Source of the DNA: Candidatus Helarchaeota archaeon
Lineage (GTDB): Archaea > Asgardarchaeota > Lokiarchaeia > Helarchaeales > RDOG01
Assembly: GCA_019058315.1 (NCBI GenBank)
Contig: JAHPZH010000008.1
Coordinates: 128,001 to 192,000 of the forward strand
Length of the DNA: 64,000 bases
Reading direction: 5' to 3'
Below, piece after piece: positions 1 to 64,000 of the stretch. The notes under the pieces were generated by a model. It worked only from the letters and a program-made list of their open reading frames with translations, did not search any database and was not told where the DNA came from. Made by a program: the position numbers and the translations under genes. Numbering within the stretch: position 1 is the stretch's first letter; each line of letters opens with the position of its first letter.

Positions 1-972
1 GTCTTTTATCAATTTTTTCCATTCTGTATGACCTAATTTAACTAATGCACGAAAAATATCAGATACCAGAGAAGAGTCTTTAGTCTGATTTAATTTTTCC
101 AAAATTAATTGTAGGAATTCTTCATTTTTACTAAATTTCTCGGCTATTATTGGTAAAATATGACTCCCTCTATGTTCCAAACTTTTAATAAAATCAAAAG
201 TTTCTTTTTCAAAACCAAGATCTAATGCTGCTGCTAATTCTATAATTCTAGCTTGAATATCTATCTTATAATCATGTATAAAGCTTTTATCTCTTTGGAT
301 CGTCTCTTGAGCTTCTGTTTTATCCTCATTAATTTCTTTCAAGTATTTTTTAAAGATTATTTTTAATTCATCTTTTTTCTTGAATTGGTAAGATTCATAA
401 TTCATCCGATTGATAGCTTCAATTAAATGTTTTTTTGTTTCGAAATCACTAGCTTTTGCATTCATAGCATGTTTAAATAATAATTCTTCAACCTCTGGGT
501 CTGGTATTTTATAAAATGAGTATTCAAATACTGATCCCACAATTATATTTGTTTCTTCAGTTTTAACAAATTCCATTAATGGGTTTAAAATGATTGAGTG
601 ATCATGGTAACAAATACGCCCTACAAATACTTCATTAACCTTTTGATGGGATAGTTTGCAACCCAATAACGTTTCAATTATGCTATTATCTTTTAATATT
701 CCAAGGACAATTTGTTGTATTTTAGTTAATATTTCAAGATCCTTGATATCTTCAGCTTTTTTATCCATAATTAGAGTATTTATTCCTTCCCAAGCCCACG
801 CACGAAGTACTGGGTCATTTTTTTCCCATAAATCAAAAAAAATCTTAATATCATCATAAGCAAGAAGTTTCTCTAATGCTTCATAGCCCGGAGATTTAAC
901 TGCATTGGGACCTATTAAATCGCTGCTATAAATTCCCTTTAATTCCTTGATAATTTTCTCTTTATCATTCAT
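1..972 (-). CDS. Hypothetical alpha-helical (HEAT/solenoid-like) protein, runs off the window start
   Basis: My own translation: ATG at 972 (MNDKEKIIKELKGIYSSDLIG...DPVLRAWAWEG...), open to position 1 (...HTEWKKLIKD). Absent from the ORF track because it has no stop in the window. Confidence 0.7.
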   Translation of the reverse strand, partial: MNDKEKIIKELKGIYSSDLIGPNAVKSPGYEALEKLLAYDDIKIFFDLWEKNDPVLRAWAWEGINTLIMDKKAEDIKDLEILTKIQQIVLGILKDNSIIETLLGCKLSHQKVNEVFVGRICYHDHSIILNPLMEFVKTEETNIIVGSVFEYSFYKIPDPEVEELLFKHAMNAKASDFETKKHLIEAINRMNYESYQFKKKDELKIIFKKYLKEINEDKTEAQETIQRDKSFIHDYKIDIQARIIELAAALDLGFEKETFDFIKSLEHRGSHILPIIAEKFSKNEEFLQLILEKLNQTKDSSLVSDIFRALVKLGHTEWKKLIKD

Positions 973-1038
973 AAAATCAAATGAGTAATAATTTAAAGAA
1001 TATCAAGAGAATAAAAGAAAGGATAGAATTAATATGTT

Positions 1039-2637
1039 TTAGGTTGATTTCTTTTTTTCTTTTTTTGAAGAGATATAAAATCCAGGATCAGCAACATTGT
1101 CAGGATCAAATGCTTCTTTTATTTTCCTTAGCCAAATATGATAATCAGAGCAGTGAGGACCGTACCATTCATGCATTTTATCCCCCTCAATAAAAAATGG
1201 AATTCCTAGATGTTTTACTAAATCCATTTCATTGCTTTTTTCCATATATTCAACCACTCCTTTCACAGACTTCTCCGATGTTTGGTCATACATAGTTGGC
1301 ATTTCACAATGATAAAAATGTCCATGTTCATAGCTAGTAACCCAAGCTCCTTCTCCTTCATCATCACCGATAACACCTTGTTTGATATATTTTTTCTTTA
1401 GTGGTATATTATTTTCCATCAGATGACGTGACATGGTAACGGTTTCCATTGCACCATGAGCAGACTGAAATGCACCTGTTATAAGAAATCCATGAAATCC
1501 AAGATTTGCCCTTATACCATCAGCATAGGATATATTTGGAATATCCAATTTTTTCTTTAAAACGATATCTTTACCGCCAGTCTCCTCAACAACACTTTCA
1601 AGAACTTTTTCTTTGTAAAGAAATTCTCGTGAAGTATGTGCTGCTAAAACAACAACGAGAGGTCGTTTATAACGCATCATTGCAGAATAAGTTTTCATTA
1701 AATCTTCTGCTGTAAAGGAAAAAAGTGCTCCAATACCAGCAGAGGAAGTATGAAAGCACATGAAACTGATTCCTTCTTCTTCAATTCTTTCAAGGGCATG
1801 TTCTAGTTGTTCATAGGTTTTGTAACTTATAACATGGTATTGAATGTAATTTGGAATTTCAAAATCATAATCTGGAAGTACACCTTTAATATTCCAAGTA
1901 GTATCGCATGGATATGGATATAATTTAACACATACTTTTGTAAATATGCCTAATCCACTTTTTGCACCAACAAATCCTCGCATAACGCCACGTAAACTAG
2001 GACCCGGGCCATCTCCCGAAAACCAATCAGGATTATCCTTCAAACCCCACGAACCAAGGCGTAATATTTCACCAGTGGGTAAAATCCATTCAACACCTAG
2101 AACATTTCGATCTGAAAAACCTGTACTTGCAGAAGTGAAACCGGGTCCACACATTGAGGTAGCACTGGCTAGTGGAGAACCCATTGGACCACATCCTGGC
2201 ATGTGACAATTCAAACCCACTTTCATTGCTTCTGCTTGCAATTGAGCACCAGAAACGTAGGATTCAACAACAGCATACATATTTTTTTTATCAATTTTGA
2301 TTATTTTATTCATTCGTCGTAAATCTACTACTATAACTCCAGGCATGGATACTTGATTCCAAGGACCTAATCCAGTAGATTGAGCTTTAAATTTTAAACC
2401 ATATTTTTTACAAAGTTTTACTACATTTTGAACTTCTTCAGTTGTTGAAGGAAGAACGACAGCCTCTGGTCTATAATAGAAACCATGAACATCTTTACCT
2501 TCTTTACCATCTATTACATTTAAAAACTCTACACACCAATTAAAGGCGTAAGTGTCAGTGATAACAGGATCGTCAGATATATTCTCAGGACCTAAAACTT
2601 TTTCAAATTCTTCATAAACTTTCTTATCTAAAACCAT
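1039..2637 (-). CDS. FAD-binding oxidoreductase, VAO/PCMH-GlcD superfamily (subunit A)
   Basis: PEAVVLPSTTEEVQNVVK, VDLRRMNKIIKID, VLGVEWILPTGEILRLG, LGIFTK and C-terminal IKEAFDPDNVADPG. Lacks the GEHG motif. Confidence 0.88.
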   Translation of the reverse strand: MVLDKKVYEEFEKVLGPENISDDPVITDTYAFNWCVEFLNVIDGKEGKDVHGFYYRPEAVVLPSTTEEVQNVVKLCKKYGLKFKAQSTGLGPWNQVSMPGVIVVDLRRMNKIIKIDKKNMYAVVESYVSGAQLQAEAMKVGLNCHMPGCGPMGSPLASATSMCGPGFTSASTGFSDRNVLGVEWILPTGEILRLGSWGLKDNPDWFSGDGPGPSLRGVMRGFVGAKSGLGIFTKVCVKLYPYPCDTTWNIKGVLPDYDFEIPNYIQYHVISYKTYEQLEHALERIEEEGISFMCFHTSSAGIGALFSFTAEDLMKTYSAMMRYKRPLVVVLAAHTSREFLYKEKVLESVVEETGGKDIVLKKKLDIPNISYADGIRANLGFHGFLITGAFQSAHGAMETVTMSRHLMENNIPLKKKYIKQGVIGDDEGEGAWVTSYEHGHFYHCEMPTMYDQTSEKSVKGVVEYMEKSNEMDLVKHLGIPFFIEGDKMHEWYGPHCSDYHIWLRKIKEAFDPDNVADPGFYISSKKEKKKST

Positions 2638-2646
2638 TTAACTCAC

Positions 2647-3906
2647 CTACAGAGCCTCAAGAATTAATTCGCTTAAATCATAAAATTTCATTTTATTTCC
2701 TTTTTCTTTAATTGCATCCTTTAAATTGGTAGAACAAAATGGACATGTAGAAATTAAAGCCTCAGCTCCAGTAGCTTCGACTTCTTCAAGTCTGGTTTTT
2801 GCTGTATATAAAGCAAAATCTGGATATGCAGCTTTAACTCCCCCACCAGCTCCGCAACAGTAACTAAATTCTTTAATTCGCTCCATTTCTACAAAATTTA
2901 TTTTGGGTATTTTCATAATTACCTCACGGGGTGGTTCATAGACTCCATAAGTCCCCTTTCTTCTCGGTTTTGGAGGAATTTCTAATTGCACTACGGGCAT
3001 TGGTTCTATCACTTGTCCATGCCACTCTTTATAAGGTTCCGAACACCTTCCCAAATGACAAGGATCATGATAAGTAACTGTCATATCAATTGGTTTTTTT
3101 AATTTCAATTTCCCTTCGTTAATGAGATTAGCGAAATATTCCGAGGAATGTGTGACTTTAAAATTATATTTCATATATTTGGGATAATCTGCCTTAAAAG
3201 TACTGTAACATCCAGCACAACTCATGATGACCTCTTCTATTCCCTTTGCTTGTATTGTTTCGATATTATATTTCATTAATTTTAGCATTTCATCTTTTGC
3301 CCCAGCACGTAATAGTGGGCTTCCGCAACAGAATTCTTCAGAACCTAAAATTGTAAAATCAATTCCTGCAGCATTTAAAACTCGAGCTGTTGCAATAGCA
3401 ATTTCTTTTCTTCTATAAGAGGATGTACAACCTACAAAATAAGCTAATTTTGCATCATCTTTGAGTTTTACATCATCAGGGAGCCAGGATAAGCGTTCTT
3501 CGGCGGGTTCTCCATATGGATTATGATTTTTTATTGTACTTTCAATATATTTCTTATGGAGAGGTAGTGGAGCTTTTCCCTCCTCAACTAATTTTTCCCT
3601 GAATTCCTGAATTACTTCCTGAGGGTCTAATTTATTTAAATATTGACATGAAATAGAACACGATCTACATAAGGTGCATTTATAAACCACATCAAGTAAT
3701 TTATCGGAAGGTTCAATTCTATTCATTAAATATGATAAAGCGACGATAATTCTGCCACCACCAGAATAAGAGTGAAAGTTATATCTGTCAATACTAGGAC
3801 AAGAGGTAGCAAATTTCTGACTTTTAATTTGGATTTGAGGAATCCACTTACAAACACTACATCTTAAACATTTTTTGATCATATCAGCATAATCTTCTAA
3901 TGGCAT
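2647..3906 (-). CDS. Fe-S oxidoreductase with two 4Fe-4S motifs and two CCG domains (GlcF/HdrD-like)
   Basis: CLRCSVC, CTLCRSCSISC, YFVGC, EFCCGSP, SCAGCY, TYHDPCHLGR, CCGAGGG, TCPFC. Confidence 0.92.
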   Translation of the reverse strand: MPLEDYADMIKKCLRCSVCKWIPQIQIKSQKFATSCPSIDRYNFHSYSGGGRIIVALSYLMNRIEPSDKLLDVVYKCTLCRSCSISCQYLNKLDPQEVIQEFREKLVEEGKAPLPLHKKYIESTIKNHNPYGEPAEERLSWLPDDVKLKDDAKLAYFVGCTSSYRRKEIAIATARVLNAAGIDFTILGSEEFCCGSPLLRAGAKDEMLKLMKYNIETIQAKGIEEVIMSCAGCYSTFKADYPKYMKYNFKVTHSSEYFANLINEGKLKLKKPIDMTVTYHDPCHLGRCSEPYKEWHGQVIEPMPVVQLEIPPKPRRKGTYGVYEPPREVIMKIPKINFVEMERIKEFSYCCGAGGGVKAAYPDFALYTAKTRLEEVEATGAEALISTCPFCSTNLKDAIKEKGNKMKFYDLSELILEAL

Positions 3907-3909
3907 TTT

Positions 3910-5388
3910 TTATCCTCCTTTAAAACACAAAACTCCTGGATTTAGAATATTATCGGGGTCAAAAATATTTTTAACTTTCTTTAGAGCCATAGAAATTTCG
4001 GGATCGACTCTTTTATAAATTTCATCTGCCCATTCTCCATATGGTCTATTAAAAAATGCTCCCATGTCCATCAGTTTTATGCTCAATTCAGAATAGATTT
4101 TCTTAACTTTGTTTATTTCCTCTTCGTTTGTCGGATCATAATATAAGTCAAATTCACAGTGACAATTGCATCCTTGGGTCATAGGCTGAATATAGACGCC
4201 AAGATTTTGGACGGAAAATTTCTGAGCTTTTAAAAATTGTTTTGTTTCAGTAACAAAATTAGGAGATTTATCCATTGTTGTTACGAAAAATATGTCTTGA
4301 CAACCACCTTTAAATCGTAATTTCCAATAATTCTTACAAGATTTGGTAATGACTTCGACTATTTGATCATTAGAAATTCCATTAATTTCAGTTAAAACCT
4401 TAGTATTGAATTTTTTAGAAATATCAAGAATATCTGCTTCTAAATAATCTATTCTATCTTTAGCAAATTGGCCTCTACCTAAAACAGAAATAATTACATT
4501 CCATTCTGGTAAGTTTTTCGCTAGATTTTGAATTTTTACTGGATCTTCAAGAATTAAAGATGCAAGGTTAACATTGTTTATAATGAAAAGTTCATCTGGC
4601 ATCCTGAATTTCAAAATTTCATATAAAAAGTCAATAAAATCTAATTTATCAGATTGTAAATAGAATAATTTTCGATTAGAGGGTTTTAATTCACATTTAA
4701 CTGTTGCCCAGCTTACAATACCCATACTTCCTTGCGCTCCTTGCAACACTCTGAACATATTAAATTGGGTAGGCCCCAGCGGATTTTTCATTGCTTGTCC
4801 TACTTCTAATTGTTCTTCGAGTGTTCCAGGACCTGCTGCTGAGCCTGTCCTAAATAAATCTCCCGAACCAAATGTTACTTCTGTACATAATAGAGGATCA
4901 GAAGTATCCCAATGATGGCTAGGCATTATTGTTGGTTCTCTTTCTAGTGCACTAGTTAGGACGGATTTTGAATTACGAGGATATAGAGGTAATAATAAAC
5001 GTAAGCCATGTTTATCAAGCTCTGGTATTAATTGTTCAAATGTAACTCCTGGTTCAATCATAACTACACGATTTTTTTTATCAATTCGAAATATTTTGTT
5101 CATTTTAGAAAGGTCTAAAATAATAGTATCGTCTCTCTTTGGAATTGTATCTCCATGAAACCTAGGACCCGAAGGCGAACTTACTGTTACAATTCCCATT
5201 GAAAGATCATTAGCAATCTTGACAATTTTTGGAATATCTTCAGATTCAGTAAGCCATATTACTGCCTTAGGCTTCACGGATTTTGAAAAACTCAAGTCAT
5301 GTGAATAGTCTTCAATAATTTTAGGATCATTAGAAATATTTTCATTAGCCAATATTTCATTTAATTTTTTCATCAATTCTTCAGTCAA
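3910..5388 (-). CDS. FAD-binding oxidoreductase, VAO/PCMH-GlcD superfamily (subunit B)
   Basis: LDLSKMNKI, IEPGVTF, GAQGSMGIV and C-terminal VKNIFDPDNILNPG. TTG start. Confidence 0.88.
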   Translation of the reverse strand: MTEELMKKLNEILANENISNDPKIIEDYSHDLSFSKSVKPKAVIWLTESEDIPKIVKIANDLSMGIVTVSSPSGPRFHGDTIPKRDDTIILDLSKMNKIFRIDKKNRVVMIEPGVTFEQLIPELDKHGLRLLLPLYPRNSKSVLTSALEREPTIMPSHHWDTSDPLLCTEVTFGSGDLFRTGSAAGPGTLEEQLEVGQAMKNPLGPTQFNMFRVLQGAQGSMGIVSWATVKCELKPSNRKLFYLQSDKLDFIDFLYEILKFRMPDELFIINNVNLASLILEDPVKIQNLAKNLPEWNVIISVLGRGQFAKDRIDYLEADILDISKKFNTKVLTEINGISNDQIVEVITKSCKNYWKLRFKGGCQDIFFVTTMDKSPNFVTETKQFLKAQKFSVQNLGVYIQPMTQGCNCHCEFDLYYDPTNEEEINKVKKIYSELSIKLMDMGAFFNRPYGEWADEIYKRVDPEISMALKKVKNIFDPDNILNPGVLCFKGG

Positions 5389-5479
5389 AATAGATCACTT
5401 ACATTTCCTGTGGTCTTATTTTTTACTATAATTTAAAATATTACATTCATTAAAAAAAAAGAAGAAATTATTTTTAAAA

Positions 5480-5749
5480 TTAGCCTTGTTTGTAAACTAT
5501 GCCAGTTCCACCAGCTGGATAGCGGAATTTAATTGCATCAGCTTCACAAATTTGATAGCAACCACCACATTCTACACATTTCGATTGGTAATCGTCCACT
5601 AAGCTAGCAACACCATCTTTCATTTTCCAAAGATTCATAATACAAATTATAAGGCAACGACCACAACCAATACATCTTTCTTGATCTACTTGAATAAAAT
5701 CTCCAGTTCCAGGAATTCTTTCCATTAAATTTTTAACATCAATTTTCAT
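5480..5749 (-). CDS. FixX-like 2x[4Fe-4S] ferredoxin
   Basis: CIGCGRCLIIC and CVECGGCYQIC, with a FixX-type tail FRYPAGGTGIVYKQG. Directly downstream of the FixC-like gene. Confidence 0.85.
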   Translation of the reverse strand: MKIDVKNLMERIPGTGDFIQVDQERCIGCGRCLIICIMNLWKMKDGVASLVDDYQSKCVECGGCYQICEADAIKFRYPAGGTGIVYKQG

Positions 5750-5770
5750 AATTTTTTCCCTTCAATAGAT

Positions 5771-7186
5771 TTATTTTGGTACAGTAACCTTCAATTTATC
5801 TCGTTCCTTTTTTTTCCGGGGTTGTTTCTTTTTAGGAAGCATACTTTGTATTAAATCATTCATTGTGTTTATTTGATTAATGTCATCTCCCAAGACTTTA
5901 GAAAGTAAAGGAAATACCTCTTGCATAACAAATGGGATCATTTGGGGTGAATAACTACGAACTTTATCAATTATTTGCCGCACTCTTACGGTGTGAGGTT
6001 CCGACCAATCGTATATACCACCTAATACTTCCATCATCATTGGGACAAACCATTCCATCGTTTTTGGTTCGAACGGCAACTTTGACCATATGTGATATAA
6101 TTCAGCTCCTGATTCAAACTCAACTCCAACTGAGGTGTTTCGCCATTTTTCATCATATAATTTAAGGAAATTTTTTGAAGTATCACCTTCTGAAATTGCC
6201 TCTGCTGCTACTTCAGCCGCTGCTCTTCCTGTTACCATCGCGGGATAAATTCCTTCGGCTTCTAACGGACATGGAAAACCTCCAGCATCCCCAATAAGCA
6301 TCACATTATCGGTATGTGTGTCATAGGGATCTGACATCCATGGTAATAAATGTGCTTGAACTTCTCGGGGTTTTGCTTCTAGATTTTTAATTAATCTCTG
6401 AAAATAATCAAGATTAACCACCCGATTTAAATAATATAACGGATTTTTATCCCACCAAGTCAGCCAATTACCTAGACCAATATGAAATCCATCTCTAAAA
6501 AAGACTTGATATGCAGCAGGAAATGTTGCACCCCACCAGACGGCAAGAGCTTCTTCGCCCATAACTTTATCAATATTTTCTGGAGGCACATAAAAGTCAT
6601 ATTGTGGAACTATTGTTATTTGGTGTTGTTGCCATTTATATCTCAGACCTGATTTCTTTGCAACCATTGAAATTGCTCCATCAGCTCCAATGATAATACT
6701 AGCTCTATATTTTTCTCCTTTTTCATCAATTACACCAACGACTTTTCCTTTTTCTTTGATAAGATCTACAATTAAAGTTGATGTTTTTAGTTCTGCCCCC
6801 GCTTCTATGGCAAAATTACAAATCCATGGATCAAAATCCGATCTATAGCAATTCATTGTTATAAAACTCTTAGCGGGCTCATATGTTACCGATTCTGTAG
6901 GTCTTGCCATGACCATCCCAGCGACTTGATCATCCTTATTAATGAAGTAATTCCTGGCATAAACACCTGGTCTCAAAGAAGGGCATTTTTCGGGAGTTAA
7001 TTCTTTCATCATTTCTGGAAAATCGCGCCACATTCGTGGTCCTAAACCGCAACCTGAAGAATTTTTTTCCCCAGATTTGCGACCTCGCTCAAAAAAGATT
7101 GTCTTTAATCCTTTTTCAGCTGCAACTTTTGCGGCGACTGAGCCTCCTGGCCCAGCACCAACAATTATAACATCATAGGTTTTCAA
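5771..7186 (-). CDS. FixC/geranylgeranyl-reductase family FAD-dependent oxidoreductase
   Basis: YDVIIVGAGPGGS, GEKNSSG, RSDFDPW, IGADG, LIGDAGGF..PLEAEGIYPAM. GGAGGT SD before a TTG start. Confidence 0.88.
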   Translation of the reverse strand: MKTYDVIIVGAGPGGSVAAKVAAEKGLKTIFFERGRKSGEKNSSGCGLGPRMWRDFPEMMKELTPEKCPSLRPGVYARNYFINKDDQVAGMVMARPTESVTYEPAKSFITMNCYRSDFDPWICNFAIEAGAELKTSTLIVDLIKEKGKVVGVIDEKGEKYRASIIIGADGAISMVAKKSGLRYKWQQHQITIVPQYDFYVPPENIDKVMGEEALAVWWGATFPAAYQVFFRDGFHIGLGNWLTWWDKNPLYYLNRVVNLDYFQRLIKNLEAKPREVQAHLLPWMSDPYDTHTDNVMLIGDAGGFPCPLEAEGIYPAMVTGRAAAEVAAEAISEGDTSKNFLKLYDEKWRNTSVGVEFESGAELYHIWSKLPFEPKTMEWFVPMMMEVLGGIYDWSEPHTVRVRQIIDKVRSYSPQMIPFVMQEVFPLLSKVLGDDINQINTMNDLIQSMLPKKKQPRKKKERDKLKVTVPK

Positions 7187-7497
7187 TAATTATAACCTCC
7201 TATGCAGTATTAATATATAAATTTTAAAGAAGAACAAATTGAGATATGTTAATTTCAAGCTAAAATATAAAGTATTTTAATTTTAAAATTCAATGACTTA
7301 GCAGTATTTATAAATTTTAACTAAATAATCAAGAATTAATAAATAAAAGTATTAAAATTTAGAATATAAATTGTCTGAAAAAAGCTATTATAAATATCTG
7401 ATAAAAGATAATTTAAAAATATAAGATATATTGAATTTATTGAGACTACCAGTTAAACAATTTTTTCCTTACAATTTAATTCCAAAATAATAGATAT

Positions 7498-8109
7498 TTA
7501 GTCTTCTTTATAATAATCTGATACTTCTCCAGTAATCAATTTACTAACTTTAAGACCAGTTCCAAGCCTTCGAAGTGGTTTTATTGATACTCGTTTTTTC
7601 ATCATTAGCCATACTACTTTCATTAGATTTTTTAATTTAGTGAAAAATCCTCCGGCCAGAACTCCAGCGACAGCCCCAATATCTGAAAAATTTCCTTTAA
7701 GTACGAGAGTAACATCCTCATATATCCAATCCTTGTATTTTAATTTTGGAGTCTCACATTTTATACATTTCTCTATTGTAATAATCTTAATAGGATCAAA
7801 TAATTCCTCTTGATAAACCCTTCCTGTTAAATCTAATTGTTTTTCTTCTGTATTCAGATCCTTCCATTTCCCTTGCCATCCACATTTCTTACAAGTTATT
7901 TTGGGAGTTGAATAACTCTTATAGGTTACCCAGTTTCCTTCTCCTACACCGAAATTGATCACGACGGCTTCATGCTCATCAGGTAAAATAAATTCTACAG
8001 TTTTTCCTTGAATTTTATTTTTTACATATAATTCTTCCCGTTCTTCTGGGGATAATCCCTCAACACATCCAACAAATAATTCGCCTAAAGTTTCTCCTAC
8101 TGATTTCAA
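7498..8109 (-). CDS. Putative SCP2 (sterol carrier)-like lipid-binding protein with inserted Zn ribbon
   Basis: SCP2-like pattern GKTVEFIL..AVVINF..DVTLVLKGNFSDI..KRVSIK..LGTGLKVSKLI, interrupted by CKKC..CIKC. Confidence 0.5.
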   Translation of the reverse strand: MKSVGETLGELFVGCVEGLSPEEREELYVKNKIQGKTVEFILPDEHEAVVINFGVGEGNWVTYKSYSTPKITCKKCGWQGKWKDLNTEEKQLDLTGRVYQEELFDPIKIITIEKCIKCETPKLKYKDWIYEDVTLVLKGNFSDIGAVAGVLAGGFFTKLKNLMKVVWLMMKKRVSIKPLRRLGTGLKVSKLITGEVSDYYKED

Positions 8110-8142
8110 TTCAAACCCTCCAAAATCTCATTCCTTCATTCA

Positions 8143-9297
8143 TTATTTTCTCCCAATTCCAATATTAGTAATATGTTCCTTCCCATAGAATTCTTGTGAT
8201 GGTGTTTTATGGGTAATGTCTGTATAAATTCCATTTAATACTTCATCTTCAGTTAATCCCCATTCATAAGGCATAACCCTAGTACCTTTTGGGTAAACCC
8301 AATCGAACTCTTCCTTTTTAAACTTCTTCTTATTTTTTAAATCAGGAGGTGTGCAACCTAAAGTTTGTCTTGGAGTAGTCACGCCTCTCTCCTTCCAAGT
8401 TTTAATTAAAAAGTCCCAAAATTCTGGTACCTCTTCTCTAAAAAATTCCTGCATTTTTGGCTCAAACCCGTTAATAAATAATCTGTGAGATGTAAGTAAA
8501 CCTGCTAATTTCATTGTCCATTCGGGGCGTCCCATTGTAGTTAATACATTAAAAATTGGTGGCCAAGGCACGTAACAAAACCAAGGAATTGGACGCCCAT
8601 ATACTTTTTGAGCAACAATTCCATCCCATATACCTGCAAGAGAACTCCAGCTTGATGGTTCTGAAAACAAATTAATTGCTGCTGAAAACCAAACCATACA
8701 CATAGAATAAGCTGAATTTGCCCATTGCGGACTTCTTTCATTCCTAATATCTTTTAAAACGTCTAATATATAAAATCCTGCTTTAGTAAAATTCTTAGTA
8801 TTTTTAGGAATCTCACGAAGTCGCAAACCTCTTTTAATGTGCCTTCGCTCGAATACTTCATCATCGCTATAGAGATACCAATAATCTACAGGAACTCCAT
8901 CCTCCATATGACCATTTATAAGCATCTCTAACTCATAATTTGCATCATTTAAAACAATAAATGTTATATCAGTTGATTCACCATAAATGAGTTTTGTACT
9001 TCCCATTTGTAAATCAGATCTAACATATAAAACTGGAGGAAAAAACCACGTAGTTAATACATTTTCAGGATCTTTTATTTCACCACTCATGACTTTTTTA
9101 GCAGAATCAACTGCGATTTTAAATTTTTCATGCATAAATTCTGAACCACTATTCATGAATTTAACTTCTGGATCAGTTGTTTTTTCAGTCCAATACTCAT
9201 GTCCGAGTTCTTGAAATAATCTCCAAAGATGTTCCCCTAAAGGTATTAATGACTTTGAGGGAAAATCTTCTGGAATATCACCATAAGTGTGTACCAT
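8143..9297 (-). CDS. Uncharacterised 'RNERxPQW' family protein, paralog 1
   Basis: 384 aa; shares FPP..RSDL, GHMEDGVPVDYW, RRH, DIRNERSPQW and YVPWP with four other ORFs in the window. Confidence 0.9.
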   Translation of the reverse strand: MVHTYGDIPEDFPSKSLIPLGEHLWRLFQELGHEYWTEKTTDPEVKFMNSGSEFMHEKFKIAVDSAKKVMSGEIKDPENVLTTWFFPPVLYVRSDLQMGSTKLIYGESTDITFIVLNDANYELEMLINGHMEDGVPVDYWYLYSDDEVFERRHIKRGLRLREIPKNTKNFTKAGFYILDVLKDIRNERSPQWANSAYSMCMVWFSAAINLFSEPSSWSSLAGIWDGIVAQKVYGRPIPWFCYVPWPPIFNVLTTMGRPEWTMKLAGLLTSHRLFINGFEPKMQEFFREEVPEFWDFLIKTWKERGVTTPRQTLGCTPPDLKNKKKFKKEEFDWVYPKGTRVMPYEWGLTEDEVLNGIYTDITHKTPSQEFYGKEHITNIGIGRK

Positions 9298-9379
9298 AAA
9301 TTATCTTCCTCTAATTATTATTTCTGGTTTTATAATTGTTCGATAATTATTTGATTTTTATTTGAAATGGATAGTTCTT

Positions 9380-11347
9380 TTATAACTCACAGTGTTTTTT
9401 ATAATTCTCTTCCAATGATGGAGCATACGGAGGTTGTATATGGTAATCCACTGGTACAGATCTTGATTTTACTTGGTCATCTTCCTTCCAAATTACAATT
9501 AATTTTTTATCGTGTTCCTTATCTTTTTTTGGATAGTCTATTCTTATATGACCTAATCCCCAGTCGGTACCTTTTCTTAAAAGACTTGTATGTATTATTG
9601 TCTCCCCTACAGTAATTACGGTAAAACATTCTAATGCTCTGACCAATTCACGAGGATTTCTTGCATAAACTTGTTGTCCTTCAACATCTTTAATCTCTTT
9701 CAGCCATCGTAATCCCAATTTTAAAATATTTTCATGTTTAAACTCTCCGCAATATTCTTGCATCTTGACAGTAATTCCCATCATGAGCTCTTTCCATCCT
9801 ATTCCTTCTTCTCGATTAATAGGTGCATATACTCTAGCCTTCTCCATTTCAACTTGTTTCCTGTCGATTATTGGATCAGGTGCATTTAGTGCATATTTTA
9901 CAGCTATTCTACCCGCATATCTCCCAGTAGCTGCTGCTTGGCTGTGATCAAGACCACCCCATCCGTTCATTCCAGCTACGTATAGTCCTTCAAGGTTTGT
10001 TTTTAGATCCCAATCAAATAATAGACCACCACTACCTACAGATGGACCCCTGTATTGAGATGGAGGATCTCCCATAAACCAAGCTGGAAAAAGATAATGG
10101 TTAGGAGGATGAACAGGTACTTGAAGCAAGTCTTTTTCGGGATCAAATCCGGCTTCTGTGTAATTCTGATATACAGGTACGCGAGTTTTTCCTTCATTGC
10201 CAACCATGAGACCAAATATTACTCTTCGCTCAAGTTCTGGCATACTGGGTAAATCAGCATATAATGGTAATTTAACTTCACCTTTTTTTATCATGTTTGG
10301 TAAATTTGGTGTAATCATAGGAGCTGAATATTTCCATCTCATTTTATAGGGAAATATAGGCACACCTACAAGAGATAATTTTTGTTTTGATGCATTTAGA
10401 GATCGCTTTTCTACAGGTAAAGTTTTCATACTTCTATCTACCCATGGTATTTCCTTTCCATCAGCGTCTATTACTGTAGTAGGAAACCAAGTCTTTTCAT
10501 GAAAACCAGTTCCAAGGAAAGGAGACATAAATTGACCTGGATTATAAAAAGATCTTTCCATTAATGCTAACTCAGCTCCAGCATTCCAAGCAATAGAAAA
10601 CCCTTCTCCTGTACTATTTGGACAAAGCATAGACCAGCCCATTCCATTCCTATCGGTAGAAAAAACCCAAGGATTTGCAGCTATAGACATGCAAAGGATG
10701 GTGGCTTTTGCCTTGAAGATATAGAATTCCCCAGTTCTAGCATTTACACCTGTTGCACCGACTACTCTTGCTCCTTGCTTACCTCCTTCGGTTAAGAGGC
10801 TAGTAATCATAACTCTTTCATACATTGGGACTTTAAGACGCTTTAATTCATCATAATAATACTTCTTGATTTTAGCCCCTCCACGGACACGAACTATGAA
10901 TTTACTTTCATAATTATAAGCAAATAACATCTTTGATTCTTCATCTCTGAATGGAGCACCCTTGAATTCATCATCTACATCCCTTAAAGGAAGACCCCAT
11001 TTTTCCGCATCAAGTAGGCAATCATAACTTTCTTTACATTGAATGTATCGGGAGATTCCAGGATCAAAAACCGCTTCATCTGCTATAGCATTTGTCAGTT
11101 CTTCAGCTGAAACTTTACAAAATGGTGCAGTACAAGGAAAATTCCAGTGATCGACTCCAGCTCCACCAGAACCACTTGAAATTATAGGACCCTTATCGAC
11201 TAGAATTACCTTACTCCCTTTATTTGCGGCAGATATAGCTGCATAACACCCAGCAACTCCCCCACCTAAAACAAGGACATCTCCGATTACTTCATTTTCT
11301 TCACCATACTTAACAGGATATGGCCATTCTGGCAAATTTTCTTCCAT
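9380..11347 (-). CDS. Flavoprotein of the succinate dehydrogenase/fumarate reductase/AprA superfamily (AprA-like, probably not APS reductase)
   Basis: DVLVLGGGVAGC..A, GATGVNARTGEFYIFKAKATIL, TNLEGLYVAG and a C-terminal helical domain ending R.DYP. Confidence 0.85.
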   Translation of the reverse strand: MEENLPEWPYPVKYGEENEVIGDVLVLGGGVAGCYAAISAANKGSKVILVDKGPIISSGSGGAGVDHWNFPCTAPFCKVSAEELTNAIADEAVFDPGISRYIQCKESYDCLLDAEKWGLPLRDVDDEFKGAPFRDEESKMLFAYNYESKFIVRVRGGAKIKKYYYDELKRLKVPMYERVMITSLLTEGGKQGARVVGATGVNARTGEFYIFKAKATILCMSIAANPWVFSTDRNGMGWSMLCPNSTGEGFSIAWNAGAELALMERSFYNPGQFMSPFLGTGFHEKTWFPTTVIDADGKEIPWVDRSMKTLPVEKRSLNASKQKLSLVGVPIFPYKMRWKYSAPMITPNLPNMIKKGEVKLPLYADLPSMPELERRVIFGLMVGNEGKTRVPVYQNYTEAGFDPEKDLLQVPVHPPNHYLFPAWFMGDPPSQYRGPSVGSGGLLFDWDLKTNLEGLYVAGMNGWGGLDHSQAAATGRYAGRIAVKYALNAPDPIIDRKQVEMEKARVYAPINREEGIGWKELMMGITVKMQEYCGEFKHENILKLGLRWLKEIKDVEGQQVYARNPRELVRALECFTVITVGETIIHTSLLRKGTDWGLGHIRIDYPKKDKEHDKKLIVIWKEDDQVKSRSVPVDYHIQPPYAPSLEENYKKHCEL

Positions 11348-11395
11348 ATTTTTTCACATTCTTCTAATTTTTAATAAAGATTTAATAGAAAATCT

Positions 11396-11734
11396 TCACC
11401 CAATAGGTGGTTTTCGTTTGTATTTTGGTGGGTTTTTCATTCCTACTCGAAAAAATTCTCCCGTATCTTTCCTTATCCAACCCACTTTTTGATTTAATGG
11501 ATGATAAAACTTGATGGCTCCTGGTCGTTGACAATATTGCACACAGTTTCCACAAAACCAGCATTCATCGGGATATAATACAATTGGAGGTTTTCCTTTA
11601 ACTGGATTTGGCATCAAAACATCCCTTCTACACACATCAACACATGTATTACAACCATTACAAATTTCTTGATTAAATTTTACAGGTTGGCATGGCATAG
11701 CGGGATTTGGAACCATATAGGCTTTATATTTCAT
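11396..11734 (-). CDS. AprB-like 2x[4Fe-4S] ferredoxin
   Basis: CNGCNTCVDVC and PDECWFCGNCVQYC, with a C-terminal tail. Immediately upstream of the AprA-like gene. Confidence 0.85.
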   Translation of the reverse strand: MKYKAYMVPNPAMPCQPVKFNQEICNGCNTCVDVCRRDVLMPNPVKGKPPIVLYPDECWFCGNCVQYCQRPGAIKFYHPLNQKVGWIRKDTGEFFRVGMKNPPKYKRKPPIG

Positions 11735-12144
11735 ATAGAAACAACACCGTTAATATTTTATATATAAAAAACGTTCAAGACTTCAGTTATTCAACCATAT
11801 TTATAAAAATTCACTTAAAAAACATAAATTAGCAATATCTATATGATAATTTAGCCATTCAATTATCATACATTAGCAAATTTCAAAAATAATGAGTTAA
11901 AATGGTTGATTATAAAATGAATTGTGAGGATTGGCTAAATTTATGCATAAAATTTTACTTAGATTCTTCTAAAATTCGAAAAAATTAATACAATTCATAT
12001 CTTAAAATCCAATAAAATAGAATTTCGATATATAATTTTTTTCAATAGAAAAGATATTTTATTATTTAATTAAAATGATAGTTTAAATTTGAAATCTTTT
12101 AATTTTAAATGGAGTAAAATTTTTGGTGGAAAGGTGAATCTGTC

Positions 12145-13020
12145 ACGAATATAACAAATATTGATGATTCTGATAGTTTCGATCGTATTGGATGGTTTCA
12201 AATTCAATTATTATTGCAATTAGCATTTAAACCAAAATATGGATATGAAATAATTAATGACTTAAAATTAAATAATATAAATATTTCAACTGGTCAGATT
12301 TATCCCGCATTAAAGAAACTTGTGAATATAAATTACCTAAAAACTTTTTCTAAAAGGGGACGGGCTGCAAAAAGAAAATATTATCAAATAACAGATAAAG
12401 GATTAAATGCCCTTCAAAAAACCATTCGCTCAATTCTTATAAATCTTATACCAGTTATGTATTCTTTTTTAGGAGAGCTTAAAGATAGATTATTTAATAA
12501 ATATAAAATTAATAGGGGAGATGTAATATTCTTATATTCTTATCCAATAAAACAAGCTTTAATAGATTTAGCTCGATTGGTAGGAGACACAGGTAAATTA
12601 TTAATATCTGTCAATAATGATTTAACTCGTCAAACAATCCTGGATCTTGCGGTATTCTATAATTTTGAAAATGTTATCATACCAATTACAGTAAATGATG
12701 ACTTTAAACTTGGTTGTGAAAGGGGAATAGCAGATAAAGCTATATTGATGCTCTTTCAAAGAGAGAAAAAGATTGATTTGCTTTTAAAGGAGACTTTACA
12801 AGTTCTTAAACCAAAGGGGAAATTATTTTCACTTTCAACAAAATTAAATATATTTAGTGAGACCTTCTTAGCCTTTTTCGATTTCTTTGCTCTTCTAGAG
12901 TTCTTCAATGGTTACACAGAACATGAATTAAAAGCTTTATGTGAAAAGTTAGGATTAGATATTGAACAAACAGAAGATATTAAAAAAATAATTATAGTTG
13001 AAGCTAGAAAAAAGGATTAA
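12145..13020 (+). CDS. PadR-family winged-helix regulator fused to a degenerate class I methyltransferase-like domain
   Basis: KPKYGYEII, STGQIYPALKKL, RKYYQITDKG. C-terminal GDVIFL..LARLVGDTGKL..VLKPKGKL. The ORF track starts at TTG 12214, but the frame is open from 12118 and contains PadR helix 1. A start at ACG 12145 after GGTGA is inferred. Confidence 0.8.
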   Translation, partial: TNITNIDDSDSFDRIGWFQIQLLLQLAFKPKYGYEIINDLKLNNINISTGQIYPALKKLVNINYLKTFSKRGRAAKRKYYQITDKGLNALQKTIRSILINLIPVMYSFLGELKDRLFNKYKINRGDVIFLYSYPIKQALIDLARLVGDTGKLLISVNNDLTRQTILDLAVFYNFENVIIPITVNDDFKLGCERGIADKAILMLFQREKKIDLLLKETLQVLKPKGKLFSLSTKLNIFSETFLAFFDFFALLEFFNGYTEHELKALCEKLGLDIEQTEDIKKIIIVEARKKD

Positions 13021-13305
13021 TATTTCTAATTTGATTATTATAAATCTTTTTTGATAATTTAAATACACATTTTTTAATTATTTATAATATTATTACAATC
13101 GTTAGTGGTTTATCTCTATTTATATCATTATTATTTCGAAATTAAAACATTAGAATAATTTATCTATAGTTTGATTGTTATATTGCTAAAATAAGATAAT
13201 TAGATGAAAACATATATTGTATAAGATACAAATTTAATATACGGATATATTATAAATTATTAAAATATTTATTCTTTAAAAATAACAAGTCCTGGAGGGA
13301 CTTGT

Positions 13306-14496
13306 ATGTCTAATAGTAAATATACTTATGGGGATTTACCGGATGACCTGATAACAAAACCCTATTTACCTCTTTCGCGTCACGCATGGAGATTATATCA
13401 AACCCTGGGTTATGAAGCTTTCATGGAAGAAATTTTACCTCGTATGGAAACTGATATAATTTATGATATGATGAAACTTAGGTTAGATGAGAGTATTTTT
13501 ACTGCAAGAGATGTATTAGATGGAGCCATTAAACATCCAGATAAAAGATTGGCGTGGATGATGTTTCCTCCCGTTATCCCATTACGTGCAGATTTAACTC
13601 AAGGTACAATGAAATTACTTTATGGAGATTCTCTTGATATGACCTTTTTTGCTTTAAAAGATCTTGATCAAGAATTGTTATTTTTATTAAACGGGCATAT
13701 GGAGAATGGTATTCCTGTGGATTGGTGGCTTGTGGGTCCAGATGATGAAATTTTTGAGCGACGCCATATAAAATATGGTTTTAAATTAAAAGATGCATTC
13801 AAACATTCAAAAGATATGACAAAATGTGGTTTCCAAGTTATGGATATCCTTCGCGATATTAGAAATGAACGTACTCCACAATGGGCAACGACTCCTTATT
13901 GCGTTTGCATGGTTTGGGCTACAGGTGTTATAGGATTTATGGTAGAATTGAGCATGTTCGAATTGGTTGGAATGATATGGGATGGAGTTGGAGCGAAAAG
14001 AGCATATGGACTTCCTGATCACTGGTTTGCATATATTCCATGGCCATCTATGGTTCGATTGTTATTATTCATGAATCGAGGGGAGTTTATACTTCGATTA
14101 GCGGGTCTTTTAAGTGGTAATCGGCTCTGCATAAACCATATAGAAGAAAGTTTATTGGATACAATCAAAGAAATGTTAGATGGAACTAATTTTTGGGAAG
14201 AAGCTTTTATTAATACAGCGAAACTTGGATTTCCTTGGCCATCCCAGACAATAACAGCTGAACCACCTAATCTTAAAAAGAAATCAGCCTATAAAAAAGA
14301 AGTATTTGATTGGAAATATACCAAAGAACGATGGTTAACTCCTGAAGATTTTGAAATGACATTCGAGGAGATAACTAGGGGTCTTCTTTTAAATATCTCT
14401 CATAAAACACAGCCATGGAGTGTCAACCCTAAAGATGAGATTATTTCCATCGGATGGGGAAGGGAGATTGAAGTTTTTCAAGATATTATATTATAA
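13306..14496 (+). CDS. Uncharacterised 'RNERxPQW' family protein, paralog 2
   Basis: GGAGG SD. FPPVIPLRADL, GHMENGIPVDWW, RRH, DIRNERTPQW, YIPWP. Confidence 0.9.
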   Translation: MSNSKYTYGDLPDDLITKPYLPLSRHAWRLYQTLGYEAFMEEILPRMETDIIYDMMKLRLDESIFTARDVLDGAIKHPDKRLAWMMFPPVIPLRADLTQGTMKLLYGDSLDMTFFALKDLDQELLFLLNGHMENGIPVDWWLVGPDDEIFERRHIKYGFKLKDAFKHSKDMTKCGFQVMDILRDIRNERTPQWATTPYCVCMVWATGVIGFMVELSMFELVGMIWDGVGAKRAYGLPDHWFAYIPWPSMVRLLLFMNRGEFILRLAGLLSGNRLCINHIEESLLDTIKEMLDGTNFWEEAFINTAKLGFPWPSQTITAEPPNLKKKSAYKKEVFDWKYTKERWLTPEDFEMTFEEITRGLLLNISHKTQPWSVNPKDEIISIGWGREIEVFQDIIL

Positions 14497-14551
14497 TTAG
14501 AATTTATTTTTAATTTAATTGAATAACATTATATTTGAAAATATTAGAACA

Positions 14552-15853
14552 TCAAGATTCCTTTTTATATTTGATGACTTTCTTGATTTTCTTAACCTTT
14601 CTTTTTAGTCTCTTCTTTCTTTTTTCATTTTCGATCCAACCTTCGGGTTTGAGATATTTTGTTTTCATCCCATGTCCAATAGAAACTATATTATCTCGTG
14701 TAAGTTTTTCTATTTTCGATTTATGAGTGATATTAAATAATATACCTGATAGTGCTTCATTGAATGAGAGGTCCAAATCTTCATAGAATACGCGAGGTCC
14801 GGGGGGATATTTAAAATCTAAGCTTTCCCATTCGTTAGTATCTGAATTAAATTTAGGAGGTATAGAGTTTAGCGTTTGAGTGGGGGTTGGAATGCCAATT
14901 TTTTTTAATTGATAACTATTAAGTAACAACATTCGGTCAAATTCTTCTGGATATTTTTTCTTTACAAATTCAAGCATATTTTCATTAATAGGCTGTAAAT
15001 ATAGTTGATTTCCACTTAACATTCTTGATAAAGAAACCAGCCAATCTTTTCGGCTTAAAGCAAAGAAAGTGTTAAGCATTGGAGGCCATGGTTCATACAT
15101 AAAGAGAGAGTGTGGAAGTTTATATGCATTTTTAGCATTCACACCATCATAAACTTGTCCTAAGGTATCCCAATTGGAGAATGGTGTGCCTGCTCCTGCC
15201 ATCATAAATACTAGGGAGACTGAATATGAAGAATGAGCCCATTGTGGTGTTCTCTCATTCCTTACATCCATCATAATATCTCTTACTCTGGCAGCAGCTA
15301 ATGCAATATCGGGGAATCTTTTAGGCATTTCTCTTAATTTATAACCCAATTTCAAGTGTCTTCGATTAAAAATTTCCTCATCTCCCGACGCCCACCACCA
15401 TTCTACTGGAAAACCATCCTCCATATGAATATTAAATAACATAAAAAGTTCCCGAGTTATATCATTAATTCCAATAAATGAAATATCATGAGATGGACCA
15501 TAAATCATTACTGAACTGGAAGAATGAAGATCAGCTCTAATGGTCAAATTAGGTGGAAATCCCCAATAAACCATGGTTTCAGCTTTTCTTTTAATTTTTC
15601 CCTCATCTAAAGCTTTTTCTAACTCGAGACCATCCTCCATTCGTTCAGCGAAAAGATTTCCTGATTCATCTGAAATACCTTCTCTTAATAAAAATTCAAA
15701 TTCATCCCATTCTATGAATTGTAGAGTCCAGAGTATGGAAGGTACGAGAGGAGTATATTTTTTAGTGTAGATATGATCTGGAATACTTTTATATGCCTCA
15801 GTAATTGTGCGTTTTGGCTTAAGTTCAGAAATATCTAAAGCTTCTAATATCAA
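14552..15853 (-). CDS. Uncharacterised 'RNERxPQW' family protein, paralog 3 (most divergent, Lys-rich tail)
   Basis: FPPNLTIRADL, IHMEDGFPVEWW, RRH, DVRNERTPQW, YEPWP. Confidence 0.9.
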   Translation of the reverse strand: MILEALDISELKPKRTITEAYKSIPDHIYTKKYTPLVPSILWTLQFIEWDEFEFLLREGISDESGNLFAERMEDGLELEKALDEGKIKRKAETMVYWGFPPNLTIRADLHSSSSVMIYGPSHDISFIGINDITRELFMLFNIHMEDGFPVEWWWASGDEEIFNRRHLKLGYKLREMPKRFPDIALAAARVRDIMMDVRNERTPQWAHSSYSVSLVFMMAGAGTPFSNWDTLGQVYDGVNAKNAYKLPHSLFMYEPWPPMLNTFFALSRKDWLVSLSRMLSGNQLYLQPINENMLEFVKKKYPEEFDRMLLLNSYQLKKIGIPTPTQTLNSIPPKFNSDTNEWESLDFKYPPGPRVFYEDLDLSFNEALSGILFNITHKSKIEKLTRDNIVSIGHGMKTKYLKPEGWIENEKRKKRLKRKVKKIKKVIKYKKES

Positions 15854-16002
15854 ATCCTCAGCTCCAGTATTTTCAAAAAACCATTAAAAGAGCGAATTAT
15901 TTATTTAACTTAATATATTTAACAATATTCATAACAATCTAATTATTGATAAGAAATTATCACATTGTGGATAAAAATTTAAATTATTTACAGTGAGAAA
16001 AA

Positions 16003-17172
16003 TTGAAAGATCCCATTTCTCAAAAATTAAAATCAATACCAGTTTCTATTTTTAGTGTAATGACGAATTTAGCGAATAAACATAATGCTATTAATTTATC
16101 ACAAGGATTTCCAGATTTTCCAATGCCCGATTTTATTAAAGAGGCGGCTTACAAGGCAATTAAGGATGATAAAAATCAATATGCTCCCAGTATTGGCATT
16201 CCAGAATTAAGAAAGGAGTTAAGTAAAAAATATAAGACATTTTATAATTTAGATTACGATCCAAATAAAGAAATTACTGTTCTAACGGGTGCGACTGAAG
16301 CAATAACATCCGTTTTGTTGGGAATGCATGATCCTGGGGATGAAATAATAATTTTTGAACCTTATTATGACGCTTACATGGCAGTTTGCCAATTTAACGG
16401 GATTATCCCGAAAACTATCCCTCTTGATTATCCGAATTTCACTATCAATAAATCTAAATTAGAGGAAGCTTTTAGTTCTAAAACAAAATCAATTTTAATT
16501 AACACTCCTAATAATCCTACTACAAGAGTATTTAATAAAGAAGAATTGAGACTCATTGGTGATCTGGCTGTTGATCATGATGTTTTTATAATTACTGATG
16601 AAGTTTATGAGCATATAACATTCAATGGGAATCAACATATTCCAATTGCTTCATTTTCTGACATTCGTGACCGTGTTATAACGATTTCATCTTTTGCTAA
16701 AACTTTTAGTGCTACTGGTTGGAAAATTGGCTATGCTTTAGCTTCGGAAGAAGTTTCAAAAAGTATCAGATTATCACATCAATTCATAACTTTCTGTTCA
16801 GCAACACCTTTACAATATGCCTATGCTGAAGCTTTGAAAACAGATAGGTCATTTTACATCAATCTTCAAAATGAATATAAAAAAAGAAGAGATATTTTAA
16901 GCAAAGGTCTGGTTGATGTGGGATTTGAAACATTTCCGACTGAAGGAACTTATTATATTGTAGCAGATATTACCCCTTTCGGATTCAATGATGATATTAA
17001 GTTTTGCGAATTTTTAATAAAAGATATTGGAGTGGCAGCAATCCCTATGAGTGAATTCTACTCAAAACAATATAAAAGAAAAAATTTAGTTAGATTTTGT
17101 TTTTGTAAAAAAATTAAAAACTTGGAAATGGCAAATCAAAGGCTTCAAAAACTAAAAGAGTATGAATCCTGA
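16003..17172 (+). CDS. PLP-dependent aminotransferase class I/II (YbdL/methionine-kynurenine aminotransferase-like)
   Basis: AINLSQGFPDF, NQYAP..G, NTPNNPT, DEVYEH, SFAKTFSATGWKIG, VRFCFCK. Confidence 0.92.
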   Translation: MKDPISQKLKSIPVSIFSVMTNLANKHNAINLSQGFPDFPMPDFIKEAAYKAIKDDKNQYAPSIGIPELRKELSKKYKTFYNLDYDPNKEITVLTGATEAITSVLLGMHDPGDEIIIFEPYYDAYMAVCQFNGIIPKTIPLDYPNFTINKSKLEEAFSSKTKSILINTPNNPTTRVFNKEELRLIGDLAVDHDVFIITDEVYEHITFNGNQHIPIASFSDIRDRVITISSFAKTFSATGWKIGYALASEEVSKSIRLSHQFITFCSATPLQYAYAEALKTDRSFYINLQNEYKKRRDILSKGLVDVGFETFPTEGTYYIVADITPFGFNDDIKFCEFLIKDIGVAAIPMSEFYSKQYKRKNLVRFCFCKKIKNLEMANQRLQKLKEYES

Positions 17173-17193
17173 TAATTTATAAAAATAAAATCT

Positions 17194-17529
17194 CTATTTT
17201 TGCCCATTCTCCTTTAATTGACGTCTTAGAACTTTCCCTGTTGCTCCTGTAGGAACTTCATCTAATATTACAATTTGTCTTGGATATTCATTTTCTGGTA
17301 AATGTTCTTTAACCCATTTTAATAGATCTATAGAAGTAATTTTCTCACGTGATTCTTCCTTCAAAGAGACATAAGCTTTAATTGAGTCTTCCCCATTTTC
17401 ATCCTTAATTCCAATTACAGCAGCTTGTAAGATATGTTTGTTTTTATATAATTTTTCTTCTATTTCTGCAGGATTTATAGAGTTTCCCTTAAAATTGATC
17501 ATTTCTACCATTATTCTTTCTCCATTCAT
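17194..17529 (-). CDS. Stand-alone AMP-binding (ANL) C-terminal domain protein
   Basis: INPAEIEEKL..AAVIGIKD..GEDSIKAYV..YPRQI..PTGATGKVLRRQL. 4-bp ATGA overlap with the upstream gene. Confidence 0.8.
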   Translation of the reverse strand: MNGERIMVEMINFKGNSINPAEIEEKLYKNKHILQAAVIGIKDENGEDSIKAYVSLKEESREKITSIDLLKWVKEHLPENEYPRQIVILDEVPTGATGKVLRRQLKENGQK

Positions 17530-18341
17530 TCTTTTTTAAATAATAACCACATTGCACCAAGAAAACAAGGTAGGGATATTGCTGTTATTATCATTTCTGC
17601 AATAAAAATTGTTATCGCTTGTAAATGAAACAGAATTGCAAATAAATTTAAAGATATATGAATCCCAACAGCAAAAAGATAATAAATAATATATGGTTTA
17701 ATAGTAATATCTTTAAAATTAAGCTCGGGAGTGTCGGTTTTAAACCCATAACCAATTATTATTGCGGTTGCAGAATGAAAGAGCACTACAATAAATCGTT
17801 CATATAAAACCAGTAAAGGTATTCCAAATAAATTTGCAATAGAAGTATATTGAATCCATGCAAAGAAATAATAGAGGATATAAAATTCATATAAAGGTGA
17901 GAGTGGAGGAAGTAATATGTACCAAATAATGCTATTTACAAATAAGTTTTGGATATTTATTATTTCAGCGGGTATTGCTGGAACGAAAGCGAGCATTTCA
18001 CCTGCTCCAAATCCTAATCCTACAATAAGACCGAAATACATTTTATTTTCTTCATCTGGATTTATTTTCCTTAAAAGGAGAAAAATGACAATAATTTTCA
18101 TTCCTTCTTCAACAAAGGCTCCAACTATGAGATTAACCCAATAAAGTGCAGGTAATGGAACGAATGGAGCATAAACTCCCCGAATTAATCCTACATAAAA
18201 GAAAAGAGCACCCATTATAAAAGCAATAAGGAAAAATTTCCATTTTTTATCTTCAAATTTTAATATTTTGAATATTATTGCAACTCCAAGGGGATATAGT
18301 ATGCTTATCAACACACCCAATAAAATTCCAATCGAATACAT
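17526..18341 (-). CDS. PrsW/YhfC-type intramembrane glutamic/metallo-protease
   Basis: Multiple TM segments; GAFVEEGMK, GLGFGAGE, ER..LFHS..IGYG, IHISLN. Confidence 0.75.
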   Translation of the reverse strand: MYSIGILLGVLISILYPLGVAIIFKILKFEDKKWKFFLIAFIMGALFFYVGLIRGVYAPFVPLPALYWVNLIVGAFVEEGMKIIVIFLLLRKINPDEENKMYFGLIVGLGFGAGEMLAFVPAIPAEIINIQNLFVNSIIWYILLPPLSPLYEFYILYYFFAWIQYTSIANLFGIPLLVLYERFIVVLFHSATAIIIGYGFKTDTPELNFKDITIKPYIIYYLFAVGIHISLNLFAILFHLQAITIFIAEMIITAISLPCFLGAMWLLFKKE

Positions 18342-18461
18342 CCTATTACCTTACCAACCATCTTTAAAATTCAAATAAGTAATTCATACTAAATAAATAA
18401 TCTTTGATAATTTTTAAGAATATTTTTTATATGTAAATAATTAATTCAAAATAAATTTAAT

Positions 18462-18821
18462 TTGTCCAAAAATTTTAGGATGAATAAAATGGTATCAAAT
18501 AATACAACTATTGGAGCAATACTCATATTTTCTGGATTAGGTTTGTTGTTTTTGTTATGGATCAGTGTAATTTCACCAAATACTGAAATGCGTACTCTTT
18601 GGGTTATAATTACGACAATCTTTTGGATCCAATTACAGGATATTAATCAGATTTTTTGGGTTATATCAGATGAATTTGAATCTTTTCTATTTGCAGTTTG
18701 TATTTTAGCACTTGTTTCCCTCCCTGTAGAAATTTTTGGCTTAAATATTGAAATTTTTGTCTATAGTTCCATAGTCCTTATTCTTGCTGGAGTTATTGCT
18801 GTTATTGTTAGTTCTAAATAA
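18462..18821 (+). CDS. Small membrane protein (about 4 TM)
   Basis: Hydrophobic ORF filling the gap between genes; the real start may be ATG 18480 or 18489. Confidence 0.6.
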   Translation: MSKNFRMNKMVSNNTTIGAILIFSGLGLLFLLWISVISPNTEMRTLWVIITTIFWIQLQDINQIFWVISDEFESFLFAVCILALVSLPVEIFGLNIEIFVYSSIVLILAGVIAVIVSSK

Positions 18822-18836
18822 TACCTATATTTTTTT

Positions 18837-20540
18837 TTACATAATTTTTTCTCTTACATATACAATTAATATAAAGCATATTACTGCTATTATGCCATAA
18901 AGACTTACCATTGTAAAAATCTGAGGGTAACCTGCATCAGTTGTTAGACCATAAAGAAAACCCATAGCGAAATATGCGCTAATTTCTAAAATAAATAAAT
19001 AATAAGGTTCTATGTATTTTTTATCACGCACTTTTTCTTGTTTTGTATAAATTTCAGTACCAATAATTTCTTCTAATCCTCTTCCTTTACTCTCAGGAGC
19101 TAACATATAAACAGCATAAAGAAGCACGGTTAAAATCATACCCATAAGAGCAAACATAAATTGATATGATAGACCTAATCCACCAGCTTTCTCTGCTCCA
19201 TACATCATAAAGAAAGGCGCTAATATCATAGCCCCTCTACTTATGGATCCCATCCAACCCATTGCGGTGCTTCGGACATGAGTTGGCATCATCTCTAAAG
19301 GAAGAATTGTGAGTCCGGCCATTGATAATATAAGGCTAAACGCACCTAAGGTTCCACCGGCAACAACAATACTTATAATAATTGGATTTGTTATATTTCC
19401 CTCCACAAAAACAGCAGGACAAGAAAACATCAAACCTCCAATGAAAGTAAGATAAGAGAAACGTCTTACACAAGCTATTCTACCCCATCGATCAAGTAGA
19501 GGTCCAGCCAGAAGGAATCCTATTCCACCAGCTCCTGCTACAGGTAAAGCCGCCAAACCTATTAATTCTGGAGACATATTCAATTCTTGGCGGAAATATA
19601 TTCCAAAAAAGGTAAGTTGAGCAAAATTTATCAAATTTCCGCAAAAACCTCCCACACAACCTAAAATCATTCCACGAGCATATTGTTTTTTTAAAGGAGC
19701 GAACCAGCCAGTTTTAGGTTTTAGACCTTTTTTCTTTCGCCAATCCTCGTATTTCTTCATAGCAGTAAATCGTTTGGTTTCTTTTAAAAGGAAGAATAAA
19801 GGGATAAAGAAAATATATCCTACAATAGTAAAGAAAAACAAACTCTGCCAAGTTGTCATATAATTACCCCAAGGTCCAGGAATAGCTGCTCTAATTCCTA
19901 ACATTTGAATTGTTGCACATGCTATTCCCCCTATTGCATTTGTCGCAAGGACTATGCCAATCAAACGTCCTCTTAGATGATCGGGAGCTTCTTCTGCCAT
20001 AATAATTGTAACAATATCTGCTGAAAGAAAATAATTTGAAAAAATTCGCATAATAACAAAATAAATCAAGCCATCCGGACCAGGAGGAGAAAATGCCGTT
20101 AAAACTGTAAATGTAGTAAAACCTATAGCGGTAATAAGTGTCATAGGACGACGTCCATATTTATCAACTAAATATTTAAATGAAATTGCAGCAATCACAC
20201 CTATTCCAGCAAAACTTAAAACGACCCCCATAATTAGAGGGCTAGCAGAAAGTCCGAAATAGCTAAACAAGTCTTGATCCAACAATTGGTTAAAGAAATT
20301 AGAAAAATCCTGTCCTTCAAAACTTGACATAGCCAAAGTGATCGCAATTGTGCACCAGCCATCGAAGAACGTCACAATCCCAGCAAATATGATAACGAAA
20401 TAGAGATATTTATTCATTTTTGTAGGAAAACCTTCTTCTGATCTTCTTTTTTCTCTAATTCTCTTGCGTTCTTCCTTTGGAAGCTTTTTGAATGTCTCAA
20501 GGTCTGTGTTTTGTTCTATTTCTTTATCTTTTTTTAGCAG
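18837..20540 (-). CDS. MFS transporter with extra C-terminal TM helices
   Basis: Motif A (LVDKYGRR; LLDRWGR), EEAPDHLRG, EMMPTHVRSTAMG, PESKGRGLEEI. The ORF track gives ATG 20417; the frame extends to CTG 20540 behind a GAGGGAG SD. Confidence 0.88.
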   Translation of the reverse strand: MLKKDKEIEQNTDLETFKKLPKEERKRIREKRRSEEGFPTKMNKYLYFVIIFAGIVTFFDGWCTIAITLAMSSFEGQDFSNFFNQLLDQDLFSYFGLSASPLIMGVVLSFAGIGVIAAISFKYLVDKYGRRPMTLITAIGFTTFTVLTAFSPPGPDGLIYFVIMRIFSNYFLSADIVTIIMAEEAPDHLRGRLIGIVLATNAIGGIACATIQMLGIRAAIPGPWGNYMTTWQSLFFFTIVGYIFFIPLFFLLKETKRFTAMKKYEDWRKKKGLKPKTGWFAPLKKQYARGMILGCVGGFCGNLINFAQLTFFGIYFRQELNMSPELIGLAALPVAGAGGIGFLLAGPLLDRWGRIACVRRFSYLTFIGGLMFSCPAVFVEGNITNPIIISIVVAGGTLGAFSLILSMAGLTILPLEMMPTHVRSTAMGWMGSISRGAMILAPFFMMYGAEKAGGLGLSYQFMFALMGMILTVLLYAVYMLAPESKGRGLEEIIGTEIYTKQEKVRDKKYIEPYYLFILEISAYFAMGFLYGLTTDAGYPQIFTMVSLYGIIAVICFILIVYVREKIM

Positions 20541-20675
20541 ATTTGCTCCCTCATAATTTTTTATAAAATAATTAAATGATTAGTAAATTAAAGAGTTTTT
20601 AAAATCATTTGATTATAGGAATTAATTAATTATTTTATTGAAATCTTCTTTATAGGAGAATTTTAAAAAAATAGA

Positions 20676-21200
20676 ATGAAATCATGGAAATATATAAAGA
20701 GCACATATAAAATGGATAATAACCTAAAAAATTTCAGAGATTCCTTTTCTAACCTTGAGAAGGCTATCCAAACTAAGCATATACTTGAGATTATTAAAGA
20801 TTTTGAATTTCTACTTGAAAAAATAATCTTAAATGAAAAAATTTCTTGCGAAACTGATTGTTTAATAGATATTACTATGTCATCAGAAACCAATCCTGAA
20901 AAAATTCGAGTAAATCTTGTAATTCCTGATAAAAAGAATCCTCAAATTCTTATTTTTATAAAATTTATAATCGACTATCCAGAAGTCTTGATGAATTATA
21001 TGATTGAAGTTACGATGATAAGAGAACATTTTGGAAATGATATTAAAATAGTTTATATTTTACATGATACTAATCAAAAATTTTTTGAAGAACCTATTTA
21101 TCAGACCCTTATTAAGAATATGATAGAACAAAATCAACTTAATGAGCTATTATTTCTACCCAAAGAGTTTAATAAATTTTTAGATATTATAAAATCCTAG
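20676..21200 (+). CDS. Hypothetical protein
   Basis: 174-aa ORF filling the gap; weak resemblance to a degenerate PD-(D/E)XK fold. Confidence 0.55.
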   Translation: MKSWKYIKSTYKMDNNLKNFRDSFSNLEKAIQTKHILEIIKDFEFLLEKIILNEKISCETDCLIDITMSSETNPEKIRVNLVIPDKKNPQILIFIKFIIDYPEVLMNYMIEVTMIREHFGNDIKIVYILHDTNQKFFEEPIYQTLIKNMIEQNQLNELLFLPKEFNKFLDIIKS

Positions 21201-21316
21201 TTTTATCCAAGTTTTTTTTCAATAAATTTCAAAAATAATGTTAAAAATATTTTTTATAACAATAATCTCAATATAATAAAATAGCTAAAACTAAATATTA
21301 TAAAAGGAGACAAATT

Positions 21317-22366
21317 ATGTACGTCGGAAAATTAAGAGCTCAATTGATCTTTACAATTTTTATCATGTTTCTATTGCCTTTCATTTTTGTATTCGCTCTA
21401 TTTTATATAAATTCAGAAATTTACGATGTTACATATAAAACCCAAGATTATCTCATTATATTTGGAATAGCAGGGGCTTTTGCTGGTTTTCAGCTTCTTC
21501 TCTTATATTTCATAGGACCAGCTTCTATTGAACGGCATTACGGGGGACAGATTCAATGGATTAGTAGTGATTATGACTCCCGGTTATGGGAGATGATACA
21601 GGTTAGAGCGAAAGAGGCAGGAGTAGGTTTAACAAAAATTGGAGTCCTTCAAACTGACGAAATTAACGCATTTGTTTACGGTTATGGAAAGAAAAAAGGG
21701 AGATTAGTATTAACACAAGGATTATTGAAACATTTAGATTTCGATGAAGTGGAAGGTGTAGTAGGACATGAGCTCGGACATGTTAGACATAGAGATATGT
21801 CAATTACATTAATGCTTATTGCAGTACCTCTATTAATTTCAAGCCTCTATAGATTTTCATTCTATACAAGTGGTCGTGGAAGAAGGGACAGAAACAATAC
21901 TTGGCTCATCATAGTCATTATAATTTTGTTTTTTGCAACCTATTTTGCTTCAATTTTATTAATGAGATATGTTAGCCGTATCCGAGAGTATTATGCAGAT
22001 GCTCATTCTGTAGAATTATTAAAGGATCCACGACCCATAGTGCAAGGGCTAGCAAAATTGACATATAAAAATGCTATTACTGAAGATACAATCATTAAAA
22101 CTCGAACCAATACCCATGCGTTAATGATTGTTAGTCCTATGGCATCAGCACATCAAGCCGATGAAGCACGAAAAACAATAGCAGAAGTCAAGGTTGATTT
22201 AGATAAATACGGTGATGTCGGAGGAGCAGATATAGATGAGGAGAAATTGGAGGACGCAATGGAGAAAGAGCTGAAAGGTGGAGAAAGTATAATGAGAACC
22301 CATCCATTAACAGCTAAAAGAATTTTAGGAGCTTTAAAATACGCTGAAGAATTGAAATTAATTTAA
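21317..22366 (+). CDS. htpX: HtpX / M48 family membrane zinc metalloprotease
   Basis: INAFVYG, LTQGLL, VVGHELGHVRHRD, SRIREYYAD, RTHP...RI. Confidence 0.92.
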   Translation: MYVGKLRAQLIFTIFIMFLLPFIFVFALFYINSEIYDVTYKTQDYLIIFGIAGAFAGFQLLLLYFIGPASIERHYGGQIQWISSDYDSRLWEMIQVRAKEAGVGLTKIGVLQTDEINAFVYGYGKKKGRLVLTQGLLKHLDFDEVEGVVGHELGHVRHRDMSITLMLIAVPLLISSLYRFSFYTSGRGRRDRNNTWLIIVIIILFFATYFASILLMRYVSRIREYYADAHSVELLKDPRPIVQGLAKLTYKNAITEDTIIKTRTNTHALMIVSPMASAHQADEARKTIAEVKVDLDKYGDVGGADIDEEKLEDAMEKELKGGESIMRTHPLTAKRILGALKYAEELKLI

Positions 22367-22368
22367 CA

Positions 22369-22390
22369 TTTTTTTTGATTTTTTTATTTT
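22369..22390 (+). terminator. Oligo-T archaeal terminator candidate
   Basis: T8-GA-T7-A-T4 immediately after the htpX stop. Confidence 0.45.
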
Positions 22391-22465
22391 ATCCAAAAAT
22401 ATTTTATTTAAACAAGTTAAAATTACATCTAATATTACATAAATCGCGACTGGACTAAGGAGAAA

Positions 22466-23893
22466 TTGAGTAACAGGGATGAAAAAAAACTAATCTTGAA
22501 AGATTTAGAAGATCAAATAGATAATCTAAGGGGAAAGATTAGAGAAAATATTATCAAGAATGAAGAACAAATCAAGGTAATAAACGAAATTGATAAAAAT
22601 ATTGATACAATGAAATCTGAAGTTTTCAAATTATCGGAAAAAGAAGAAGATCAGGCAAAAATAATAGATTCTAAAATAAAGGAATATGATTACTTATTGG
22701 GTCAAAAAATTGATGAAAATGAGAAACTAAATTCAACAGTAAATGAATTACAAAATAATATAGATACAAAAGATAAAGAAATCAAGGCATTGGAAAGTGA
22801 AATTAGTCTAATGAAAGAAGAATTTTCTAAAGAAATGAATAGAGTAATTACTGATAAAGATGATTTATTATCTAAAGCCAAGCTTGTTTATCAAAGCACA
22901 GAAAAAGACAAAAGAAATGCAATTCGTCAATTAGAATTAAAATACGAAGAAATTAGGAATAATTATGAATCAGAAATTAAGAATCAGGAAAAAGATTGGA
23001 AAGAAAAATTACAAGTGCAAAAAAAATCATATGAAAAGAGATTAGGGGAAAAAGAAGACTTCATAAAGAAAAAAACTAAAGTGTATGAGGATATCATTAA
23101 AGATAGAGAATCTAAGATTTCAAAATTTCAGAAAAAAGGAGAAAAAATCGAATCTACAATTGCTGATACTAAGCAGGGGTATGATATCACAGAAAAAAAT
23201 GATTTAGAGATTTCAAAACTAGAGGAAGAAATTTCAAATCTTAAAACCACCTTAATAAAAGACGCAAAAGTTTATGAAGACATTATTAAAATGAAAGACT
23301 CTGAAATCTCAACCTTAATAGAGCAACTTCAAACTGCCCAAGCAACTTCTTCAATTGATGTTAAAGTCTATGAGGAAGAAATTGAAAATAAGGATTCAGA
23401 GCTTTCGAAAATGAGACTTCAGCTTCAAAATATCCAAATTAAATCAGAAAATGATTCAAAATTCTATGAAGATGTTATAAAAAATAAAGATTATGAAATC
23501 TCAAAGCTGAAGTCGCAACTTCAAGACATTCAAGTAAGCATATCAAATTCAAAAGCCTATGAAGATACAATTAGCAATAAAGAATCAGAGATCTCCAATT
23601 TAAAAGAACAACTTCATAAAAATCAAGCAACTTCAGAGAATAAAACTAACGAGTATTTGAATAAAATTAAAAATAAAGATTCTGAGATCTCCAAATTAAA
23701 AGAAAAAAGTCAAAATATGCAAAAAATCTCAGAAAATGATAAAAAAGTGTTTGAGGAGACTCTTAACGATAAAGATTTAGAGATATCAAAATTAAAAGAA
23801 GAACTTGAAAAAGTTAAAACCACACTAGAGGAAAAACCTAAAAAGATTAAAAAGAAGAAAAAGAAGAAAAAAGGAAAAAGAAAGAAAAAATAA
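22466..23893 (+). CDS. Long coiled-coil protein with 32-aa repeats and a poly-Lys tail
   Basis: K/E-rich heptads along the whole length; ends KPKKIKKKKKKKKGKRKKK. AAGGAG SD before TTG. Confidence 0.85.
   Translation: MSNRDEKKLILKDLEDQIDNLRGKIRENIIKNEEQIKVINEIDKNIDTMKSEVFKLSEKEEDQAKIIDSKIKEYDYLLGQKIDENEKLNSTVNELQNNIDTKDKEIKALESEISLMKEEFSKEMNRVITDKDDLLSKAKLVYQSTEKDKRNAIRQLELKYEEIRNNYESEIKNQEKDWKEKLQVQKKSYEKRLGEKEDFIKKKTKVYEDIIKDRESKISKFQKKGEKIESTIADTKQGYDITEKNDLEISKLEEEISNLKTTLIKDAKVYEDIIKMKDSEISTLIEQLQTAQATSSIDVKVYEEEIENKDSELSKMRLQLQNIQIKSENDSKFYEDVIKNKDYEISKLKSQLQDIQVSISNSKAYEDTISNKESEISNLKEQLHKNQATSENKTNEYLNKIKNKDSEISKLKEKSQNMQKISENDKKVFEETLNDKDLEISKLKEELEKVKTTLEEKPKKIKKKKKKKKGKRKKK
23267..23839 (+). 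repeat. Six tandem ~96-bp (32-aa) intragenic repeats
   Basis: Consensus KxYEdxIxxKDsEISkLkxqLqxxqxxsend; units of 32,32,31,32,32,32 aa. Confidence 0.8.
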
Positions 23894-23985
23894 ATTACAG
23901 ATAAAATTTCTGCATTCTAAATTGTCAATAGTGTTTTTCATTTAAATTTAATAAAATTTTTAAATTCCATTAAAAAATCCTATAT

Positions 23986-25083
23986 ATGGAATTGAATGAA
24001 AAAACTCCGAAACCAATAGTTAGAATTAAAGCTATGGATACTGCAAGAGGTATCGCGACTTGGTTATTGATGCCGGCACATTTTTCTCACTGGTATCTAA
24101 AAATTATCCCTAATCCTAGCTGGATGCAATATCTTTTTCGTTCAATTTTAGGTACAGCTTTTCAATATGTCTTTGTTACATTACCTGGAATGGCTGTAAC
24201 ATTGCAGTTATATATTAGTAGAAATAGAGGAATTGATGAAAACCAATTAAAGGTTTCCATAATAAAAAGAGGATTGATATTAATTATCATACAATTTATA
24301 TGTAATTTCTTCTCATATCAACCATTTTTTACTTTTAATTGGTTTATACTATCTTTTATAGGTTTATCGATAATACTTTCTTACTTCTTTACAGGTACTT
24401 CTGAAAAATTAAGGATTATTCTTATTTTAATAATTATAATTTTATCACCAATTTTGAAATTTATTTTCTGGAATTTCTATGTATTAACAGCTTTTCTATC
24501 AAATGCATGGTCTATTGAGATTTTTCTTAATAAAATGTGTTTTGAAGTAAATTTTCCCTTATTTCCATATCTTGCATTACCTATTTTTGGAACTTTATTT
24601 GCAGAAAAAATGATTAAAGCCATAGAAAGTGAGAATCAGATGAAGTTCATAAAAAATTCATTGATTATAGGTGGAATATTAATTATGTTTTATATATTTA
24701 CACTTAATTTTGATTATATTCTAAATTTTCCACATATTGCCTTTTATAGCTTACCTACTCGCCAGGAAGTACTTTATTCCTTTGGAGTAGTTATGGTTGT
24801 TATAGCTTTATTATTTTGGATTCAGGATATTAAGGGAAAGAATTGGAAAATATTTAGACCTTTTGAAATTTATGGGGCTATATCTTTGACTGTATTTGTG
24901 ACACATTTTTATTTATTTCCTCCTCTTTTAGAATTATTGTACGATCCATTACAAAACTTAAGTGAATTTACTGTTTTTCAAATTTGCTCATTTTTTTGGG
25001 CAATATATTGGATCTATGGCGTAATTTGGCGCAGACATCAAAGAAAATATAGTCTAGAATGGGTGCTAAGACGGTTATCATAA
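23986..25083 (+). CDS. HGSNAT/DUF1624-like multi-pass membrane acyltransferase, paralog 1
   Basis: RIKAMDTARGIA...H, KRGL, FPLFPY, GAISLTVFVTH, SLEWVLRRL. Confidence 0.75.
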   Translation: MELNEKTPKPIVRIKAMDTARGIATWLLMPAHFSHWYLKIIPNPSWMQYLFRSILGTAFQYVFVTLPGMAVTLQLYISRNRGIDENQLKVSIIKRGLILIIIQFICNFFSYQPFFTFNWFILSFIGLSIILSYFFTGTSEKLRIILILIIIILSPILKFIFWNFYVLTAFLSNAWSIEIFLNKMCFEVNFPLFPYLALPIFGTLFAEKMIKAIESENQMKFIKNSLIIGGILIMFYIFTLNFDYILNFPHIAFYSLPTRQEVLYSFGVVMVVIALLFWIQDIKGKNWKIFRPFEIYGAISLTVFVTHFYLFPPLLELLYDPLQNLSEFTVFQICSFFWAIYWIYGVIWRRHQRKYSLEWVLRRLS

Positions 25084-25157
25084 GTTAAATTCTAAAAAAA
25101 ATAAATATTAGATAATTTAATTTTAATGGATTCTGATAATAAATTTCAAAGATCTAT

Positions 25158-26315
25158 TTGGTTATTTTCTTGAGTACAAAGGCAAATCAATTTAAAACTG
25201 AAAAAAAAGGAGTTTCCACTAATAGAGTAAAAGCTCTAGATACAGCAAGAGGTTATGCTACAATTATGATGGTAATAGGTCATTATATTCAATGGTACTT
25301 GAAATCTATTATCCCAGCGTCATTTATACAAAACATTTCTTCTCCATCAATTATTCATTATATTTTTGTTCCATTGCTAGGTATTTCAGCGCAAAATCTC
25401 TTTGTAACAATACCGGCCATGGGGGTCATCTTCCAGCGAAATTTGTATAAACAAAGAAATATGGATGAGAATTTATTAAGAAAATCGGTATTGAAAAGAG
25501 GGTTATTGTTAATTTTAGTACAATTTTTTTGTAATGTTATTTTTTCAGATCCTGGATATACTTGGGCTTGGTTTATTCTTTCTTTTATTGGAGTATCAAT
25601 AATAGTTGTGTATTTTATCTCGAAATATTCACCTTACATAAGAATCATAATTGTAATCGCTATTATTATGTTATCTCCATTTCTGAAATATTATTTCTTT
25701 TCGGCGTTTCTTTCATTATTTTTTTATAAAAATGCATGGTCTATTGAAATATTTATTTATAAAATGACTTTACAAGTGGTTTTTCCTATATTTCCTAGTA
25801 TAGTTTATCCGATAATTGGAACAATTTATGCAGAAAAAATAATTGAAGCAAAAGAAAATAATACCCAATTTGAATTAGTTAGAAACTCGTTAATATGTGG
25901 AATTATTCTAATTTCAGCATTTTTCTTATTAGGAAATATTTATGCATTAGTGAATTATCCAGATTTTTGGCTCAATTTGCCATCAAGAGTCGACGTATTA
26001 TATGTTTTTGGAACTAATTTGGTTATCTTATCCATTTTCTATTGGATCCAAGATTGGCAGGAAAAGTCTTTGAAGATTTTTGAGCCATTTAGAGTATTTG
26101 GAGCAATTTCCCTTACTGTATTTATAACACACTTTTATTTATTTCCGATATTTTTTGAACGAATTTTATACAAAGGAGCACGTCAAAGTACAGATTTATA
26201 CACAATTATGCAATTTTCATTAGCATTGATTATTTTATATTATATTTATGGGCTTTATATATTACGAAATGACAGAAAATATAGTGTTGAATGGTTATTA
26301 AGACGTTTTATTTAG
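25158..26315 (+). CDS. HGSNAT/DUF1624-like multi-pass membrane acyltransferase, paralog 2
   Basis: RVKALDTARGYA..MVIGH, KRGL, FPIFP, GAISLTVFITH, SVEWLLRRF. Tandem duplicate of the previous gene. Confidence 0.75.
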   Translation: MVIFLSTKANQFKTEKKGVSTNRVKALDTARGYATIMMVIGHYIQWYLKSIIPASFIQNISSPSIIHYIFVPLLGISAQNLFVTIPAMGVIFQRNLYKQRNMDENLLRKSVLKRGLLLILVQFFCNVIFSDPGYTWAWFILSFIGVSIIVVYFISKYSPYIRIIIVIAIIMLSPFLKYYFFSAFLSLFFYKNAWSIEIFIYKMTLQVVFPIFPSIVYPIIGTIYAEKIIEAKENNTQFELVRNSLICGIILISAFFLLGNIYALVNYPDFWLNLPSRVDVLYVFGTNLVILSIFYWIQDWQEKSLKIFEPFRVFGAISLTVFITHFYLFPIFFERILYKGARQSTDLYTIMQFSLALIILYYIYGLYILRNDRKYSVEWLLRRFI

Positions 26316-26553
26316 ATACCACAATTTAAAATTTGATAAAATATTTAGAGTATGTATCGAATTTCATTATTAAGTATTTTTTCCTTATTTTGATTCTTTA
26401 AAAGTAAATTAACTATGAATTTAAATTATAAGTAATTAAACAATTCTAAAAAATAATATTTTTAAATCAAGTTAATGTAATTAATTTAAAATTCTCAAAA
26501 ATTTGAAATTTACAATCAGAACTAATCTTAAGTAAAAACGGAGAGTTTAAACT

Positions 26554-27270
26554 TTGAGTTCTCAAGTAAAAAATATAATCCAAAATGCTCTGAAAGAAGG
26601 AAGAACAGCTTTAATGGAGCATGAATCTAGAGATATTATTCAAGCTTATGGTATTGAAATAGGAAAATATAAAATTGTTAATAGTCCCGATGAGGCTGTC
26701 GCTGCTGCCAAAAATATTGGCTATCCTGTAGTCTGTAAGATTGCTAGTCCAGATATCATACACAAAACAGATGCTGGTGGCATTAAACTAAATTTAAAAA
26801 CTGATGATGAAGTTAAAAATGCTTACAATGAAATTTTACAGAATGCTAAAAAATATAAAGCAGATGCAAAAATTATTGGAATTAACGTTCAAAAAATGAC
26901 TGAAAAAGGAATAACTGAAGTTATTATTGGTATGACAACAGACCCACAGTTTGGACCAGCATTAATGTTCGGTTTAGGTGGTATTTTTGTTGAAATTTAC
27001 AAAGATGTTAGTTTCAGAGTTTGTCCCATTACAGAGTATGATGCTAACGAAATGATAAAAGATATAAAGGCGTTTCCATTATTAGATGGATTTCGCGGAG
27101 CACCTAAAGCAGATATTAAATTTTTAGTCGATGCTTTGATGAAAATTTGTAAGTTATCCCTTGAAGTTCCAGAAATAGACCAAATAGATCTGAATCCTAT
27201 TATTGCATTACCAAAAGGCGCAGCGGTAGTAGATGCACGTATTATTTTAAAAGAGCCTAAAAAAGAATAA
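26554..27270 (+). CDS. acdB: ADP-forming acetate/acyl-CoA ligase beta subunit (ATP-grasp)
   Basis: GYPVVCKIASPDIIHKTDAGG, DPQFGPALMFGLGGIFVE..KDV, DLNP..VVDARI. Confidence 0.92.
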   Translation: MSSQVKNIIQNALKEGRTALMEHESRDIIQAYGIEIGKYKIVNSPDEAVAAAKNIGYPVVCKIASPDIIHKTDAGGIKLNLKTDDEVKNAYNEILQNAKKYKADAKIIGINVQKMTEKGITEVIIGMTTDPQFGPALMFGLGGIFVEIYKDVSFRVCPITEYDANEMIKDIKAFPLLDGFRGAPKADIKFLVDALMKICKLSLEVPEIDQIDLNPIIALPKGAAVVDARIILKEPKKE

Positions 27271-27288
27271 ATTTTGGGAGATTAACAT

Positions 27289-27657
27289 TTGTCAGATGAT
27301 GATGAAAAAAAGGATCAAAAGCGAAAATTAGGATTAATTGAGGTAGAAACATTACCAAGTTTAATAGATATGGCAGCAAGAAGTATGCAACCTATTATAC
27401 AACATCTCCAATTCCTCGGGGAACATATATATTATCTTCAATTTGGGGGTATACCCGGATTTGGAACAACAATTTATTTCATTCGGCAAAAAGACCCAAT
27501 CACTCAAAAGTACATTGTATATAATAAAACTGAAGATAAAATTTTATTTACTGATAAGTTAGATCCTCGTGGAAACCTTATTTATCTGCCAATTATACAT
27601 ATAAAGAAACAAAATATTTTTTCAGAGAAAGAATTAAAAGAATTTATAGAAAAATAA
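27289..27657 (+). CDS. Hypothetical protein, probably co-transcribed with acdB
   Basis: GGGAG SD, 18 bp after acdB, 122 aa. Confidence 0.7.
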   Translation: MSDDDEKKDQKRKLGLIEVETLPSLIDMAARSMQPIIQHLQFLGEHIYYLQFGGIPGFGTTIYFIRQKDPITQKYIVYNKTEDKILFTDKLDPRGNLIYLPIIHIKKQNIFSEKELKEFIEK

Positions 27658-27873
27658 ACATTTTTCTACCTTTATTTACAAAATTCACTTAAATTTCGCT
27701 TTAAAATTCGAATATTTTGCTTTATTGTACAAAATTTACTTTATTATCTTAATTATTTTTATTTATCCTCAAAGTACTTTTCTTCTTATTAAATGGGCTT
27801 ACAAATTTTATATATCAAGACTTATTCATTAAATATATATTAAAAAAATAACGAATACGGATTGGTAAGAAAA

Positions 27874-28719
27874 ATGTCTGATAAAGATTTTCCAGACGAC
27901 TTATTTGACAAAGCTTTAGATGCACTAGATGAAACAAGTAAAGAACCTATAAAGACTGAAGGTATTAAGGCAATTCCAGAATTATTAGAAAGAGGTTATT
28001 ATGATAAAGCAGTCGATATAATGATTAAAATAATTGAAGATCCCGATCCTTATTCCATAAATGATAAAATTGCGGTAACAGATATTGCTCATCAAGTTGC
28101 TCAACAGGATGCTAATATAATTCGTCGTTTATTGCCTTATCTTTATGTAATTTATAATAAAACGGAAGCATATCTTACGAGAGCAGCTCCTGATCCTGTA
28201 TTAATCATGAATACAGCAAACGTTTTAACACATGCAAAATCAGTTTTATATGATGAAATTGCTCGACTGAAACAATTAATAATTGATGTAGCCAATCAGA
28301 TTTCAAACGAATATAAGACAAATAATATACCGTTAGGTGATGTTGCACCTCGAGTAGGATTATCGCTGGTTGTTGTGTTACTATTAGTAGATGAAATGTT
28401 ACTAAATAAAGAAGTCAGGGGGCATTATGATTCTGTTGGTGATATTTTAACATTAGAATCCGATAAAGCCAGATGTTATAATTGTGGTGCTGAATTTCCT
28501 AAAGACCTAGAGAAGTGTCCCTCTTGTGGTATTGAGTTTCCAAAGTGTGTTATATGCAGATTAATTATCCGGACAATACCAGTTACTTGCCCTAAATGCG
28601 GTAATAGTGCACATCGAGAACATATGCTTGAATGGCTGAAAATGAGTCACGATAAAAAGAAGGGTAAGGGCATGTGTCCTATCTGCCAAAACTATTTGGC
28701 TCCCGAAGATCTAAAATAA
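27874..28719 (+). CDS. Helical + PCI-like winged helix + Zn ribbon + RING-variant protein (putative E3 ligase)
   Basis: VAPRVGLS..LLVDEMLLNKEVRGHYDSVGDILTL; CYNC..CPSC; CVIC-x10-CPKC-x4-H-x2-H-x3-W..CPIC. ATG 27874 preferred over TTG 27862. Confidence 0.75.
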   Translation: MSDKDFPDDLFDKALDALDETSKEPIKTEGIKAIPELLERGYYDKAVDIMIKIIEDPDPYSINDKIAVTDIAHQVAQQDANIIRRLLPYLYVIYNKTEAYLTRAAPDPVLIMNTANVLTHAKSVLYDEIARLKQLIIDVANQISNEYKTNNIPLGDVAPRVGLSLVVVLLLVDEMLLNKEVRGHYDSVGDILTLESDKARCYNCGAEFPKDLEKCPSCGIEFPKCVICRLIIRTIPVTCPKCGNSAHREHMLEWLKMSHDKKKGKGMCPICQNYLAPEDLK

Positions 28720-28721
28720 CT

Positions 28722-29456
28722 TTAAGTTAATCTAACCAAACAAATTTTTGCTAATTTACATTTTTCATTAAGTTGAATTTCAATAACTACATTTTTATCA
28801 GAATATTTCTCAATCTTTTTCTTTTCTTGTTTACAAAACTCATTAATGGAGGGGCACTCATAAATTATTCCAGATCTTTTCTTACTTAACTCTTGGTCTT
28901 CCAAATATTGATAAATCTTTTCAATGGATTCCTTGGCGTTATTTTGAACAATTTCGTCTGGATCATAAATTGCTTTCAATAAAAAAGGGATAGCACGAAT
29001 ATCATTTAATTTTCCAAGCGCCCAGGCAGAATTCTCGCGTACTTCACTATTTTTATCATTTAGACTCTTAATTAAAGGTTCAAAAGCTTTTTTGTCTTCC
29101 AGCTTCCCAATAGACCACGCTGAATTCGCTCTGATCTCATCATTTGGATCATTTAATAATTCAATCAGAGGATCTACGGCGGCTTGTTCTTCGATGTTTC
29201 CAAGAACTTCAATCACATACTTTCTCACGCTTTCTAATTTATGATTCAAATTTTTAATGAGAATATCGCCTGCCTTTAATAATCCCAAATTCCATATTGC
29301 ACAATCGCGAATTTGTTCGATAGGATCATTTAATAACTTTGAAAGTGAATCTATAGCTCTGGGATCACCTAGTTCACCCAAACCTTCTATGGCATTAATT
29401 CTAGTATCTATATCAGCACTTTTTAAGTCTTCTATTAAAGTTTCAAAATTAGACAA
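28722..29456 (-). CDS. HEAT-repeat (PBS lyase HEAT-like) protein
   Basis: Repeated L.D....VR.NAAWALG.L.D.RA units. Confidence 0.9.
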   Translation of the reverse strand: MSNFETLIEDLKSADIDTRINAIEGLGELGDPRAIDSLSKLLNDPIEQIRDCAIWNLGLLKAGDILIKNLNHKLESVRKYVIEVLGNIEEQAAVDPLIELLNDPNDEIRANSAWSIGKLEDKKAFEPLIKSLNDKNSEVRENSAWALGKLNDIRAIPFLLKAIYDPDEIVQNNAKESIEKIYQYLEDQELSKKRSGIIYECPSINEFCKQEKKKIEKYSDKNVVIEIQLNEKCKLAKICLVRLT

Positions 29457-29518
29457 TTTATCTCAAATAATTAATAGCGCTATTAAAATATAAATAAAAA
29501 GAAAGAGATTAAGATGCT

Positions 29519-30685
29519 TTAAGAAGCTTTAATTGTTTTAGCTATTACTTTTTCCGGTAATTTCTTTATTATTTCTTCTGCTTCACTCATTATGCCTTCA
29601 ACTAAATCCTTTATAGTTGGGATGGAGTCAATTCTTCCTGTTACTTCGCCACCTAAAATAATACTATTATCAACATCACCGTCGAATAAAGCTGCCATTC
29701 CTTCCATTTCCAATTTCATGATTTCTGATGTACTTTCCATGGGTTTACCCAAAAATACTTCTGGGATGCTTTTTAAAGTTTCTTCTACTACTTTGATTGA
29801 TTGAGCATTTCGTAAAAATCTCATTGGACCAAATAAACCACGCCCTACTAGTGTACCTCTTTCATCTCTTTCAACTATAGCTTTTTTCCAAATATCCTGA
29901 AATTCGGATTCCTTTGTTGCAATGAATCTAGTACCCATTTGAATGCCTATAGCGCCCATAGCTATTGCAGCAGCTAATGATCTTCCATCACAATAACCAC
30001 CTGCTGCAACTACAGGTTTGTTTACTGCTTTGATTACAGCCGGTAGAAGAACCATACTATGAACAGGATCCCACGCTATATGAGCACCACCTTCATGACC
30101 AGATGCAATTATAATATCAACGTCTGCCTTTTCAGCTCTCTTTGCATGAACCACAGCGGGGACAACGTGACACCAAGTTATATCATCATGAAAAGTCTTT
30201 GGCTGATATTTTGCAGGTCTTTTTGCACCCTTAGCTTTAGCATCAATTGCCCAAGGTAAGGGATCTCCGGCACTGGTAACAATCACTTTAAGCTTTTGTT
30301 TAATTTCTGGATGTTCTTCAATTGTATTAACGATTCCTCTCATTAACCTTTTTGCAACAGCTACGAATTCATAAGAAACTGGAATATTTACTCCGAATAC
30401 AGCGTCGGGAAAATCTTTTAAACCATCCCATACTTTCATTATCGCGTTGCTAATTAGGACATCAGGGCTACCTTTTCCAAAGACTTTGGAAGCTGAGTCA
30501 GGGGTTGCAGCGGAAAGACCGACACCCATTCCAATTGTAGAGATTAAACCTACTGCGCCAGCTCTAGCGGCATAAAGACTTAATTCTGTTGTCGAATATG
30601 GACCCATTCCTGCTTGAATTATCGGATACTTTGTTCCTATCATTTCTTGAAACTTAGTTCTTACAACCAAATTTATTCGCCTCAT
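29519..30685 (-). CDS. Nitronate monooxygenase / FabK-like FMN-dependent oxidoreductase
   Basis: YPIIQAGMG, FGVNI, GHEGGAH, PVVAAGG..DGR, GIQMGTRFIATKES. Confidence 0.9.
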   Translation of the reverse strand: MRRINLVVRTKFQEMIGTKYPIIQAGMGPYSTTELSLYAARAGAVGLISTIGMGVGLSAATPDSASKVFGKGSPDVLISNAIMKVWDGLKDFPDAVFGVNIPVSYEFVAVAKRLMRGIVNTIEEHPEIKQKLKVIVTSAGDPLPWAIDAKAKGAKRPAKYQPKTFHDDITWCHVVPAVVHAKRAEKADVDIIIASGHEGGAHIAWDPVHSMVLLPAVIKAVNKPVVAAGGYCDGRSLAAAIAMGAIGIQMGTRFIATKESEFQDIWKKAIVERDERGTLVGRGLFGPMRFLRNAQSIKVVEETLKSIPEVFLGKPMESTSEIMKLEMEGMAALFDGDVDNSIILGGEVTGRIDSIPTIKDLVEGIMSEAEEIIKKLPEKVIAKTIKAS

Positions 30686-30848
30686 AAGGTTTAAACTTGA
30701 AATTAATTTTGATAATAAAACTTTTTTCGTATGTTGGAATTACAACATATTAAAATTTCAAGAAAAAGTAGCAAATTTGAAATTATTTTATAAAATTAGA
30801 ATTAGATCTATGTATTTTTAATATAAAGAAAAGAATTTATTTGAAATT

Positions 30849-32195
30849 TTATTTTTCTTTAGTCAAATCTTGAACTGCAATTACTTTATGAAGATAGAGG
30901 GGCAATTCACCAATATCGCAGAGGAGAATTTCAGCTGGAATATTTGTTTTTTTCTTAATTTCTTCTGCAATACCAATTTCAAGCTCTTTTCTTCTTTCTT
31001 CAGTAATTGCTTTTCTCATATTTTGGATTCCAACATGGATCTTAAATTTCTCCATAATTTTTACATCTTTAATTATTGTAAATTCAGCAGTTCGAGTTTC
31101 TGGAAAGCTGCGAATTTCATCTATAACATCATAGGGAAACAGTGCTTTATTTTGGATATGGAACATGAAATCTTCTCTTCCTAGGCATTTAAGTTTGTGT
31201 TTTCTTCCGCATGGGCATTTTTCAGAATGGATATGTCCCATATCATCGCTCATCCATCTAATTAGAGGAGTTGCTTGGCGATCAAATTCGGTGTAAGTAA
31301 ATTCACCTCGTTCACCTGCTTCTAAACGTTCCCCAGTTTCCGGGTCGGTCACCTCAAAATAAAACAAGTCTTCAGGAATGTGACATCCCTCCTTTTGCCA
31401 ACATTCAAAAAATCCGAATGATGCATCACTCATAGCGTAGGCTTCGAAAATATCTTTGATATTTAATTCTTCTTGCATAAATTTCCTTGTACCCTCTGAA
31501 ACTGCTGCACTTGTCAAGGACATAATTGCATCTTCGGGTAAATTTAATTCTTTTGGCTCAACACCCACTTGTTTCATAAGTTCGAAGAATAAAACTGTGA
31601 AATCCATAATCCCAAACCAGAAATTAGGTTGTAAATTAGAAATCCATTTAATCCATTGTTGAACTTTCATGGATAAAATATCAAAAGCTATCCAATTTGA
31701 TTTTAAATTTAACATCTTCACTGCTTTATTAATGCCTGGCCAGATTCCATGCCAAGCTGTTCCTGATAAAAGAGTTGTCATTTTCGGAAGGACACCTATA
31801 CTCCAAAATCCCCTAGCCCATCCTTCACCTTTGAGTTTTATATCATCACTAGTCCAGGCGTGAAAGTTTGATTCTCCAGAAGTTCCAGTGCTAACAGTGA
31901 TCAATTTTATATATTCTTGAGGGGAGCAGAGAATTCCACAAAAAGGATCTCCTGTTTCACTTCGATATTTTCTCAACATACTTTTATCGATTAGTGGAAC
32001 CTTTTTAAGATCGTCTACATTTCTTATATCAATAGGATTTACATTTGCGTCTTTTAAAATTTGTTTATATAATGGTGAGTAAAGATATGTATACTTTATC
32101 ATAGCTTGGAGCTTTCTATTTTGAATTTCTAATAATTCTTTGTCGGTCAACCAAGCCTCCATTTGAGGGTTCCAATAAGGTCTTTGTTCAGACAT
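30849..32195 (-). CDS. Phenylacetate-CoA ligase (PaaK)-family acyl-CoA ligase, divergent
   Basis: YWNPQME, DLKKVP, STGTSG P-loop, HIPED..EV.DPETGE, PLIRW, CPCGR, GREDFM. ATG 32195 follows a GGAG SD. Confidence 0.85.
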   Translation of the reverse strand: MSEQRPYWNPQMEAWLTDKELLEIQNRKLQAMIKYTYLYSPLYKQILKDANVNPIDIRNVDDLKKVPLIDKSMLRKYRSETGDPFCGILCSPQEYIKLITVSTGTSGESNFHAWTSDDIKLKGEGWARGFWSIGVLPKMTTLLSGTAWHGIWPGINKAVKMLNLKSNWIAFDILSMKVQQWIKWISNLQPNFWFGIMDFTVLFFELMKQVGVEPKELNLPEDAIMSLTSAAVSEGTRKFMQEELNIKDIFEAYAMSDASFGFFECWQKEGCHIPEDLFYFEVTDPETGERLEAGERGEFTYTEFDRQATPLIRWMSDDMGHIHSEKCPCGRKHKLKCLGREDFMFHIQNKALFPYDVIDEIRSFPETRTAEFTIIKDVKIMEKFKIHVGIQNMRKAITEERRKELEIGIAEEIKKKTNIPAEILLCDIGELPLYLHKVIAVQDLTKEK

Positions 32196-32208
32196 AATTA
32201 ATTCTCCA

Positions 32209-33207
32209 TTATTTAGTATAAACAATTCTTGCGGTTGTTCTTCCGCAGGGGCAGGGATCTTTTAGAATTTTAATCTTTTCTTTAGATAGCGTGAATCTTA
32301 ATTGAGGGGTAGCCCTGAAAAGCAGATTTGTAATTGAAAGCGATCCTTCTTCACCTTCATTCATCACTTCTCCAGTTTTAGGATTCACCGCTTCTACGAT
32401 ATAAAAATCTTCAGGGATATGTAAGCCTTGATGCTGTTCGCAATCGATAGCAAAAAAACTAGCAATATCATTATGACGAAACTGAAAAAATTCTCCTAAA
32501 AATCCTTTTTCTTTAAAAAATTCTTTATGTTCTTCTTTTAGAGTTTTTTCTGTAAAAATAACTGTTTTATAGCATTTCAAATATTCAGCTGGATCTACAT
32601 TAAGTTCGAAGTTGCATACATTAATCATAGCTCTAGCCATAGCAGGAGGACCAATAAAAAAGGGTGGTTTTAAATGTTTAATTGTTATCATAATTCGCTT
32701 TGCATCCATCGCTTGACGCATACAATTTAATGTAATTGCACCAATTTGAGAAAGAGATTGAAAGAATATTCTTTGACGGATATCAATTTCTGAAGTTAAT
32801 ACATGAACTAAATCACCAGTATGAATCCCTGCCATATACCAGATCCTAGTTAATAAATTTGACAATAAGTTCCAATCATTTTCCGTATAGGCAATAAAAT
32901 TTGGGACTTTGGCCTCAAAAAAATCTGGAGCAAATCGATATACATGTTCCCAATCCACCGTTAAATTACCACAAAAGAGATCATTTATTTTATCGATTTC
33001 TTTTTTCATCTCTTTAAATATAGTAAGCGGAATTTTATTAAGATCTTCCAAATTTTTTATATCTTCTACTGAAATATTCCCTTCATCTAATTTTTTATGA
33101 TAATAATTGGAATAATTGTCGAGATAATATAATTGAGATTTTAATTTTTCAAATTGCTGCTTTTCTATTTCTGATCTGCTTTGATATTCTAGTCTGGTAG
33201 TTAAAAT
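32209..33207 (-). CDS. PaaK-like protein lacking the P-loop and C-terminal domain (probable pseudo-enzyme)
   Basis: GLHIPEDF..E.VNPKTGE..GSLSITNL..PQLRF..CPCGRT, then stop. The frame extends upstream of TTG 33051 through a PaaK N-terminus (EYQSRSEIEKQQFEKL..YYHKKL..EDIKNLEDL). ATT 33207 start inferred after AGGTG. Confidence 0.75.
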   Translation of the reverse strand: MLTTRLEYQSRSEIEKQQFEKLKSQLYYLDNYSNYYHKKLDEGNISVEDIKNLEDLNKIPLTIFKEMKKEIDKINDLFCGNLTVDWEHVYRFAPDFFEAKVPNFIAYTENDWNLLSNLLTRIWYMAGIHTGDLVHVLTSEIDIRQRIFFQSLSQIGAITLNCMRQAMDAKRIMITIKHLKPPFFIGPPAMARAMINVCNFELNVDPAEYLKCYKTVIFTEKTLKEEHKEFFKEKGFLGEFFQFRHNDIASFFAIDCEQHQGLHIPEDFYIVEAVNPKTGEVMNEGEEGSLSITNLLFRATPQLRFTLSKEKIKILKDPCPCGRTTARIVYTK

Positions 33208-33241
33208 TTTATTTGCACCTTTTTTTTATTATAGAATGAAA

Positions 33242-33481
33242 TCAATCAAATTGGGTTCTGTGAACGGGATGTTTAAGAAAGTGTTTCTCTAAATCATCTT
33301 TTGATCTAAATCTATTTCCACACTTTTTACAACGAGTATCATAAAGTTTAAGTGTACATTTTTTACAATAAGGAGAATCTTCTACACCTGCTGCTGCTCC
33401 CGAGCAAGAGGGGCAAAACCCTTTTCCACAATTATCACATTTTACAATAGGTCCCGAAGAACCGCAAATATCACACGCCAT
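33242..33481 (-). CDS. Small multi-zinc-finger protein ending in a classical C2H2 finger
   Basis: CDIC..CDNC..CPSC..CKKC, then CKKCGNRFRSKDDLEKHFLKH. ATG 33481 follows AGGTGG. Confidence 0.75.
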   Translation of the reverse strand: MACDICGSSGPIVKCDNCGKGFCPSCSGAAAGVEDSPYCKKCTLKLYDTRCKKCGNRFRSKDDLEKHFLKHPVHRTQFD

Positions 33482-33623
33482 AATAGCCACCTTTATTAAA
33501 ACTTAATTTAATGTGTGACAATATTAAATTTATTGTCATAGTATTAACAATTTAAAAAACATTAGATAATTCTTTATTGAATTTTAACTAAACAAATTTA
33601 ACCAATTCAAATTAAAAATTTAA

Positions 33624-34406
33624 ATGATAACTTTAGTTAATACTTATTCTGACCTTAATAATAGGAAAATATTTGAAATGGAATCATTTATTGTTCAAAT
33701 GTTATTAAATTGCAGCCCAAAAAGAATAGCAAAAACAATATTACTTCCTGCTGGAGATTTATCTCAAAATAGAATAATTTCAAAGCTCAAAGAAGTTAAA
33801 AAATGTGGTAGAACTTATCGTGGGAAGATAGGTGAGTTAAAAGTATCTGTCGTTAATTCTGGGATTGGTGCTCCATTTGCAGCAACCATTCTTGAAGCTT
33901 TAATTAGAGCTGGCGTTCAAAGGATCATACGTTTAGATTTTTGTGGAGGTATATCTGAAGATATTGAAATTGGAGATCTCGTCATTTCCTCTTCAGCAAT
34001 TCGTGGAGATGGTACAACTCCCCATTATTTACCAGATTCTAAAGATTTAAAAATTGATGGAGATATTAAATTAACAAATCACATGGTAGAACAATTTAAA
34101 CAAGCTAAAATTCCTTTCCATGTTGGTCCAGTTTACTCTCATGACGCTATATTTAAAGAACCAGACAGTTTAATTCAAAAAATAAAAGAATTAAATTGTA
34201 TCGCTATTGATATGGAGACATCCATACTTTTTACAATAGGTGCTTTGAATAATATATCCACAACTTCAATTATGGTGGTTTCTGACCATCCAGCTAAAAA
34301 TCAAAAACTTTTTGAAATGAAGACTTTATCTCCAGTCATTTTTAAGAATTTAGACAGAGCTATTGATATCGTTTTTAATGGTTTGATTAAATTTCAGAAA
34401 TTTTAA
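33624..34406 (+). CDS. Nucleoside phosphorylase (PNP/UDP family 1)
   Basis: SGIGAP, IIRLDFCGGI, IGDLVI..AIRGDGTT, VGPVYSHDA, IDMETS, VSD. Confidence 0.88.
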   Translation: MITLVNTYSDLNNRKIFEMESFIVQMLLNCSPKRIAKTILLPAGDLSQNRIISKLKEVKKCGRTYRGKIGELKVSVVNSGIGAPFAATILEALIRAGVQRIIRLDFCGGISEDIEIGDLVISSSAIRGDGTTPHYLPDSKDLKIDGDIKLTNHMVEQFKQAKIPFHVGPVYSHDAIFKEPDSLIQKIKELNCIAIDMETSILFTIGALNNISTTSIMVVSDHPAKNQKLFEMKTLSPVIFKNLDRAIDIVFNGLIKFQKF

Positions 34407-34418
34407 GGATTTGAAAAA

Positions 34419-35033
34419 ATGAGTGAAATATACGATTATTCTAGCATACCCGAATTCACAAGAAGATGGTATCTAACCGAATCTAAAAACCATTGGATTG
34501 ATTTAGTAGTAGTTGAGTCCGGATTGAATTATATCGGGACTGATTGGAGTGTTCAGAGTGGTGGGGGTTATATGGCAGGATTTCAGTCCTTTGACGAATT
34601 TTTTAAAAAAGGGCCAATTAACAACATGCCTGAGGAAATTCATAACGAATTAAAACAACATCTAATAAAATATCGACGCAAAGGCGGAGCGGGATTACTC
34701 TTAACCCATAAAAATGAACTATCAGAATTAGTATTGTGGAGGGCATTCGTCCACCTTGATGATAACCCTATAAGAATTATTTCAATTTCTGAAATGGGCA
34801 ATCAGCCGGAAGTTGTTTTTTTTGACGGTGCTCTACCAGTAGGCGAACATAATATTGGTTTTGTATTCATATTTAAGAAACATGATAAACAGGGAGAAAA
34901 TGACCCCTTGTGGAAAGTTCGAGCTGATTTTGATTTTACTATAGAATCAAATCTGAAAGAAAAAAAAGTAATAGAAATTATAACTTCGAGGGACTCAAAA
35001 GGTGTTATAAAAACTCGCTGGACTGAAATCTGA
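34419..35033 (+). CDS. Hypothetical protein
   Basis: 204-aa ORF 12 bp downstream of the phosphorylase. Confidence 0.7.
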   Translation: MSEIYDYSSIPEFTRRWYLTESKNHWIDLVVVESGLNYIGTDWSVQSGGGYMAGFQSFDEFFKKGPINNMPEEIHNELKQHLIKYRRKGGAGLLLTHKNELSELVLWRAFVHLDDNPIRIISISEMGNQPEVVFFDGALPVGEHNIGFVFIFKKHDKQGENDPLWKVRADFDFTIESNLKEKKVIEIITSRDSKGVIKTRWTEI

Positions 35034-35139
35034 AGAAATTAATAGTTATTTTTGCATGAATGATAATATTTTTAAATAAAAAATCATAAAAAAAGTTAAT
35101 TTCAAAAATTTTAAGTTAAGCTGGATAATTAAGGAGTTT

Positions 35140-36693
35140 TTGTATTTGAGAAAAAAATCAATTACATTTGTATTTATACCTTTATTCTTAATTTTTTCAG
35201 TTGGTCTACAAAGTTCTGATTGCGTAAGTGTTCAACCTTATATAGCTACTGATACCGATAATACGCTCACAACAGCTGCGAATTGGTCTAATGCAACCGT
35301 GATTTCAGATGACAATACAAATTGGAATGATGGTAGTAGTTTTTCTCCTGATATTGCAATTGATGCTGATGGAAACGTGTATGTAGTCTGGTATGATCAC
35401 ACTGATGGTGAATGGGGAATTGACCAAGAAATAATGTATACCAAACATACTAGTGCTGGTTGGTCTAATGCAACTGTGATTTCGGATGATGAAACTGGAT
35501 GGAATATTGGTGATAGTTCATTTCCTTGCATTGCAATCGATGATGATGGAAATATACATGTAGTCTGGCATGATACAACAAATGGCGAATGGGGTGTAGA
35601 CGTCGAAATCATGTATGCAAATTATACTGGTGATAACTGGTCTAATGCAACAGTTATCTCGGACATTTATGGTTGGAATGATGGAAATAGTTATTCTCCC
35701 GACATCGCAATCGATGGTTATGGAAACATCCATATGGTATGGTATGATTATACTATTGGGGAATGGGGCGGTGACGGCGAAATTATGTATTCCAAATACA
35801 ATGCGGCTGGTTGGTCTAATGCAACTGTGATCTCAGATATTTATGGTTGGAATGATGGTAATAGTATTAATCCTTCTATCGCAGTCGATGGTGATGGAAA
35901 TGCGCATGTAGTATGGGAGGATGACACTAATGGTGAATGGGGAACTGACCAAGAAATAATGTATTCCAAACATACTGCAGCTGGTTGGTCTAATGCAACG
36001 GTGATCTCGGATGATGGCACTGAATGGAATGATGCTGATAGTTATTCTCCCAACATCGCAATTGATGGCGATGGAAACATATATGTAGTCTGGTATGACA
36101 AAACTATTGGTGAATGGGGAACGGACCAAGAAATAATGTTCACTAAAAATACTGCAACTGGTTGGGAAACAACTATAATTTCGGATATATATGGCTGGAA
36201 TGATGGTAATAGTCAATATCCTGACATCGTAATTGATGGCGATGGAAATGTGCATGTAGTCTGGTATGATTATACAAATGGCCAATGGGGAACGGATGCT
36301 GAAATTATGTATGTAAACCGCATTGGTACTAGTTGGTCTAATGCAACCGTGATCTCGGATGATGCAACTGGATGGAATGATGCTGGTAGTTATTTTCCTA
36401 GTATTGCAATCGATGGTGATGGATATGTGCATGTAGTTTGGCGTGATGGAACTAATGGTGAATGGGGGGCAGATGATGAAATTATGTATTCAAAGAATTT
36501 AGCTAGAGAGACAAGCGATAGCGATGAGCCAATAAACATCGTTATTGTACCCTCGCAAGATTCTTCTATATCATTACTCTCACCATTGGGATTAATAATA
36601 ATGGCAAGTATCGCTATAATAACCTCTATAATCGTATCAACAATCATCACAAAAAGTTTAGGCAAAGGAAATAATCATAGAAGGATTAAGTAA
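35140..36693 (+). CDS. Secreted, membrane-anchored 7-repeat (beta-propeller-like) surface protein
   Basis: N-terminal signal peptide (RKK + hydrophobic stretch), seven 57-59 aa repeats, C-terminal TM helix and basic tail. Confidence 0.88.
   Translation: MYLRKKSITFVFIPLFLIFSVGLQSSDCVSVQPYIATDTDNTLTTAANWSNATVISDDNTNWNDGSSFSPDIAIDADGNVYVVWYDHTDGEWGIDQEIMYTKHTSAGWSNATVISDDETGWNIGDSSFPCIAIDDDGNIHVVWHDTTNGEWGVDVEIMYANYTGDNWSNATVISDIYGWNDGNSYSPDIAIDGYGNIHMVWYDYTIGEWGGDGEIMYSKYNAAGWSNATVISDIYGWNDGNSINPSIAVDGDGNAHVVWEDDTNGEWGTDQEIMYSKHTAAGWSNATVISDDGTEWNDADSYSPNIAIDGDGNIYVVWYDKTIGEWGTDQEIMFTKNTATGWETTIISDIYGWNDGNSQYPDIVIDGDGNVHVVWYDYTNGQWGTDAEIMYVNRIGTSWSNATVISDDATGWNDAGSYFPSIAIDGDGYVHVVWRDGTNGEWGADDEIMYSKNLARETSDSDEPINIVIVPSQDSSISLLSPLGLIIMASIAIITSIIVSTIITKSLGKGNNHRRIK
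35281..36498 (+). repeat. Seven tandem ~174-bp intragenic repeats
   Basis: Consensus WSNATVISD..gWNdG.S..P.IAIDgdGnvhVVW.D.TnGeWG.D.EIMY; DNA unit begins tggtctaatgcaac. Confidence 0.92.
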
Positions 36694-36718
36694 AATACTA
36701 AAAATTTATTATAATTTC

Positions 36719-36727
36719 TTTTTTTTT
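36719..36727 (+). terminator. Oligo-T terminator candidate
   Basis: T9 run 25 bp after the stop, between convergent genes. Confidence 0.4.
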
Positions 36728-36792
36728 GAGATTATTTTTTATAACAGTTTAAATTGATCCCGATTAAATAAAAAATATATTGGGATAAAGGA

Positions 36793-38115
36793 TTATTTAT
36801 TCATCACTTTATTTGCAATACCGAGCACTTCATCCATAGACAAAGCCATTCTTCTAATTGTATCATAATAATTTTTTACGAATTCTTCCTTTATCTTCGC
36901 TTTTTCCGCTTCACGCTTTTCTTGTAAATCTTTCACTTTTAGAGTAATTTCTCGCAGTTGTTCCTTATTTGGTTCTACACCATGAGGTTTTAATGCTTCT
37001 TCAAGGACCACAGCAGTTCCAGAGAATTTTCCAAATGCAAACTCGCTTTTTCGACCTAATAAATCGTGTGGAATCATTTCATAGATGTGCGGATGAGCAA
37101 GTACACCGTGTGCGTGAATTCCTGATTCATGTCGAAAAGCATTCATTCCCACGATCGGTTTATTGACATGTATTGGTATTCCCGCATATCTGGAAACCAT
37201 TTCACATAATTCCATTAATTTATCGTATTTAATCCGTAATTTTATTCCGTAAATTGTTCTGAGTGCAACAACTATTTCCTCTATTGCGGTGTTTCCGCAC
37301 CGTTCTCCTATACCCAGAACTGTACCTGATATTGCTGCAGCTCCTTCCTCGAGACATGCAAGAGTATTTGCTGTGGCTAATCCATGATCATTGTGAAAAT
37401 GCATTGCCAGAGACATTCCTTCTAATTTATCCTGAACAGTTCGGAAGAACCATTTTGCAGATAGAGGATTAAATACACCAACTGTATCGCTAATACCAGT
37501 TCCTGCCCAACTATTTCCACAAGCTTCTTTGATAGCTTTAACTATTCTTACATAATAGTCTGTATCGGACCTACTAATGTCTTCCATACCGAAAACTATC
37601 ATAAACCCATGATCTAACGCATAATCTAATAATTCTAAGTATTTATTGATGTTGGATTCTAGATCTAATCCCATTTTTTCTCTAATATGAAATTCTGAAC
37701 AACTGGTGAATAAATCTAACATTCTTGCATCACTACGGATTGCGGCATCAATATCATTTTTGTTCGCACGAGCCATAACAAAGCACATAGTCTTTGGAGC
37801 GTTTTCACTAATCATTTTACAAGCCCGTTCTTCTTCCTTAGATACACCAGGATATCCTATCTCACACGCAGCAACTCCAACTTCACCAAGCATTTGAACA
37901 ATATCTACTTTCTGCTCAGGAGTGAAGACTATTCCCACTTGTTGTTCTCCGTCTCTACAAGTGGTATCAGTAATTGTAATACTAGATGAAAACTTATAAT
38001 GTTTTTTAACTTCTTCCACTTCTACTGCGTAATTATGAGCCCAACCTTCTTCATAAGGTTTACGATATTCTTCGGGTAAGAGCTTTAAAAATTTCTCTAA
38101 TTTAATTTTTGGCAT
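36793..38115 (-). CDS. Homocitrate/isopropylmalate synthase-like DRE-TIM metallolyase, paralog A
   Basis: DTTCRDGEQQ, MHFHNDHGLA.AN, GIGERCGN, AFRHESGIHAHG. No LeuA regulatory domain. Confidence 0.9.
   Translation of the reverse strand: MPKIKLEKFLKLLPEEYRKPYEEGWAHNYAVEVEEVKKHYKFSSSITITDTTCRDGEQQVGIVFTPEQKVDIVQMLGEVGVAACEIGYPGVSKEEERACKMISENAPKTMCFVMARANKNDIDAAIRSDARMLDLFTSCSEFHIREKMGLDLESNINKYLELLDYALDHGFMIVFGMEDISRSDTDYYVRIVKAIKEACGNSWAGTGISDTVGVFNPLSAKWFFRTVQDKLEGMSLAMHFHNDHGLATANTLACLEEGAAAISGTVLGIGERCGNTAIEEIVVALRTIYGIKLRIKYDKLMELCEMVSRYAGIPIHVNKPIVGMNAFRHESGIHAHGVLAHPHIYEMIPHDLLGRKSEFAFGKFSGTAVVLEEALKPHGVEPNKEQLREITLKVKDLQEKREAEKAKIKEEFVKNYYDTIRRMALSMDEVLGIANKVMNK
37018..37101 (-). repeat. 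84-bp inverted repeat, copy 1 (partner at 39443-39526)
   Basis: Reverse complement matches 39443-39526 at 83 of 84 positions. Confidence 0.9.
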
Positions 38116-38413
38116 AAAATCTTCCTAATAAATTAATTTTGATTAAGTATATTTGATAATTAGGTTTATAATATTTTACATAATGAAATCAAAGCTAATT
38201 GTCTATTATTAAAAACGGAAAATAAATGGTAAAACGCTAATTGAGTAAAAATTAGATTTTTAAGGTAATTATTAAATGTAAATAAAGGTTTTACCGCACT
38301 AATTCATATTTAAATATATATCTAATATTAGATAATTTTTGAATTAGATAAATTTTTAATAATTCTTTATGTTTTAAATCCTAGATATAAATTAATTGAA
38401 AAAGGGAAAAAAA

Positions 38414-39751
38414 ATGCCAAAATTATCTATGAAGAAATTTTTGAAACTTATGCCAGAAGAATATCGAGCAGCATATGAACAAGGAATGATTCATAATTAT
38501 ACTATAGAAGTTCCAGAAGTTGTGGAACAGTTTAACTTTGCTCCATCAGTTGTTATTAGTGATACAACTTGTCGCGATGGAGAACAGCAACCAGGGGTTA
38601 TTTTTACTCCCGAGCAAAAAGTGGATATTGTCCAAATGCTAGGGGAAATAGGCGTTAGTTTAATAGAAATAGGTTATCCAGGCGTCAGTGAAGATGAAAT
38701 GAAAGCTTGTAAGATGATTTCTGAAAATGCACCAAAAGCTATTTGTTTTGTTATGGCAAGAGCAAACAAGAGAGATATTGACTCAGCTATGAAAGCAGAT
38801 GCAAAAATGTTAGATTTATTTACTTCTTGTTCAGAGTTTCATATACGCGATAAACTTGGGTTGACACCCGAGTCGAACATTGAAATGTACATGGAAATGC
38901 TTGATTATGCTATTGACCATGGTTTCATGATTGTTTTCGGAATGGAGGACATTTCTCGTAGTAGCCTGGATTATTACGCAGATATAATAGTAAAGGCGAG
39001 AGAACGAGCTGGTTCACATTGGGCAGGAACTGGAATTTCCGATACTACTGGGATATTTACCCCGAAATCCGCTGCATGGTTTTATCTCGAAGCAAAGAAA
39101 AAATTAGCTGAGAGAGGGCATCCAGATTTTGCCCTGGGGATGCATTTCCATAATGATCATGGTCTTGCAGTTGCCAATTCACTAGCGTGCTTAGAGGTGG
39201 GAGCTGGAGCGATACAGGGAACAGTTTTAGGTATCGGTGAACGTTGTGGTAACACTCCAATAGAAGAAGTAATGGTAGCGCTTCGTACATTATATGGCAT
39301 TAAGTTAAGAGTAAAATATGACAAAATCCCAGAATTATGTGAAATGGTATCAAAATATTCTGGAATTCCAATCCCCGTTAATAAACCGATAGTGGGAATG
39401 AATGCTTTTCGCCATGAATCAGGCATCCATGCTCATGGAGTCCTTGCTCATCCGCACATCTATGAAATGATTCCACACGATTTGTTAGGTCGAAAAAGCG
39501 AGTTTGCATTTGGAAAATTCTCTGGACAAGCGGTTGTGCTTGAAGAATGTTTAAAACCGCATGGAATTACACCAAATAAGGAACAACTTCTACAAATTAC
39601 GCTAAAAGTAAAAGCTAAGCATGAAGCAAGAGAAAAGGAAAATCAAAAGAAAAAAGTAGAATTTGTAAAACTTTATCAAGACACTATGAGACAATTGGCA
39701 CTCTCGATGGATGAAGTTATTGAAATTGCAAAAGAAGTAATGGGTAAATAA
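38414..39751 (+). CDS. Homocitrate/isopropylmalate synthase-like DRE-TIM metallolyase, paralog B
   Basis: Same motifs as paralog A. ATG 38414 (MPKLSMKKFLKL) aligns with the paralog A start (MPKIKLEKFLKL). Confidence 0.9.
   Translation: MPKLSMKKFLKLMPEEYRAAYEQGMIHNYTIEVPEVVEQFNFAPSVVISDTTCRDGEQQPGVIFTPEQKVDIVQMLGEIGVSLIEIGYPGVSEDEMKACKMISENAPKAICFVMARANKRDIDSAMKADAKMLDLFTSCSEFHIRDKLGLTPESNIEMYMEMLDYAIDHGFMIVFGMEDISRSSLDYYADIIVKARERAGSHWAGTGISDTTGIFTPKSAAWFYLEAKKKLAERGHPDFALGMHFHNDHGLAVANSLACLEVGAGAIQGTVLGIGERCGNTPIEEVMVALRTLYGIKLRVKYDKIPELCEMVSKYSGIPIPVNKPIVGMNAFRHESGIHAHGVLAHPHIYEMIPHDLLGRKSEFAFGKFSGQAVVLEECLKPHGITPNKEQLLQITLKVKAKHEAREKENQKKKVEFVKLYQDTMRQLALSMDEVIEIAKEVMGK
39443..39526 (+). 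repeat. 84-bp inverted repeat, copy 2
   Basis: cttgctcatccgcacatctatgaaatgattccacacgattt[g/a]ttaggtcgaaaaagcgagtttgcatttggaaaattctctgga. Confidence 0.9.
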
Positions 39752-39805
39752 TACCCTATTTTTTTAATCCTATTTTTTTAATATTTTTTAATTTCATAAT
39801 TATTT

Positions 39806-41053
39806 TTACCATATTCCAAAAATAAAATACGAAACCAAACCCATTACAATTGGTAGCATTAGTGGATTCACAATATTATCTGATAGTTTTATTGGAGGAG
39901 AAAAATAATCAAATATCAGAAATGCGATTGCTCCTATTAAATTTACTACAATGCCAATTATTAATATACTCATAAAAGACAGTTTTTGACCATACCAGAC
40001 CAATCCCACGAGAACATAACTAACAAGCCCCAAAGCAAATGAACTGGTAAATCCTGCTATGCAGCCTTCCCAAGTTTTACTTGATTTTCCACCTTGAATT
40101 TTTCTTTTTCCAACACTAACCCCAACAATTGTTGCAGCAGCATCCCCAAATCCACTCATTGCAATTGTACTCATCGCAATAGGACCAGAGAACAGCACAG
40201 TTGAAAAAAGAAGTCCAAAAACTAAGTAGATATGAGGTCCTAGAACAGAACGTTCCCTTTCTCGATAAACAAATGTTATTTCTTTTATTGGATAGAATCT
40301 ATAATTGTAAATTCGAATAAAATCGGTTACCATCAATAGATTTCCTATAATTACAAAGGCAAAGACGCATATACCTTTTCCTAGCGTGAGTTCAATTCCT
40401 GGGAACCAAACTGTTGGTCCGTATTGGGCTAGATATTGGAGTGGGTGTTCAGTTTCTGTAATATCGATTGGGATAGAAAATATTGATCTATAAAAACTTT
40501 GGAATCCAAGGAAAAAGTAATCATAGACTTGCGCAATTGAGTCATAAACAGCTGTACCTATAAGGTCTCCCACAACCAAATAACAGACTATTACTCCTAT
40601 GACGCAGATATGAAAGGTTTTTCGTGATAATTCCTTATCTAATGGATGTATCTTTTTTCGGTCTTCAGGTTCGTATATACCAACCCATTTTTTACCCCAG
40701 GATTCATAATAATAATATAAAGCAACAAATAAGAAGATAATACCTCCAAAATAAAAAACCATGGAAGAAAAAGGAATTGGAACTGGGAGCGCTACTGCTC
40801 TATACCACGAAATCATTAATTCATGGGCAAAAATCACTTTTAAAGATTGAAGTAAAACTGGTAATGAGACTATAATAAAATATACACCTACCACCACACA
40901 ACTTAAAAAGACTAGAATTGAGGATTGACTTGCGTATCGATTATCTTCCCAATGATCTTTTATAAGTTTATAGATAAATGGGCAAAAAACCAGTAGAAGT
41001 ACTCCAGTAAATAAATTATAGATTCCAAATACTGACATATAAGAACATTCCAT
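39806..41053 (-). CDS. CTP-dependent diacylglycerol/polyprenol (dolichol/phytol) kinase family membrane protein
   Basis: ELSRKTFHI, RERER, GFGDAAATIVG, KTWEG, SDNIVNP; extra N-terminal TMs. Confidence 0.82.
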   Translation of the reverse strand: MECSYMSVFGIYNLFTGVLLLVFCPFIYKLIKDHWEDNRYASQSSILVFLSCVVVGVYFIIVSLPVLLQSLKVIFAHELMISWYRAVALPVPIPFSSMVFYFGGIIFLFVALYYYYESWGKKWVGIYEPEDRKKIHPLDKELSRKTFHICVIGVIVCYLVVGDLIGTAVYDSIAQVYDYFFLGFQSFYRSIFSIPIDITETEHPLQYLAQYGPTVWFPGIELTLGKGICVFAFVIIGNLLMVTDFIRIYNYRFYPIKEITFVYRERERSVLGPHIYLVFGLLFSTVLFSGPIAMSTIAMSGFGDAAATIVGVSVGKRKIQGGKSSKTWEGCIAGFTSSFALGLVSYVLVGLVWYGQKLSFMSILIIGIVVNLIGAIAFLIFDYFSPPIKLSDNIVNPLMLPIVMGLVSYFIFGIW

Positions 41054-41056
41054 TGA

Positions 41057-41314
41057 TTAAATTGGGGGCATTCCAAAAAGCATTGGCCAAACAAAATTCA
41101 AAGTGATTAGGATAGCTATGATAATACCACCTATAGTAGAAATTATATACATTAATTTGTGATATTTTTCATTATAAATCGTTAGAAAGAATATAATTGT
41201 TATTGTAAAGTAAATGATTATAAGCGTTGTTCCCATAATTGTTTCAACTGTATTTTGAAGCTGACCGTAGCCGCTTAAGAAAAAAAATGACCAAAATTCA
41301 ATTTGAAAAGCCAA
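41057..41314 (-). CDS. Small membrane protein
   Basis: AGGAG SD, two TM segments, 3 bp upstream of the kinase gene. Confidence 0.65.
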   Translation of the reverse strand: MAFQIEFWSFFFLSGYGQLQNTVETIMGTTLIIIYFTITIIFFLTIYNEKYHKLMYIISTIGGIIIAILITLNFVWPMLFGMPPI

Positions 41315-41474
41315 TTATAACACTCCTAGAGCCGATAAATCTAATGCTTTAGAATAATCTAACATAAATATTAATTTCAATTTAAACTTTATTTTAAATT
41401 TATAAAATATGATTACAATAAAATTTTAAATTAATTTAATAGAATTAAAAAAAAATTAGAGTAGATATAAGAGG

Positions 41475-41963
41475 TTAATATTCGTATTCCTCAGTAACTT
41501 CAATCGTTCTTTGTTCTTCCATTCCAAGAATACTAATAATAAATTGAAGTATATAGATCGATAAGATAAGGGTGCTATAGAAGGAATCAATAGTATAAAA
41601 AATGTAAGGTAACATAGAAATAAACGCTGCATAATATAAAATCAAAAAAGGAATAAGGATTTTTTTATTCTCACGAAAATCATAATCAACAATTTCAATA
41701 TATTCTAAAAGCAAGTCAAGAATTACGAATGCAATAAATATTAAAGGTATTACTATTGTCCACCAGTAACGTCCAGCTATAATATTGGAAATTAGAACAT
41801 ATCCAGCGGGGATTCCATGTAAAATAACGAAAATTCCAATGATTTCTTGCGCCTTTTCCCAATTTTTAATGCGACAAATCATAACACCTATCATTAATAG
41901 GTTTGTAAGCAGTACAACAATGAAAAATATGAAATCTATAAGAAAATAATCAGGAACTAACAT
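41475..41963 (-). CDS. Hypothetical membrane protein (about 5 TM)
   Basis: Hydrophobic 162-aa ORF. Confidence 0.7.
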   Translation of the reverse strand: MLVPDYFLIDFIFFIVVLLTNLLMIGVMICRIKNWEKAQEIIGIFVILHGIPAGYVLISNIIAGRYWWTIVIPLIFIAFVILDLLLEYIEIVDYDFRENKKILIPFLILYYAAFISMLPYIFYTIDSFYSTLILSIYILQFIISILGMEEQRTIEVTEEYEY

Positions 41964-42259
41964 TTTACTAACCTATAGAATAAAAAAGAAATATATTTTA
42001 ATTTAATTTTTCTTAATAAATATGATACAAACTATCAAATGAATTTAAAGGGGTTTAATAAGTTCTCTATGATTTTTTCAAAACTTTTATGATTTTTATT
42101 ATTTTTTTTCTTCATTTTTTAATAACATCTTTCATTTTATTATCAAATTTAGATTTTTGTTTATTATGAATTTTATTCATGTTTTTATATTAACTCAATG
42201 CAAAAGATAATATACATTTACTCATTCTTTTTATTGAAATAAATCTGGAGCTTTCAAAC

Positions 42260-43285
42260 TTGTCAGAATTATCAGAAGTACGAGATATTGTAGAAACTGT
42301 AGAAATTACCAAAGCTTTTGATGAAAATGTAGCAGTTGATCATGTTAGTTTCAACATTAAAGAAGGCGAGATTTTCGGTTTATTAGGACCCAATGGTGCT
42401 GGTAAAACTACAATGATTAAAATGTTATGTACGTTATTGGTCCCATCTGATGGAATTGCAAAAGTTGGTGGTCATGATGTTATTAAAGAACCATTAAAGG
42501 TCAAAGAAATAATAGGCTATGTTCCTCAAGACATAACAGTTGATGGTTTTTTAACAGGTCGGGAAAATTTAGAGCTACAAGCAGCCTTATATAATATTAA
42601 AGGGGAAGAAAGAGAAAGGAGAATAGACGAGGTTCTGAAATTAGTTCAATTACGTGAAAGAGCAGATGGTCTTGTTAATTATTTTTCCGGTGGTATGAGA
42701 AGGAGATTAGAAATTGCAAGAGGACTTATGGTTGAACCTCAATTATTATTTCTTGATGAGCCTACGCTTGGATTAGATCCAGCATCTAGAAAGGCAGTTT
42801 GGAATCATGTTCAAAAATTACGCAAAAAACAAAAATTAGCAATTCTAATGTCAACCCATTATATGGAAGAAGCAGATAAACTCTGTGACAGAATCGCAAT
42901 TATAGATCGAGGACGATTTATTGCTTTAGATACTCCTACAAATTTAAAAAAGCAAATTGGTGGAACAATTATTGAAATAGAACTTTCCAAGTCTATTAAT
43001 CGAATGAAAAAATTACTTACTCAAAATAACGATTATATAGATAATATAAATCAAATAAATGAAACTACATTACAAATAGAAGTGCAAGATAGTGATACGG
43101 CTCTTCCAAAAATTTTTAAAGTAGCTAGTGGAGCAGATATAGATATTAACCAAGTTAGAATAAGGCAACCTACTCTAGAAGATGTATTCTTACATTATAC
43201 GGGAAAAACTCTTCGTGATGAAGATTTAAATGACCCTTTTTCATTTGTAAGGAGCCAAATTTCTAAACGAATGAGGAGTTTTTAA
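42260..43285 (+). CDS. ABC exporter ATP-binding protein (DrrA-like)
   Basis: GPNGAGKTT, FSGGMRRRLEIA, LFLDEPT.GLDP, STHYMEEAD, PTLEDVFL. Confidence 0.95.
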   Translation: MSELSEVRDIVETVEITKAFDENVAVDHVSFNIKEGEIFGLLGPNGAGKTTMIKMLCTLLVPSDGIAKVGGHDVIKEPLKVKEIIGYVPQDITVDGFLTGRENLELQAALYNIKGEERERRIDEVLKLVQLRERADGLVNYFSGGMRRRLEIARGLMVEPQLLFLDEPTLGLDPASRKAVWNHVQKLRKKQKLAILMSTHYMEEADKLCDRIAIIDRGRFIALDTPTNLKKQIGGTIIEIELSKSINRMKKLLTQNNDYIDNINQINETTLQIEVQDSDTALPKIFKVASGADIDINQVRIRQPTLEDVFLHYTGKTLRDEDLNDPFSFVRSQISKRMRSF

Positions 43286-43307
43286 GGAATTTATTGAGGT
43301 ATTTAAA

Positions 43308-44411
43308 ATGTTAGGATTTGATTGGTCAGGAATTTGGGGTATAACAAGACGAGATATAATAAAATATTTTCGAAATAAAAATCAAATTATCACTTCATTA
43401 TTGATGCCAACCATCTTTATGATTTTTATGCGACAAGGATTTGGCTCAGTAGCGCAAAATCCATTTTTTAATTATGCTAATTATATTGGTGCAGGTATCT
43501 TTTGTATGACATCAGTCATGGGTGGTCTTTTTTTGTCTGGAATGCCCATTCTCTTCGATAAAATGATGGGATTCTCAGATGTTCTAACCGTATCACCTGT
43601 AAATCATAAAAATATCGTCTTTGGTTTTATACTTGCTGGAACTTTGAAAATATTATTTCAAGGTTCAGTGATTTTATTCATAGCTATTTTAACAGGACTT
43701 TATCCTGTGGACAATGGATTGGGAGTTTTTGGAATGATCCTCTCAATATTTCCGATATATTTGATCATTATCATTGCAGCTATGGCATACGCAAGCATAG
43801 GAATTTGTATTGCAGCAAGGTGTGATATGCAAAACTCATTCTTATGGACAACAATCATCCAAATACCATTAGTATTTATAAGCGGGGCAATGTTTCCAGT
43901 TACTGGTTTTCCACCAATTGTAGCTCAAATCGCTACTTTGAATCCATCTACTTTTCTTGCAGATGGAATTCGTATATTTTTAGGAGGAGAAATAGGAAAT
44001 GCTGGAACTTCCAATATAGTTGGAGGTAATGTGTATTTGGGATATCTGATTGATTTAGGTGTGGTTTGTATATTTTTTATCCTAATGATAAATTTAGCTT
44101 TTATAATATACGGGAGAAGTTTAAAAGAAAGTTCGGGTGGATTTACTGGGATGGTTTCCAAACAGATGGAAAAACAAAGAAAAAAAATGATGAAAGGTTT
44201 AGATCCAGAAACTAGGGAAGTAATGAATTTACTATGGAATAAATTTGGAGCCGGAGATATGCCAAAATTATTCATGAAAATGGCAGAGGGTAAAGAGTCT
44301 GAAGTTGAACAAATGTTTGCTGATCGGGGAATTTCAAAGGAAGATGCAAATAGGATTTTCGAAGCGGGTAAGAAAATGATGGAACAAATGGCTTCTGGTA
44401 AGAGGAAATAA
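43308..44411 (+). CDS. ABC-2 type permease with a Met-rich C-terminal soluble extension
   Basis: RRDIIKYFR, PLVFISGAMFPV, LNPSTF..DGIR; tail of about 95 aa. Confidence 0.9.
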   Translation: MLGFDWSGIWGITRRDIIKYFRNKNQIITSLLMPTIFMIFMRQGFGSVAQNPFFNYANYIGAGIFCMTSVMGGLFLSGMPILFDKMMGFSDVLTVSPVNHKNIVFGFILAGTLKILFQGSVILFIAILTGLYPVDNGLGVFGMILSIFPIYLIIIIAAMAYASIGICIAARCDMQNSFLWTTIIQIPLVFISGAMFPVTGFPPIVAQIATLNPSTFLADGIRIFLGGEIGNAGTSNIVGGNVYLGYLIDLGVVCIFFILMINLAFIIYGRSLKESSGGFTGMVSKQMEKQRKKMMKGLDPETREVMNLLWNKFGAGDMPKLFMKMAEGKESEVEQMFADRGISKEDANRIFEAGKKMMEQMASGKRK

Positions 44412-44544
44412 ATTTTACTATTCTTACTTTCTTTTTGTTACTAAATTAATTTATAAAAAAATTTTAAGTGAAAATTAGGACAAACTTAATAAAATCTTAG
44501 TTTCAATCTAAATTCAATTTCTTATTACATTTAAAAGTGATATT

Positions 44545-45699
44545 ATGCCTTATGAAGCAGAAAAACTTTCAAAAATTAGACCTTCAGGTATCAGAAAAAT
44601 TTTTGATTTAGCTCAAGGTATGGAAGGCGTAATTAGTCTTGGACTGGGTGCTCCCGATTTTCAAACTCCCCAATATATTAAGGATGCAATGGTTAAGGCA
44701 CTAAAAGACGGATTCACGTCATATTCACCAAATTTAGGATATTTAGAGCTAAGAGAACAAATAGTGAAAAAATATAAAATAGAATATGATTTGGATTACA
44801 GAAATGATGAAATATGTATAACTTGTGGTGCTGCAGAAGCCTTATTAGATGTATTTTTAGCGTTTGTTAATCCTAAAGAAGAGGTTTTAATTCCAGATCC
44901 AGGATTTTTAACATATCCGGCACAAGTCATCTTGGCAGGGGGAATTCCAAAGCCTTATCCGCTATATGAGAAGAATGATTTTAAAGTTGATGCAAATAAT
45001 CTTAATGAATTAATTACGCCTAAAACTAAAATGTTAGTATTAAATTACCCAAGTAATCCAACTGGGGCGGTTATGGATGAAAAAGAACTTAAAAAAATTG
45101 CAGAAATGGCTGAGGATAATAATTTACTAGTATTTTCGGATGAATGTTATGAAAGACTCATTTATGACGGATTAAAACATACATGTTTAGCCTCTTTAGG
45201 CATTCAAGATAGAACTATTGTTGTGAATTCATTCTCCAAAACTTTTGCTATGACGGGATGGAGAATTGGATATATTGTAGCAAAATTAGAATTAATGAAA
45301 TCAATTTTTAAAACACATCAAATGAATACAGCTTGTGCAAACTCTGCTGCACAAATTGCGGTTTTAGAGGGACTCAAATCATCCCAGGATTTCACAACAG
45401 ATATGGTAAAAGAATTCGATAACAGAAGAAAAATTATTGTTAATGGTTTAAATAAAATTCCAGGAATAAAATGTTTTATGCCTAAGGGAGCATTTTATGC
45501 GTTTCCTAATATAGAAGGTACGGGTATGACCTCTACAGAATTTTCTGAATATTTAATTGAGAAAGTGAAAGTAGCAACTGTTCCTGGCAATGAATTTGGT
45601 GAACATGGAGAAGGTTATTTAAGACTTGCATATACAGTTTCTGGGGAAAAATTGTCTGAAGCTCTCGATAGGATTTCGCAAGCACTTTCGGAAAAATAA
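44545..45699 (+). CDS. Aspartate/aromatic aminotransferase class I/II
   Basis: ISLGLGAPDF, NYPSNPTG, SDECYE, NSFSKTFAMTGWRIG, GAFYAFP, GEGYLRL. Confidence 0.93.
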   Translation: MPYEAEKLSKIRPSGIRKIFDLAQGMEGVISLGLGAPDFQTPQYIKDAMVKALKDGFTSYSPNLGYLELREQIVKKYKIEYDLDYRNDEICITCGAAEALLDVFLAFVNPKEEVLIPDPGFLTYPAQVILAGGIPKPYPLYEKNDFKVDANNLNELITPKTKMLVLNYPSNPTGAVMDEKELKKIAEMAEDNNLLVFSDECYERLIYDGLKHTCLASLGIQDRTIVVNSFSKTFAMTGWRIGYIVAKLELMKSIFKTHQMNTACANSAAQIAVLEGLKSSQDFTTDMVKEFDNRRKIIVNGLNKIPGIKCFMPKGAFYAFPNIEGTGMTSTEFSEYLIEKVKVATVPGNEFGEHGEGYLRLAYTVSGEKLSEALDRISQALSEK

Positions 45700-45703
45700 T
45701 TAA

Positions 45704-47071
45704 TTATAGAAAACATTGATGAATAGCATTAATAGTATTTTTTAATTGGGCCTTTGGCACCAATATTGATATATTTAGACCACCACTAGCTTGGCTGATA
45801 GCTAAAACTTCTATTTTTTTTTCACCTAAAGCAGAAAAAACTTTCCCTAATATACCAGGATTACCCAAACCTTCTCCTATAATAGCAATTTCTGCTACTA
45901 TTTCTGATTTAACTTCAAACCATTTTCTAAAAAAATCATCATTTTTTATTATTTTTGTTGCTCTTTCACACTCTTTTTTATCTACAACAAAAGTTGTATT
46001 AACTTCTGAAGAGGATTGTGAGATCAATGTAACATTAATTTTATTTTCTCCCATTAGTCCAAATAATTTAGCAACAGTTCCTGGAACTTCTACTAAGGCT
46101 TCACTTATTGCAGAAATCATAGCTACTTCATCAATGTAAGCAATTCCCTTTACAGTTGACTTTTTATCGCCATATTTAGTAATTTTAGTATAGTTCTCTT
46201 TGGTTAAATCTTTTATATCTCTGATTTCAAGAGGTATTTCCTTGTATTGAATGTGTTGAATACATGAAGGATGTAATACTTTTACACCATAATAAGAGAT
46301 TTCTTTTGCTTCTTCATAGGATAAATTTTCAATTAATGTTGCAGATGGTTCTATTTTTGTATCTGCGGTCATAATACCAGCTATGGTTTCCCAAAAAATT
46401 ATTTTAGTATTATATTTTTCTCCTTGCAAAGCATCGGCAATAATAGTTGCAGTTAGATCATTTCCTCCAGGTCCTAGGGTCGTGATATGCCCTTCTTTAT
46501 TCCTCCCAATAGAACCAGAAATAATTGGAATTGTATTATTTTCTAAGAAAGGTATAATTATTTCTTGAATCTTTTTAGTTGTTACATCCATTATCGGAAG
46601 TCCATCTTCACCTATAACGATGAAATTATTAGCAGAGATATATTCAACGTTACAATCATGATTTAATAGAAAATTTGATAATATATAAGTAGAAAATAAT
46701 TCCCCAAAAGATATTACAAAGTCAATTTTATAGTTTGAAATTCCAAATTCTTCAATATCCTCTAATTTTTCTTTAATCTTCTCTAAATTATCCTGAAGAA
46801 ATTCTTCTAATAAATGAACTTGATATTCAGAAAAAATAGAATGAATAACTTGATTATGTTTATTCTGAATATTCTGTAAAATTGAACTAACATCTTCATG
46901 TCTTTCAGATTTTAATATAGATTCTCCTAATAACTCAGTAATTTCTGGAAGAGCTGGAATTACAAAGATTAATTTTGAATCTTTATATTGATCAATTATT
47001 TCTAACATTTTATTATATACATTAATGTCTCTCAAACAACTTCTTCCAAATCTCATAATAGTTAAATTCAT
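45704..47071 (-). CDS. Aspartate kinase-like protein with two ACT domains (catalytic motifs degenerate)
   Basis: AK fold: SFGELFS, TTLGPGGNDLTA, GIMTAD, LSYEEAKE..GVKVLHP, ISQSSSE. N-terminus reads MRFGRS instead of MKFGGTS. Confidence 0.85.
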   Translation of the reverse strand: MNLTIMRFGRSCLRDINVYNKMLEIIDQYKDSKLIFVIPALPEITELLGESILKSERHEDVSSILQNIQNKHNQVIHSIFSEYQVHLLEEFLQDNLEKIKEKLEDIEEFGISNYKIDFVISFGELFSTYILSNFLLNHDCNVEYISANNFIVIGEDGLPIMDVTTKKIQEIIIPFLENNTIPIISGSIGRNKEGHITTLGPGGNDLTATIIADALQGEKYNTKIIFWETIAGIMTADTKIEPSATLIENLSYEEAKEISYYGVKVLHPSCIQHIQYKEIPLEIRDIKDLTKENYTKITKYGDKKSTVKGIAYIDEVAMISAISEALVEVPGTVAKLFGLMGENKINVTLISQSSSEVNTTFVVDKKECERATKIIKNDDFFRKWFEVKSEIVAEIAIIGEGLGNPGILGKVFSALGEKKIEVLAISQASGGLNISILVPKAQLKNTINAIHQCFL

Positions 47072-47225
47072 TCAATTTTCCTCCATTTCATCAAAACTTA
47101 ATTATTTTACTTTTAAAATATTATAAATTCAATATTTAAAAATTTATAAGGAATTAAACTTGATCGAAGAATGTGCTATAAATAACCAATTAATAATATA
47201 TGTAATCTTAACGAAAAAGGATACT

Positions 47226-47693
47226 TTAGACTCCAACAATTTTAATTGCTTTGCTCAAGCAGTATACTTCACATACGTCACAAGATGTCTTAGGAGGTTT
47301 TACTCTTCTGCATTCATCAAGATTAATTATCTTTAATTTACCATCCACTACTTTATATAATATTTCTTTATCGCTGAGAGGGCCTCCCTCTGCACACTCT
47401 GCACACAATCTTACATTAACAGGACATGCAGTTACGCAATTACCACAACCAGTACAAAGATCAGGATCTAAAGTTACACCAGAAGGATGCACTTTTCCTA
47501 TTTTACTAAAAATTTCCTTTAATTGTTCCCCACCTTTTTTATATTTTGGCTCTTCCAGTAATGGGCACTCGTCAACTTTTCTTTCTTGGTTTAAAAGCTT
47601 TGTAGCAAATGCCATGCATGTCGCTTCACCACATTTTTTACAATTAGTCTTGGGGAGTAACTTATATATTGTAAACGCGCTTAATTTCGTCAT
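47226..47693 (-). CDS. fwdG: FwdG-like ferredoxin with N-terminal FeS domain (Methanosarcina-type formylmethanofuran dehydrogenase subunit G)
   Basis: IYKLLPKTNCKKCGEATCMAFA..CP, then CTGCGNCVTACPVN..GG..V.DG..INLDECRR..C..C..C..AI. Confidence 0.72.
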   Translation of the reverse strand: MTKLSAFTIYKLLPKTNCKKCGEATCMAFATKLLNQERKVDECPLLEEPKYKKGGEQLKEIFSKIGKVHPSGVTLDPDLCTGCGNCVTACPVNVRLCAECAEGGPLSDKEILYKVVDGKLKIINLDECRRVKPPKTSCDVCEVYCLSKAIKIVGV

Positions 47694-47842
47694 TTTTTCT
47701 CCAATAATACAATTGCTTAAATTAATTAAAATAAGTCGGTCAGTTATTGAATTGTATCAAAATAACTAATTAAATAGATGATTAATTCAAATTGGAAAAA
47801 AAATTAAATTATATAATAATTAAGCAAAATTAAGTGTTGGAA

Positions 47843-48994
47843 ATGCCTTTTAGATATGCAGATATTCCAGAATCGAGAACAAAACAGTATTACGCAATAG
47901 GTAGACATATTTGGAAGATGCATAAAGAACTTGGACATGATTATTTAGTTAGGCTACAAGATGAGAGTGTGGAGATGATGTATCCAGAAATTAAAGAACG
48001 GTTAAATATGACGATTCGTTCAGCAAGGGAAATAATCGAAGGAAAACTTTCTCCAGAAAAAACACTAACATACATGTTATTTCCCCCTGTGGTCACTCAA
48101 CGTGGAGATTTAACACAAGGGTCGATGAAATTATTATATGGTGAGTCTTGTGACCTTACGTTTATAGTTATTGATGATAATAAAGAAGGAGAAATATTTT
48201 TTATTTTAAATGGACATGCAGAGGATGGTATTCCTGTCGATTGGTGGTTAGAGAAGCCTGATTCAGAATTACTGGATAGACGACATCAAAAATTAGGTTA
48301 TAAACTCAGAGAAATACCATCGAGAATCAAAAATTTAACTAAATGTGGAATTAGAATAATCGAAATTTTAAAAGATGTTCGCAATGAGCGCACTCCCCAA
48401 TGGAATCTTGCTTCTTATCATATATCCATGGTCTGGGGAACTGGAATGTCTAATCAATTATTCGAACGTTCATCGTGGGATGGTTTTGCCGAACTCTGGG
48501 ATGGAGTTAATGCTAAGCGATTGGGGCTTCCAGATTATTGGTTTTGTTACGTTCCTTGGCCATTAATGGTTAAAACCCTATTTGATATGCCTCGTCGAAG
48601 TTGGACTCTCAGGATAACAGGTCTTTTTCTCGGTCATAAATTTTATATTCAGGGACTTGAAGATATTGCTATCGATTGGATTAAGGAAAATTTTCCAGAG
48701 GTTTTCGAGATTGGGGTAAAACAACAAATTCAAGAAGAGGGCATTCCATTGCCTTGGCAAACTCTAGGTTGTGTTAGCCCTAACTTGAATGATCCTGATG
48801 TATATAAAAATGAAGCCTTTGATTTCAAATATCCAAAACCTGAAAAATTTCTAAAACCTACAGATCTGGATATGAGTTTGGAAGATATACTAAAAGGCGT
48901 TTATCTTGATATTACTCATGAAACCAAAGAAAAAATTTCTAAAGATCACATTATTTCACAGGGGATAGGACGAGAAACAACTTATTTAAAATAA
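47843..48994 (+). CDS. Uncharacterised 'RNERxPQW' family protein, paralog 4
   Basis: FPPVVTQRGDL, GHAEDGIPVDWW, RRH, DVRNERTPQW, YVPWP. ATG 47843 aligns with the other paralog starts. Confidence 0.9.
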   Translation: MPFRYADIPESRTKQYYAIGRHIWKMHKELGHDYLVRLQDESVEMMYPEIKERLNMTIRSAREIIEGKLSPEKTLTYMLFPPVVTQRGDLTQGSMKLLYGESCDLTFIVIDDNKEGEIFFILNGHAEDGIPVDWWLEKPDSELLDRRHQKLGYKLREIPSRIKNLTKCGIRIIEILKDVRNERTPQWNLASYHISMVWGTGMSNQLFERSSWDGFAELWDGVNAKRLGLPDYWFCYVPWPLMVKTLFDMPRRSWTLRITGLFLGHKFYIQGLEDIAIDWIKENFPEVFEIGVKQQIQEEGIPLPWQTLGCVSPNLNDPDVYKNEAFDFKYPKPEKFLKPTDLDMSLEDILKGVYLDITHETKEKISKDHIISQGIGRETTYLK

Positions 48995-49122
48995 AACTTT
49001 ATCATCAAATTCCTTTAAAAACGCTTGATCTTATTAAATCATTTTAATTTTTCTTCAAAATTATAGAATTCAAATCTTATGTCCAAACATTTTAATAATT
49101 TCTTTAATTATTGTTCCTAGCC

Positions 49123-50268
49123 ATGACTCATTATTTTGGAGAAATTCCGGAAAATTTACGGACAAAAATTTTTTATCCATTAGGAAGAAATTTATGGAAA
49201 TTATTTAAAGAGTTCGGATATGAGAGAATCCTTAAATTTCAAGAAAAATCTGAAGAAATTGTATATGAAGAAATTCAAGAACGGTTAAATACTACTTTAA
49301 TTACTGCAAAACGTGTTTTAGAGAAAAAAGTTCCACATCCCGAACAAGTCCTAACATATCTTTTATTTCCTCCAGTTGCTTCAATCCGTACGGATCTCCA
49401 ACAAGGTACTATGAAATTGTTATATGGAGATAGTGTTGATCTCTCATTTATTGTTATGCGGGATGAAACTCAAGATATTTTTTTCATTCTTTCAGGTCAT
49501 TGTGAAGATGGAATACCTGTCGACTGGTGGATGACCAGATCTAATGATGAATTATTGGATAGAAGGCATTCAAAGATCGGATTAAGACTAAATGAGATAC
49601 CAAAACAGAAAAATTTTCTTCAATGCGGTTTAAGATGTTTAGAAATATTAACAGATGTAAGGAATGAAAGAACGCCTCAATGGGCTACTTCAGCATCTCA
49701 TGTCAGCCCAGTATGGACATCAGGATTATGGAATACTTTATTGGAAAGAAGTGGACATGAAGTTCATGCTGCTCTATATGATGGTTGTGTTGCAGATAAA
49801 GCTTTTGGAGAGCCATGGTTTGCCTATATACCTTGGCCCGTAATGATTAAAACTCTATTAATGATGAAGCGAGAGGATTGGGTGTTAAGATTGACTGGTT
49901 TAATGTATAGGCATTATCTCCATTGGCAAGGTTTGGAAGATATAGCAATCAACTGGTTGAAGGAAAATTTTGCAGAAGTTTATTCTTATAGTTTGAAAAT
50001 TTGGGATGAAGGAATTCCATTTCCAATACAGACAATAAATTCAAGTCCCCCAAATTTGAAGGATCCAAAGGTTTGTAGAAGGCAATTATTTGATTGGTAC
50101 TTTCCATTTCCAGAGAATTTTATTCAACCGAGACATATCGGAATGGATATAGAAGAAGTACTTAAAGGTGTTTTTCTGAATATCACCCATGAAACACCTC
50201 ATAATGAAATTATTAACGCTTCGCATATAATTTCAATTGGAACAGGTTTAAATACTAAATTCTTTTGA
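49123..50268 (+). CDS. Uncharacterised 'RNERxPQW' family protein, paralog 5
   Basis: FPPVASIRTDL, GHCEDGIPVDWW, RRH, DVRNERTPQW, YIPWP. Tandem with paralog 4. Confidence 0.9.
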   Translation: MTHYFGEIPENLRTKIFYPLGRNLWKLFKEFGYERILKFQEKSEEIVYEEIQERLNTTLITAKRVLEKKVPHPEQVLTYLLFPPVASIRTDLQQGTMKLLYGDSVDLSFIVMRDETQDIFFILSGHCEDGIPVDWWMTRSNDELLDRRHSKIGLRLNEIPKQKNFLQCGLRCLEILTDVRNERTPQWATSASHVSPVWTSGLWNTLLERSGHEVHAALYDGCVADKAFGEPWFAYIPWPVMIKTLLMMKREDWVLRLTGLMYRHYLHWQGLEDIAINWLKENFAEVYSYSLKIWDEGIPFPIQTINSSPPNLKDPKVCRRQLFDWYFPFPENFIQPRHIGMDIEEVLKGVFLNITHETPHNEIINASHIISIGTGLNTKFF

Positions 50269-50277
50269 TTTTTTTTT
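50269..50277 (+). terminator. Oligo-T terminator candidate
   Basis: T9 directly after the TGA. Confidence 0.45.
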
Positions 50278-50348
50278 AAAATGATAGAATTATTATAAAA
50301 TAAATTTGTTATTTTAAAAATCTTAAAAATCTAATAACCAAACAAATA

Positions 50349-50780
50349 GTGAAAAATATGAATGAAGATCAAAAACTCAAAATTATTAGAATAGGCTATT
50401 GGATCGGTATAATTCTTGATTTATTATTTGCTATTGAAATGTTCCTTGCTAGCTTAACCGGAATGCCTAATTTTTTATCCCCAATATTTTCATTGGCAAT
50501 TTTTAGTGGTTTATTTTATCGTTACGCCATAGCAATTGGAGCTGCAATGATGTTTGGGTGGACTATGCTTTTAATTTGGGCAGATAGAAAGCCAATAGAG
50601 CGAAAAGATATTTTTCTTTTAACATGTTTTCCTGTAATGATATTATTAATGTATAGTAATATATTATCAGGCAGCTTAGGTTTAATTAGTATTGGAGAAA
50701 TGATTTTCAGAACAATTTTTCAATCAGGAGTAACCAGTTTATTCGTTTTTTGTTATTTTTTAGCTAAAAATCTTTCTTAA
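50349..50780 (+). CDS. Hypothetical membrane protein (4 TM)
   Basis: YWIGIILD..MFGWTMLLIWADRKPIERK. Confidence 0.75.
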   Translation: MKNMNEDQKLKIIRIGYWIGIILDLLFAIEMFLASLTGMPNFLSPIFSLAIFSGLFYRYAIAIGAAMMFGWTMLLIWADRKPIERKDIFLLTCFPVMILLMYSNILSGSLGLISIGEMIFRTIFQSGVTSLFVFCYFLAKNLS

Positions 50781-50806
50781 TTTTTTTTTAAATTAGAAAT
50801 GTCAGT

Positions 50807-51733
50807 TTGGTGAATTTTATGATTGGATATTTTATAGGAATTTTTCTAGCAATATTATCAGCCTTTATTTTTAGTTTAGGAGCCATATTTCAAAAAAAAG
50901 GTGTAGAGGAAATGCCAGATATTAAATTTGATAATATTATGGACTCTGTAAAAGCTATGTTTAAGAATAAAATTTGGGTTATTGGTTTAGTTTGTGCTAC
51001 TGGTGGTGGAATTCCTTATTTTTTAGCACAATTTTTTGTTGGAGTGGCTTTATCTCAGCCTCTTATGGGAACTGGTTTATTATTTGTAGCACTTTTTGCT
51101 ATAAAATGGTTGAAAGAATCCCTTAAATTAACAGAAATAATAGGAATTACCATATTAATTATCGCACCTATTTTTCTTACCTTCGGAAATGTTACAAATA
51201 CAGCTGTTCAAATTGCAGATCCTATTTTTCATTTTTCTTTTATCATATTTTACATCATTTGTTTTATTGCAATAGGTATAAGTTTTCTTTTTTACTGGAA
51301 ATCTGATAAATTTGTGTCTGAAAATATGGCAGCGAATTCTGGGATTTTTTTTGGTGCCGGTGCAATGGCAGCACAATTGGCCGTATTGGCTTTAAGACCA
51401 TTTCTTTCAAATACTGCATTTTATATTTCTTTAAATCCATTTTTTATAGAATATAGACCCAATTCTGATTTTTTTATTGCAATATTCGGTTTGATAATAT
51501 TATTGATTGGGAATTCGGTTGGAACTTTTGTTGTTCAAATAGCTTTTCAAAAAGGAAAAGCAGCTATAGTCGTTCCTATTCAATCCGCTGGAAATTTATT
51601 AATTCCTATTATAGGAGGAGTTTTAATATTTAAACAAACAATAGGAAATTTGTTATTCTTCATAACTGGAATCATCTTAATGTTATTCGGCACAATTTTA
51701 CTCGCAAGACTGCAAGCTGAAGCTCAAGCATAA
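50807..51733 (+). CDS. DMT-superfamily transporter (NIPA/Mg2+-transporter-like)
   Basis: About 9 TMs; GAIFQKKG, IWVIGL, SQPL, LKESL, QIAFQKG.A..VP. Confidence 0.75.
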   Translation: MVNFMIGYFIGIFLAILSAFIFSLGAIFQKKGVEEMPDIKFDNIMDSVKAMFKNKIWVIGLVCATGGGIPYFLAQFFVGVALSQPLMGTGLLFVALFAIKWLKESLKLTEIIGITILIIAPIFLTFGNVTNTAVQIADPIFHFSFIIFYIICFIAIGISFLFYWKSDKFVSENMAANSGIFFGAGAMAAQLAVLALRPFLSNTAFYISLNPFFIEYRPNSDFFIAIFGLIILLIGNSVGTFVVQIAFQKGKAAIVVPIQSAGNLLIPIIGGVLIFKQTIGNLLFFITGIILMLFGTILLARLQAEAQA

Positions 51734-51834
51734 TATGAGAAAAAATATAGAAACCAAAAATTTTAATGGAAAAATGGTTTTGCTTTTACGAGAACAAAAT
51801 TTTTAATCATTCATTAATTTTGGATTGAGTATTA

Positions 51835-53670
51835 ATGCAATATGCTGGCTATACTGGAAAATTACTAGAAATAAATCTAACCACCAAAAAATCGAAAGAA
51901 CGATATATCCAAGAAGATTTTGCTATTAGATATATTGGTGGTCGAGGATTTGGTGCAAGATTAGTCTGGGATCTCACCGATAATAAAACAAAACCTCTTA
52001 GCCCAGATAATATTATCTGTATAGCAGCAGGACCTCTAACTGGTTTATTAGCACCTGGTTCTAGCAAAACTGCAATAGTATCATTATCACCAGCAACTGA
52101 TATCTATGGAGATTCAAATATTGGTTCACATATTGGATTTGAGTTAAAAAAAGCAGGTTATGATATTTTACTATTAAAAGGAAAAGCAAACAAACCTGTA
52201 ATAGTTATGTTAGAGGATGGCGATATTGAATTTCAGAACGCAGAAGCCTATTGGGGGATGGGAGCTCGGGAATCTGAAGCAGAAATTAGAAAAGATTTAA
52301 AAGATATTCATTGGTCAGTAGCTACAATTGGTCCAGCGGGAGAAAAGTTAGTAAAATTTGCAGCAATTCAATCTGAAAATCGTGTAGCTGGCAGAACAGG
52401 TATGGGAGCAGTATTAGGTTCAAAAAATGTAAAAGCTATAACAATTAAAGGAACTAAATCACTTAACGCAGCAAATCCTGATAAATTAATAAACACTTTT
52501 CAGAGAGCAAATGATTATTTAAAATCCCATCCAATTGCGGATGTTTATGCAAAATTTGGGACTTTTGGGCTATTAGAAGGTGTTAATGAACGTGGTATTC
52601 TCCCTGTTCATAATTTCCAAGATGCTATTTTTGAAGATGTGAATGAGATAAGTATGGATAAATTTGATGAAAAATTTCCAGATACAAAAAGTCAAACTTG
52701 TCTATATTGCCCTGTTTCATGTGAAGGTGTTTTAAGAAAAAACAGCCAAATCATGCTAAGACCCCAATACGAAACTTTAGTTATGCTTGGACCTAATTTA
52801 GGAATTTCAGACTTGGATAATATTGTAGAATCAAATCATTTCTGCAATGAAAATGGGCTTGATACTATCAGTAGTGGAAATATCATTGGATTGGTAATGG
52901 AATTATTTCAAAGAAAAATTTTAACTAAAAAGGATTTAAATGGAATTGAATGTAATTTTGGAAATTGTGATGCAGTACATAAATTGTTAGAAATTATTAC
53001 AAAACGTGAGGGTATTGGTAACTTTTTAGCAGATGGAATAAAAGCAATTATTAAAAAATGGCCAGCTAGTGAACGTTATGCCTTACATTGTAAAGGATTA
53101 GAACAATCTGGATACGATACTCGTGCATTAAAAGCAATGACCCTTGCATATGCGACTGCAGATATAGGTGCACATCATAATCGAGCTTGGCCTGCTTATC
53201 ATGAATTGATTAAAAAAAGAACTAATAAAGAATTAGCAGAATTGGTAATGTTCCATCAACATATTCGTCCCTTAATGGATTGCCTTGGAGTTTGTAGATT
53301 TCCATGGATAGAATTTGATATAGATATCAAGTTATATGGGGATTTTTATAAATATGGAACTGGAGTAGATTTGAATATTCAAGATTTACTACACAAATCT
53401 GAGGGCATATATAATTTAACTCGAGCTATTAATATCCGTAGAGGAATTACACGTAGAGATGATCAGCCACCTCCTCGAGTTTATGAAGATCCAATTCCAA
53501 AAGGTCCTTTTAAAGGAAAGAAAATTGATAAAAATGAATTTCAGAACCTACTTGATATCTATTATAATCTACGTGGCTGGGATAATAAGGGAATTCCTAC
53601 ATTTGAAACATTGAAAAAATATGGATTGGAGGACATAGCTAAAGAAATTTATGCAAAAGAATTGAAATAA
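51835..53670 (+). CDS. aor: Tungsten-dependent aldehyde:ferredoxin oxidoreductase family protein
   Basis: YIGGRGFG, SPAT, IGPAGE, AGRTGMGAVLGSKNVKAI, CLYCPVSC, GLDTIS.G, DCLGVC, YYNLRGWD..GIP. Confidence 0.93.
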   Translation: MQYAGYTGKLLEINLTTKKSKERYIQEDFAIRYIGGRGFGARLVWDLTDNKTKPLSPDNIICIAAGPLTGLLAPGSSKTAIVSLSPATDIYGDSNIGSHIGFELKKAGYDILLLKGKANKPVIVMLEDGDIEFQNAEAYWGMGARESEAEIRKDLKDIHWSVATIGPAGEKLVKFAAIQSENRVAGRTGMGAVLGSKNVKAITIKGTKSLNAANPDKLINTFQRANDYLKSHPIADVYAKFGTFGLLEGVNERGILPVHNFQDAIFEDVNEISMDKFDEKFPDTKSQTCLYCPVSCEGVLRKNSQIMLRPQYETLVMLGPNLGISDLDNIVESNHFCNENGLDTISSGNIIGLVMELFQRKILTKKDLNGIECNFGNCDAVHKLLEIITKREGIGNFLADGIKAIIKKWPASERYALHCKGLEQSGYDTRALKAMTLAYATADIGAHHNRAWPAYHELIKKRTNKELAELVMFHQHIRPLMDCLGVCRFPWIEFDIDIKLYGDFYKYGTGVDLNIQDLLHKSEGIYNLTRAINIRRGITRRDDQPPPRVYEDPIPKGPFKGKKIDKNEFQNLLDIYYNLRGWDNKGIPTFETLKKYGLEDIAKEIYAKELK

Positions 53671-53706
53671 AGAGTTTAAAAAAAAATTACATTTAAAATT
53701 TTAAAA

Positions 53707-53964
53707 TTAGCTCATGGGACCTTTAAATCCCCCTCTTTTACCGGTATTTTGCCCTCCTCCATAACGTAATTTTTCAGTTCTCTTATCCTTCTTTGATTTC
53801 TTTTTATATTCTTTATAATGTTCCTTACACAAATAAGCTCTTGACATATTCTTTTCTATTTTTAAATCTAAATAACTACTAACTTGTAATAAGGAAATTG
53901 ATCTAATTGATTCATTTTCGCATAATTTTACGCTGCATTGTCTTCCTTTTGTAATTCTGCCCAT
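53707..53964 (-). CDS. Small basic Zn-binding protein (C-x4-C...C-x2-H)
   Basis: CSVKLC..RSIS..RAYLCKEHYKEYKK. GGAG SD. Confidence 0.7.
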   Translation of the reverse strand: MGRITKGRQCSVKLCENESIRSISLLQVSSYLDLKIEKNMSRAYLCKEHYKEYKKKSKKDKRTEKLRYGGGQNTGKRGGFKGPMS

Positions 53965-54045
53965 TTCATGTTCTCCATTATTTAAACATTAAAAAATAGC
54001 AATATTTTAATTTTTTTAATATTGATAAGTATTTAATAAATTAAT

Positions 54046-54789
54046 TTATTTTTTTCCACAAGCGGGGCACTTATCATTAGCTTTAATTTGGATTTTTTGG
54101 AATGACATTGATAAGAGGTCAAATATCAATAAATAATTCGTAAGAAGACCTTCTCTAAGACCAATTATGTATTTTATAGCCTCCATTGATTGAATCGTCC
54201 CAGCAAAACCCGGAGTTGCTCCTACTACAGGTAATGGTGAATCTGAAGGAGGAGGAGGAGATGAAAAGACACACCTATAACACGCTGATTTGAGAGGAAT
54301 AACAGTCATTAGTTGTCCTTCAAAACCGCGTACGCCACCAACGCTGAATGGAATATTTTCTTTAATACAAGCATCATTTACAAGATATTTTGCATTAAAA
54401 TTATCAGAACAATCCACCACAAAATCATAATTTTTAATAATAGAAACAGCATTTTTGGAAGTTAATTTCTTATTAATTTTCTTATAATTCACATTTGGAT
54501 TTAATTTTGATAATTTATCAAATGCTGAGTCAGTTTTATTCTTCCCAACTTGTTCAGTTGAATGGATTATTTGCCTTTGGAGGTTAGATAAGCTTACAAC
54601 ATCCATATCCATCAGACCAAGAGTACCTATACCAGCGGCTGCAAGATAGTACGAGACTGAGCTGCCAAGACCCCCTAACCCCATTACTAATACTGATGCA
54701 TCTTTTAACTTCTCTTGTCCTTTTTCGCCTAATTCGACAGCGATGATTTGGCGATTATATCTCTCCAATTCTTCTTTAGATAGCTTCAA
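54046..54789 (-). CDS. moeB: MoeB/ThiF/UbaA family adenylyltransferase (E1-like)
   Basis: RYNRQI, GQEKL, GLGGLGS, SNLQRQI, DCSDNF, CYRC, CPAC. Confidence 0.9.
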   Translation of the reverse strand: MKLSKEELERYNRQIIAVELGEKGQEKLKDASVLVMGLGGLGSSVSYYLAAAGIGTLGLMDMDVVSLSNLQRQIIHSTEQVGKNKTDSAFDKLSKLNPNVNYKKINKKLTSKNAVSIIKNYDFVVDCSDNFNAKYLVNDACIKENIPFSVGGVRGFEGQLMTVIPLKSACYRCVFSSPPPPSDSPLPVVGATPGFAGTIQSMEAIKYIIGLREGLLTNYLLIFDLLSMSFQKIQIKANDKCPACGKK

Positions 54790-54924
54790 TGAATTTAACC
54801 TCTATCAATTTAAAAATTCATTATTTTATAAAATTGTATAATCAATTATTAGTGATGAAATAAGAACTTTTATTTCATTCCAAGATTAAAAATAGAATTT
54901 TAAAAAGAATGTGAAAGAAATTTA

Positions 54925-55311
54925 TTACATTGATGTTTTTATTGCATCTCTGGGACAAGCATCGACACATAATTTACAATAGACACAGCGATCTTCAACA
55001 TAGACAAATGCTAATGTTTCTGGATCGATAGTTAATGCATTTACATAACATAGGCTAACGCATAAACCACATTCGATGCATAAATTATTATCGATAACAA
55101 CATGACGTTTGCTTAATACTTGTAAGCCTTTTTCTTTAAGCATTTTTGTAATAATATCAACTTTATCATCGGGAACTGATACAATACCTTCTCCGCCCTC
55201 TGAATGTATTTTAATTGATATAAAACTTATTGGAACCTTAGATTCTAATATAATATTTGCTAAGATTGGTTCATACGCGAGACTTAACGGGAATGTAAGA
55301 TATAAATCCAT
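54925..55311 (-). CDS. NIL-domain + 2x[4Fe-4S] ferredoxin, partner of the homocysteine synthase (MA1822-like)
   Basis: LTFP...EPI N-terminus; CIECGLCVSLC and CVYCKLCVDACP. Abuts the DUF39 gene. Confidence 0.85.
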   Translation of the reverse strand: MDLYLTFPLSLAYEPILANIILESKVPISFISIKIHSEGGEGIVSVPDDKVDIITKMLKEKGLQVLSKRHVVIDNNLCIECGLCVSLCYVNALTIDPETLAFVYVEDRCVYCKLCVDACPRDAIKTSM

Positions 55312-56817
55312 TTATAAAACCCTCCTTGTTCCTAATAATTTCATTAGTCCCTCAGCGGTTACCATTCCTAAAACTCGTCTTTCGGCATCTATAACTGGTA
55401 GTGCCGAAATATCATGAGTCTCAAGCTTGCGTGCTGCGGCAGCTGCTGGTTCGTCTAATGTTGTGGTTATTACCTTCCTCGTAATAACATCAGCTAAGGT
55501 TAGATTATTTTGGGCAACCGCTCTTGTTATATCAAATGAGGTGACAATACCTTGTAATTTTTTGTTTTCATCTACAATTATTATATGATTAATGTTTTGA
55601 TCAATTATTTTTTTAGCCACTATTTCTATAGAAGTAGTAATTTTACATACTGTTGCAGGACCCATGATTGACCTTACAAAGGGAATTTCTTTAGTTAATT
55701 TCATGGGTTTAAATACTGTTGTTGTTGGTAATTTTTCTACAGGTGCTGATAATAGGAATTTGCCCTCTTCAATCCAATTTTTCAGACTATCTGCTATTTT
55801 CTTGGATTTTTTTAGTCCTGTTAATGGTGAAACTTTAATCTTTTTACCATTTAATTCAATACTTCCTGATTTTAATTCTTCATAATCTGTTATTTTTAAT
55901 GTGGGTCTAGCTCTCCTTGGAACTCCATAATCAATTAAATTAGTTTTTAAATCTTTATCACTAATTGATGTTTTCTTAGCTAATCCTTCGTTTAAGATTG
56001 GGATCGGTATTCCAATTCCTACATATAGAGTAGTTCCGTAATTTGTAAAATTTGCACCCTTTAAAAATTCAGATCTCATTTGTTTTAGATCTCCTTTTAC
56101 CATGATTGTTCCAAACTGGTTTTTTGGATTATGTTGGGTTCCTTCTCCTATTATATAACCAATACCTCCGCCTAGAAATATTCTTGTACCCATTCCTATT
56201 GTTTCATAATCTGGATCATTAGATAAGGGTGATAAACAACCAGAGCCTGCAAACGTTACATTTCCGAATCGTGGAAGCAATTTGCCCATATATGTATATA
56301 GAGTATCATCGCGACTATTACATGCAGCATTATACCTTTGATAACCATTTCTAGGATTACATAAAACAGCTTGATTTAAATCATCGATGGTAAGGTTAGT
56401 ATCTACTCTAAGTCTTGGATAACAATCTGTAGCATAAGCTGTTGCTCTCAAATTTATTTCTTTTTTTGCGACTAAAGCTTCTATTACATGCCCGCCACCA
56501 TATTCAATGTTAGTATCACTCCTTCTTGTCGCTCCAATATAGACATCAACTGCAGCATTTCCATGATAACAATGTACATCGTTTAACCAAACATGTTCCA
56601 TTTTAATGGGTGGATCACTATGCCCGAAATTTAAAAATGCACCCGAAGAACACATTGCTCCGAAGGTCCCTGTTGTTACAACATCAATATCTTTCGCGGC
56701 TACTTCAATACCTTCATTTTCTACTAATTTGGTCATTTCATCTGCTGTAATTACTTGAACATCACCATTCTTTATTTTCTGGTTAATTTCTTCGTAAGTT
56801 CTTAATTTTTTACTCAT
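55312..56817 (-). CDS. L-aspartate semialdehyde sulfurtransferase / homocysteine biosynthesis protein (DUF39 + CBS pair; MA1821/MJ0100-like)
   Basis: RTYEEINQKI, DVVTTGTFGAMCSSGAFLNFGHSDPPIK, YGGGHVIE, NPRN.YQ.Y, YTYMG.LLP; C-terminal CBS pair. Confidence 0.93.
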   Translation of the reverse strand: MSKKLRTYEEINQKIKNGDVQVITADEMTKLVENEGIEVAAKDIDVVTTGTFGAMCSSGAFLNFGHSDPPIKMEHVWLNDVHCYHGNAAVDVYIGATRRSDTNIEYGGGHVIEALVAKKEINLRATAYATDCYPRLRVDTNLTIDDLNQAVLCNPRNGYQRYNAACNSRDDTLYTYMGKLLPRFGNVTFAGSGCLSPLSNDPDYETIGMGTRIFLGGGIGYIIGEGTQHNPKNQFGTIMVKGDLKQMRSEFLKGANFTNYGTTLYVGIGIPIPILNEGLAKKTSISDKDLKTNLIDYGVPRRARPTLKITDYEELKSGSIELNGKKIKVSPLTGLKKSKKIADSLKNWIEEGKFLLSAPVEKLPTTTVFKPMKLTKEIPFVRSIMGPATVCKITTSIEIVAKKIIDQNINHIIIVDENKKLQGIVTSFDITRAVAQNNLTLADVITRKVITTTLDEPAAAAARKLETHDISALPVIDAERRVLGMVTAEGLMKLLGTRRVL

Positions 56818-57024
56818 CTCATAGACCTCATAATTTATTATTTAATATTGAAAACATTACAGATTTTATATATAAATATTACTATAAGTCATATTTCTGG
56901 TCTTTATTATGAGTGTCAGTAATTAATTATTATTAAAAAATTGTGACATAGAAAAAAAGTATATATATATATAAATAATCTAATTTTTAATCCTCAAAAT
57001 TAATTAAAGGATCCTAATTTTAAA

Positions 57025-58305
57025 ATGTCTGAATTTGAATTAGAGCAAAAAGAATGGATTGGATATCATAGTTATTTGATAATATTACTTTCAATCTTTA
57101 GATTTATATCCCTTTTTAATATAACATACACAACTCTTATATTACCACAAATTGCAGCATCTTTTAACATTCCTTCTGCTACCATTGCTTGGATATTTTC
57201 AATAATTGGAATTGGGGTCCTTGTATCAGTCTTTATTCGTCGTTTGCCTGATGTTTGGGGAAGAAAACCAACTCTTTTGGTAATTGGAATAATAAATATT
57301 ACGTGTATTTGCATCGCTGCACTAATGACGAACCTAATATTACATATTATTTTTAGACTTCTCTCGGGTATTTTTGCAGTTAATACCAGTAATATTATTG
57401 TCGCCGAGGAGATGCCAGCACGTTTTAGAGGTAGAGTATCTGGTATAATAGTCTCAATCGGAATGTCTAGTGCTATGCTAGCAAGTTACCTAGTAACTTG
57501 TAATATAGTGAGAATGTGGAGATATTACTATTTAATAGTAGATATTCCTGCAATGATAATTTTTGGGATATTATGGTTAAAAATGAAAGAAACTAGACGT
57601 TTTATGTTTGAAAAAGACAAATTAAAGGAGAAAAAGGGTTCCATATTCGGCATATTCCAAAGAAAATATTTAAGAATTCTAATTTTAGTCAGCTCAATTT
57701 TGTTTATGAGTCAATATATATACTCTTCTGGGATAAAGAGATACTTCACTATTTTCCTTTTTGAAGAAAAAGGTTTTAACCCATTCAGCTACGGGCTATG
57801 GCAACCATTCAGAAATGATGCCTTTATTGGTATTTTATCGGCTTTATCATTTATAGGATCAATAATTGGCTATTGGTTATCGGGATATTTTGCCGATAGG
57901 TTTGGAAGGAAGTTGACGATTTATGTGGCCACAGCTGTTCATTTAGTAGCACAACTTATCTTTATTTTTGGTTTAACCGAGTTAGAATTTATTTTAAGTC
58001 TATTTTTTATCAATCTGACCTTTGCAGTTTTTCATACCTGTATTTTGGTTTTTAGCGTTGAATTTTGGCCTACAGAACAAAGATCTACAGCTTCCGGCTG
58101 GATTTTTGTTTTTAGCAGTATTGCAGGAGTATTTGGGAATATAATTGTATATTTTCTAGCAAGCAGTTATGGTTGGGGTTTTACTTTTCTTATACTAACA
58201 ATCCTCCCGATATTATTAATAATAATTACTGTATTTATACCTGAAACTAAGCAAAGAGTCGTGGAAGAGATTTTACAAACTGAAATTGAGCAGAAATTCA
58301 AATAA
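57025..58305 (+). CDS. MFS transporter, paralog 1
   Basis: LPDVWGRK, AEEMPARFRG, FADRFGRK, EFWPTEQRSTASG, PETKQR. Confidence 0.92.
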   Translation: MSEFELEQKEWIGYHSYLIILLSIFRFISLFNITYTTLILPQIAASFNIPSATIAWIFSIIGIGVLVSVFIRRLPDVWGRKPTLLVIGIINITCICIAALMTNLILHIIFRLLSGIFAVNTSNIIVAEEMPARFRGRVSGIIVSIGMSSAMLASYLVTCNIVRMWRYYYLIVDIPAMIIFGILWLKMKETRRFMFEKDKLKEKKGSIFGIFQRKYLRILILVSSILFMSQYIYSSGIKRYFTIFLFEEKGFNPFSYGLWQPFRNDAFIGILSALSFIGSIIGYWLSGYFADRFGRKLTIYVATAVHLVAQLIFIFGLTELEFILSLFFINLTFAVFHTCILVFSVEFWPTEQRSTASGWIFVFSSIAGVFGNIIVYFLASSYGWGFTFLILTILPILLIIITVFIPETKQRVVEEILQTEIEQKFK

Positions 58306-58389
58306 AATCATTTATAAATAGAAGATAAATACTATATTTTTATTCAAAATTTTATCATCATTGTAATAATCTAAGGGTTAAAGCTAAAA

Positions 58390-59667
58390 ATGTCTAAAAC
58401 TGTCTTGGAACAAGAAGAATGGACAAGCTATCATACATTTTTAGTTATATTTCTTTCGGTTTATAATTTTATTAGCCTTTTTTCGATTGTATATACGGGT
58501 CTTGTCTTACCAGCAATCGCAGCCACTTTTAACATAGGGACTCCCGTTATTGCAAGTATATTTTCAATAATTGGTATTGGTGTCATATTTTCAGTATTTG
58601 TAAGGCGAATTCCCGATAAAATAGGTCGTAAACCTTCTATGTTAATCATTTCATTGATATATGTAGTTAATCTTTGTCTTTCTGCGATAGCTCCAGAATT
58701 AACACTCTATATTATTTTTCGTTTAATTTCAGGAATTTTTGCAGTCAATATTAGTAATATTATTATAGCTGAAGAAATGCCAGCTCATAATAGAGCCAAA
58801 ATATCGGGAGTCGTGGTATCAATTGGCATGTCAAGCTCTATATTAGCAAGTTTTATCGCGACTTTTAATATGTTAGCTTATTGGAGACATTTCTTCCTTA
58901 TTGTGAACATTCCAGGTATCATAGCTTTTTGCATATTATGGTTTAAAATGAAAGAAACGAGAAGATATGAACGCACTAAAACAAAAAAAGTTGAAAATCA
59001 TACTCTTTTTAGTATATTTCAAAAGAAATACATAAGAATTCTTCTTTTAACCAGCCTAATTATGTTTACAAGTCAGTGGATCTATTCAGGGGGAATAAAA
59101 CGATACTTCACTGTTTTTCTTTTTGAGGAGAAAGGGTTTAACCCATTTAGTTTTGGGACTTTCCAGCCATTTAGGAATGATTTCTTTATCGGATTTTTGA
59201 GTATGTTCTCTTATATAGGTTCTATAATCGGTTATTGGTTATCTGGTTATTTTGGTGACCGTTTTGGACGAAAAAAATCAATTTATGGAGCCGCCTCTAT
59301 CTATTTAGTTGGTAACGCAATTTTTATATTCGGTACGACTGAAATTCATTTTCTTATAGGCATGTTTATAATCAATATTAACTTTGCTATTTTTTCCACT
59401 CTAAATCAAGTTATGAGCGTTGAATTTTGGCCCACGGAACAGAGATCCACGGCAAGTGGTTGGGTTTTTGTTTTTAGTAGCACGGCAGGAATATTTGGAA
59501 ATATGATTGTTTTTTATCTCGCAAGCACTACCTCATGGGCTTCTACCTTTATTGTTTTATCAATTCTTCCAGTACTGCTAATAATATTTATTAGCTTTTT
59601 ACCTGAAACAAAAGCACGTGTTGTTGAAGAAATTTTTGAGACAGAAATTGAGCAAAAAACCAAATAA
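58390..59667 (+). CDS. MFS transporter, paralog 2
   Basis: IPDKIGRK, AEEMPAHNRA, FGDRFGRK, EFWPTEQRSTASG. Tandem duplicate. Confidence 0.92.
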   Translation: MSKTVLEQEEWTSYHTFLVIFLSVYNFISLFSIVYTGLVLPAIAATFNIGTPVIASIFSIIGIGVIFSVFVRRIPDKIGRKPSMLIISLIYVVNLCLSAIAPELTLYIIFRLISGIFAVNISNIIIAEEMPAHNRAKISGVVVSIGMSSSILASFIATFNMLAYWRHFFLIVNIPGIIAFCILWFKMKETRRYERTKTKKVENHTLFSIFQKKYIRILLLTSLIMFTSQWIYSGGIKRYFTVFLFEEKGFNPFSFGTFQPFRNDFFIGFLSMFSYIGSIIGYWLSGYFGDRFGRKKSIYGAASIYLVGNAIFIFGTTEIHFLIGMFIININFAIFSTLNQVMSVEFWPTEQRSTASGWVFVFSSTAGIFGNMIVFYLASTTSWASTFIVLSILPVLLIIFISFLPETKARVVEEIFETEIEQKTK

Positions 59668-59728
59668 TTTAACTTATAAATTTTTAAATTAAAAAAAAAT
59701 AGGGAAGATTTGACTAAAATACTTTTTA

Positions 59729-60145
59729 TTATAGTTGGCCATAAGCCATTTTTGTGTCTTCTTTGAACAAAATCCAGAGATAAATAATTCCTATTATAGC
59801 AAGAATCATTATTATGGAAATCAGGACAGTTAGAACCCACGCCCAGCTTTGATTAGTATAAAGACCGTAAACGTCAATAAATACAATGATAGCTACAATA
59901 ATTACAAGAATTCCGAGTACTGGTAACATTCCTAATAATGGTTGGCTACTGATGGGGTCTATACCGAACATTTGTCCTATTATAGGGAGACGATTGATAA
60001 TTCCAGCAATTCCCGTTCCTTTAGCAATCCCAATAATTGTCATCGGACTTGCAAGTGCTAAAATTCCAGCTATAATAAATGCTATTGCTGCAGCTACAAA
60101 CATTATAATTATAAACCAGATTCCACCGCTTTTTTCTTCGCTCAT
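59729..60145 (-). CDS. Small membrane protein (DUF2127-like, about 4 TM)
   Basis: YGLY..QSWAW..GIIYLWILFKEDTK..Y. ATG 60145 follows GAGGT. Confidence 0.7.
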   Translation of the reverse strand: MSEEKSGGIWFIIIMFVAAAIAFIIAGILALASPMTIIGIAKGTGIAGIINRLPIIGQMFGIDPISSQPLLGMLPVLGILVIIVAIIVFIDVYGLYTNQSWAWVLTVLISIIMILAIIGIIYLWILFKEDTKMAYGQL

Positions 60146-60287
60146 TTTTCCAAACCTCATATTCTACTTAATAAAATATTTAATTTGATAATGATAGTTA
60201 AAATTAAAAAATAGTCTATAAATAATTTTTTAATATAAAAAAATGAAAAATGTAGAATAGAATAAAAAATATTAAATTATTATAAAC

Positions 60288-61592
60288 TTATTTTACTTTT
60301 GCTTCAAATTCTCGGACAATTTCTGCCATTGGATGCTTCTTTCTTAAATCTATAAATCGCTTTCCTTTTCTTCCAATTTGGGGAATATTTTCTACAAATT
60401 TAACGGAAGTTGGACTGAGCTTCAAATGAGTTTTAATAGATTGAACAATTTTATTTTTAAGATTATTAGACTCATCAGCATCCACATAAATTCGAATGAC
60501 ATCGCTATCTTCAACCTTATCTATCACACAAAGATAGGTTCTTATATCATTATTAAACATGGCACTTTCAAATTGGTATGGGTTAACAAGTGTTGCCTTA
60601 ATCTTAGTCAAATCGTCCAACCTTTGTTCAATTAAGGAAATCCTTACTAAATTCCTTCCGCATGCACAACCTCTCCCAAGGATACTTGATTCATCCCCTG
60701 ATTTATAACGAATTGCGATAGTACCTGTTTTGTTTAAAGTGGTAAATACAAGTTCTCCTTTCTCATTTGGTCCTAATACTTCACCTGTCTTTGGATCTAC
60801 CACTTCTACGATCACATCATCTTCTGGCCAATGGATTCCGTTTTTTTCTTCGCATTCAGATCCTGCACCAATTTCAGACAGTCCATATCCAATTTTACAA
60901 TCTACACCCCATAAATCTTCAATTTTTTTACGAACTGAAGGAGGCACTGGTTCTCCTAATACATAGGCTTTTTTTAGAGTCGAATCACTTGGATTTTTAC
61001 CTATTTTTTTCCAAGTATTTCCCCATCGTAAAAAATATTGAGGAAGCCCGATAAAAACAGTTGGACGAAAAATTGGATTGAAAATATTATTCAGATGTGC
61101 CATACCAGTCTTTAATGTGGAAGCTGGAATAATAAAACCGCCTAATTCCTTCGCGGCATCATGTAAAACCTGACCAGCAAAGAACATTCCATATGGGGTT
61201 GAATTATAATATCTATCTTTTGCTGTACATCCACAACGCACAAGACATCTTACATTTTGGGCTACATAGGTTTTCCAGTCTGATTTAGTAAAAAACACAA
61301 TTGTTTCTCCTTGTCCAGATGTTCCTGACGTTGTATGAATTTTAAAAACATTGTTTAAATCCCCCACTGCACCCTCTGGATCACTTACAATATCAATTTT
61401 TGAAGAAAATGGTATTTTTTTCAAATCATCAAGTGTTTTTATATCATCAGGTTTTAAACCAACAGATTTTAACTTATTCTTATAAAGACGAGTATTATCA
61501 TATGCATAATGAATAACTTTTCTTAAACGATTTTCTTGTAATTTTATAAGATCTTTTTCTTTTATAAAATCAAGATCCTTATCAAATGACAA
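60288..61592 (-). CDS. Phenylacetate-CoA ligase / coenzyme F390 synthetase family protein
   Basis: DLKKIPF, HTTSGTSG, GEP, YGLSE, GELVFTTL, IRYKSGD, CACGR, RLDD. Confidence 0.9.
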   Translation of the reverse strand: MSFDKDLDFIKEKDLIKLQENRLRKVIHYAYDNTRLYKNKLKSVGLKPDDIKTLDDLKKIPFSSKIDIVSDPEGAVGDLNNVFKIHTTSGTSGQGETIVFFTKSDWKTYVAQNVRCLVRCGCTAKDRYYNSTPYGMFFAGQVLHDAAKELGGFIIPASTLKTGMAHLNNIFNPIFRPTVFIGLPQYFLRWGNTWKKIGKNPSDSTLKKAYVLGEPVPPSVRKKIEDLWGVDCKIGYGLSEIGAGSECEEKNGIHWPEDDVIVEVVDPKTGEVLGPNEKGELVFTTLNKTGTIAIRYKSGDESSILGRGCACGRNLVRISLIEQRLDDLTKIKATLVNPYQFESAMFNNDIRTYLCVIDKVEDSDVIRIYVDADESNNLKNKIVQSIKTHLKLSPTSVKFVENIPQIGRKGKRFIDLRKKHPMAEIVREFEAKVK

Positions 61593-61601
61593 TAATTTCC
61601 C

Positions 61602-61793
61602 TCATAATCGATTTAGTAATTCTTTTAAGCTTGCTGTTGCTTTTTCAATATTTTTTATTGCATCTTCAAAATATTTTAAAAGGTCATTTGATTTAACTTC
61701 CTTGGATAGTTCTCTAAGTTTATCGGCATGTTCGTCTATATGTTCTATATAATGTTCAACATATTTTTTAATTTTATTTAGATCTTCAGACAA
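61602..61793 (-). CDS. Small helical His-containing (putative metal-binding) protein
   Basis: EHYIEHIDEHADK motif; 9 bp upstream of the PaaK-family gene. TTG 61793 is the likely start. Confidence 0.6.
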   Translation of the reverse strand: MSEDLNKIKKYVEHYIEHIDEHADKLRELSKEVKSNDLLKYFEDAIKNIEKATASLKELLNRL

Positions 61794-61830
61794 ATTTAGC
61801 ACTTCTTTTTTATTTATCCGTAACAATTGG

Positions 61831-61851
61831 TCGATCTTATAATAAGATAGA
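61831..61851. promoter_or_regulatory. Palindromic operator candidate
   Basis: tcgATCTTAT-a-ATAAGATaga: perfect 7-1-7 core, 10-1-10 with one mismatch, upstream of the two-gene unit. Confidence 0.3.
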
Positions 61852-61987
61852 TGAATAAGTAATATGCTATTTTAGATTTCACTAACCTAAGTAAAATTAT
61901 AAATTTATTGATTAATTATTTCCGAATCGAAGTAGGACAAAGAATTTAATAAAAAAGAATATTAAAAAGTAATTAAATGCTAGATTA

Positions 61988-63004
61988 TTAACCCAACTTA
62001 TCTTTAAGAGCCTCATCTATACTAGCTAATCGATCTGAAATGGTATCTTCCTTTTTCTTATCTTTCTTCTTCCCTTTTTTCTTATCCTTCTTCTTTTCAA
62101 TTTCTTGGGTTGGTGGATTTGGTCTAGCACTTGGTGGAGCACTTGGTGGACCTCTAGGTGGACCAGTACTTGGTGGACCTCTAGGTGGACCACCACCTGA
62201 TGGTACATTGCCCCCTAGTTGCTTTTGGAATTTATCGTCTAATAATTTATTCATTTTCTTGGTTAAACCTCCGTCAATTGGCTTAGCTGCTCGTGGTTGA
62301 TGAATTTTAGGAACATAATCTTTTTGAATAGGTCCCATCCCACCTCCACCACCCATTGGACCTACTGTTCCTGAGCGTTTTCCCAGTTTAGATTTAATTT
62401 CTGACATCATCGCCATACGAACGCTCATACCACCCATAGGGGCAGGCCCTCTTGGAGCAGGTGAACTAATTGAAGCAGATTTAAAAGAGGATGGTTTGAG
62501 TAAATTTTCTTCTACCACAGCTCCTTCTGGTCTGGGAGGAGTTGGAGGTATCCCAACCACTGGAGCTGCGGGAGCAACAGTCACTGTTTTTTGAAAATCT
62601 TCCCATTGTGTTAAAAGTTTCTGGATTACTGATTCAAAATCAACAATTTTTGACCCCATTGAAGTAATTTGATTTCGCAAATCTTGTTCATAAGCTGGAT
62701 TCATTGACCCAGTAGAAGATCCTTGTTGTTGAAGAGATTGAATTTGGAATTCTACTAATTTTTTAAATCTAGTTTCCAAATCCCCAACTTTTGAAACGAC
62801 ATCATTCAACTGATCAAACATATATCGAACATATTCATTAATTGTCATTGCATTCTCTTCTAACCTTTCGGTATAATGTAAAATTGTTTCAATAGATCGG
62901 GCTAAAATGATAATTTTATCAGCATCATGTCTATAGGTTGCAATAACATCTAATAGAGAGGGTTCTTCCTCCTCTTCCACTTCTTCATATTCTTCGTTTT
63001 CCAT
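61988..63004 (-). CDS. Coiled-coil + proline-rich protein with WH2/VASP-like amphipathic helices
   Basis: Acidic N-terminus, heptad region, Pro-rich segments, RMAMMSEIKSKLGKR, GGLTKKMNKLL, (GPPRGPPS)x2, Lys tract. AGGTGA SD. Confidence 0.8.
   Translation of the reverse strand: MENEEYEEVEEEEEPSLLDVIATYRHDADKIIILARSIETILHYTERLEENAMTINEYVRYMFDQLNDVVSKVGDLETRFKKLVEFQIQSLQQQGSSTGSMNPAYEQDLRNQITSMGSKIVDFESVIQKLLTQWEDFQKTVTVAPAAPVVGIPPTPPRPEGAVVEENLLKPSSFKSASISSPAPRGPAPMGGMSVRMAMMSEIKSKLGKRSGTVGPMGGGGGMGPIQKDYVPKIHQPRAAKPIDGGLTKKMNKLLDDKFQKQLGGNVPSGGGPPRGPPSTGPPRGPPSAPPSARPNPPTQEIEKKKDKKKGKKKDKKKEDTISDRLASIDEALKDKLG
62141..62192 (-). repeat. 25-bp exact direct repeat (27-bp period) encoding GPPRGPPS twice
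   Basis: acttggtggacctctaggtggacca at 62141-62165 and 62168-62192. Confidence 0.9.
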
Positions 63005-63030
63005 TTAGGTCACCTAATATTACAAAGCAA

Positions 63031-63084
63031 TAAATCGTAATAATGAATATCGATTAATTATTTGTTCGATGTTATTACGATTTA
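63031..63084. promoter_or_regulatory. 13-bp perfect inverted repeat upstream of the Pro-rich gene
   Basis: taaatcgtaataa (63031-63043) and ttattacgattta (63072-63084); 28-bp spacer with internal atcga/tcgat pairing. Confidence 0.55.
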
Positions 63085-63284
63085 ATAAATGTAAGTTTTT
63101 ATTGCGGATTTTTTGGTTGAACCAATATTAATTAAAAAAACATTATTATTTAAGAATTGTTTGAATTAGAATTTAAGATAAATATTTTGACTCTAAGAAA
63201 AAAACATAAATGAAAATATAACAAAAATGGGAAAATATTGAAAATTTAAATAAAAAAATTGAATTATTTTAAATATTTAAACTA

Positions 63285-64000
63285 TCAAATTCCGAAAGAT
63301 TTCCGTAATAAGTCTATGTCTAATTTACCTGCCATAATTGTTTTCCCTGTCCTTATGTCATTCACTGTAATTTGCGCTGGAGCGAATAATAAGGGGTCGA
63401 TGTTATAAAAATCCTTACCGGCATCAACAAAGATTTGATAAAATGGTTTTCCATATTGTTTAGAAGTACTTGAAGGAACTTTTTTAATTACTTCCTCTAA
63501 GTTATCGCCCTCTGTACTATTTACATTATAAATTACGCTACCTACAGCTATAATTGCATCATTTGTTACTCCCATTGCCTTTGTATCGGATTTTGCTATG
63601 GGTGCTATAGGAGTAGAGCCAATTCCATATGCTATTTTCTTGGGATCATAACCTACTTCGTGAAGTTTATGAATACCCATTTCTACTACACGAGCTGCGA
63701 TTTGTACTCCTCCAGCAAGACTAGCAGTTGGAGCTATTAATGCATATACTTTATCAACATCAACTTTACATTTAGTCGCAATCACTTCCATTACTTTCTC
63801 ATTAGGCAATACATTTCCTTCAAGGACAGCAATTGCCACGTCAGCATTGTCTTTATATTGGAGTTCATCAAAGAGTCCTTTTTCTCCGCCTTTCAGAGCT
63901 CTTGCAGGACCGCTTAACATAGCAAAATAGTTTTCTTCTTTCACATTTAATCTCCAACCAGCGAATTGAGATCCTAGACAAGCTATATGAGGAAAGTCTG
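63285..64000 (-). CDS. mch: Methenyltetrahydromethanopterin cyclohydrolase (5' part outside the window)
   Basis: CLGSQFAGW, SGPARAL, APTASLAGGVQIAARVVE, AMGVTND, VPSSTSKQYGKPF, DFYNIDPLLFAPA. Confidence 0.95.
   Translation of the reverse strand, partial: DFPHIACLGSQFAGWRLNVKEENYFAMLSGPARALKGGEKGLFDELQYKDNADVAIAVLEGNVLPNEKVMEVIATKCKVDVDKVYALIAPTASLAGGVQIAARVVEMGIHKLHEVGYDPKKIAYGIGSTPIAPIAKSDTKAMGVTNDAIIAVGSVIYNVNSTEGDNLEEVIKKVPSSTSKQYGKPFYQIFVDAGKDFYNIDPLLFAPAQITVNDIRTGKTIMAGKLDIDLLRKSFGI

Follow-up and report, generated by a model that had tools for sequence, protein, structure and literature searches.

The window analysed here, a 64,000-nucleotide stretch from Candidatus Helarchaeota archaeon (GCA_019058315.1, JAHPZH010000008.1:128001-192000), contains five members of one protein family (Table 1), and the open reading frames that a first-pass annotation of this DNA had called for them were found at the same positions. 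The five paralogs are colinear end to end, with pairwise identities of 32-53% and 59 invariant columns in their alignment. All of the motifs picked out by the first-pass annotation are invariant in all five: FPP..R.DL, YG.S.D..F, H.E.G.PV..W, E...RRH.K.G, D.RNER.PQW, DG, F.Y.PWP, G...P.QT, G....I.H and G.G. The family HMM retrieves each window copy at E <= 1e-150 and finds exactly five of them; the earlier label of a five-member family is thus correct for the window but an undercount for the genome, where the HMM search found 33 copies, a paralog expansion far beyond the one first suspected. Paralogs 4 and 5 are 52.7% identical, and paralog 5 is a recent tandem duplicate of paralog 4. Paralog 3, a member of the "long" clade, is extended at its N-terminus and ends in a Lys-rich tail; its sister in the tree is the first of the two family genes that precede the alkyl-CoM reductase (ACR) operon of contig C5. 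Paralog 1 falls into a clade with C3_194k, C5_374k and C3_545k (support 100/100), which holds the copies directly upstream of the two ACR operons elsewhere in the genome.

Table 1. Family paralogs and neighbouring genes in the window.
Feature	Coordinates	Strand	Remarks
GlcD-like FAD oxidase	1039-2637	-	redox cluster next to paralog 1
HdrD/TfrB-like CCG iron-sulfur protein	2647-3906	-	redox cluster next to paralog 1
Second GlcD-like FAD oxidase	3910-5388	-	redox cluster next to paralog 1
FixX-like ferredoxin	5480-5749	-	redox cluster next to paralog 1
FixC/geranylgeranyl-reductase-like flavoprotein	5771-7186	-	redox cluster next to paralog 1
Whole redox cluster	1039-7186	-	
203-aa partner (c5)	7498-8109	-	33 bp downstream of paralog 1
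Paralog 1 (P0001)	8143-9297	-	384 aa
SdhA/TfrA/AprA-like flavoprotein (655 aa) and 2x[4Fe-4S] ferredoxin (112 aa)	9380-11734	-	directly upstream of paralog 1, same strand
PadR-family regulator	12214-13020	+	directly upstream of paralog 2
Paralog 2 (P0002)	13306-14496	+	396 aa
Paralog 3 (P0003)	14552-15853	-	433 aa; "long" clade member
Paralog 4 (P0004)	47843-48994	+	383 aa; protein used for the structure model
Paralog 5 (P0005)	49123-50268	+	381 aa
Aldehyde:ferredoxin oxidoreductase (AFOR)	51835-53670	+	three genes downstream of paralog 5

Comparison of family neighbourhoods across genomes, an analysis proposed in the first-pass annotation, revealed acrA, AFOR and SCP2 genes as recurrent neighbours. 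In another Helarchaeota genome the FAD-oxidase/CCG/FixCX cluster accompanies a different paralog, and two further family loci of the present genome again have FAD_binding_4 and CCG genes. The SdhA/TfrA/AprA-like flavoprotein upstream of paralog 1 scored far under the cut-offs of all NCBIfam models. AFOR genes are also found next to the family in Hadarchaeales and Methanoliparum and at a further locus of this genome; in all, three phyla show this neighbourhood. The gene order in Methanoliparum is family, ferredoxin, AFOR, one further gene and acyl-CoA synthetase, and that in Hadarchaeales is AcrA, three genes, family, SCP2 and AFOR. HdrD-like, HdrA-like and B12-radical-SAM genes neighbour the family in genome G471, and a PadR gene, as found ahead of paralog 2, is likewise the first gene of the ACR island of contig C5.

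The family comprises previously unannotated, soluble proteins of ~385 aa. Searches with the family proteins against Pfam gave nothing beyond noise at E <= 1, those against NCBIfam zero families at E <= 1, and those against PADLOC and PDB sequences zero matches; a confident match to a Pfam or PDB family, which would have made this a known family, was looked for and not found. All public database names of the members read "hypothetical protein", and the literature search found no publication describing them, so that the term "undescribed" holds within Pfam, NCBIfam, PADLOC, PDB sequences, public names and the literature searched. An N-terminal hydrophobic segment or membrane anchor is absent in all five window paralogs. 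The highest 19-residue Kyte-Doolittle mean is 1.79 and lies in a buried helix of the model, in agreement with the earlier statement that there is no clear transmembrane helix. The AlphaFold model of P0004 is globular (pLDDT 95.6, pTM 0.92) and has no recognisable fold, the best structural match reaching only a Z-score of 4.1. Since the family protein has no cofactor-binding motifs and the five aligned paralogs share no conserved Cys, a redox step would need a partner enzyme. Residues H125, E127 and R180 (P0004 numbering) are invariant across phyla, down to ~20% identity, a pattern that is less typical of a plain lipid carrier than of an enzyme or a protein that specifically binds a head group. 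A non-enzymatic structural, regulatory or selfish multicopy family without metabolic role, for which the high copy number, the tandem arrays and the missing cofactor motifs might speak, is highly improbable: neither a PADLOC nor a mobile-element signal was found for the family, its neighbours are metabolic, its polar residues are strictly invariant across phyla, and its globular fold is predicted with high confidence.

The 203-aa partner encoded next to paralog 1 has no Pfam match and contains four invariant Cys. Its model, of moderate quality (pLDDT 77), has the fold of SCP2-type lipid carriers, into which a zinc ribbon with four Cys is inserted. All ten top-ranking PDB representatives in the structural search are SCP2-fold domains, led by UbiJ-SCP2 with a Z-score of 8.5 and an RMSD of 3.2 over 117 aligned of 126 residues, in addition to eight stand-alone SCP2 proteins (Z 5.3-6.9) and the SCP2-like domain of Escherichia coli YjcS (Z 6.5). 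Foldseek likewise assigned the SCP2 fold, with a probability of 1.00 and TM-scores of 0.63-0.66 by target. In this genome the partner and a family member adjoin at three loci, and they do so in another genus too. Complex prediction has paralog 1 binding this partner, a pairing that the first-pass annotation had put forward for modelling: the predicted complex scored 0.79 against 0.00 for the best control and passed a mark that, in calibration, 58 of 80 solved complexes attained, compared with 2 of 110 mismatched pairs. The runs agree in at least 75% of contacts, with a partner pLDDT of 75-78, and invariant residues are not over-represented at the predicted interface (8 observed, 7.7 expected). 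A heteromeric module, as suspected earlier, is plausible. Hydrophobic substrates, also suggested at first pass, are likely because the partner has an SCP2 fold and is predicted to bind paralog 1, and because SCP2 genes flank distant family homologs.

An exhaustive HMM search over 1.84 billion cluster representatives, a profile search as envisaged earlier, matched only 130 clusters. The named members all come from Helarchaeota-type Asgard MAGs (Helarchaeales), Hadarchaeales, Syntropharchaeia (including Ca. Syntrophoarchaeum butanivorans, SBU_000316), Alkanophagales and Ca. Methanoliparum. Every named cluster belongs to a lineage with ACR, and no methanogen without ACR appears among the named matches. 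The Asgard phylum carries the family in 7 of 400 genomes, all of the window's order, and McrA was found in the same seven (six via PF02249, G128 via PF02745); the remaining 393 genomes have neither the family nor, by PF02249, McrA. Seven of 66 Hadarchaeota genomes possess the family and six possess McrA, all six being family-positive; G544 has the family with no McrA detected, and the ~59 ACR-negative genomes lack the family. In Syntropharchaeia, the family occurs in 9 of 79 genomes, among them all those whose AcrA shares at least 50% identity with the SBU_000314 type. The ANME-1-type relatives lack the family, and G478 has four McrA-like genes and zero family members. The family tracks ACR almost exactly within three clades (Asgard, Hadarchaeota and Syntropharchaeia), a co-occurrence that rests on related genomes within each clade and comprises only three or four independent events. 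This restriction to ACR-bearing archaea, together with the repeated place beside acrA, is the decisive context that the first-pass annotation missed.

A family gene stands beside acrA in about twenty loci across the ACR lineages, mostly directly upstream. Two of the three ACR operons in this genome are directly preceded by a same-strand tandem pair of family genes, for which we estimate a chance of about 0.003 that at least two of three would be so placed by accident; here the family lies upstream of acrBGA or acrA. The family gene is directly upstream of acrA in S. butanivorans, other Syntropharchaeia, G470, G471, G477 and G479, some of these loci having two or three copies, and it is close to acrA in G402, G403, G540, G541, G542 and G543. 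Only 2-40 bp separate it from the stand-alone acrA downstream in Syntropharchaeia, and in Alkanophagales it lies on the opposite strand within 1.5 kb. The close coupling to stand-alone acrA genes would fit equally well an ACR maturation or assembly factor that acts on the AcrA polypeptide by chaperoning, cofactor insertion or post-translational modification and replaces the McrC/McrD-type helpers. No McrC or McrD Pfam match was found among the scanned genes in or next to two ACR operons (the family pair itself excluded), YcaO genes adjoin the family in Alkanophagales, and the family tracks one particular AcrA clade, all of which favour such a role. However, the copies far outnumber acrA (33 versus 3 in this genome, and 6 versus 1 in a Hadarchaeon of 1.3 Mb), six modules can be arrayed in tandem, many copies have as neighbours not ACR but genes for AFOR, SCP2, acyl-CoA synthetase or flavoenzymes, and the partner has a lipid-carrier fold; we consider a maturation factor unlikely.

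Most of the 33 copies, among them all five in the window, are not beside an ACR operon, and the neighbourhoods of the non-ACR copies in this genome are heterogeneous. Their neighbours include a geranylgeranyl-reductase-like protein, a MaoC dehydratase, MFS transporters and aminotransferases. These features, along with the SCP2 fold of the partner, could point to a general enzyme or carrier of lipid, isoprenoid or fatty-acid metabolism with no direct ACR role, its co-occurrence with ACR being explained by a shared hydrocarbon- or lipid-degrading lifestyle or by joint transfer on the same islands. The other Asgard genomes are reported to carry beta-oxidation candidate enzymes too (PMC6478937), yet the family is missing from these 393 genomes as well as from the ACR-negative Hadarchaeota, and its same-strand place beside acrA recurs in four distant lineages, which makes a general lipid role improbable.

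Its confinement to ACR archaea and its adjacency to acrA make the family a concrete candidate for those steps in the archaeal oxidation of alkanes that are not yet known, and the ACR context turns what had been an unknown enzyme, perhaps acting on lipids or aromatics, into a specific hypothesis on anaerobic alkane oxidation. The enzymes converting alkyl-CoM to acyl-CoA are unknown (PMC10322722, PMC11297162, PMC10811742, PMC11543930 Supplementary Note 2), and when alkane- and methane-oxidising archaea were compared by sequence clustering, no candidate was named (PMC11543930 Supplementary Note 2). We lean, with somewhat better than even confidence, towards the family being an accessory component of the ACR pathway that handles alkanes or alkyl-CoM. 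The family protein and a small partner would form a two-protein module, the partner being an SCP2-fold lipid carrier in Helarchaeales and a small Cys-rich protein in Syntropharchaeia, with SCP2 genes adjoining the family gene in Hadarchaeales and Methanoliparum. The module might bind an amphipathic alkyl compound made or used by ACR, either alkyl-S-CoM or the alkane, with the alkyl tail in a putative hydrophobic groove and the sulfonate head at the invariant His/Glu/Arg/Asp site. The module would afterwards pass this compound on to the AFOR, FAD oxidases and HdrD/TfrB-like proteins encoded nearby, or convert it for their use, and the many paralogs may provide specificity for chain length or isomer. 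More tentatively, and more probably wrong than right, the family protein itself could act on the thioether and leave AFOR and acyl-CoA synthetase to complete the conversion, in which case the paralog expansion would set the usable chain lengths and activation positions.

Among known systems, the module would share its logic with SCP2 carriers, which present a hydrophobic tail with a charged head group to a soluble enzyme. In the SCP2 fold, an α/β structure of about 110-130 residues encloses a hydrophobic tunnel; UbiJ-SCP2 is part of the ubiquinone metabolon, and the alkylsulfatases SdsA1 and Pisa1 have an SCP2-like domain. The 203-aa partner of paralog 1 shares the fold of these carriers and is predicted to dock on the family protein; alkylsulfatase SCP2-like domains are also among its Foldseek matches. 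However, classical SCP2 proteins lack the four-Cys zinc ribbon inserted in the partner, and the family protein differs from SCP2 proteins in having no match to the SCP2 profile (PF02036), a length of ~385 aa and a Z-score of at most 4.1 over a partial core (RMSD 3.9, 118-124 aligned, model residues 41-279), lower than scores seen between unrelated folds. Weak structural neighbours that rank best for the core, at residues about 95-265, also include LytR-CpsA-Psr (LCP) phosphotransferases and DUF4012, with values in the noise range for the LCP fold (Z 3.1-3.7 over ~120-133 residues, Foldseek E about 0.01-0.19, Atlas TM 0.26-0.35). LCP proteins bind a polyprenyl tail and an anionic head via conserved Arg and Asp. 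They are extracytoplasmic and membrane-anchored, whereas the family is soluble and lacks a signal peptide, and the LytR-CpsA-Psr profile (PF03816) gave no match or sequence relationship; the weak SCP2/LCP resemblance of the core carries no weight. The ASKHA/RNase H-like fold matches the model weakly (Foldseek E 0.025-0.2, TM 0.13-0.16, Z at most 2.5), and the aligned window paralogs show no Gly-rich motif of the phosphate-binding kind. The candidates named in the literature, MtaA/MtaC-type methyltransferases and tungsten AFOR, would occupy the same pathway position between alkyl-CoM and acyl-CoA, but the family is related to neither enzyme class and was not proposed before. McrC, McrD and the methanogenesis-marker proteins, whose Pfam and NCBIfam models do not match the family, are similarly encoded in or beside the reductase operon and confined to reductase-bearing organisms; in contrast to them, the family is specific to ACR lineages and highly multiplied.

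The RNERxPQW family (~385 aa) is new, narrowly distributed and highly multiplied. The five open reading frames reported in the first-pass annotation are all present in the window at the positions tabulated below, and the encoded paralogs 1 to 5 are colinear, aligning end to end at 32-53% identity between pairs; the 59 columns without variation cover every motif originally listed. A sequence check of all five confirmed the absence of a signal peptide or membrane-type hydrophobic segment, and no cysteine is conserved across the alignment. The family HMM finds exactly five members in the window, as first described, but 33 in the whole genome of 5.79 Mb, in which the window corresponds to contig C9:128001-192000. 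Copy number spans 2 (in the butane oxidiser) to 33 (in this genome), a range that may be connected with the breadth of substrates. In a maximum-likelihood tree of all 33 copies, paralog 1 falls into a 100/100 clade with the copies that hold second place in pairs adjacent to alkyl-CoM reductase (ACR) genes, paralog 3 belongs to a "long" clade (433-441 aa) as sister of the first gene in the contig C5 pair, and paralogs 4 and 5 stem from a recent tandem duplication. The long clade, which is conserved in other Helarchaeota, shares a strongly Lys-rich C-terminal tail that is missing from the other paralogs. Readings of the family as a membrane protein, or as part of a defence system or mobile element, were considered and dropped.

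Searches for relatives bore out the description of the family as undescribed. None of Pfam-A, NCBIfam and PADLOC gave a usable match for the five paralogs, profiles of 5 and of 77 sequences matched no PDB sequence, and the highest score in a language-model atlas search was 0.82, an uninformative level. The AlphaFold2 model of paralog 4, built from the 77-sequence alignment, is of very high confidence, with a pLDDT of 95.6 and a pTM of 0.92. Foldseek against the PDB found no match to this model at E <= 0.001 (best E 0.012), and the ESM Atlas gave TM scores of at most 0.35, at noise level. Structural similarity search using VIA-align against 48,161 chains yielded a best Z of 4.1 (SCP2) and Z of 3.1-3.7 for LCP proteins, likewise noise, and a repeat search again reached 4.1. 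As unrelated models typically reach Z 7-8 with this tool, the predicted structure seems to have no recognisable fold relative, a claim that concerns the whole model and does not present the N-terminal (1-40) and C-terminal (275-383) segments as new folds.

The HMM-based survey of copy number and taxonomic range proposed in the first-pass annotation revealed a sharply bounded distribution. A word-indexed search returned 119 proteins, all strong matches, all named "hypothetical protein" and all from Helarchaeota-type Asgard MAGs, and an HMM search run exhaustively over 1.84 billion cluster representatives gave only 130 matches. Hadarchaeales, Ca. Syntropharchaeia, Ca. Alkanophagales, Ca. Methanoliparum and Ca. 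Syntrophoarchaeum butanivorans (SBU_000316) account for the weaker full-length matches, which retain the core (residues ~70-290) and the motifs H-x-E, RRH and D-x-RNE. ACR use is known from exactly these lineages. The family is restricted to lineages that bear ACR, in three phyla of archaea: Asgard, Hadarchaeota and, via Syntropharchaeia and Methanoliparum, Halobacteriota.

Genome-by-genome searches compared the family with McrA/AcrA. Seven of 400 Asgard genomes carry the family, all of the window's order, and McrA/AcrA was found in the same seven (six by PF02249, G128 by PF02745). A general role in lipid metabolism is therefore less likely, since the family is absent from the other 393 Asgard genomes. 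Among 66 Hadarchaeota genomes the family is present in seven, which include all six with McrA/AcrA; in the remaining one, G544, McrA was not detected, an exception to the co-occurrence. Nine of 79 Syntropharchaeia genomes carry the family, and every genome whose AcrA shares 50% identity or more with SBU_000314, the stand-alone AcrA near SBU_000316, is among these nine; most genomes of the class have only ANME-1-type AcrA matches (~38-40%) and lack the family. The one clear exception is G478, a genome of this class with four McrA-like genes and no family member; none of the four exceeds 42% identity to the stand-alone AcrA of S. butanivorans. Because genomes inside a clade are related, the co-occurrence should be counted as three or four independent events and not as hundreds.

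Gene order points in the same direction. This genome has three acrA genes, and at two of the ACR operons (L007 and L015) a tandem family pair lies immediately upstream on the same strand; with 33 copies in 5.8 Mb, we put the probability of two or more such adjacencies out of three at ~0.003. A 17-bp PadR-type palindrome described for the ACR island has no counterpart in the window. Family genes also adjoin acrA in Syntropharchaeia and Hadarchaeales; at loci where acrA is not the immediate neighbour (in Methanoliparum, Hadarchaeales and G471), other genes recur around the family (Table). The family is tightly linked to ACR by phylogenetic profile and gene order together. We infer that the protein would bind alkyl-CoM or alkanes and then pass them on or convert them; a role in AcrA maturation or assembly is the main rival to this reading. 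Since His, Glu and Arg residues are strictly invariant across phyla, the sequences favour catalysis or head-group recognition as the putative function. The family has no redox motifs, so any oxidation of a bound substrate would be done by partners.

A 165-198-aa protein without Pfam or NCBIfam match is encoded shortly 3' of acrA, directly or one gene on; it is common to Helarchaeales, Hadarchaeales and Syntropharchaeia (BLASTP E 1e-26 to 1e-40), and is a second unannotated ACR-associated family. Six copies of a 257-265-aa family, four in tandem, lie near RNERxPQW genes and have no Pfam match; one copy sits just upstream of the family pair in the C5 ACR island, with an HgdD-like gene (2-hydroxyglutaryl-CoA dehydratase D component) after it.

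Homologs of the 203-aa protein encoded beside paralog 1 adjoin family genes at three loci of this genome and also in another genus, and the protein has four invariant cysteines. The ten top structural matches of its model (pLDDT 77) are all SCP2-fold, with UbiJ-SCP2 the best at Z 8.5, and Foldseek agrees. Complex prediction of this pair, another step suggested at first pass, gave a score of 0.79 against 0.00 for the best control, with at least 75% of contacts agreeing between runs and a partner pLDDT of 75-78; among 80 solved complexes 58 attained this mark in calibration, as did 2 among 110 mismatched pairs. In the predicted complex, the N-terminal helix of the partner packs against paralog 1 at residues 95-107 and 247-271. 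The model supports a putative binding of the two proteins. Invariant residues are not enriched at this predicted interface (8 of the 59 among 50 interface residues, 7.7 expected). In Syntropharchaeia, the family genes of tandem arrays are interleaved with genes for another small protein, Cys-rich and 117-195 aa long, that has no detectable sequence homology to the Helarchaeal partner. As both Helarchaeales and Syntropharchaeia have partners at family loci, a two-protein module seems to be the general unit. The Cys-rich proteins are mutually homologous and are also interspersed with family genes in Alkanophagales; one contig carries a tandem array of six family genes and four Cys-rich partners.

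The remaining genes of the paralog 1 operon encode mainly redox proteins. The CCG iron-sulfur protein scores best against TfrB, a subunit of thiol (CoM/CoB):fumarate reductase, below the cut-off, and the flavoprotein partially matches TfrA, SdhA and AprA. Such matches hint that these enzymes might use CoM/CoB thiols or heterodisulfide. The same FAD-oxidase/CCG/FixCX cluster adjoins a different paralog in another Helarchaeota genome, which argues for functional coupling with the family rather than inherited synteny. An aldehyde:ferredoxin oxidoreductase (AFOR) gene lies three genes 3' of paralog 5. Neighbourhood and predicted binding link the family to lipid carriers, and neighbourhood links it to AFOR and to redox enzymes of flavin and HdrD-like type. 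Near three family loci of this genome lies a gene for a flavin amine-oxidase-like protein of ~490 aa (NAD_binding_8 and Amino_oxidase domains). The Amino_oxidase-type superfamily includes the thioether-cleaving prenylcysteine oxidase, and this protein may therefore be a partner in alkyl-CoM oxidation.

Locations and gene orders of family copies, partners and neighbours (window coordinates unless prefixed; L, extracted locus; G, genome from clade searches; C, contig)
Feature	Location	Strand	Content
Paralog 1	8143-9297	-	
Paralog 2	13306-14496	+	
Paralog 3	14552-15853	-	Lys-rich C-terminal tail, ~25 residues, encoded near 14552
Paralog 4	47843-48994	+	
Paralog 5	49123-50268	+	
203-aa partner	7498-8109	-	
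Paralog 1 operon		-	ferredoxin, SdhA/TfrA/AprA-like flavoprotein, paralog 1, 203-aa protein, FixC-like, FixX-like, GlcD-like, TfrB/HdrD-like CCG, GlcD-like
CCG iron-sulfur protein	2647-3906		
Flavoprotein	9380-11347		
HGSNAT-like membrane acyltransferases	23986-26315		two paralogs, tandem
Homocitrate/isopropylmalate-synthase-like genes	36793-39751		two, divergent
ThiF-like and HcyBio+CBS homocysteine-biosynthesis genes	54046-56817		close to each other
ACR operon	L007		family, family, acrB, acrG, acrA, 168-aa gene, DUF362
ACR operon	L015		PadR, four intervening genes (last two: 265-aa, HgdD-like), family, family, acrA, AtwA-like ABC ATPase, 165-aa gene, acrB, acrG, ferredoxin
S. butanivorans			family, 183-aa gene, AcrA, 197-aa gene
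Another Syntropharchaeon			117-aa gene, family, AcrA; family-AcrA gap 2 bp
Family-acrA locus	G470:C72		three family copies and two small genes, then AcrA
Further family-acrA loci	G470:C135, G471:C263, G471:C290, G471:C35, G477:C60, G479:C12		
Hadarchaeales family-acrA pattern	G540, G541, G543		
Hadarchaeales			AcrA, 194-aa gene, CoA ligase, 156-aa gene, family, SCP2, AFOR
Methanoliparum			SCP2-like 388-aa gene, family, ferredoxin, AFOR, one gene, acyl-CoA synthetase
Family neighbours	G471		HdrD-like, HdrA-like, B12-radical-SAM genes
165-198-aa protein	L007:13590-14096, L015:13898-14395 (own genome); L030:7406-7990; L032:13602-14195; L049:6919-7515		
257-265-aa family	L001:8564-12000 (own genome C1:333.5-337k); L015:4917-5714		
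Flavin amine-oxidase-like protein	L003:2914-4377, L004:1143-2633, L019:13668-15149 (own genome)		
Cys-rich small proteins	L026:9645-9998, L028:9542-10000, L032:11132-11683, L048, L049		four copies in L048, two in L049

Anaerobic oxidation of ethane to hexadecane in archaea begins with ACR, and to our knowledge little is known of ACR-specific helper proteins. Hydrocarbon use by Helarchaeales is inferred from genomes alone, and the predicted pathway gains a large lineage-specific gene set through the family. We found nothing on the family in the newer literature, nor the locus tags SBU_000314 to SBU_000317 in searchable main texts, nor SBU_000316 in the accessible part of the PMC11543930 supplements. 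Cultured consortia that contain the family, those of Ca. Syntrophoarchaeum butanivorans (SBU_000316) and of Ca. Methanoliparum sp. LAM-1 (BDC35321.1), are open to proteomics and protein purification. The enzymes from alkyl-CoM to acyl-CoA were stated to be unknown in papers of 2019-2024, with methyltransferases or AFOR the sole candidates discussed (PMC6478937, PMC10322722, PMC10811742, PMC11297162), and a purpose-built comparative-genomics analysis put forward no candidate (PMC11543930 Supplementary Note 2). Set beside these proposals, the RNERxPQW family, co-encoded with acrA, AFOR, SCP2 carriers and acyl-CoA synthetase, is a specific, testable candidate for this gap or for an ACR helper.

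Follow-up and report, generated by a model that had tools for sequence, protein, structure and literature searches.

The locus considered here lies in a window of 64,000 nucleotides (the whole stretch of DNA analysed, from a Candidatus Helarchaeota archaeon) and raises the question of whether Asgard archaea encode a regulator of actin resembling WASP or VASP, as was originally predicted for its product. It corresponds to a 338-aa ORF, with an ATG start and a stop codon, located at 61988-63004 on the minus strand. In the translation of the window, every ORF feature listed in the original prediction is found where it had been placed. These include the segment PAAPVVGIPPTPPRP (residues 145-159), the motif PAPRGPAP, a helix RMAMMSEIKSKLGKR (residues 196-210), a GGGGG linker (residues 218-222), a second helix GGLTKKMNKLLDDKF (residues 245-259) and the segment GPPRGPPSTGPPRGPPSAPPSARPNPP (residues 272-298), with the positions given for the two helices being exact (62375-62419 for R196-R210 and 62228-62272 for G245-F259). 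The layout of the gene and of its product is as follows, AF2 referring to the AlphaFold2 model described below.

61988..63004, minus strand: whole gene, 338 aa, which sequence comparisons support as a long-form member of a pan-Asgard family with a helix, Pro-linker and end-helix layout
62960..63004, minus strand: acidic N-terminal tail, residues 1-15, MENEEYEEVEEEEEP; only part of the family has this tail
62585..62956, minus strand: helical hairpin, residues 17-140 (H17-22, H27-94 and H103-140), as predicted by AF2 with pLDDT 80-90
62528..62575, minus strand: Pro-rich linker 1, residues 144-159, APAAPVVGIPPTPPRP; Pro runs of PP at most
62483..62527, minus strand: block 1, residues 160-174, EGAVVEENLLKPSSF; E165, L168, K170, P171 and S172 invariant
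62372..62437, minus strand: block 2, residues 190-211, MGGMSVRMAMMSEIKSKLGKRS; AF2 helix H195-209, the 'WH2-like' helix of the original prediction
62279..62317, minus strand: block 3, residues 230-242, YVPKIHQPRAAKP; P232, I234, P237 and A240 invariant, extended and non-helical in the model
62219..62272, minus strand: block 4, residues 245-262, GGLTKKMNKLLDDKFQKQ; AF2 helix H245-262, the 'FAB-like' helix of the original prediction
62111..62203, minus strand: Pro-rich tract 2, residues 268-298, PSGGGPPRGPPSTGPPRGPPSAPPSARPNPP; P290 and P291 invariant, PP dipeptides only
62051..62095, minus strand: polybasic Lys tract, residues 304-318, KKKDKKKGKKKDKKK; character conserved across the family
61994..62044, minus strand: C-terminal helix, residues 321-337, TISDRLASIDEALKDKL; family pattern [RQ]L..[IL][DE]..[IL]..K[LF]G

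The net charge of the protein is -16 over residues 1-140 and +18 over residues 141-338. Its longest Pro run is of two residues, as is that of 14/21 family members.

Predicted structure and conservation of the long form

In the AF2 model, which was built on the family alignment and has a mean pLDDT of 61.8, the N-terminal helical hairpin is confident (H27-94 and H103-140, pLDDT 80-90) and carries two residues, D29 and K30, that are invariant in the family; it is presumed to be an oligomerisation or anchor domain. The ca. 200 residues C-terminal to the hairpin are predicted to be a disordered, basic chain rich in Pro, Gly and Lys, of low confidence in the model and broken by three separate helices (H195-209, H245-262 and H321-337), of which the first and second coincide exactly with the two motifs that had been flagged from the sequence. 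Foldseek comparison of the model with the PDB returned generic helical hairpins only (E>2), and the ESM atlas gave no usable match for the disordered half.

Twenty homologs of the window protein were found, all annotated as 'hypothetical' in MAGs labelled Helarchaeota, Lokiarchaeota, Hodarchaeota or Promethearchaeota. In the alignment of 21 long-form members (A1), the majority-residue fraction is of 0.78-0.80 in the four motif blocks versus ca. 0.45 in the linkers between them, which indicates that the gene is real and selected; both the gene and its family are thus beyond chance. The consensus is VVEExLLKPSxF for block 1 (160-174), GGMSxRMAMMxEIK for block 2 (190-207, with R196, A198, M199, M200, E202 and I203 invariant), Y[VI]PKI[HQ]xPRxAK for block 3 (230-242) and GGLxxKMNKLLDxKF for block 4 (245-260, with M251, N252, L254, L255, K258 and F259 invariant). 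The two helices noticed at the outset (blocks 2 and 4) are therefore kept in the orthologs and belong to the best-conserved parts of the family. Two further conserved blocks, 1 and 3, had not been recorded in the original prediction.

The full-length long form occurs in 7/7 genomes of the order to which the window belongs and in no other of 400 Asgard genomes. An exhaustive hmmsearch of 1.84 billion representative proteins with the core spanning blocks 1-4 gave nine matches, all to the long-form family, and revealed no eukaryotic relative. Pfam and NCBIfam scans of the window protein and of all family members detected generic coiled-coil noise only, with no nucleic-acid-binding domain in the window protein, and a sequence search of the PDB with the full family profile retrieved coiled coils only. 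The neighbours of the long-form gene (aldolase, POR, ParA/NUBPL, MFS and Mch) are unrelated housekeeping genes that are not conserved and vary between families.

A short pan-Asgard family and the reuse of its motifs

Weak matches of the long-form profile in other Asgard classes brought to light a family of short proteins of around 150 aa (ca. 135-190 aa), which are unnamed and all annotated as 'hypothetical'. In these proteins, a helix precedes a linker that contains true polyproline (e.g. GGPPGGPPGGPPPPPGGPP), and the C-terminus is formed by the near-invariant helix P[VM]SLRGAIMGELKxLFAKRK, hereafter the end helix, the PPPPP tracts being located directly before it. This short family is present in 290/400 Asgard genomes, including 74/90 high-quality ones, and in 70/85 genera; in Pfam and in the ESM atlas it is represented by uncharacterised entries only, the atlas clusters being unnamed and Asgard.

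Profile-profile comparison (hhalign) of the long-form alignment A1 with that of the short family (A3) gave a probability of 98.0% and an E value of 1.8e-13 over query positions 119-222 and template positions 53-148. In the window protein, the homologous span corresponds to residues ca. 109-212 and thus comprises the second hairpin helix, at which the alignment begins, the Pro linker and block 2. An HMM restricted to the end helix (A4) matches block 2 at E 1.2e-11, and one built on the first ca. 45 residues of the short family (N-domain) matches the window protein at E 0.65, a coiled-coil level only. The hhalign and end-helix comparisons support the view that the window gene is an extended, order-specific (Helarchaeota-type) form of an undescribed pan-Asgard family, the two proteins sharing in the same order a helix, a Pro-rich linker and an R...M.E(I/L)K helix. 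It is an extended variant rather than a typical member because its end helix is internal and its Pro runs reach only two residues. Indeed, the end helix closes the short proteins, whereas in the window protein it occupies residues 190-211 of 338 and is followed by ca. 125 residues containing blocks 3 and 4, the second Pro tract, the Lys tract and the terminal helix. In addition, block 1 is inserted within the linker of the window protein, whose N-terminus is extended by a further helix with an acidic tail, and the true PPPPP of the short family is lost, having decayed to PP dipeptides. Finally, the long form is confined to one order, unlike the short family.

The genome of the window also reuses elements of this architecture: the end-helix module is found in a short paralog (C5:154133-154534), in a 310-aa Zn-ribbon protein (C1:568670-569599) and in a 406-aa fusion of HEAT repeats with a wHTH domain (C1:532476-533705). 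Three look-alike copies of the module are present in the Zn-ribbon protein; the end-helix HMM detects two of them, and the other was recognised by eye only. Two small coiled-coil proteins (C5:132119-132568 and C5:134868-135437) have the block 1 motif, EExL[LI]KPSxF, at their end. The end-helix and block 1 motifs look like portable docking peptides. No longer protein bearing the module was retrieved in two fusion ('Rosetta stone') searches of large databases, a weak negative since one of the searches was crowded out by polyPro words; in the phylum sample, the longer module-bearing forms are only of ca. 410-436 aa. Fusions to a gelsolin or to a GTPase were not recovered: in a coiled-coil gelsolin of this genome the N-domain HMM match reflects a generic coiled coil only, and the match to a Ras-family protein whose tail looks alike was not significant.

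Comparison with WH2 and Ena/VASP proteins

Whether the resemblance to WASP or VASP extends to descent was addressed by profile searches. The Pfam WH2 model (PF02205, cut-off of 23.1 bits) had no match at E<=10 in the 21 long-form members, the window protein included, or in five short-family members, nor did the genome to which the window belongs yield any at E<=1. The WH1 (EVH1) and VASP_tetra models had no match in the long-form family, and neither the end-helix profile nor the 106-aa motif core nor the C-terminal helix retrieved a WH2, VASP, thymosin or MIM chain from the PDB at E<=10. An ESCRT-III MIM1-like nature of the terminal helix, for which a heptad pattern is the sole support, was accordingly discarded in view of the lack of a MIM match in the PDB.

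The N-terminal helix of WH2 domains follows the pattern R-x-A-(L/M)-(L/M)-x-x-I-(K/R) and is followed by basic residues. Block 2 of the window protein fits this helix pattern as well as the basic residues downstream, with the LKK[VT]-like spacing being one residue short. Across the family the segment that follows the block 2 helix varies (KLGKR, RMSKR, RIGST, KMRGS or KMGGG). The family consensus thus has no LKK[VT], an absence already pointed out for the window protein, and KLGKR is found only in its closest relatives. Together with the negative Pfam and PDB searches, and with a score of -0.1 bits for the human VASP GAB peptide against the block 2 profile, this argues against the identification of block 2 as a WH2 motif. 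As for the 'FAB-like' identification of block 4, the human VASP FAB peptide scores only 0.2 bits against the block 4 profile, although GGL...MN.(L/M)L is common to Ena/VASP FAB and to block 4 of the window protein. Aligned with the profile of the pan-Asgard end helix (iMsELKsLFsKRkgq), which includes block 2, the same peptide reached 7.6 bits, corresponding to E 1.4e-4 when a single peptide is considered; only two non-family ORFs in the 3.0 M six-frame residues of the genome score as high or higher. The FAB likeness of the end-helix profile, block 2 included, is suggestive at best because this comparison was chosen post hoc among many actin-binding motifs.

In human VASP, the GAB, the FAB and the tetramerising coiled coil span residues 223-239, 259-278 and 343-380, respectively (PMC10340426). 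The EVH2 region of Ena/VASP proteins and the window protein have in common a helical domain, which is presumed to oligomerise in the window protein, a Pro-rich region and two short basic helices located ca. 35 residues apart in a disordered chain. They differ in that the window protein has no EVH1, places a hairpin at its N-terminus where VASP has a right-handed tetramer at its C-terminus, and shows Pro runs of two residues instead of GPPPPP; its blocks 1 and 3, Lys tract and terminal helix have no counterpart in VASP. Overall, the VASP-like layout on which the original prediction was based stands, but a kinship to WH2 or Ena/VASP proteins is not supported by formal sequence tests. 'WASP/VASP-like' may thus describe a likeness of action and not of descent, in which case the resemblance to VASP would have arisen by convergence or go back too far to be traced.

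Actin system, gene context and candidate function

Among the products encoded by the genome, which amounts to 5.8 Mb and comprises 12 contigs, are a bona fide actin (E 4e-134), several actin-related proteins, gelsolin-repeat proteins and a profilin (C6:117602-117961) matching the solved Asgard profilin 5ZZA at E 2e-17. The premise that actin and profilin occur in Asgard archaea therefore holds in this organism, in which the actin that the proposed function calls for is present. The Pfam profilin model misses this profilin. In the four genomes of the order that were examined, the short paralog adjoins a Roadblock-like gene and belongs to a cluster that includes a V4R+Roadblock gene, a gene for a giant coiled-coil protein and, ca. 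4 kb away, a gelsolin-repeat gene; in the genome of the window, an actin-family gene is found 5 kb from the short paralog and a Ras-family GTPase gene within 10 kb. This gelsolin-containing cluster is order-specific, and the neighbours of the short gene outside of the order are not actin-related. An Elf1-like gene on one side and hexapeptide-repeat genes on the other flank the short gene in two closed genomes of Loki type, an Elf1-like gene being nearby in 7/33 loci, and in another large lineage it follows a gene for a 207-aa helical protein. No phylum-wide conserved neighbour of the short gene was found among the loci compared. Hexapeptide-repeat genes also flank the HEAT-repeat fusion paralog in the genome of the window.

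The most likely function of the protein is that of a multivalent tether docking through its motifs onto a conserved partner; an end helix that is nearly invariant between Asgard classes calls for a partner that is itself very conserved. The leading candidate is the actin system, on which the protein would act in the manner of Ena/VASP EVH2 regions with no detectable relatedness to them, a tentative reading that we place at a probability of roughly 0.4. According to this mechanism, the N-terminal hairpin would oligomerise or anchor the protein and the disordered arm would serve as the multivalent tether, each of its motifs docking onto the very conserved partner. For block 2, the universal end helix, the proposed role is to bind actin as Ena/VASP GAB and FAB segments, WH2 helices and the archaeal arcadin-2 bind actin-fold proteins, and block 4 together with the Lys tract would supply affinity for the filament side; the oligomer could then bring monomers or filaments together and favour their elongation or bundling. 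A stricter version, in which the protein would be the archaeal functional counterpart of Ena/VASP, with block 2 capturing actin monomers while block 4 and the Lys tract ride filaments, is unlikely.

A mechanistic precedent for the role proposed for block 2 exists in arcadin-2, an archaeal protein in which a non-conserved linker connects a core to a small, conserved helix at the terminus. In Pyrobaculum, this helix binds the hydrophobic groove of crenactin, as solved with a peptide of 17 residues (PMC5173319). Arcadin-2 differs from the window protein in several respects: it depolymerises and sequesters, it has a single motif with a Trp-centred interface, and it comes from another phylum. As for profilin, a classical recruitment by the long form is unlikely because Pro runs exceed two residues in only a minority of members; the Loki and Odin profilins have moreover been reported not to bind polyproline (bioRxiv 10.1101/2020.04.23.051748).

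The same architecture could serve a multivalent adaptor for a conserved protein other than actin, for instance of the Roadblock/small-GTPase polarity type or a hexapeptide-repeat (LbH) protein, the VASP likeness being then a compositional coincidence. This is a possible, if somewhat doubtful, explanation that draws on the genes surrounding the paralogs: the Roadblock-like gene immediately beside the short paralog in 4/4 genomes of the order, the V4R+Roadblock gene nearby, to which a Ras-family GTPase gene is added in the genome of the window, and the hexapeptide-repeat genes flanking the short gene in the two Loki-type closed genomes as well as the HEAT-repeat fusion paralog. It would also account for the failure of the formal WH2/VASP tests, for the sharing of block 1 with two other small coiled-coil proteins and for the occurrence of the end-helix module in architectures as varied as Zn-ribbon and HEAT+wHTH proteins, as would be expected of a general docking peptide. 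However, none of these neighbours is conserved phylum-wide and no fusion names a partner; an end helix nearly invariant from class to class requires an extremely conserved partner, a role for which actin is at least as good a candidate. The polybasic tail could alternatively reflect a basic disordered protein associated with nucleic acids, chromatin or the ribosome, with the Lys tract and the basic helices as its presumed RNA- or DNA-binding elements; the Elf1-like gene, which adjoins the short gene in the two closed genomes and is nearby in the 7/33 loci mentioned above, would hint at transcription. We regard this as highly improbable, since domain scans detected no nucleic-acid-binding domain, conservation falls on hydrophobic-core helices and extended motifs and not on the basic tract, and the Elf1 adjacency is lineage-specific.

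A further explanation is that of a membrane-associated scaffold in which the basic helices and the Lys tract would bind anionic lipids and tether the coiled-coil domain in the style of MinD or FtsA. The charge of +18 over residues 141-338, which include the KKKDKKKGKKKDKKK tract, and the succession of flexible linkers and short basic helices are compatible with such a scaffold, as is the targeting helix of Bacillus MinD, which we take to be similar to block 2. Lipid-seeking amphipathic helices usually have clearly higher hydrophobic moments than those calculated here, which are 0.15 in block 2 and range from 0.06 to 0.20 in the end helix of the short family; the moments of the VASP GAB and FAB are similarly low (0.17 and 0.16, respectively). 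In addition, the invariance of the polar residues R196, E202, N252 and K258 points to specific recognition and not to a pattern of hydrophobicity. Together, the low moments and the invariant polar residues favour docking onto a protein over lipid binding, and we consider the membrane scaffold quite unlikely.

A gap in the literature speaks for the multivalent tether acting on actin. In the papers surveyed, up to Nature 2026 (PMC13716822), profilins and gelsolins are the only regulators named for Asgard actin, so that an Asgard assembly factor is missing; recent work holds that Asgard archaea seem to depend mainly on these two groups and contrasts Asgard motility with eukaryotic formin or Ena/VASP systems. 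Against the actin reading, co-immunoprecipitation with Lokiactin is described in the main text of PMC13716822 to yield profilin, gelsolins, an ARF GTPase and BAR proteins, and neither the short nor the long family is among them. The WH2-like motifs reported for Asgard archaea are LKKT-like linkers inside gelsolins, and no report of a VASP-, WASP- or WH2-type Pro-rich protein in these organisms was found in the literature surveyed.

The window protein is thus a good, albeit unproven, candidate for an actin regulator. By combining an oligomeriser, a Pro-rich arm and helices resembling actin binders, it belongs to an obvious family in which to seek the missing assembly or elongation factor, and the long form, with two candidate helices and two further motifs, offers four defined peptides for binding tests. 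Should the partner not be actin, the reuse of block 1 and of the end helix would point to an undescribed docking system of short linear motifs in Asgard archaea. If the stricter version of the actin reading is true, Asgard archaea would possess a multivalent factor for filament elongation or bundling that arose before, or independently of, the eukaryotic WH2 and EVH2 proteins, and the pan-Asgard short family would represent the minimal form of this Ena/VASP counterpart.

Genes flanking the long-form gene

The genes flanking the long-form gene are metabolic, the downstream one as judged by eye, and a small ORF lies directly downstream:
63285-63998 (-), methenyl-H4MPT cyclohydrolase (Mch; Pfam E 1e-94), upstream, truncated by the window end
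61602-61826 (-), all-helical ORF of 74 aa, directly downstream
60288-61592 (-), gene of 434 aa, downstream, which we take by eye to resemble a phenylacetate-CoA-ligase/F390-synthetase-type adenylating enzyme

Pfam matches of the 74-aa ORF were weak and of coiled-coil type only. An ORF of 70 aa occupies the equivalent position at L006, a locus of the sister family, and no sequence similarity was detected between the two.

Loci of the short family and of profilin

The short paralog of the window's own genome (G000) belongs to a gene cluster, and profilin is encoded on another contig:
L059:8347-12371 (G000 C5:152346-156370), cluster with the short paralog(s), also at L066, L067 and L068
L073:603-962 (G000 C6:117602-117961), profilin gene
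L038:781-1398, conserved, unannotated all-helical protein of ~207 aa, also at 22 other loci (L031-L058)

Within the window's order, the cluster is conserved at these four loci. Its members are a 284-aa gelsolin-repeat protein whose tail is rich in Lys, a Roadblock-like gene (133 aa), one or two short-family genes in tandem, a V4R+Roadblock gene and a gene for a giant coiled-coil protein. In G000, an actin-family gene of 570 aa and one for a Ras-family GTPase are found no more than 10 kb away. The profilin matched the solved Asgard profilin 5ZZA (E 2e-17); the Pfam profilin model gave no match to it. It is directly followed by a gene of 314 aa (C6:118102-119061) which contains a PPPPP run and whose sequence, by eye, is presumably gelsolin-like.

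In one large Asgard lineage, the gene for the ~207-aa protein directly precedes the short-family gene and shares its strand at 23 of 33 loci, and may be its operon partner. At L060 and L061, from two closed genomes of Loki type, the short gene is flanked by hexapeptide-repeat genes.

End-helix and block 1 motifs in other proteins

Other G000 proteins carry segments that match or resemble the C-terminal end helix of the short family, its N-domain (first ~45 residues) or block 1 of the window protein:
L062:3477-6380 (C1:532476-535380), HEAT-repeat fusion of 406 aa and its neighbour
L063:3671-4588 (-) (C1:568670-569599), Zn-ribbon protein of 306-310 aa
L065:2769-3989 (-) (C9:84768-85988, outside the window), Ras/Roc-family GTPase of 407 aa
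L064:4120-4554 (-) and L064:6869-7432 (-) (C5:132119-132568 and C5:134868-135437), two small proteins with coiled coils and S/P-rich linkers

In the fusion, HEAT repeats and a wHTH-like segment are joined to the N-domain and the end helix, and its gene adjoins that of a hexapeptide-repeat (LbH) protein of 518 aa; N-domain-bearing proteins of like length (~410-436 aa) recur in other genomes. The Zn-ribbon protein, whose gene adjoins a WD40 propeller gene, has a central ribbon and three end-helix look-alikes, two of which (RTLMMNELKGLFSRYK and SLRTALMMELQRLFAARRQ) score with the end-helix HMM while the third (SLIEELRLFFARRSN) was recognized by eye only; their tandem arrangement is somewhat reminiscent of multi-WH2 proteins. 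The GTPase tail (..YLMLREAMLSELKRIKNIMLSS) also looks like an end helix, but its HMM score was not significant.

Finally, the two coiled-coil proteins terminate in ..EDDSLLKPSDLFG and ..EEGLIKPSTFFGS, sharing EExL[LI]KPSxF with block 1. Since they have it in common with the window protein, the motif is apparently a portable, putative C-terminal docking peptide.
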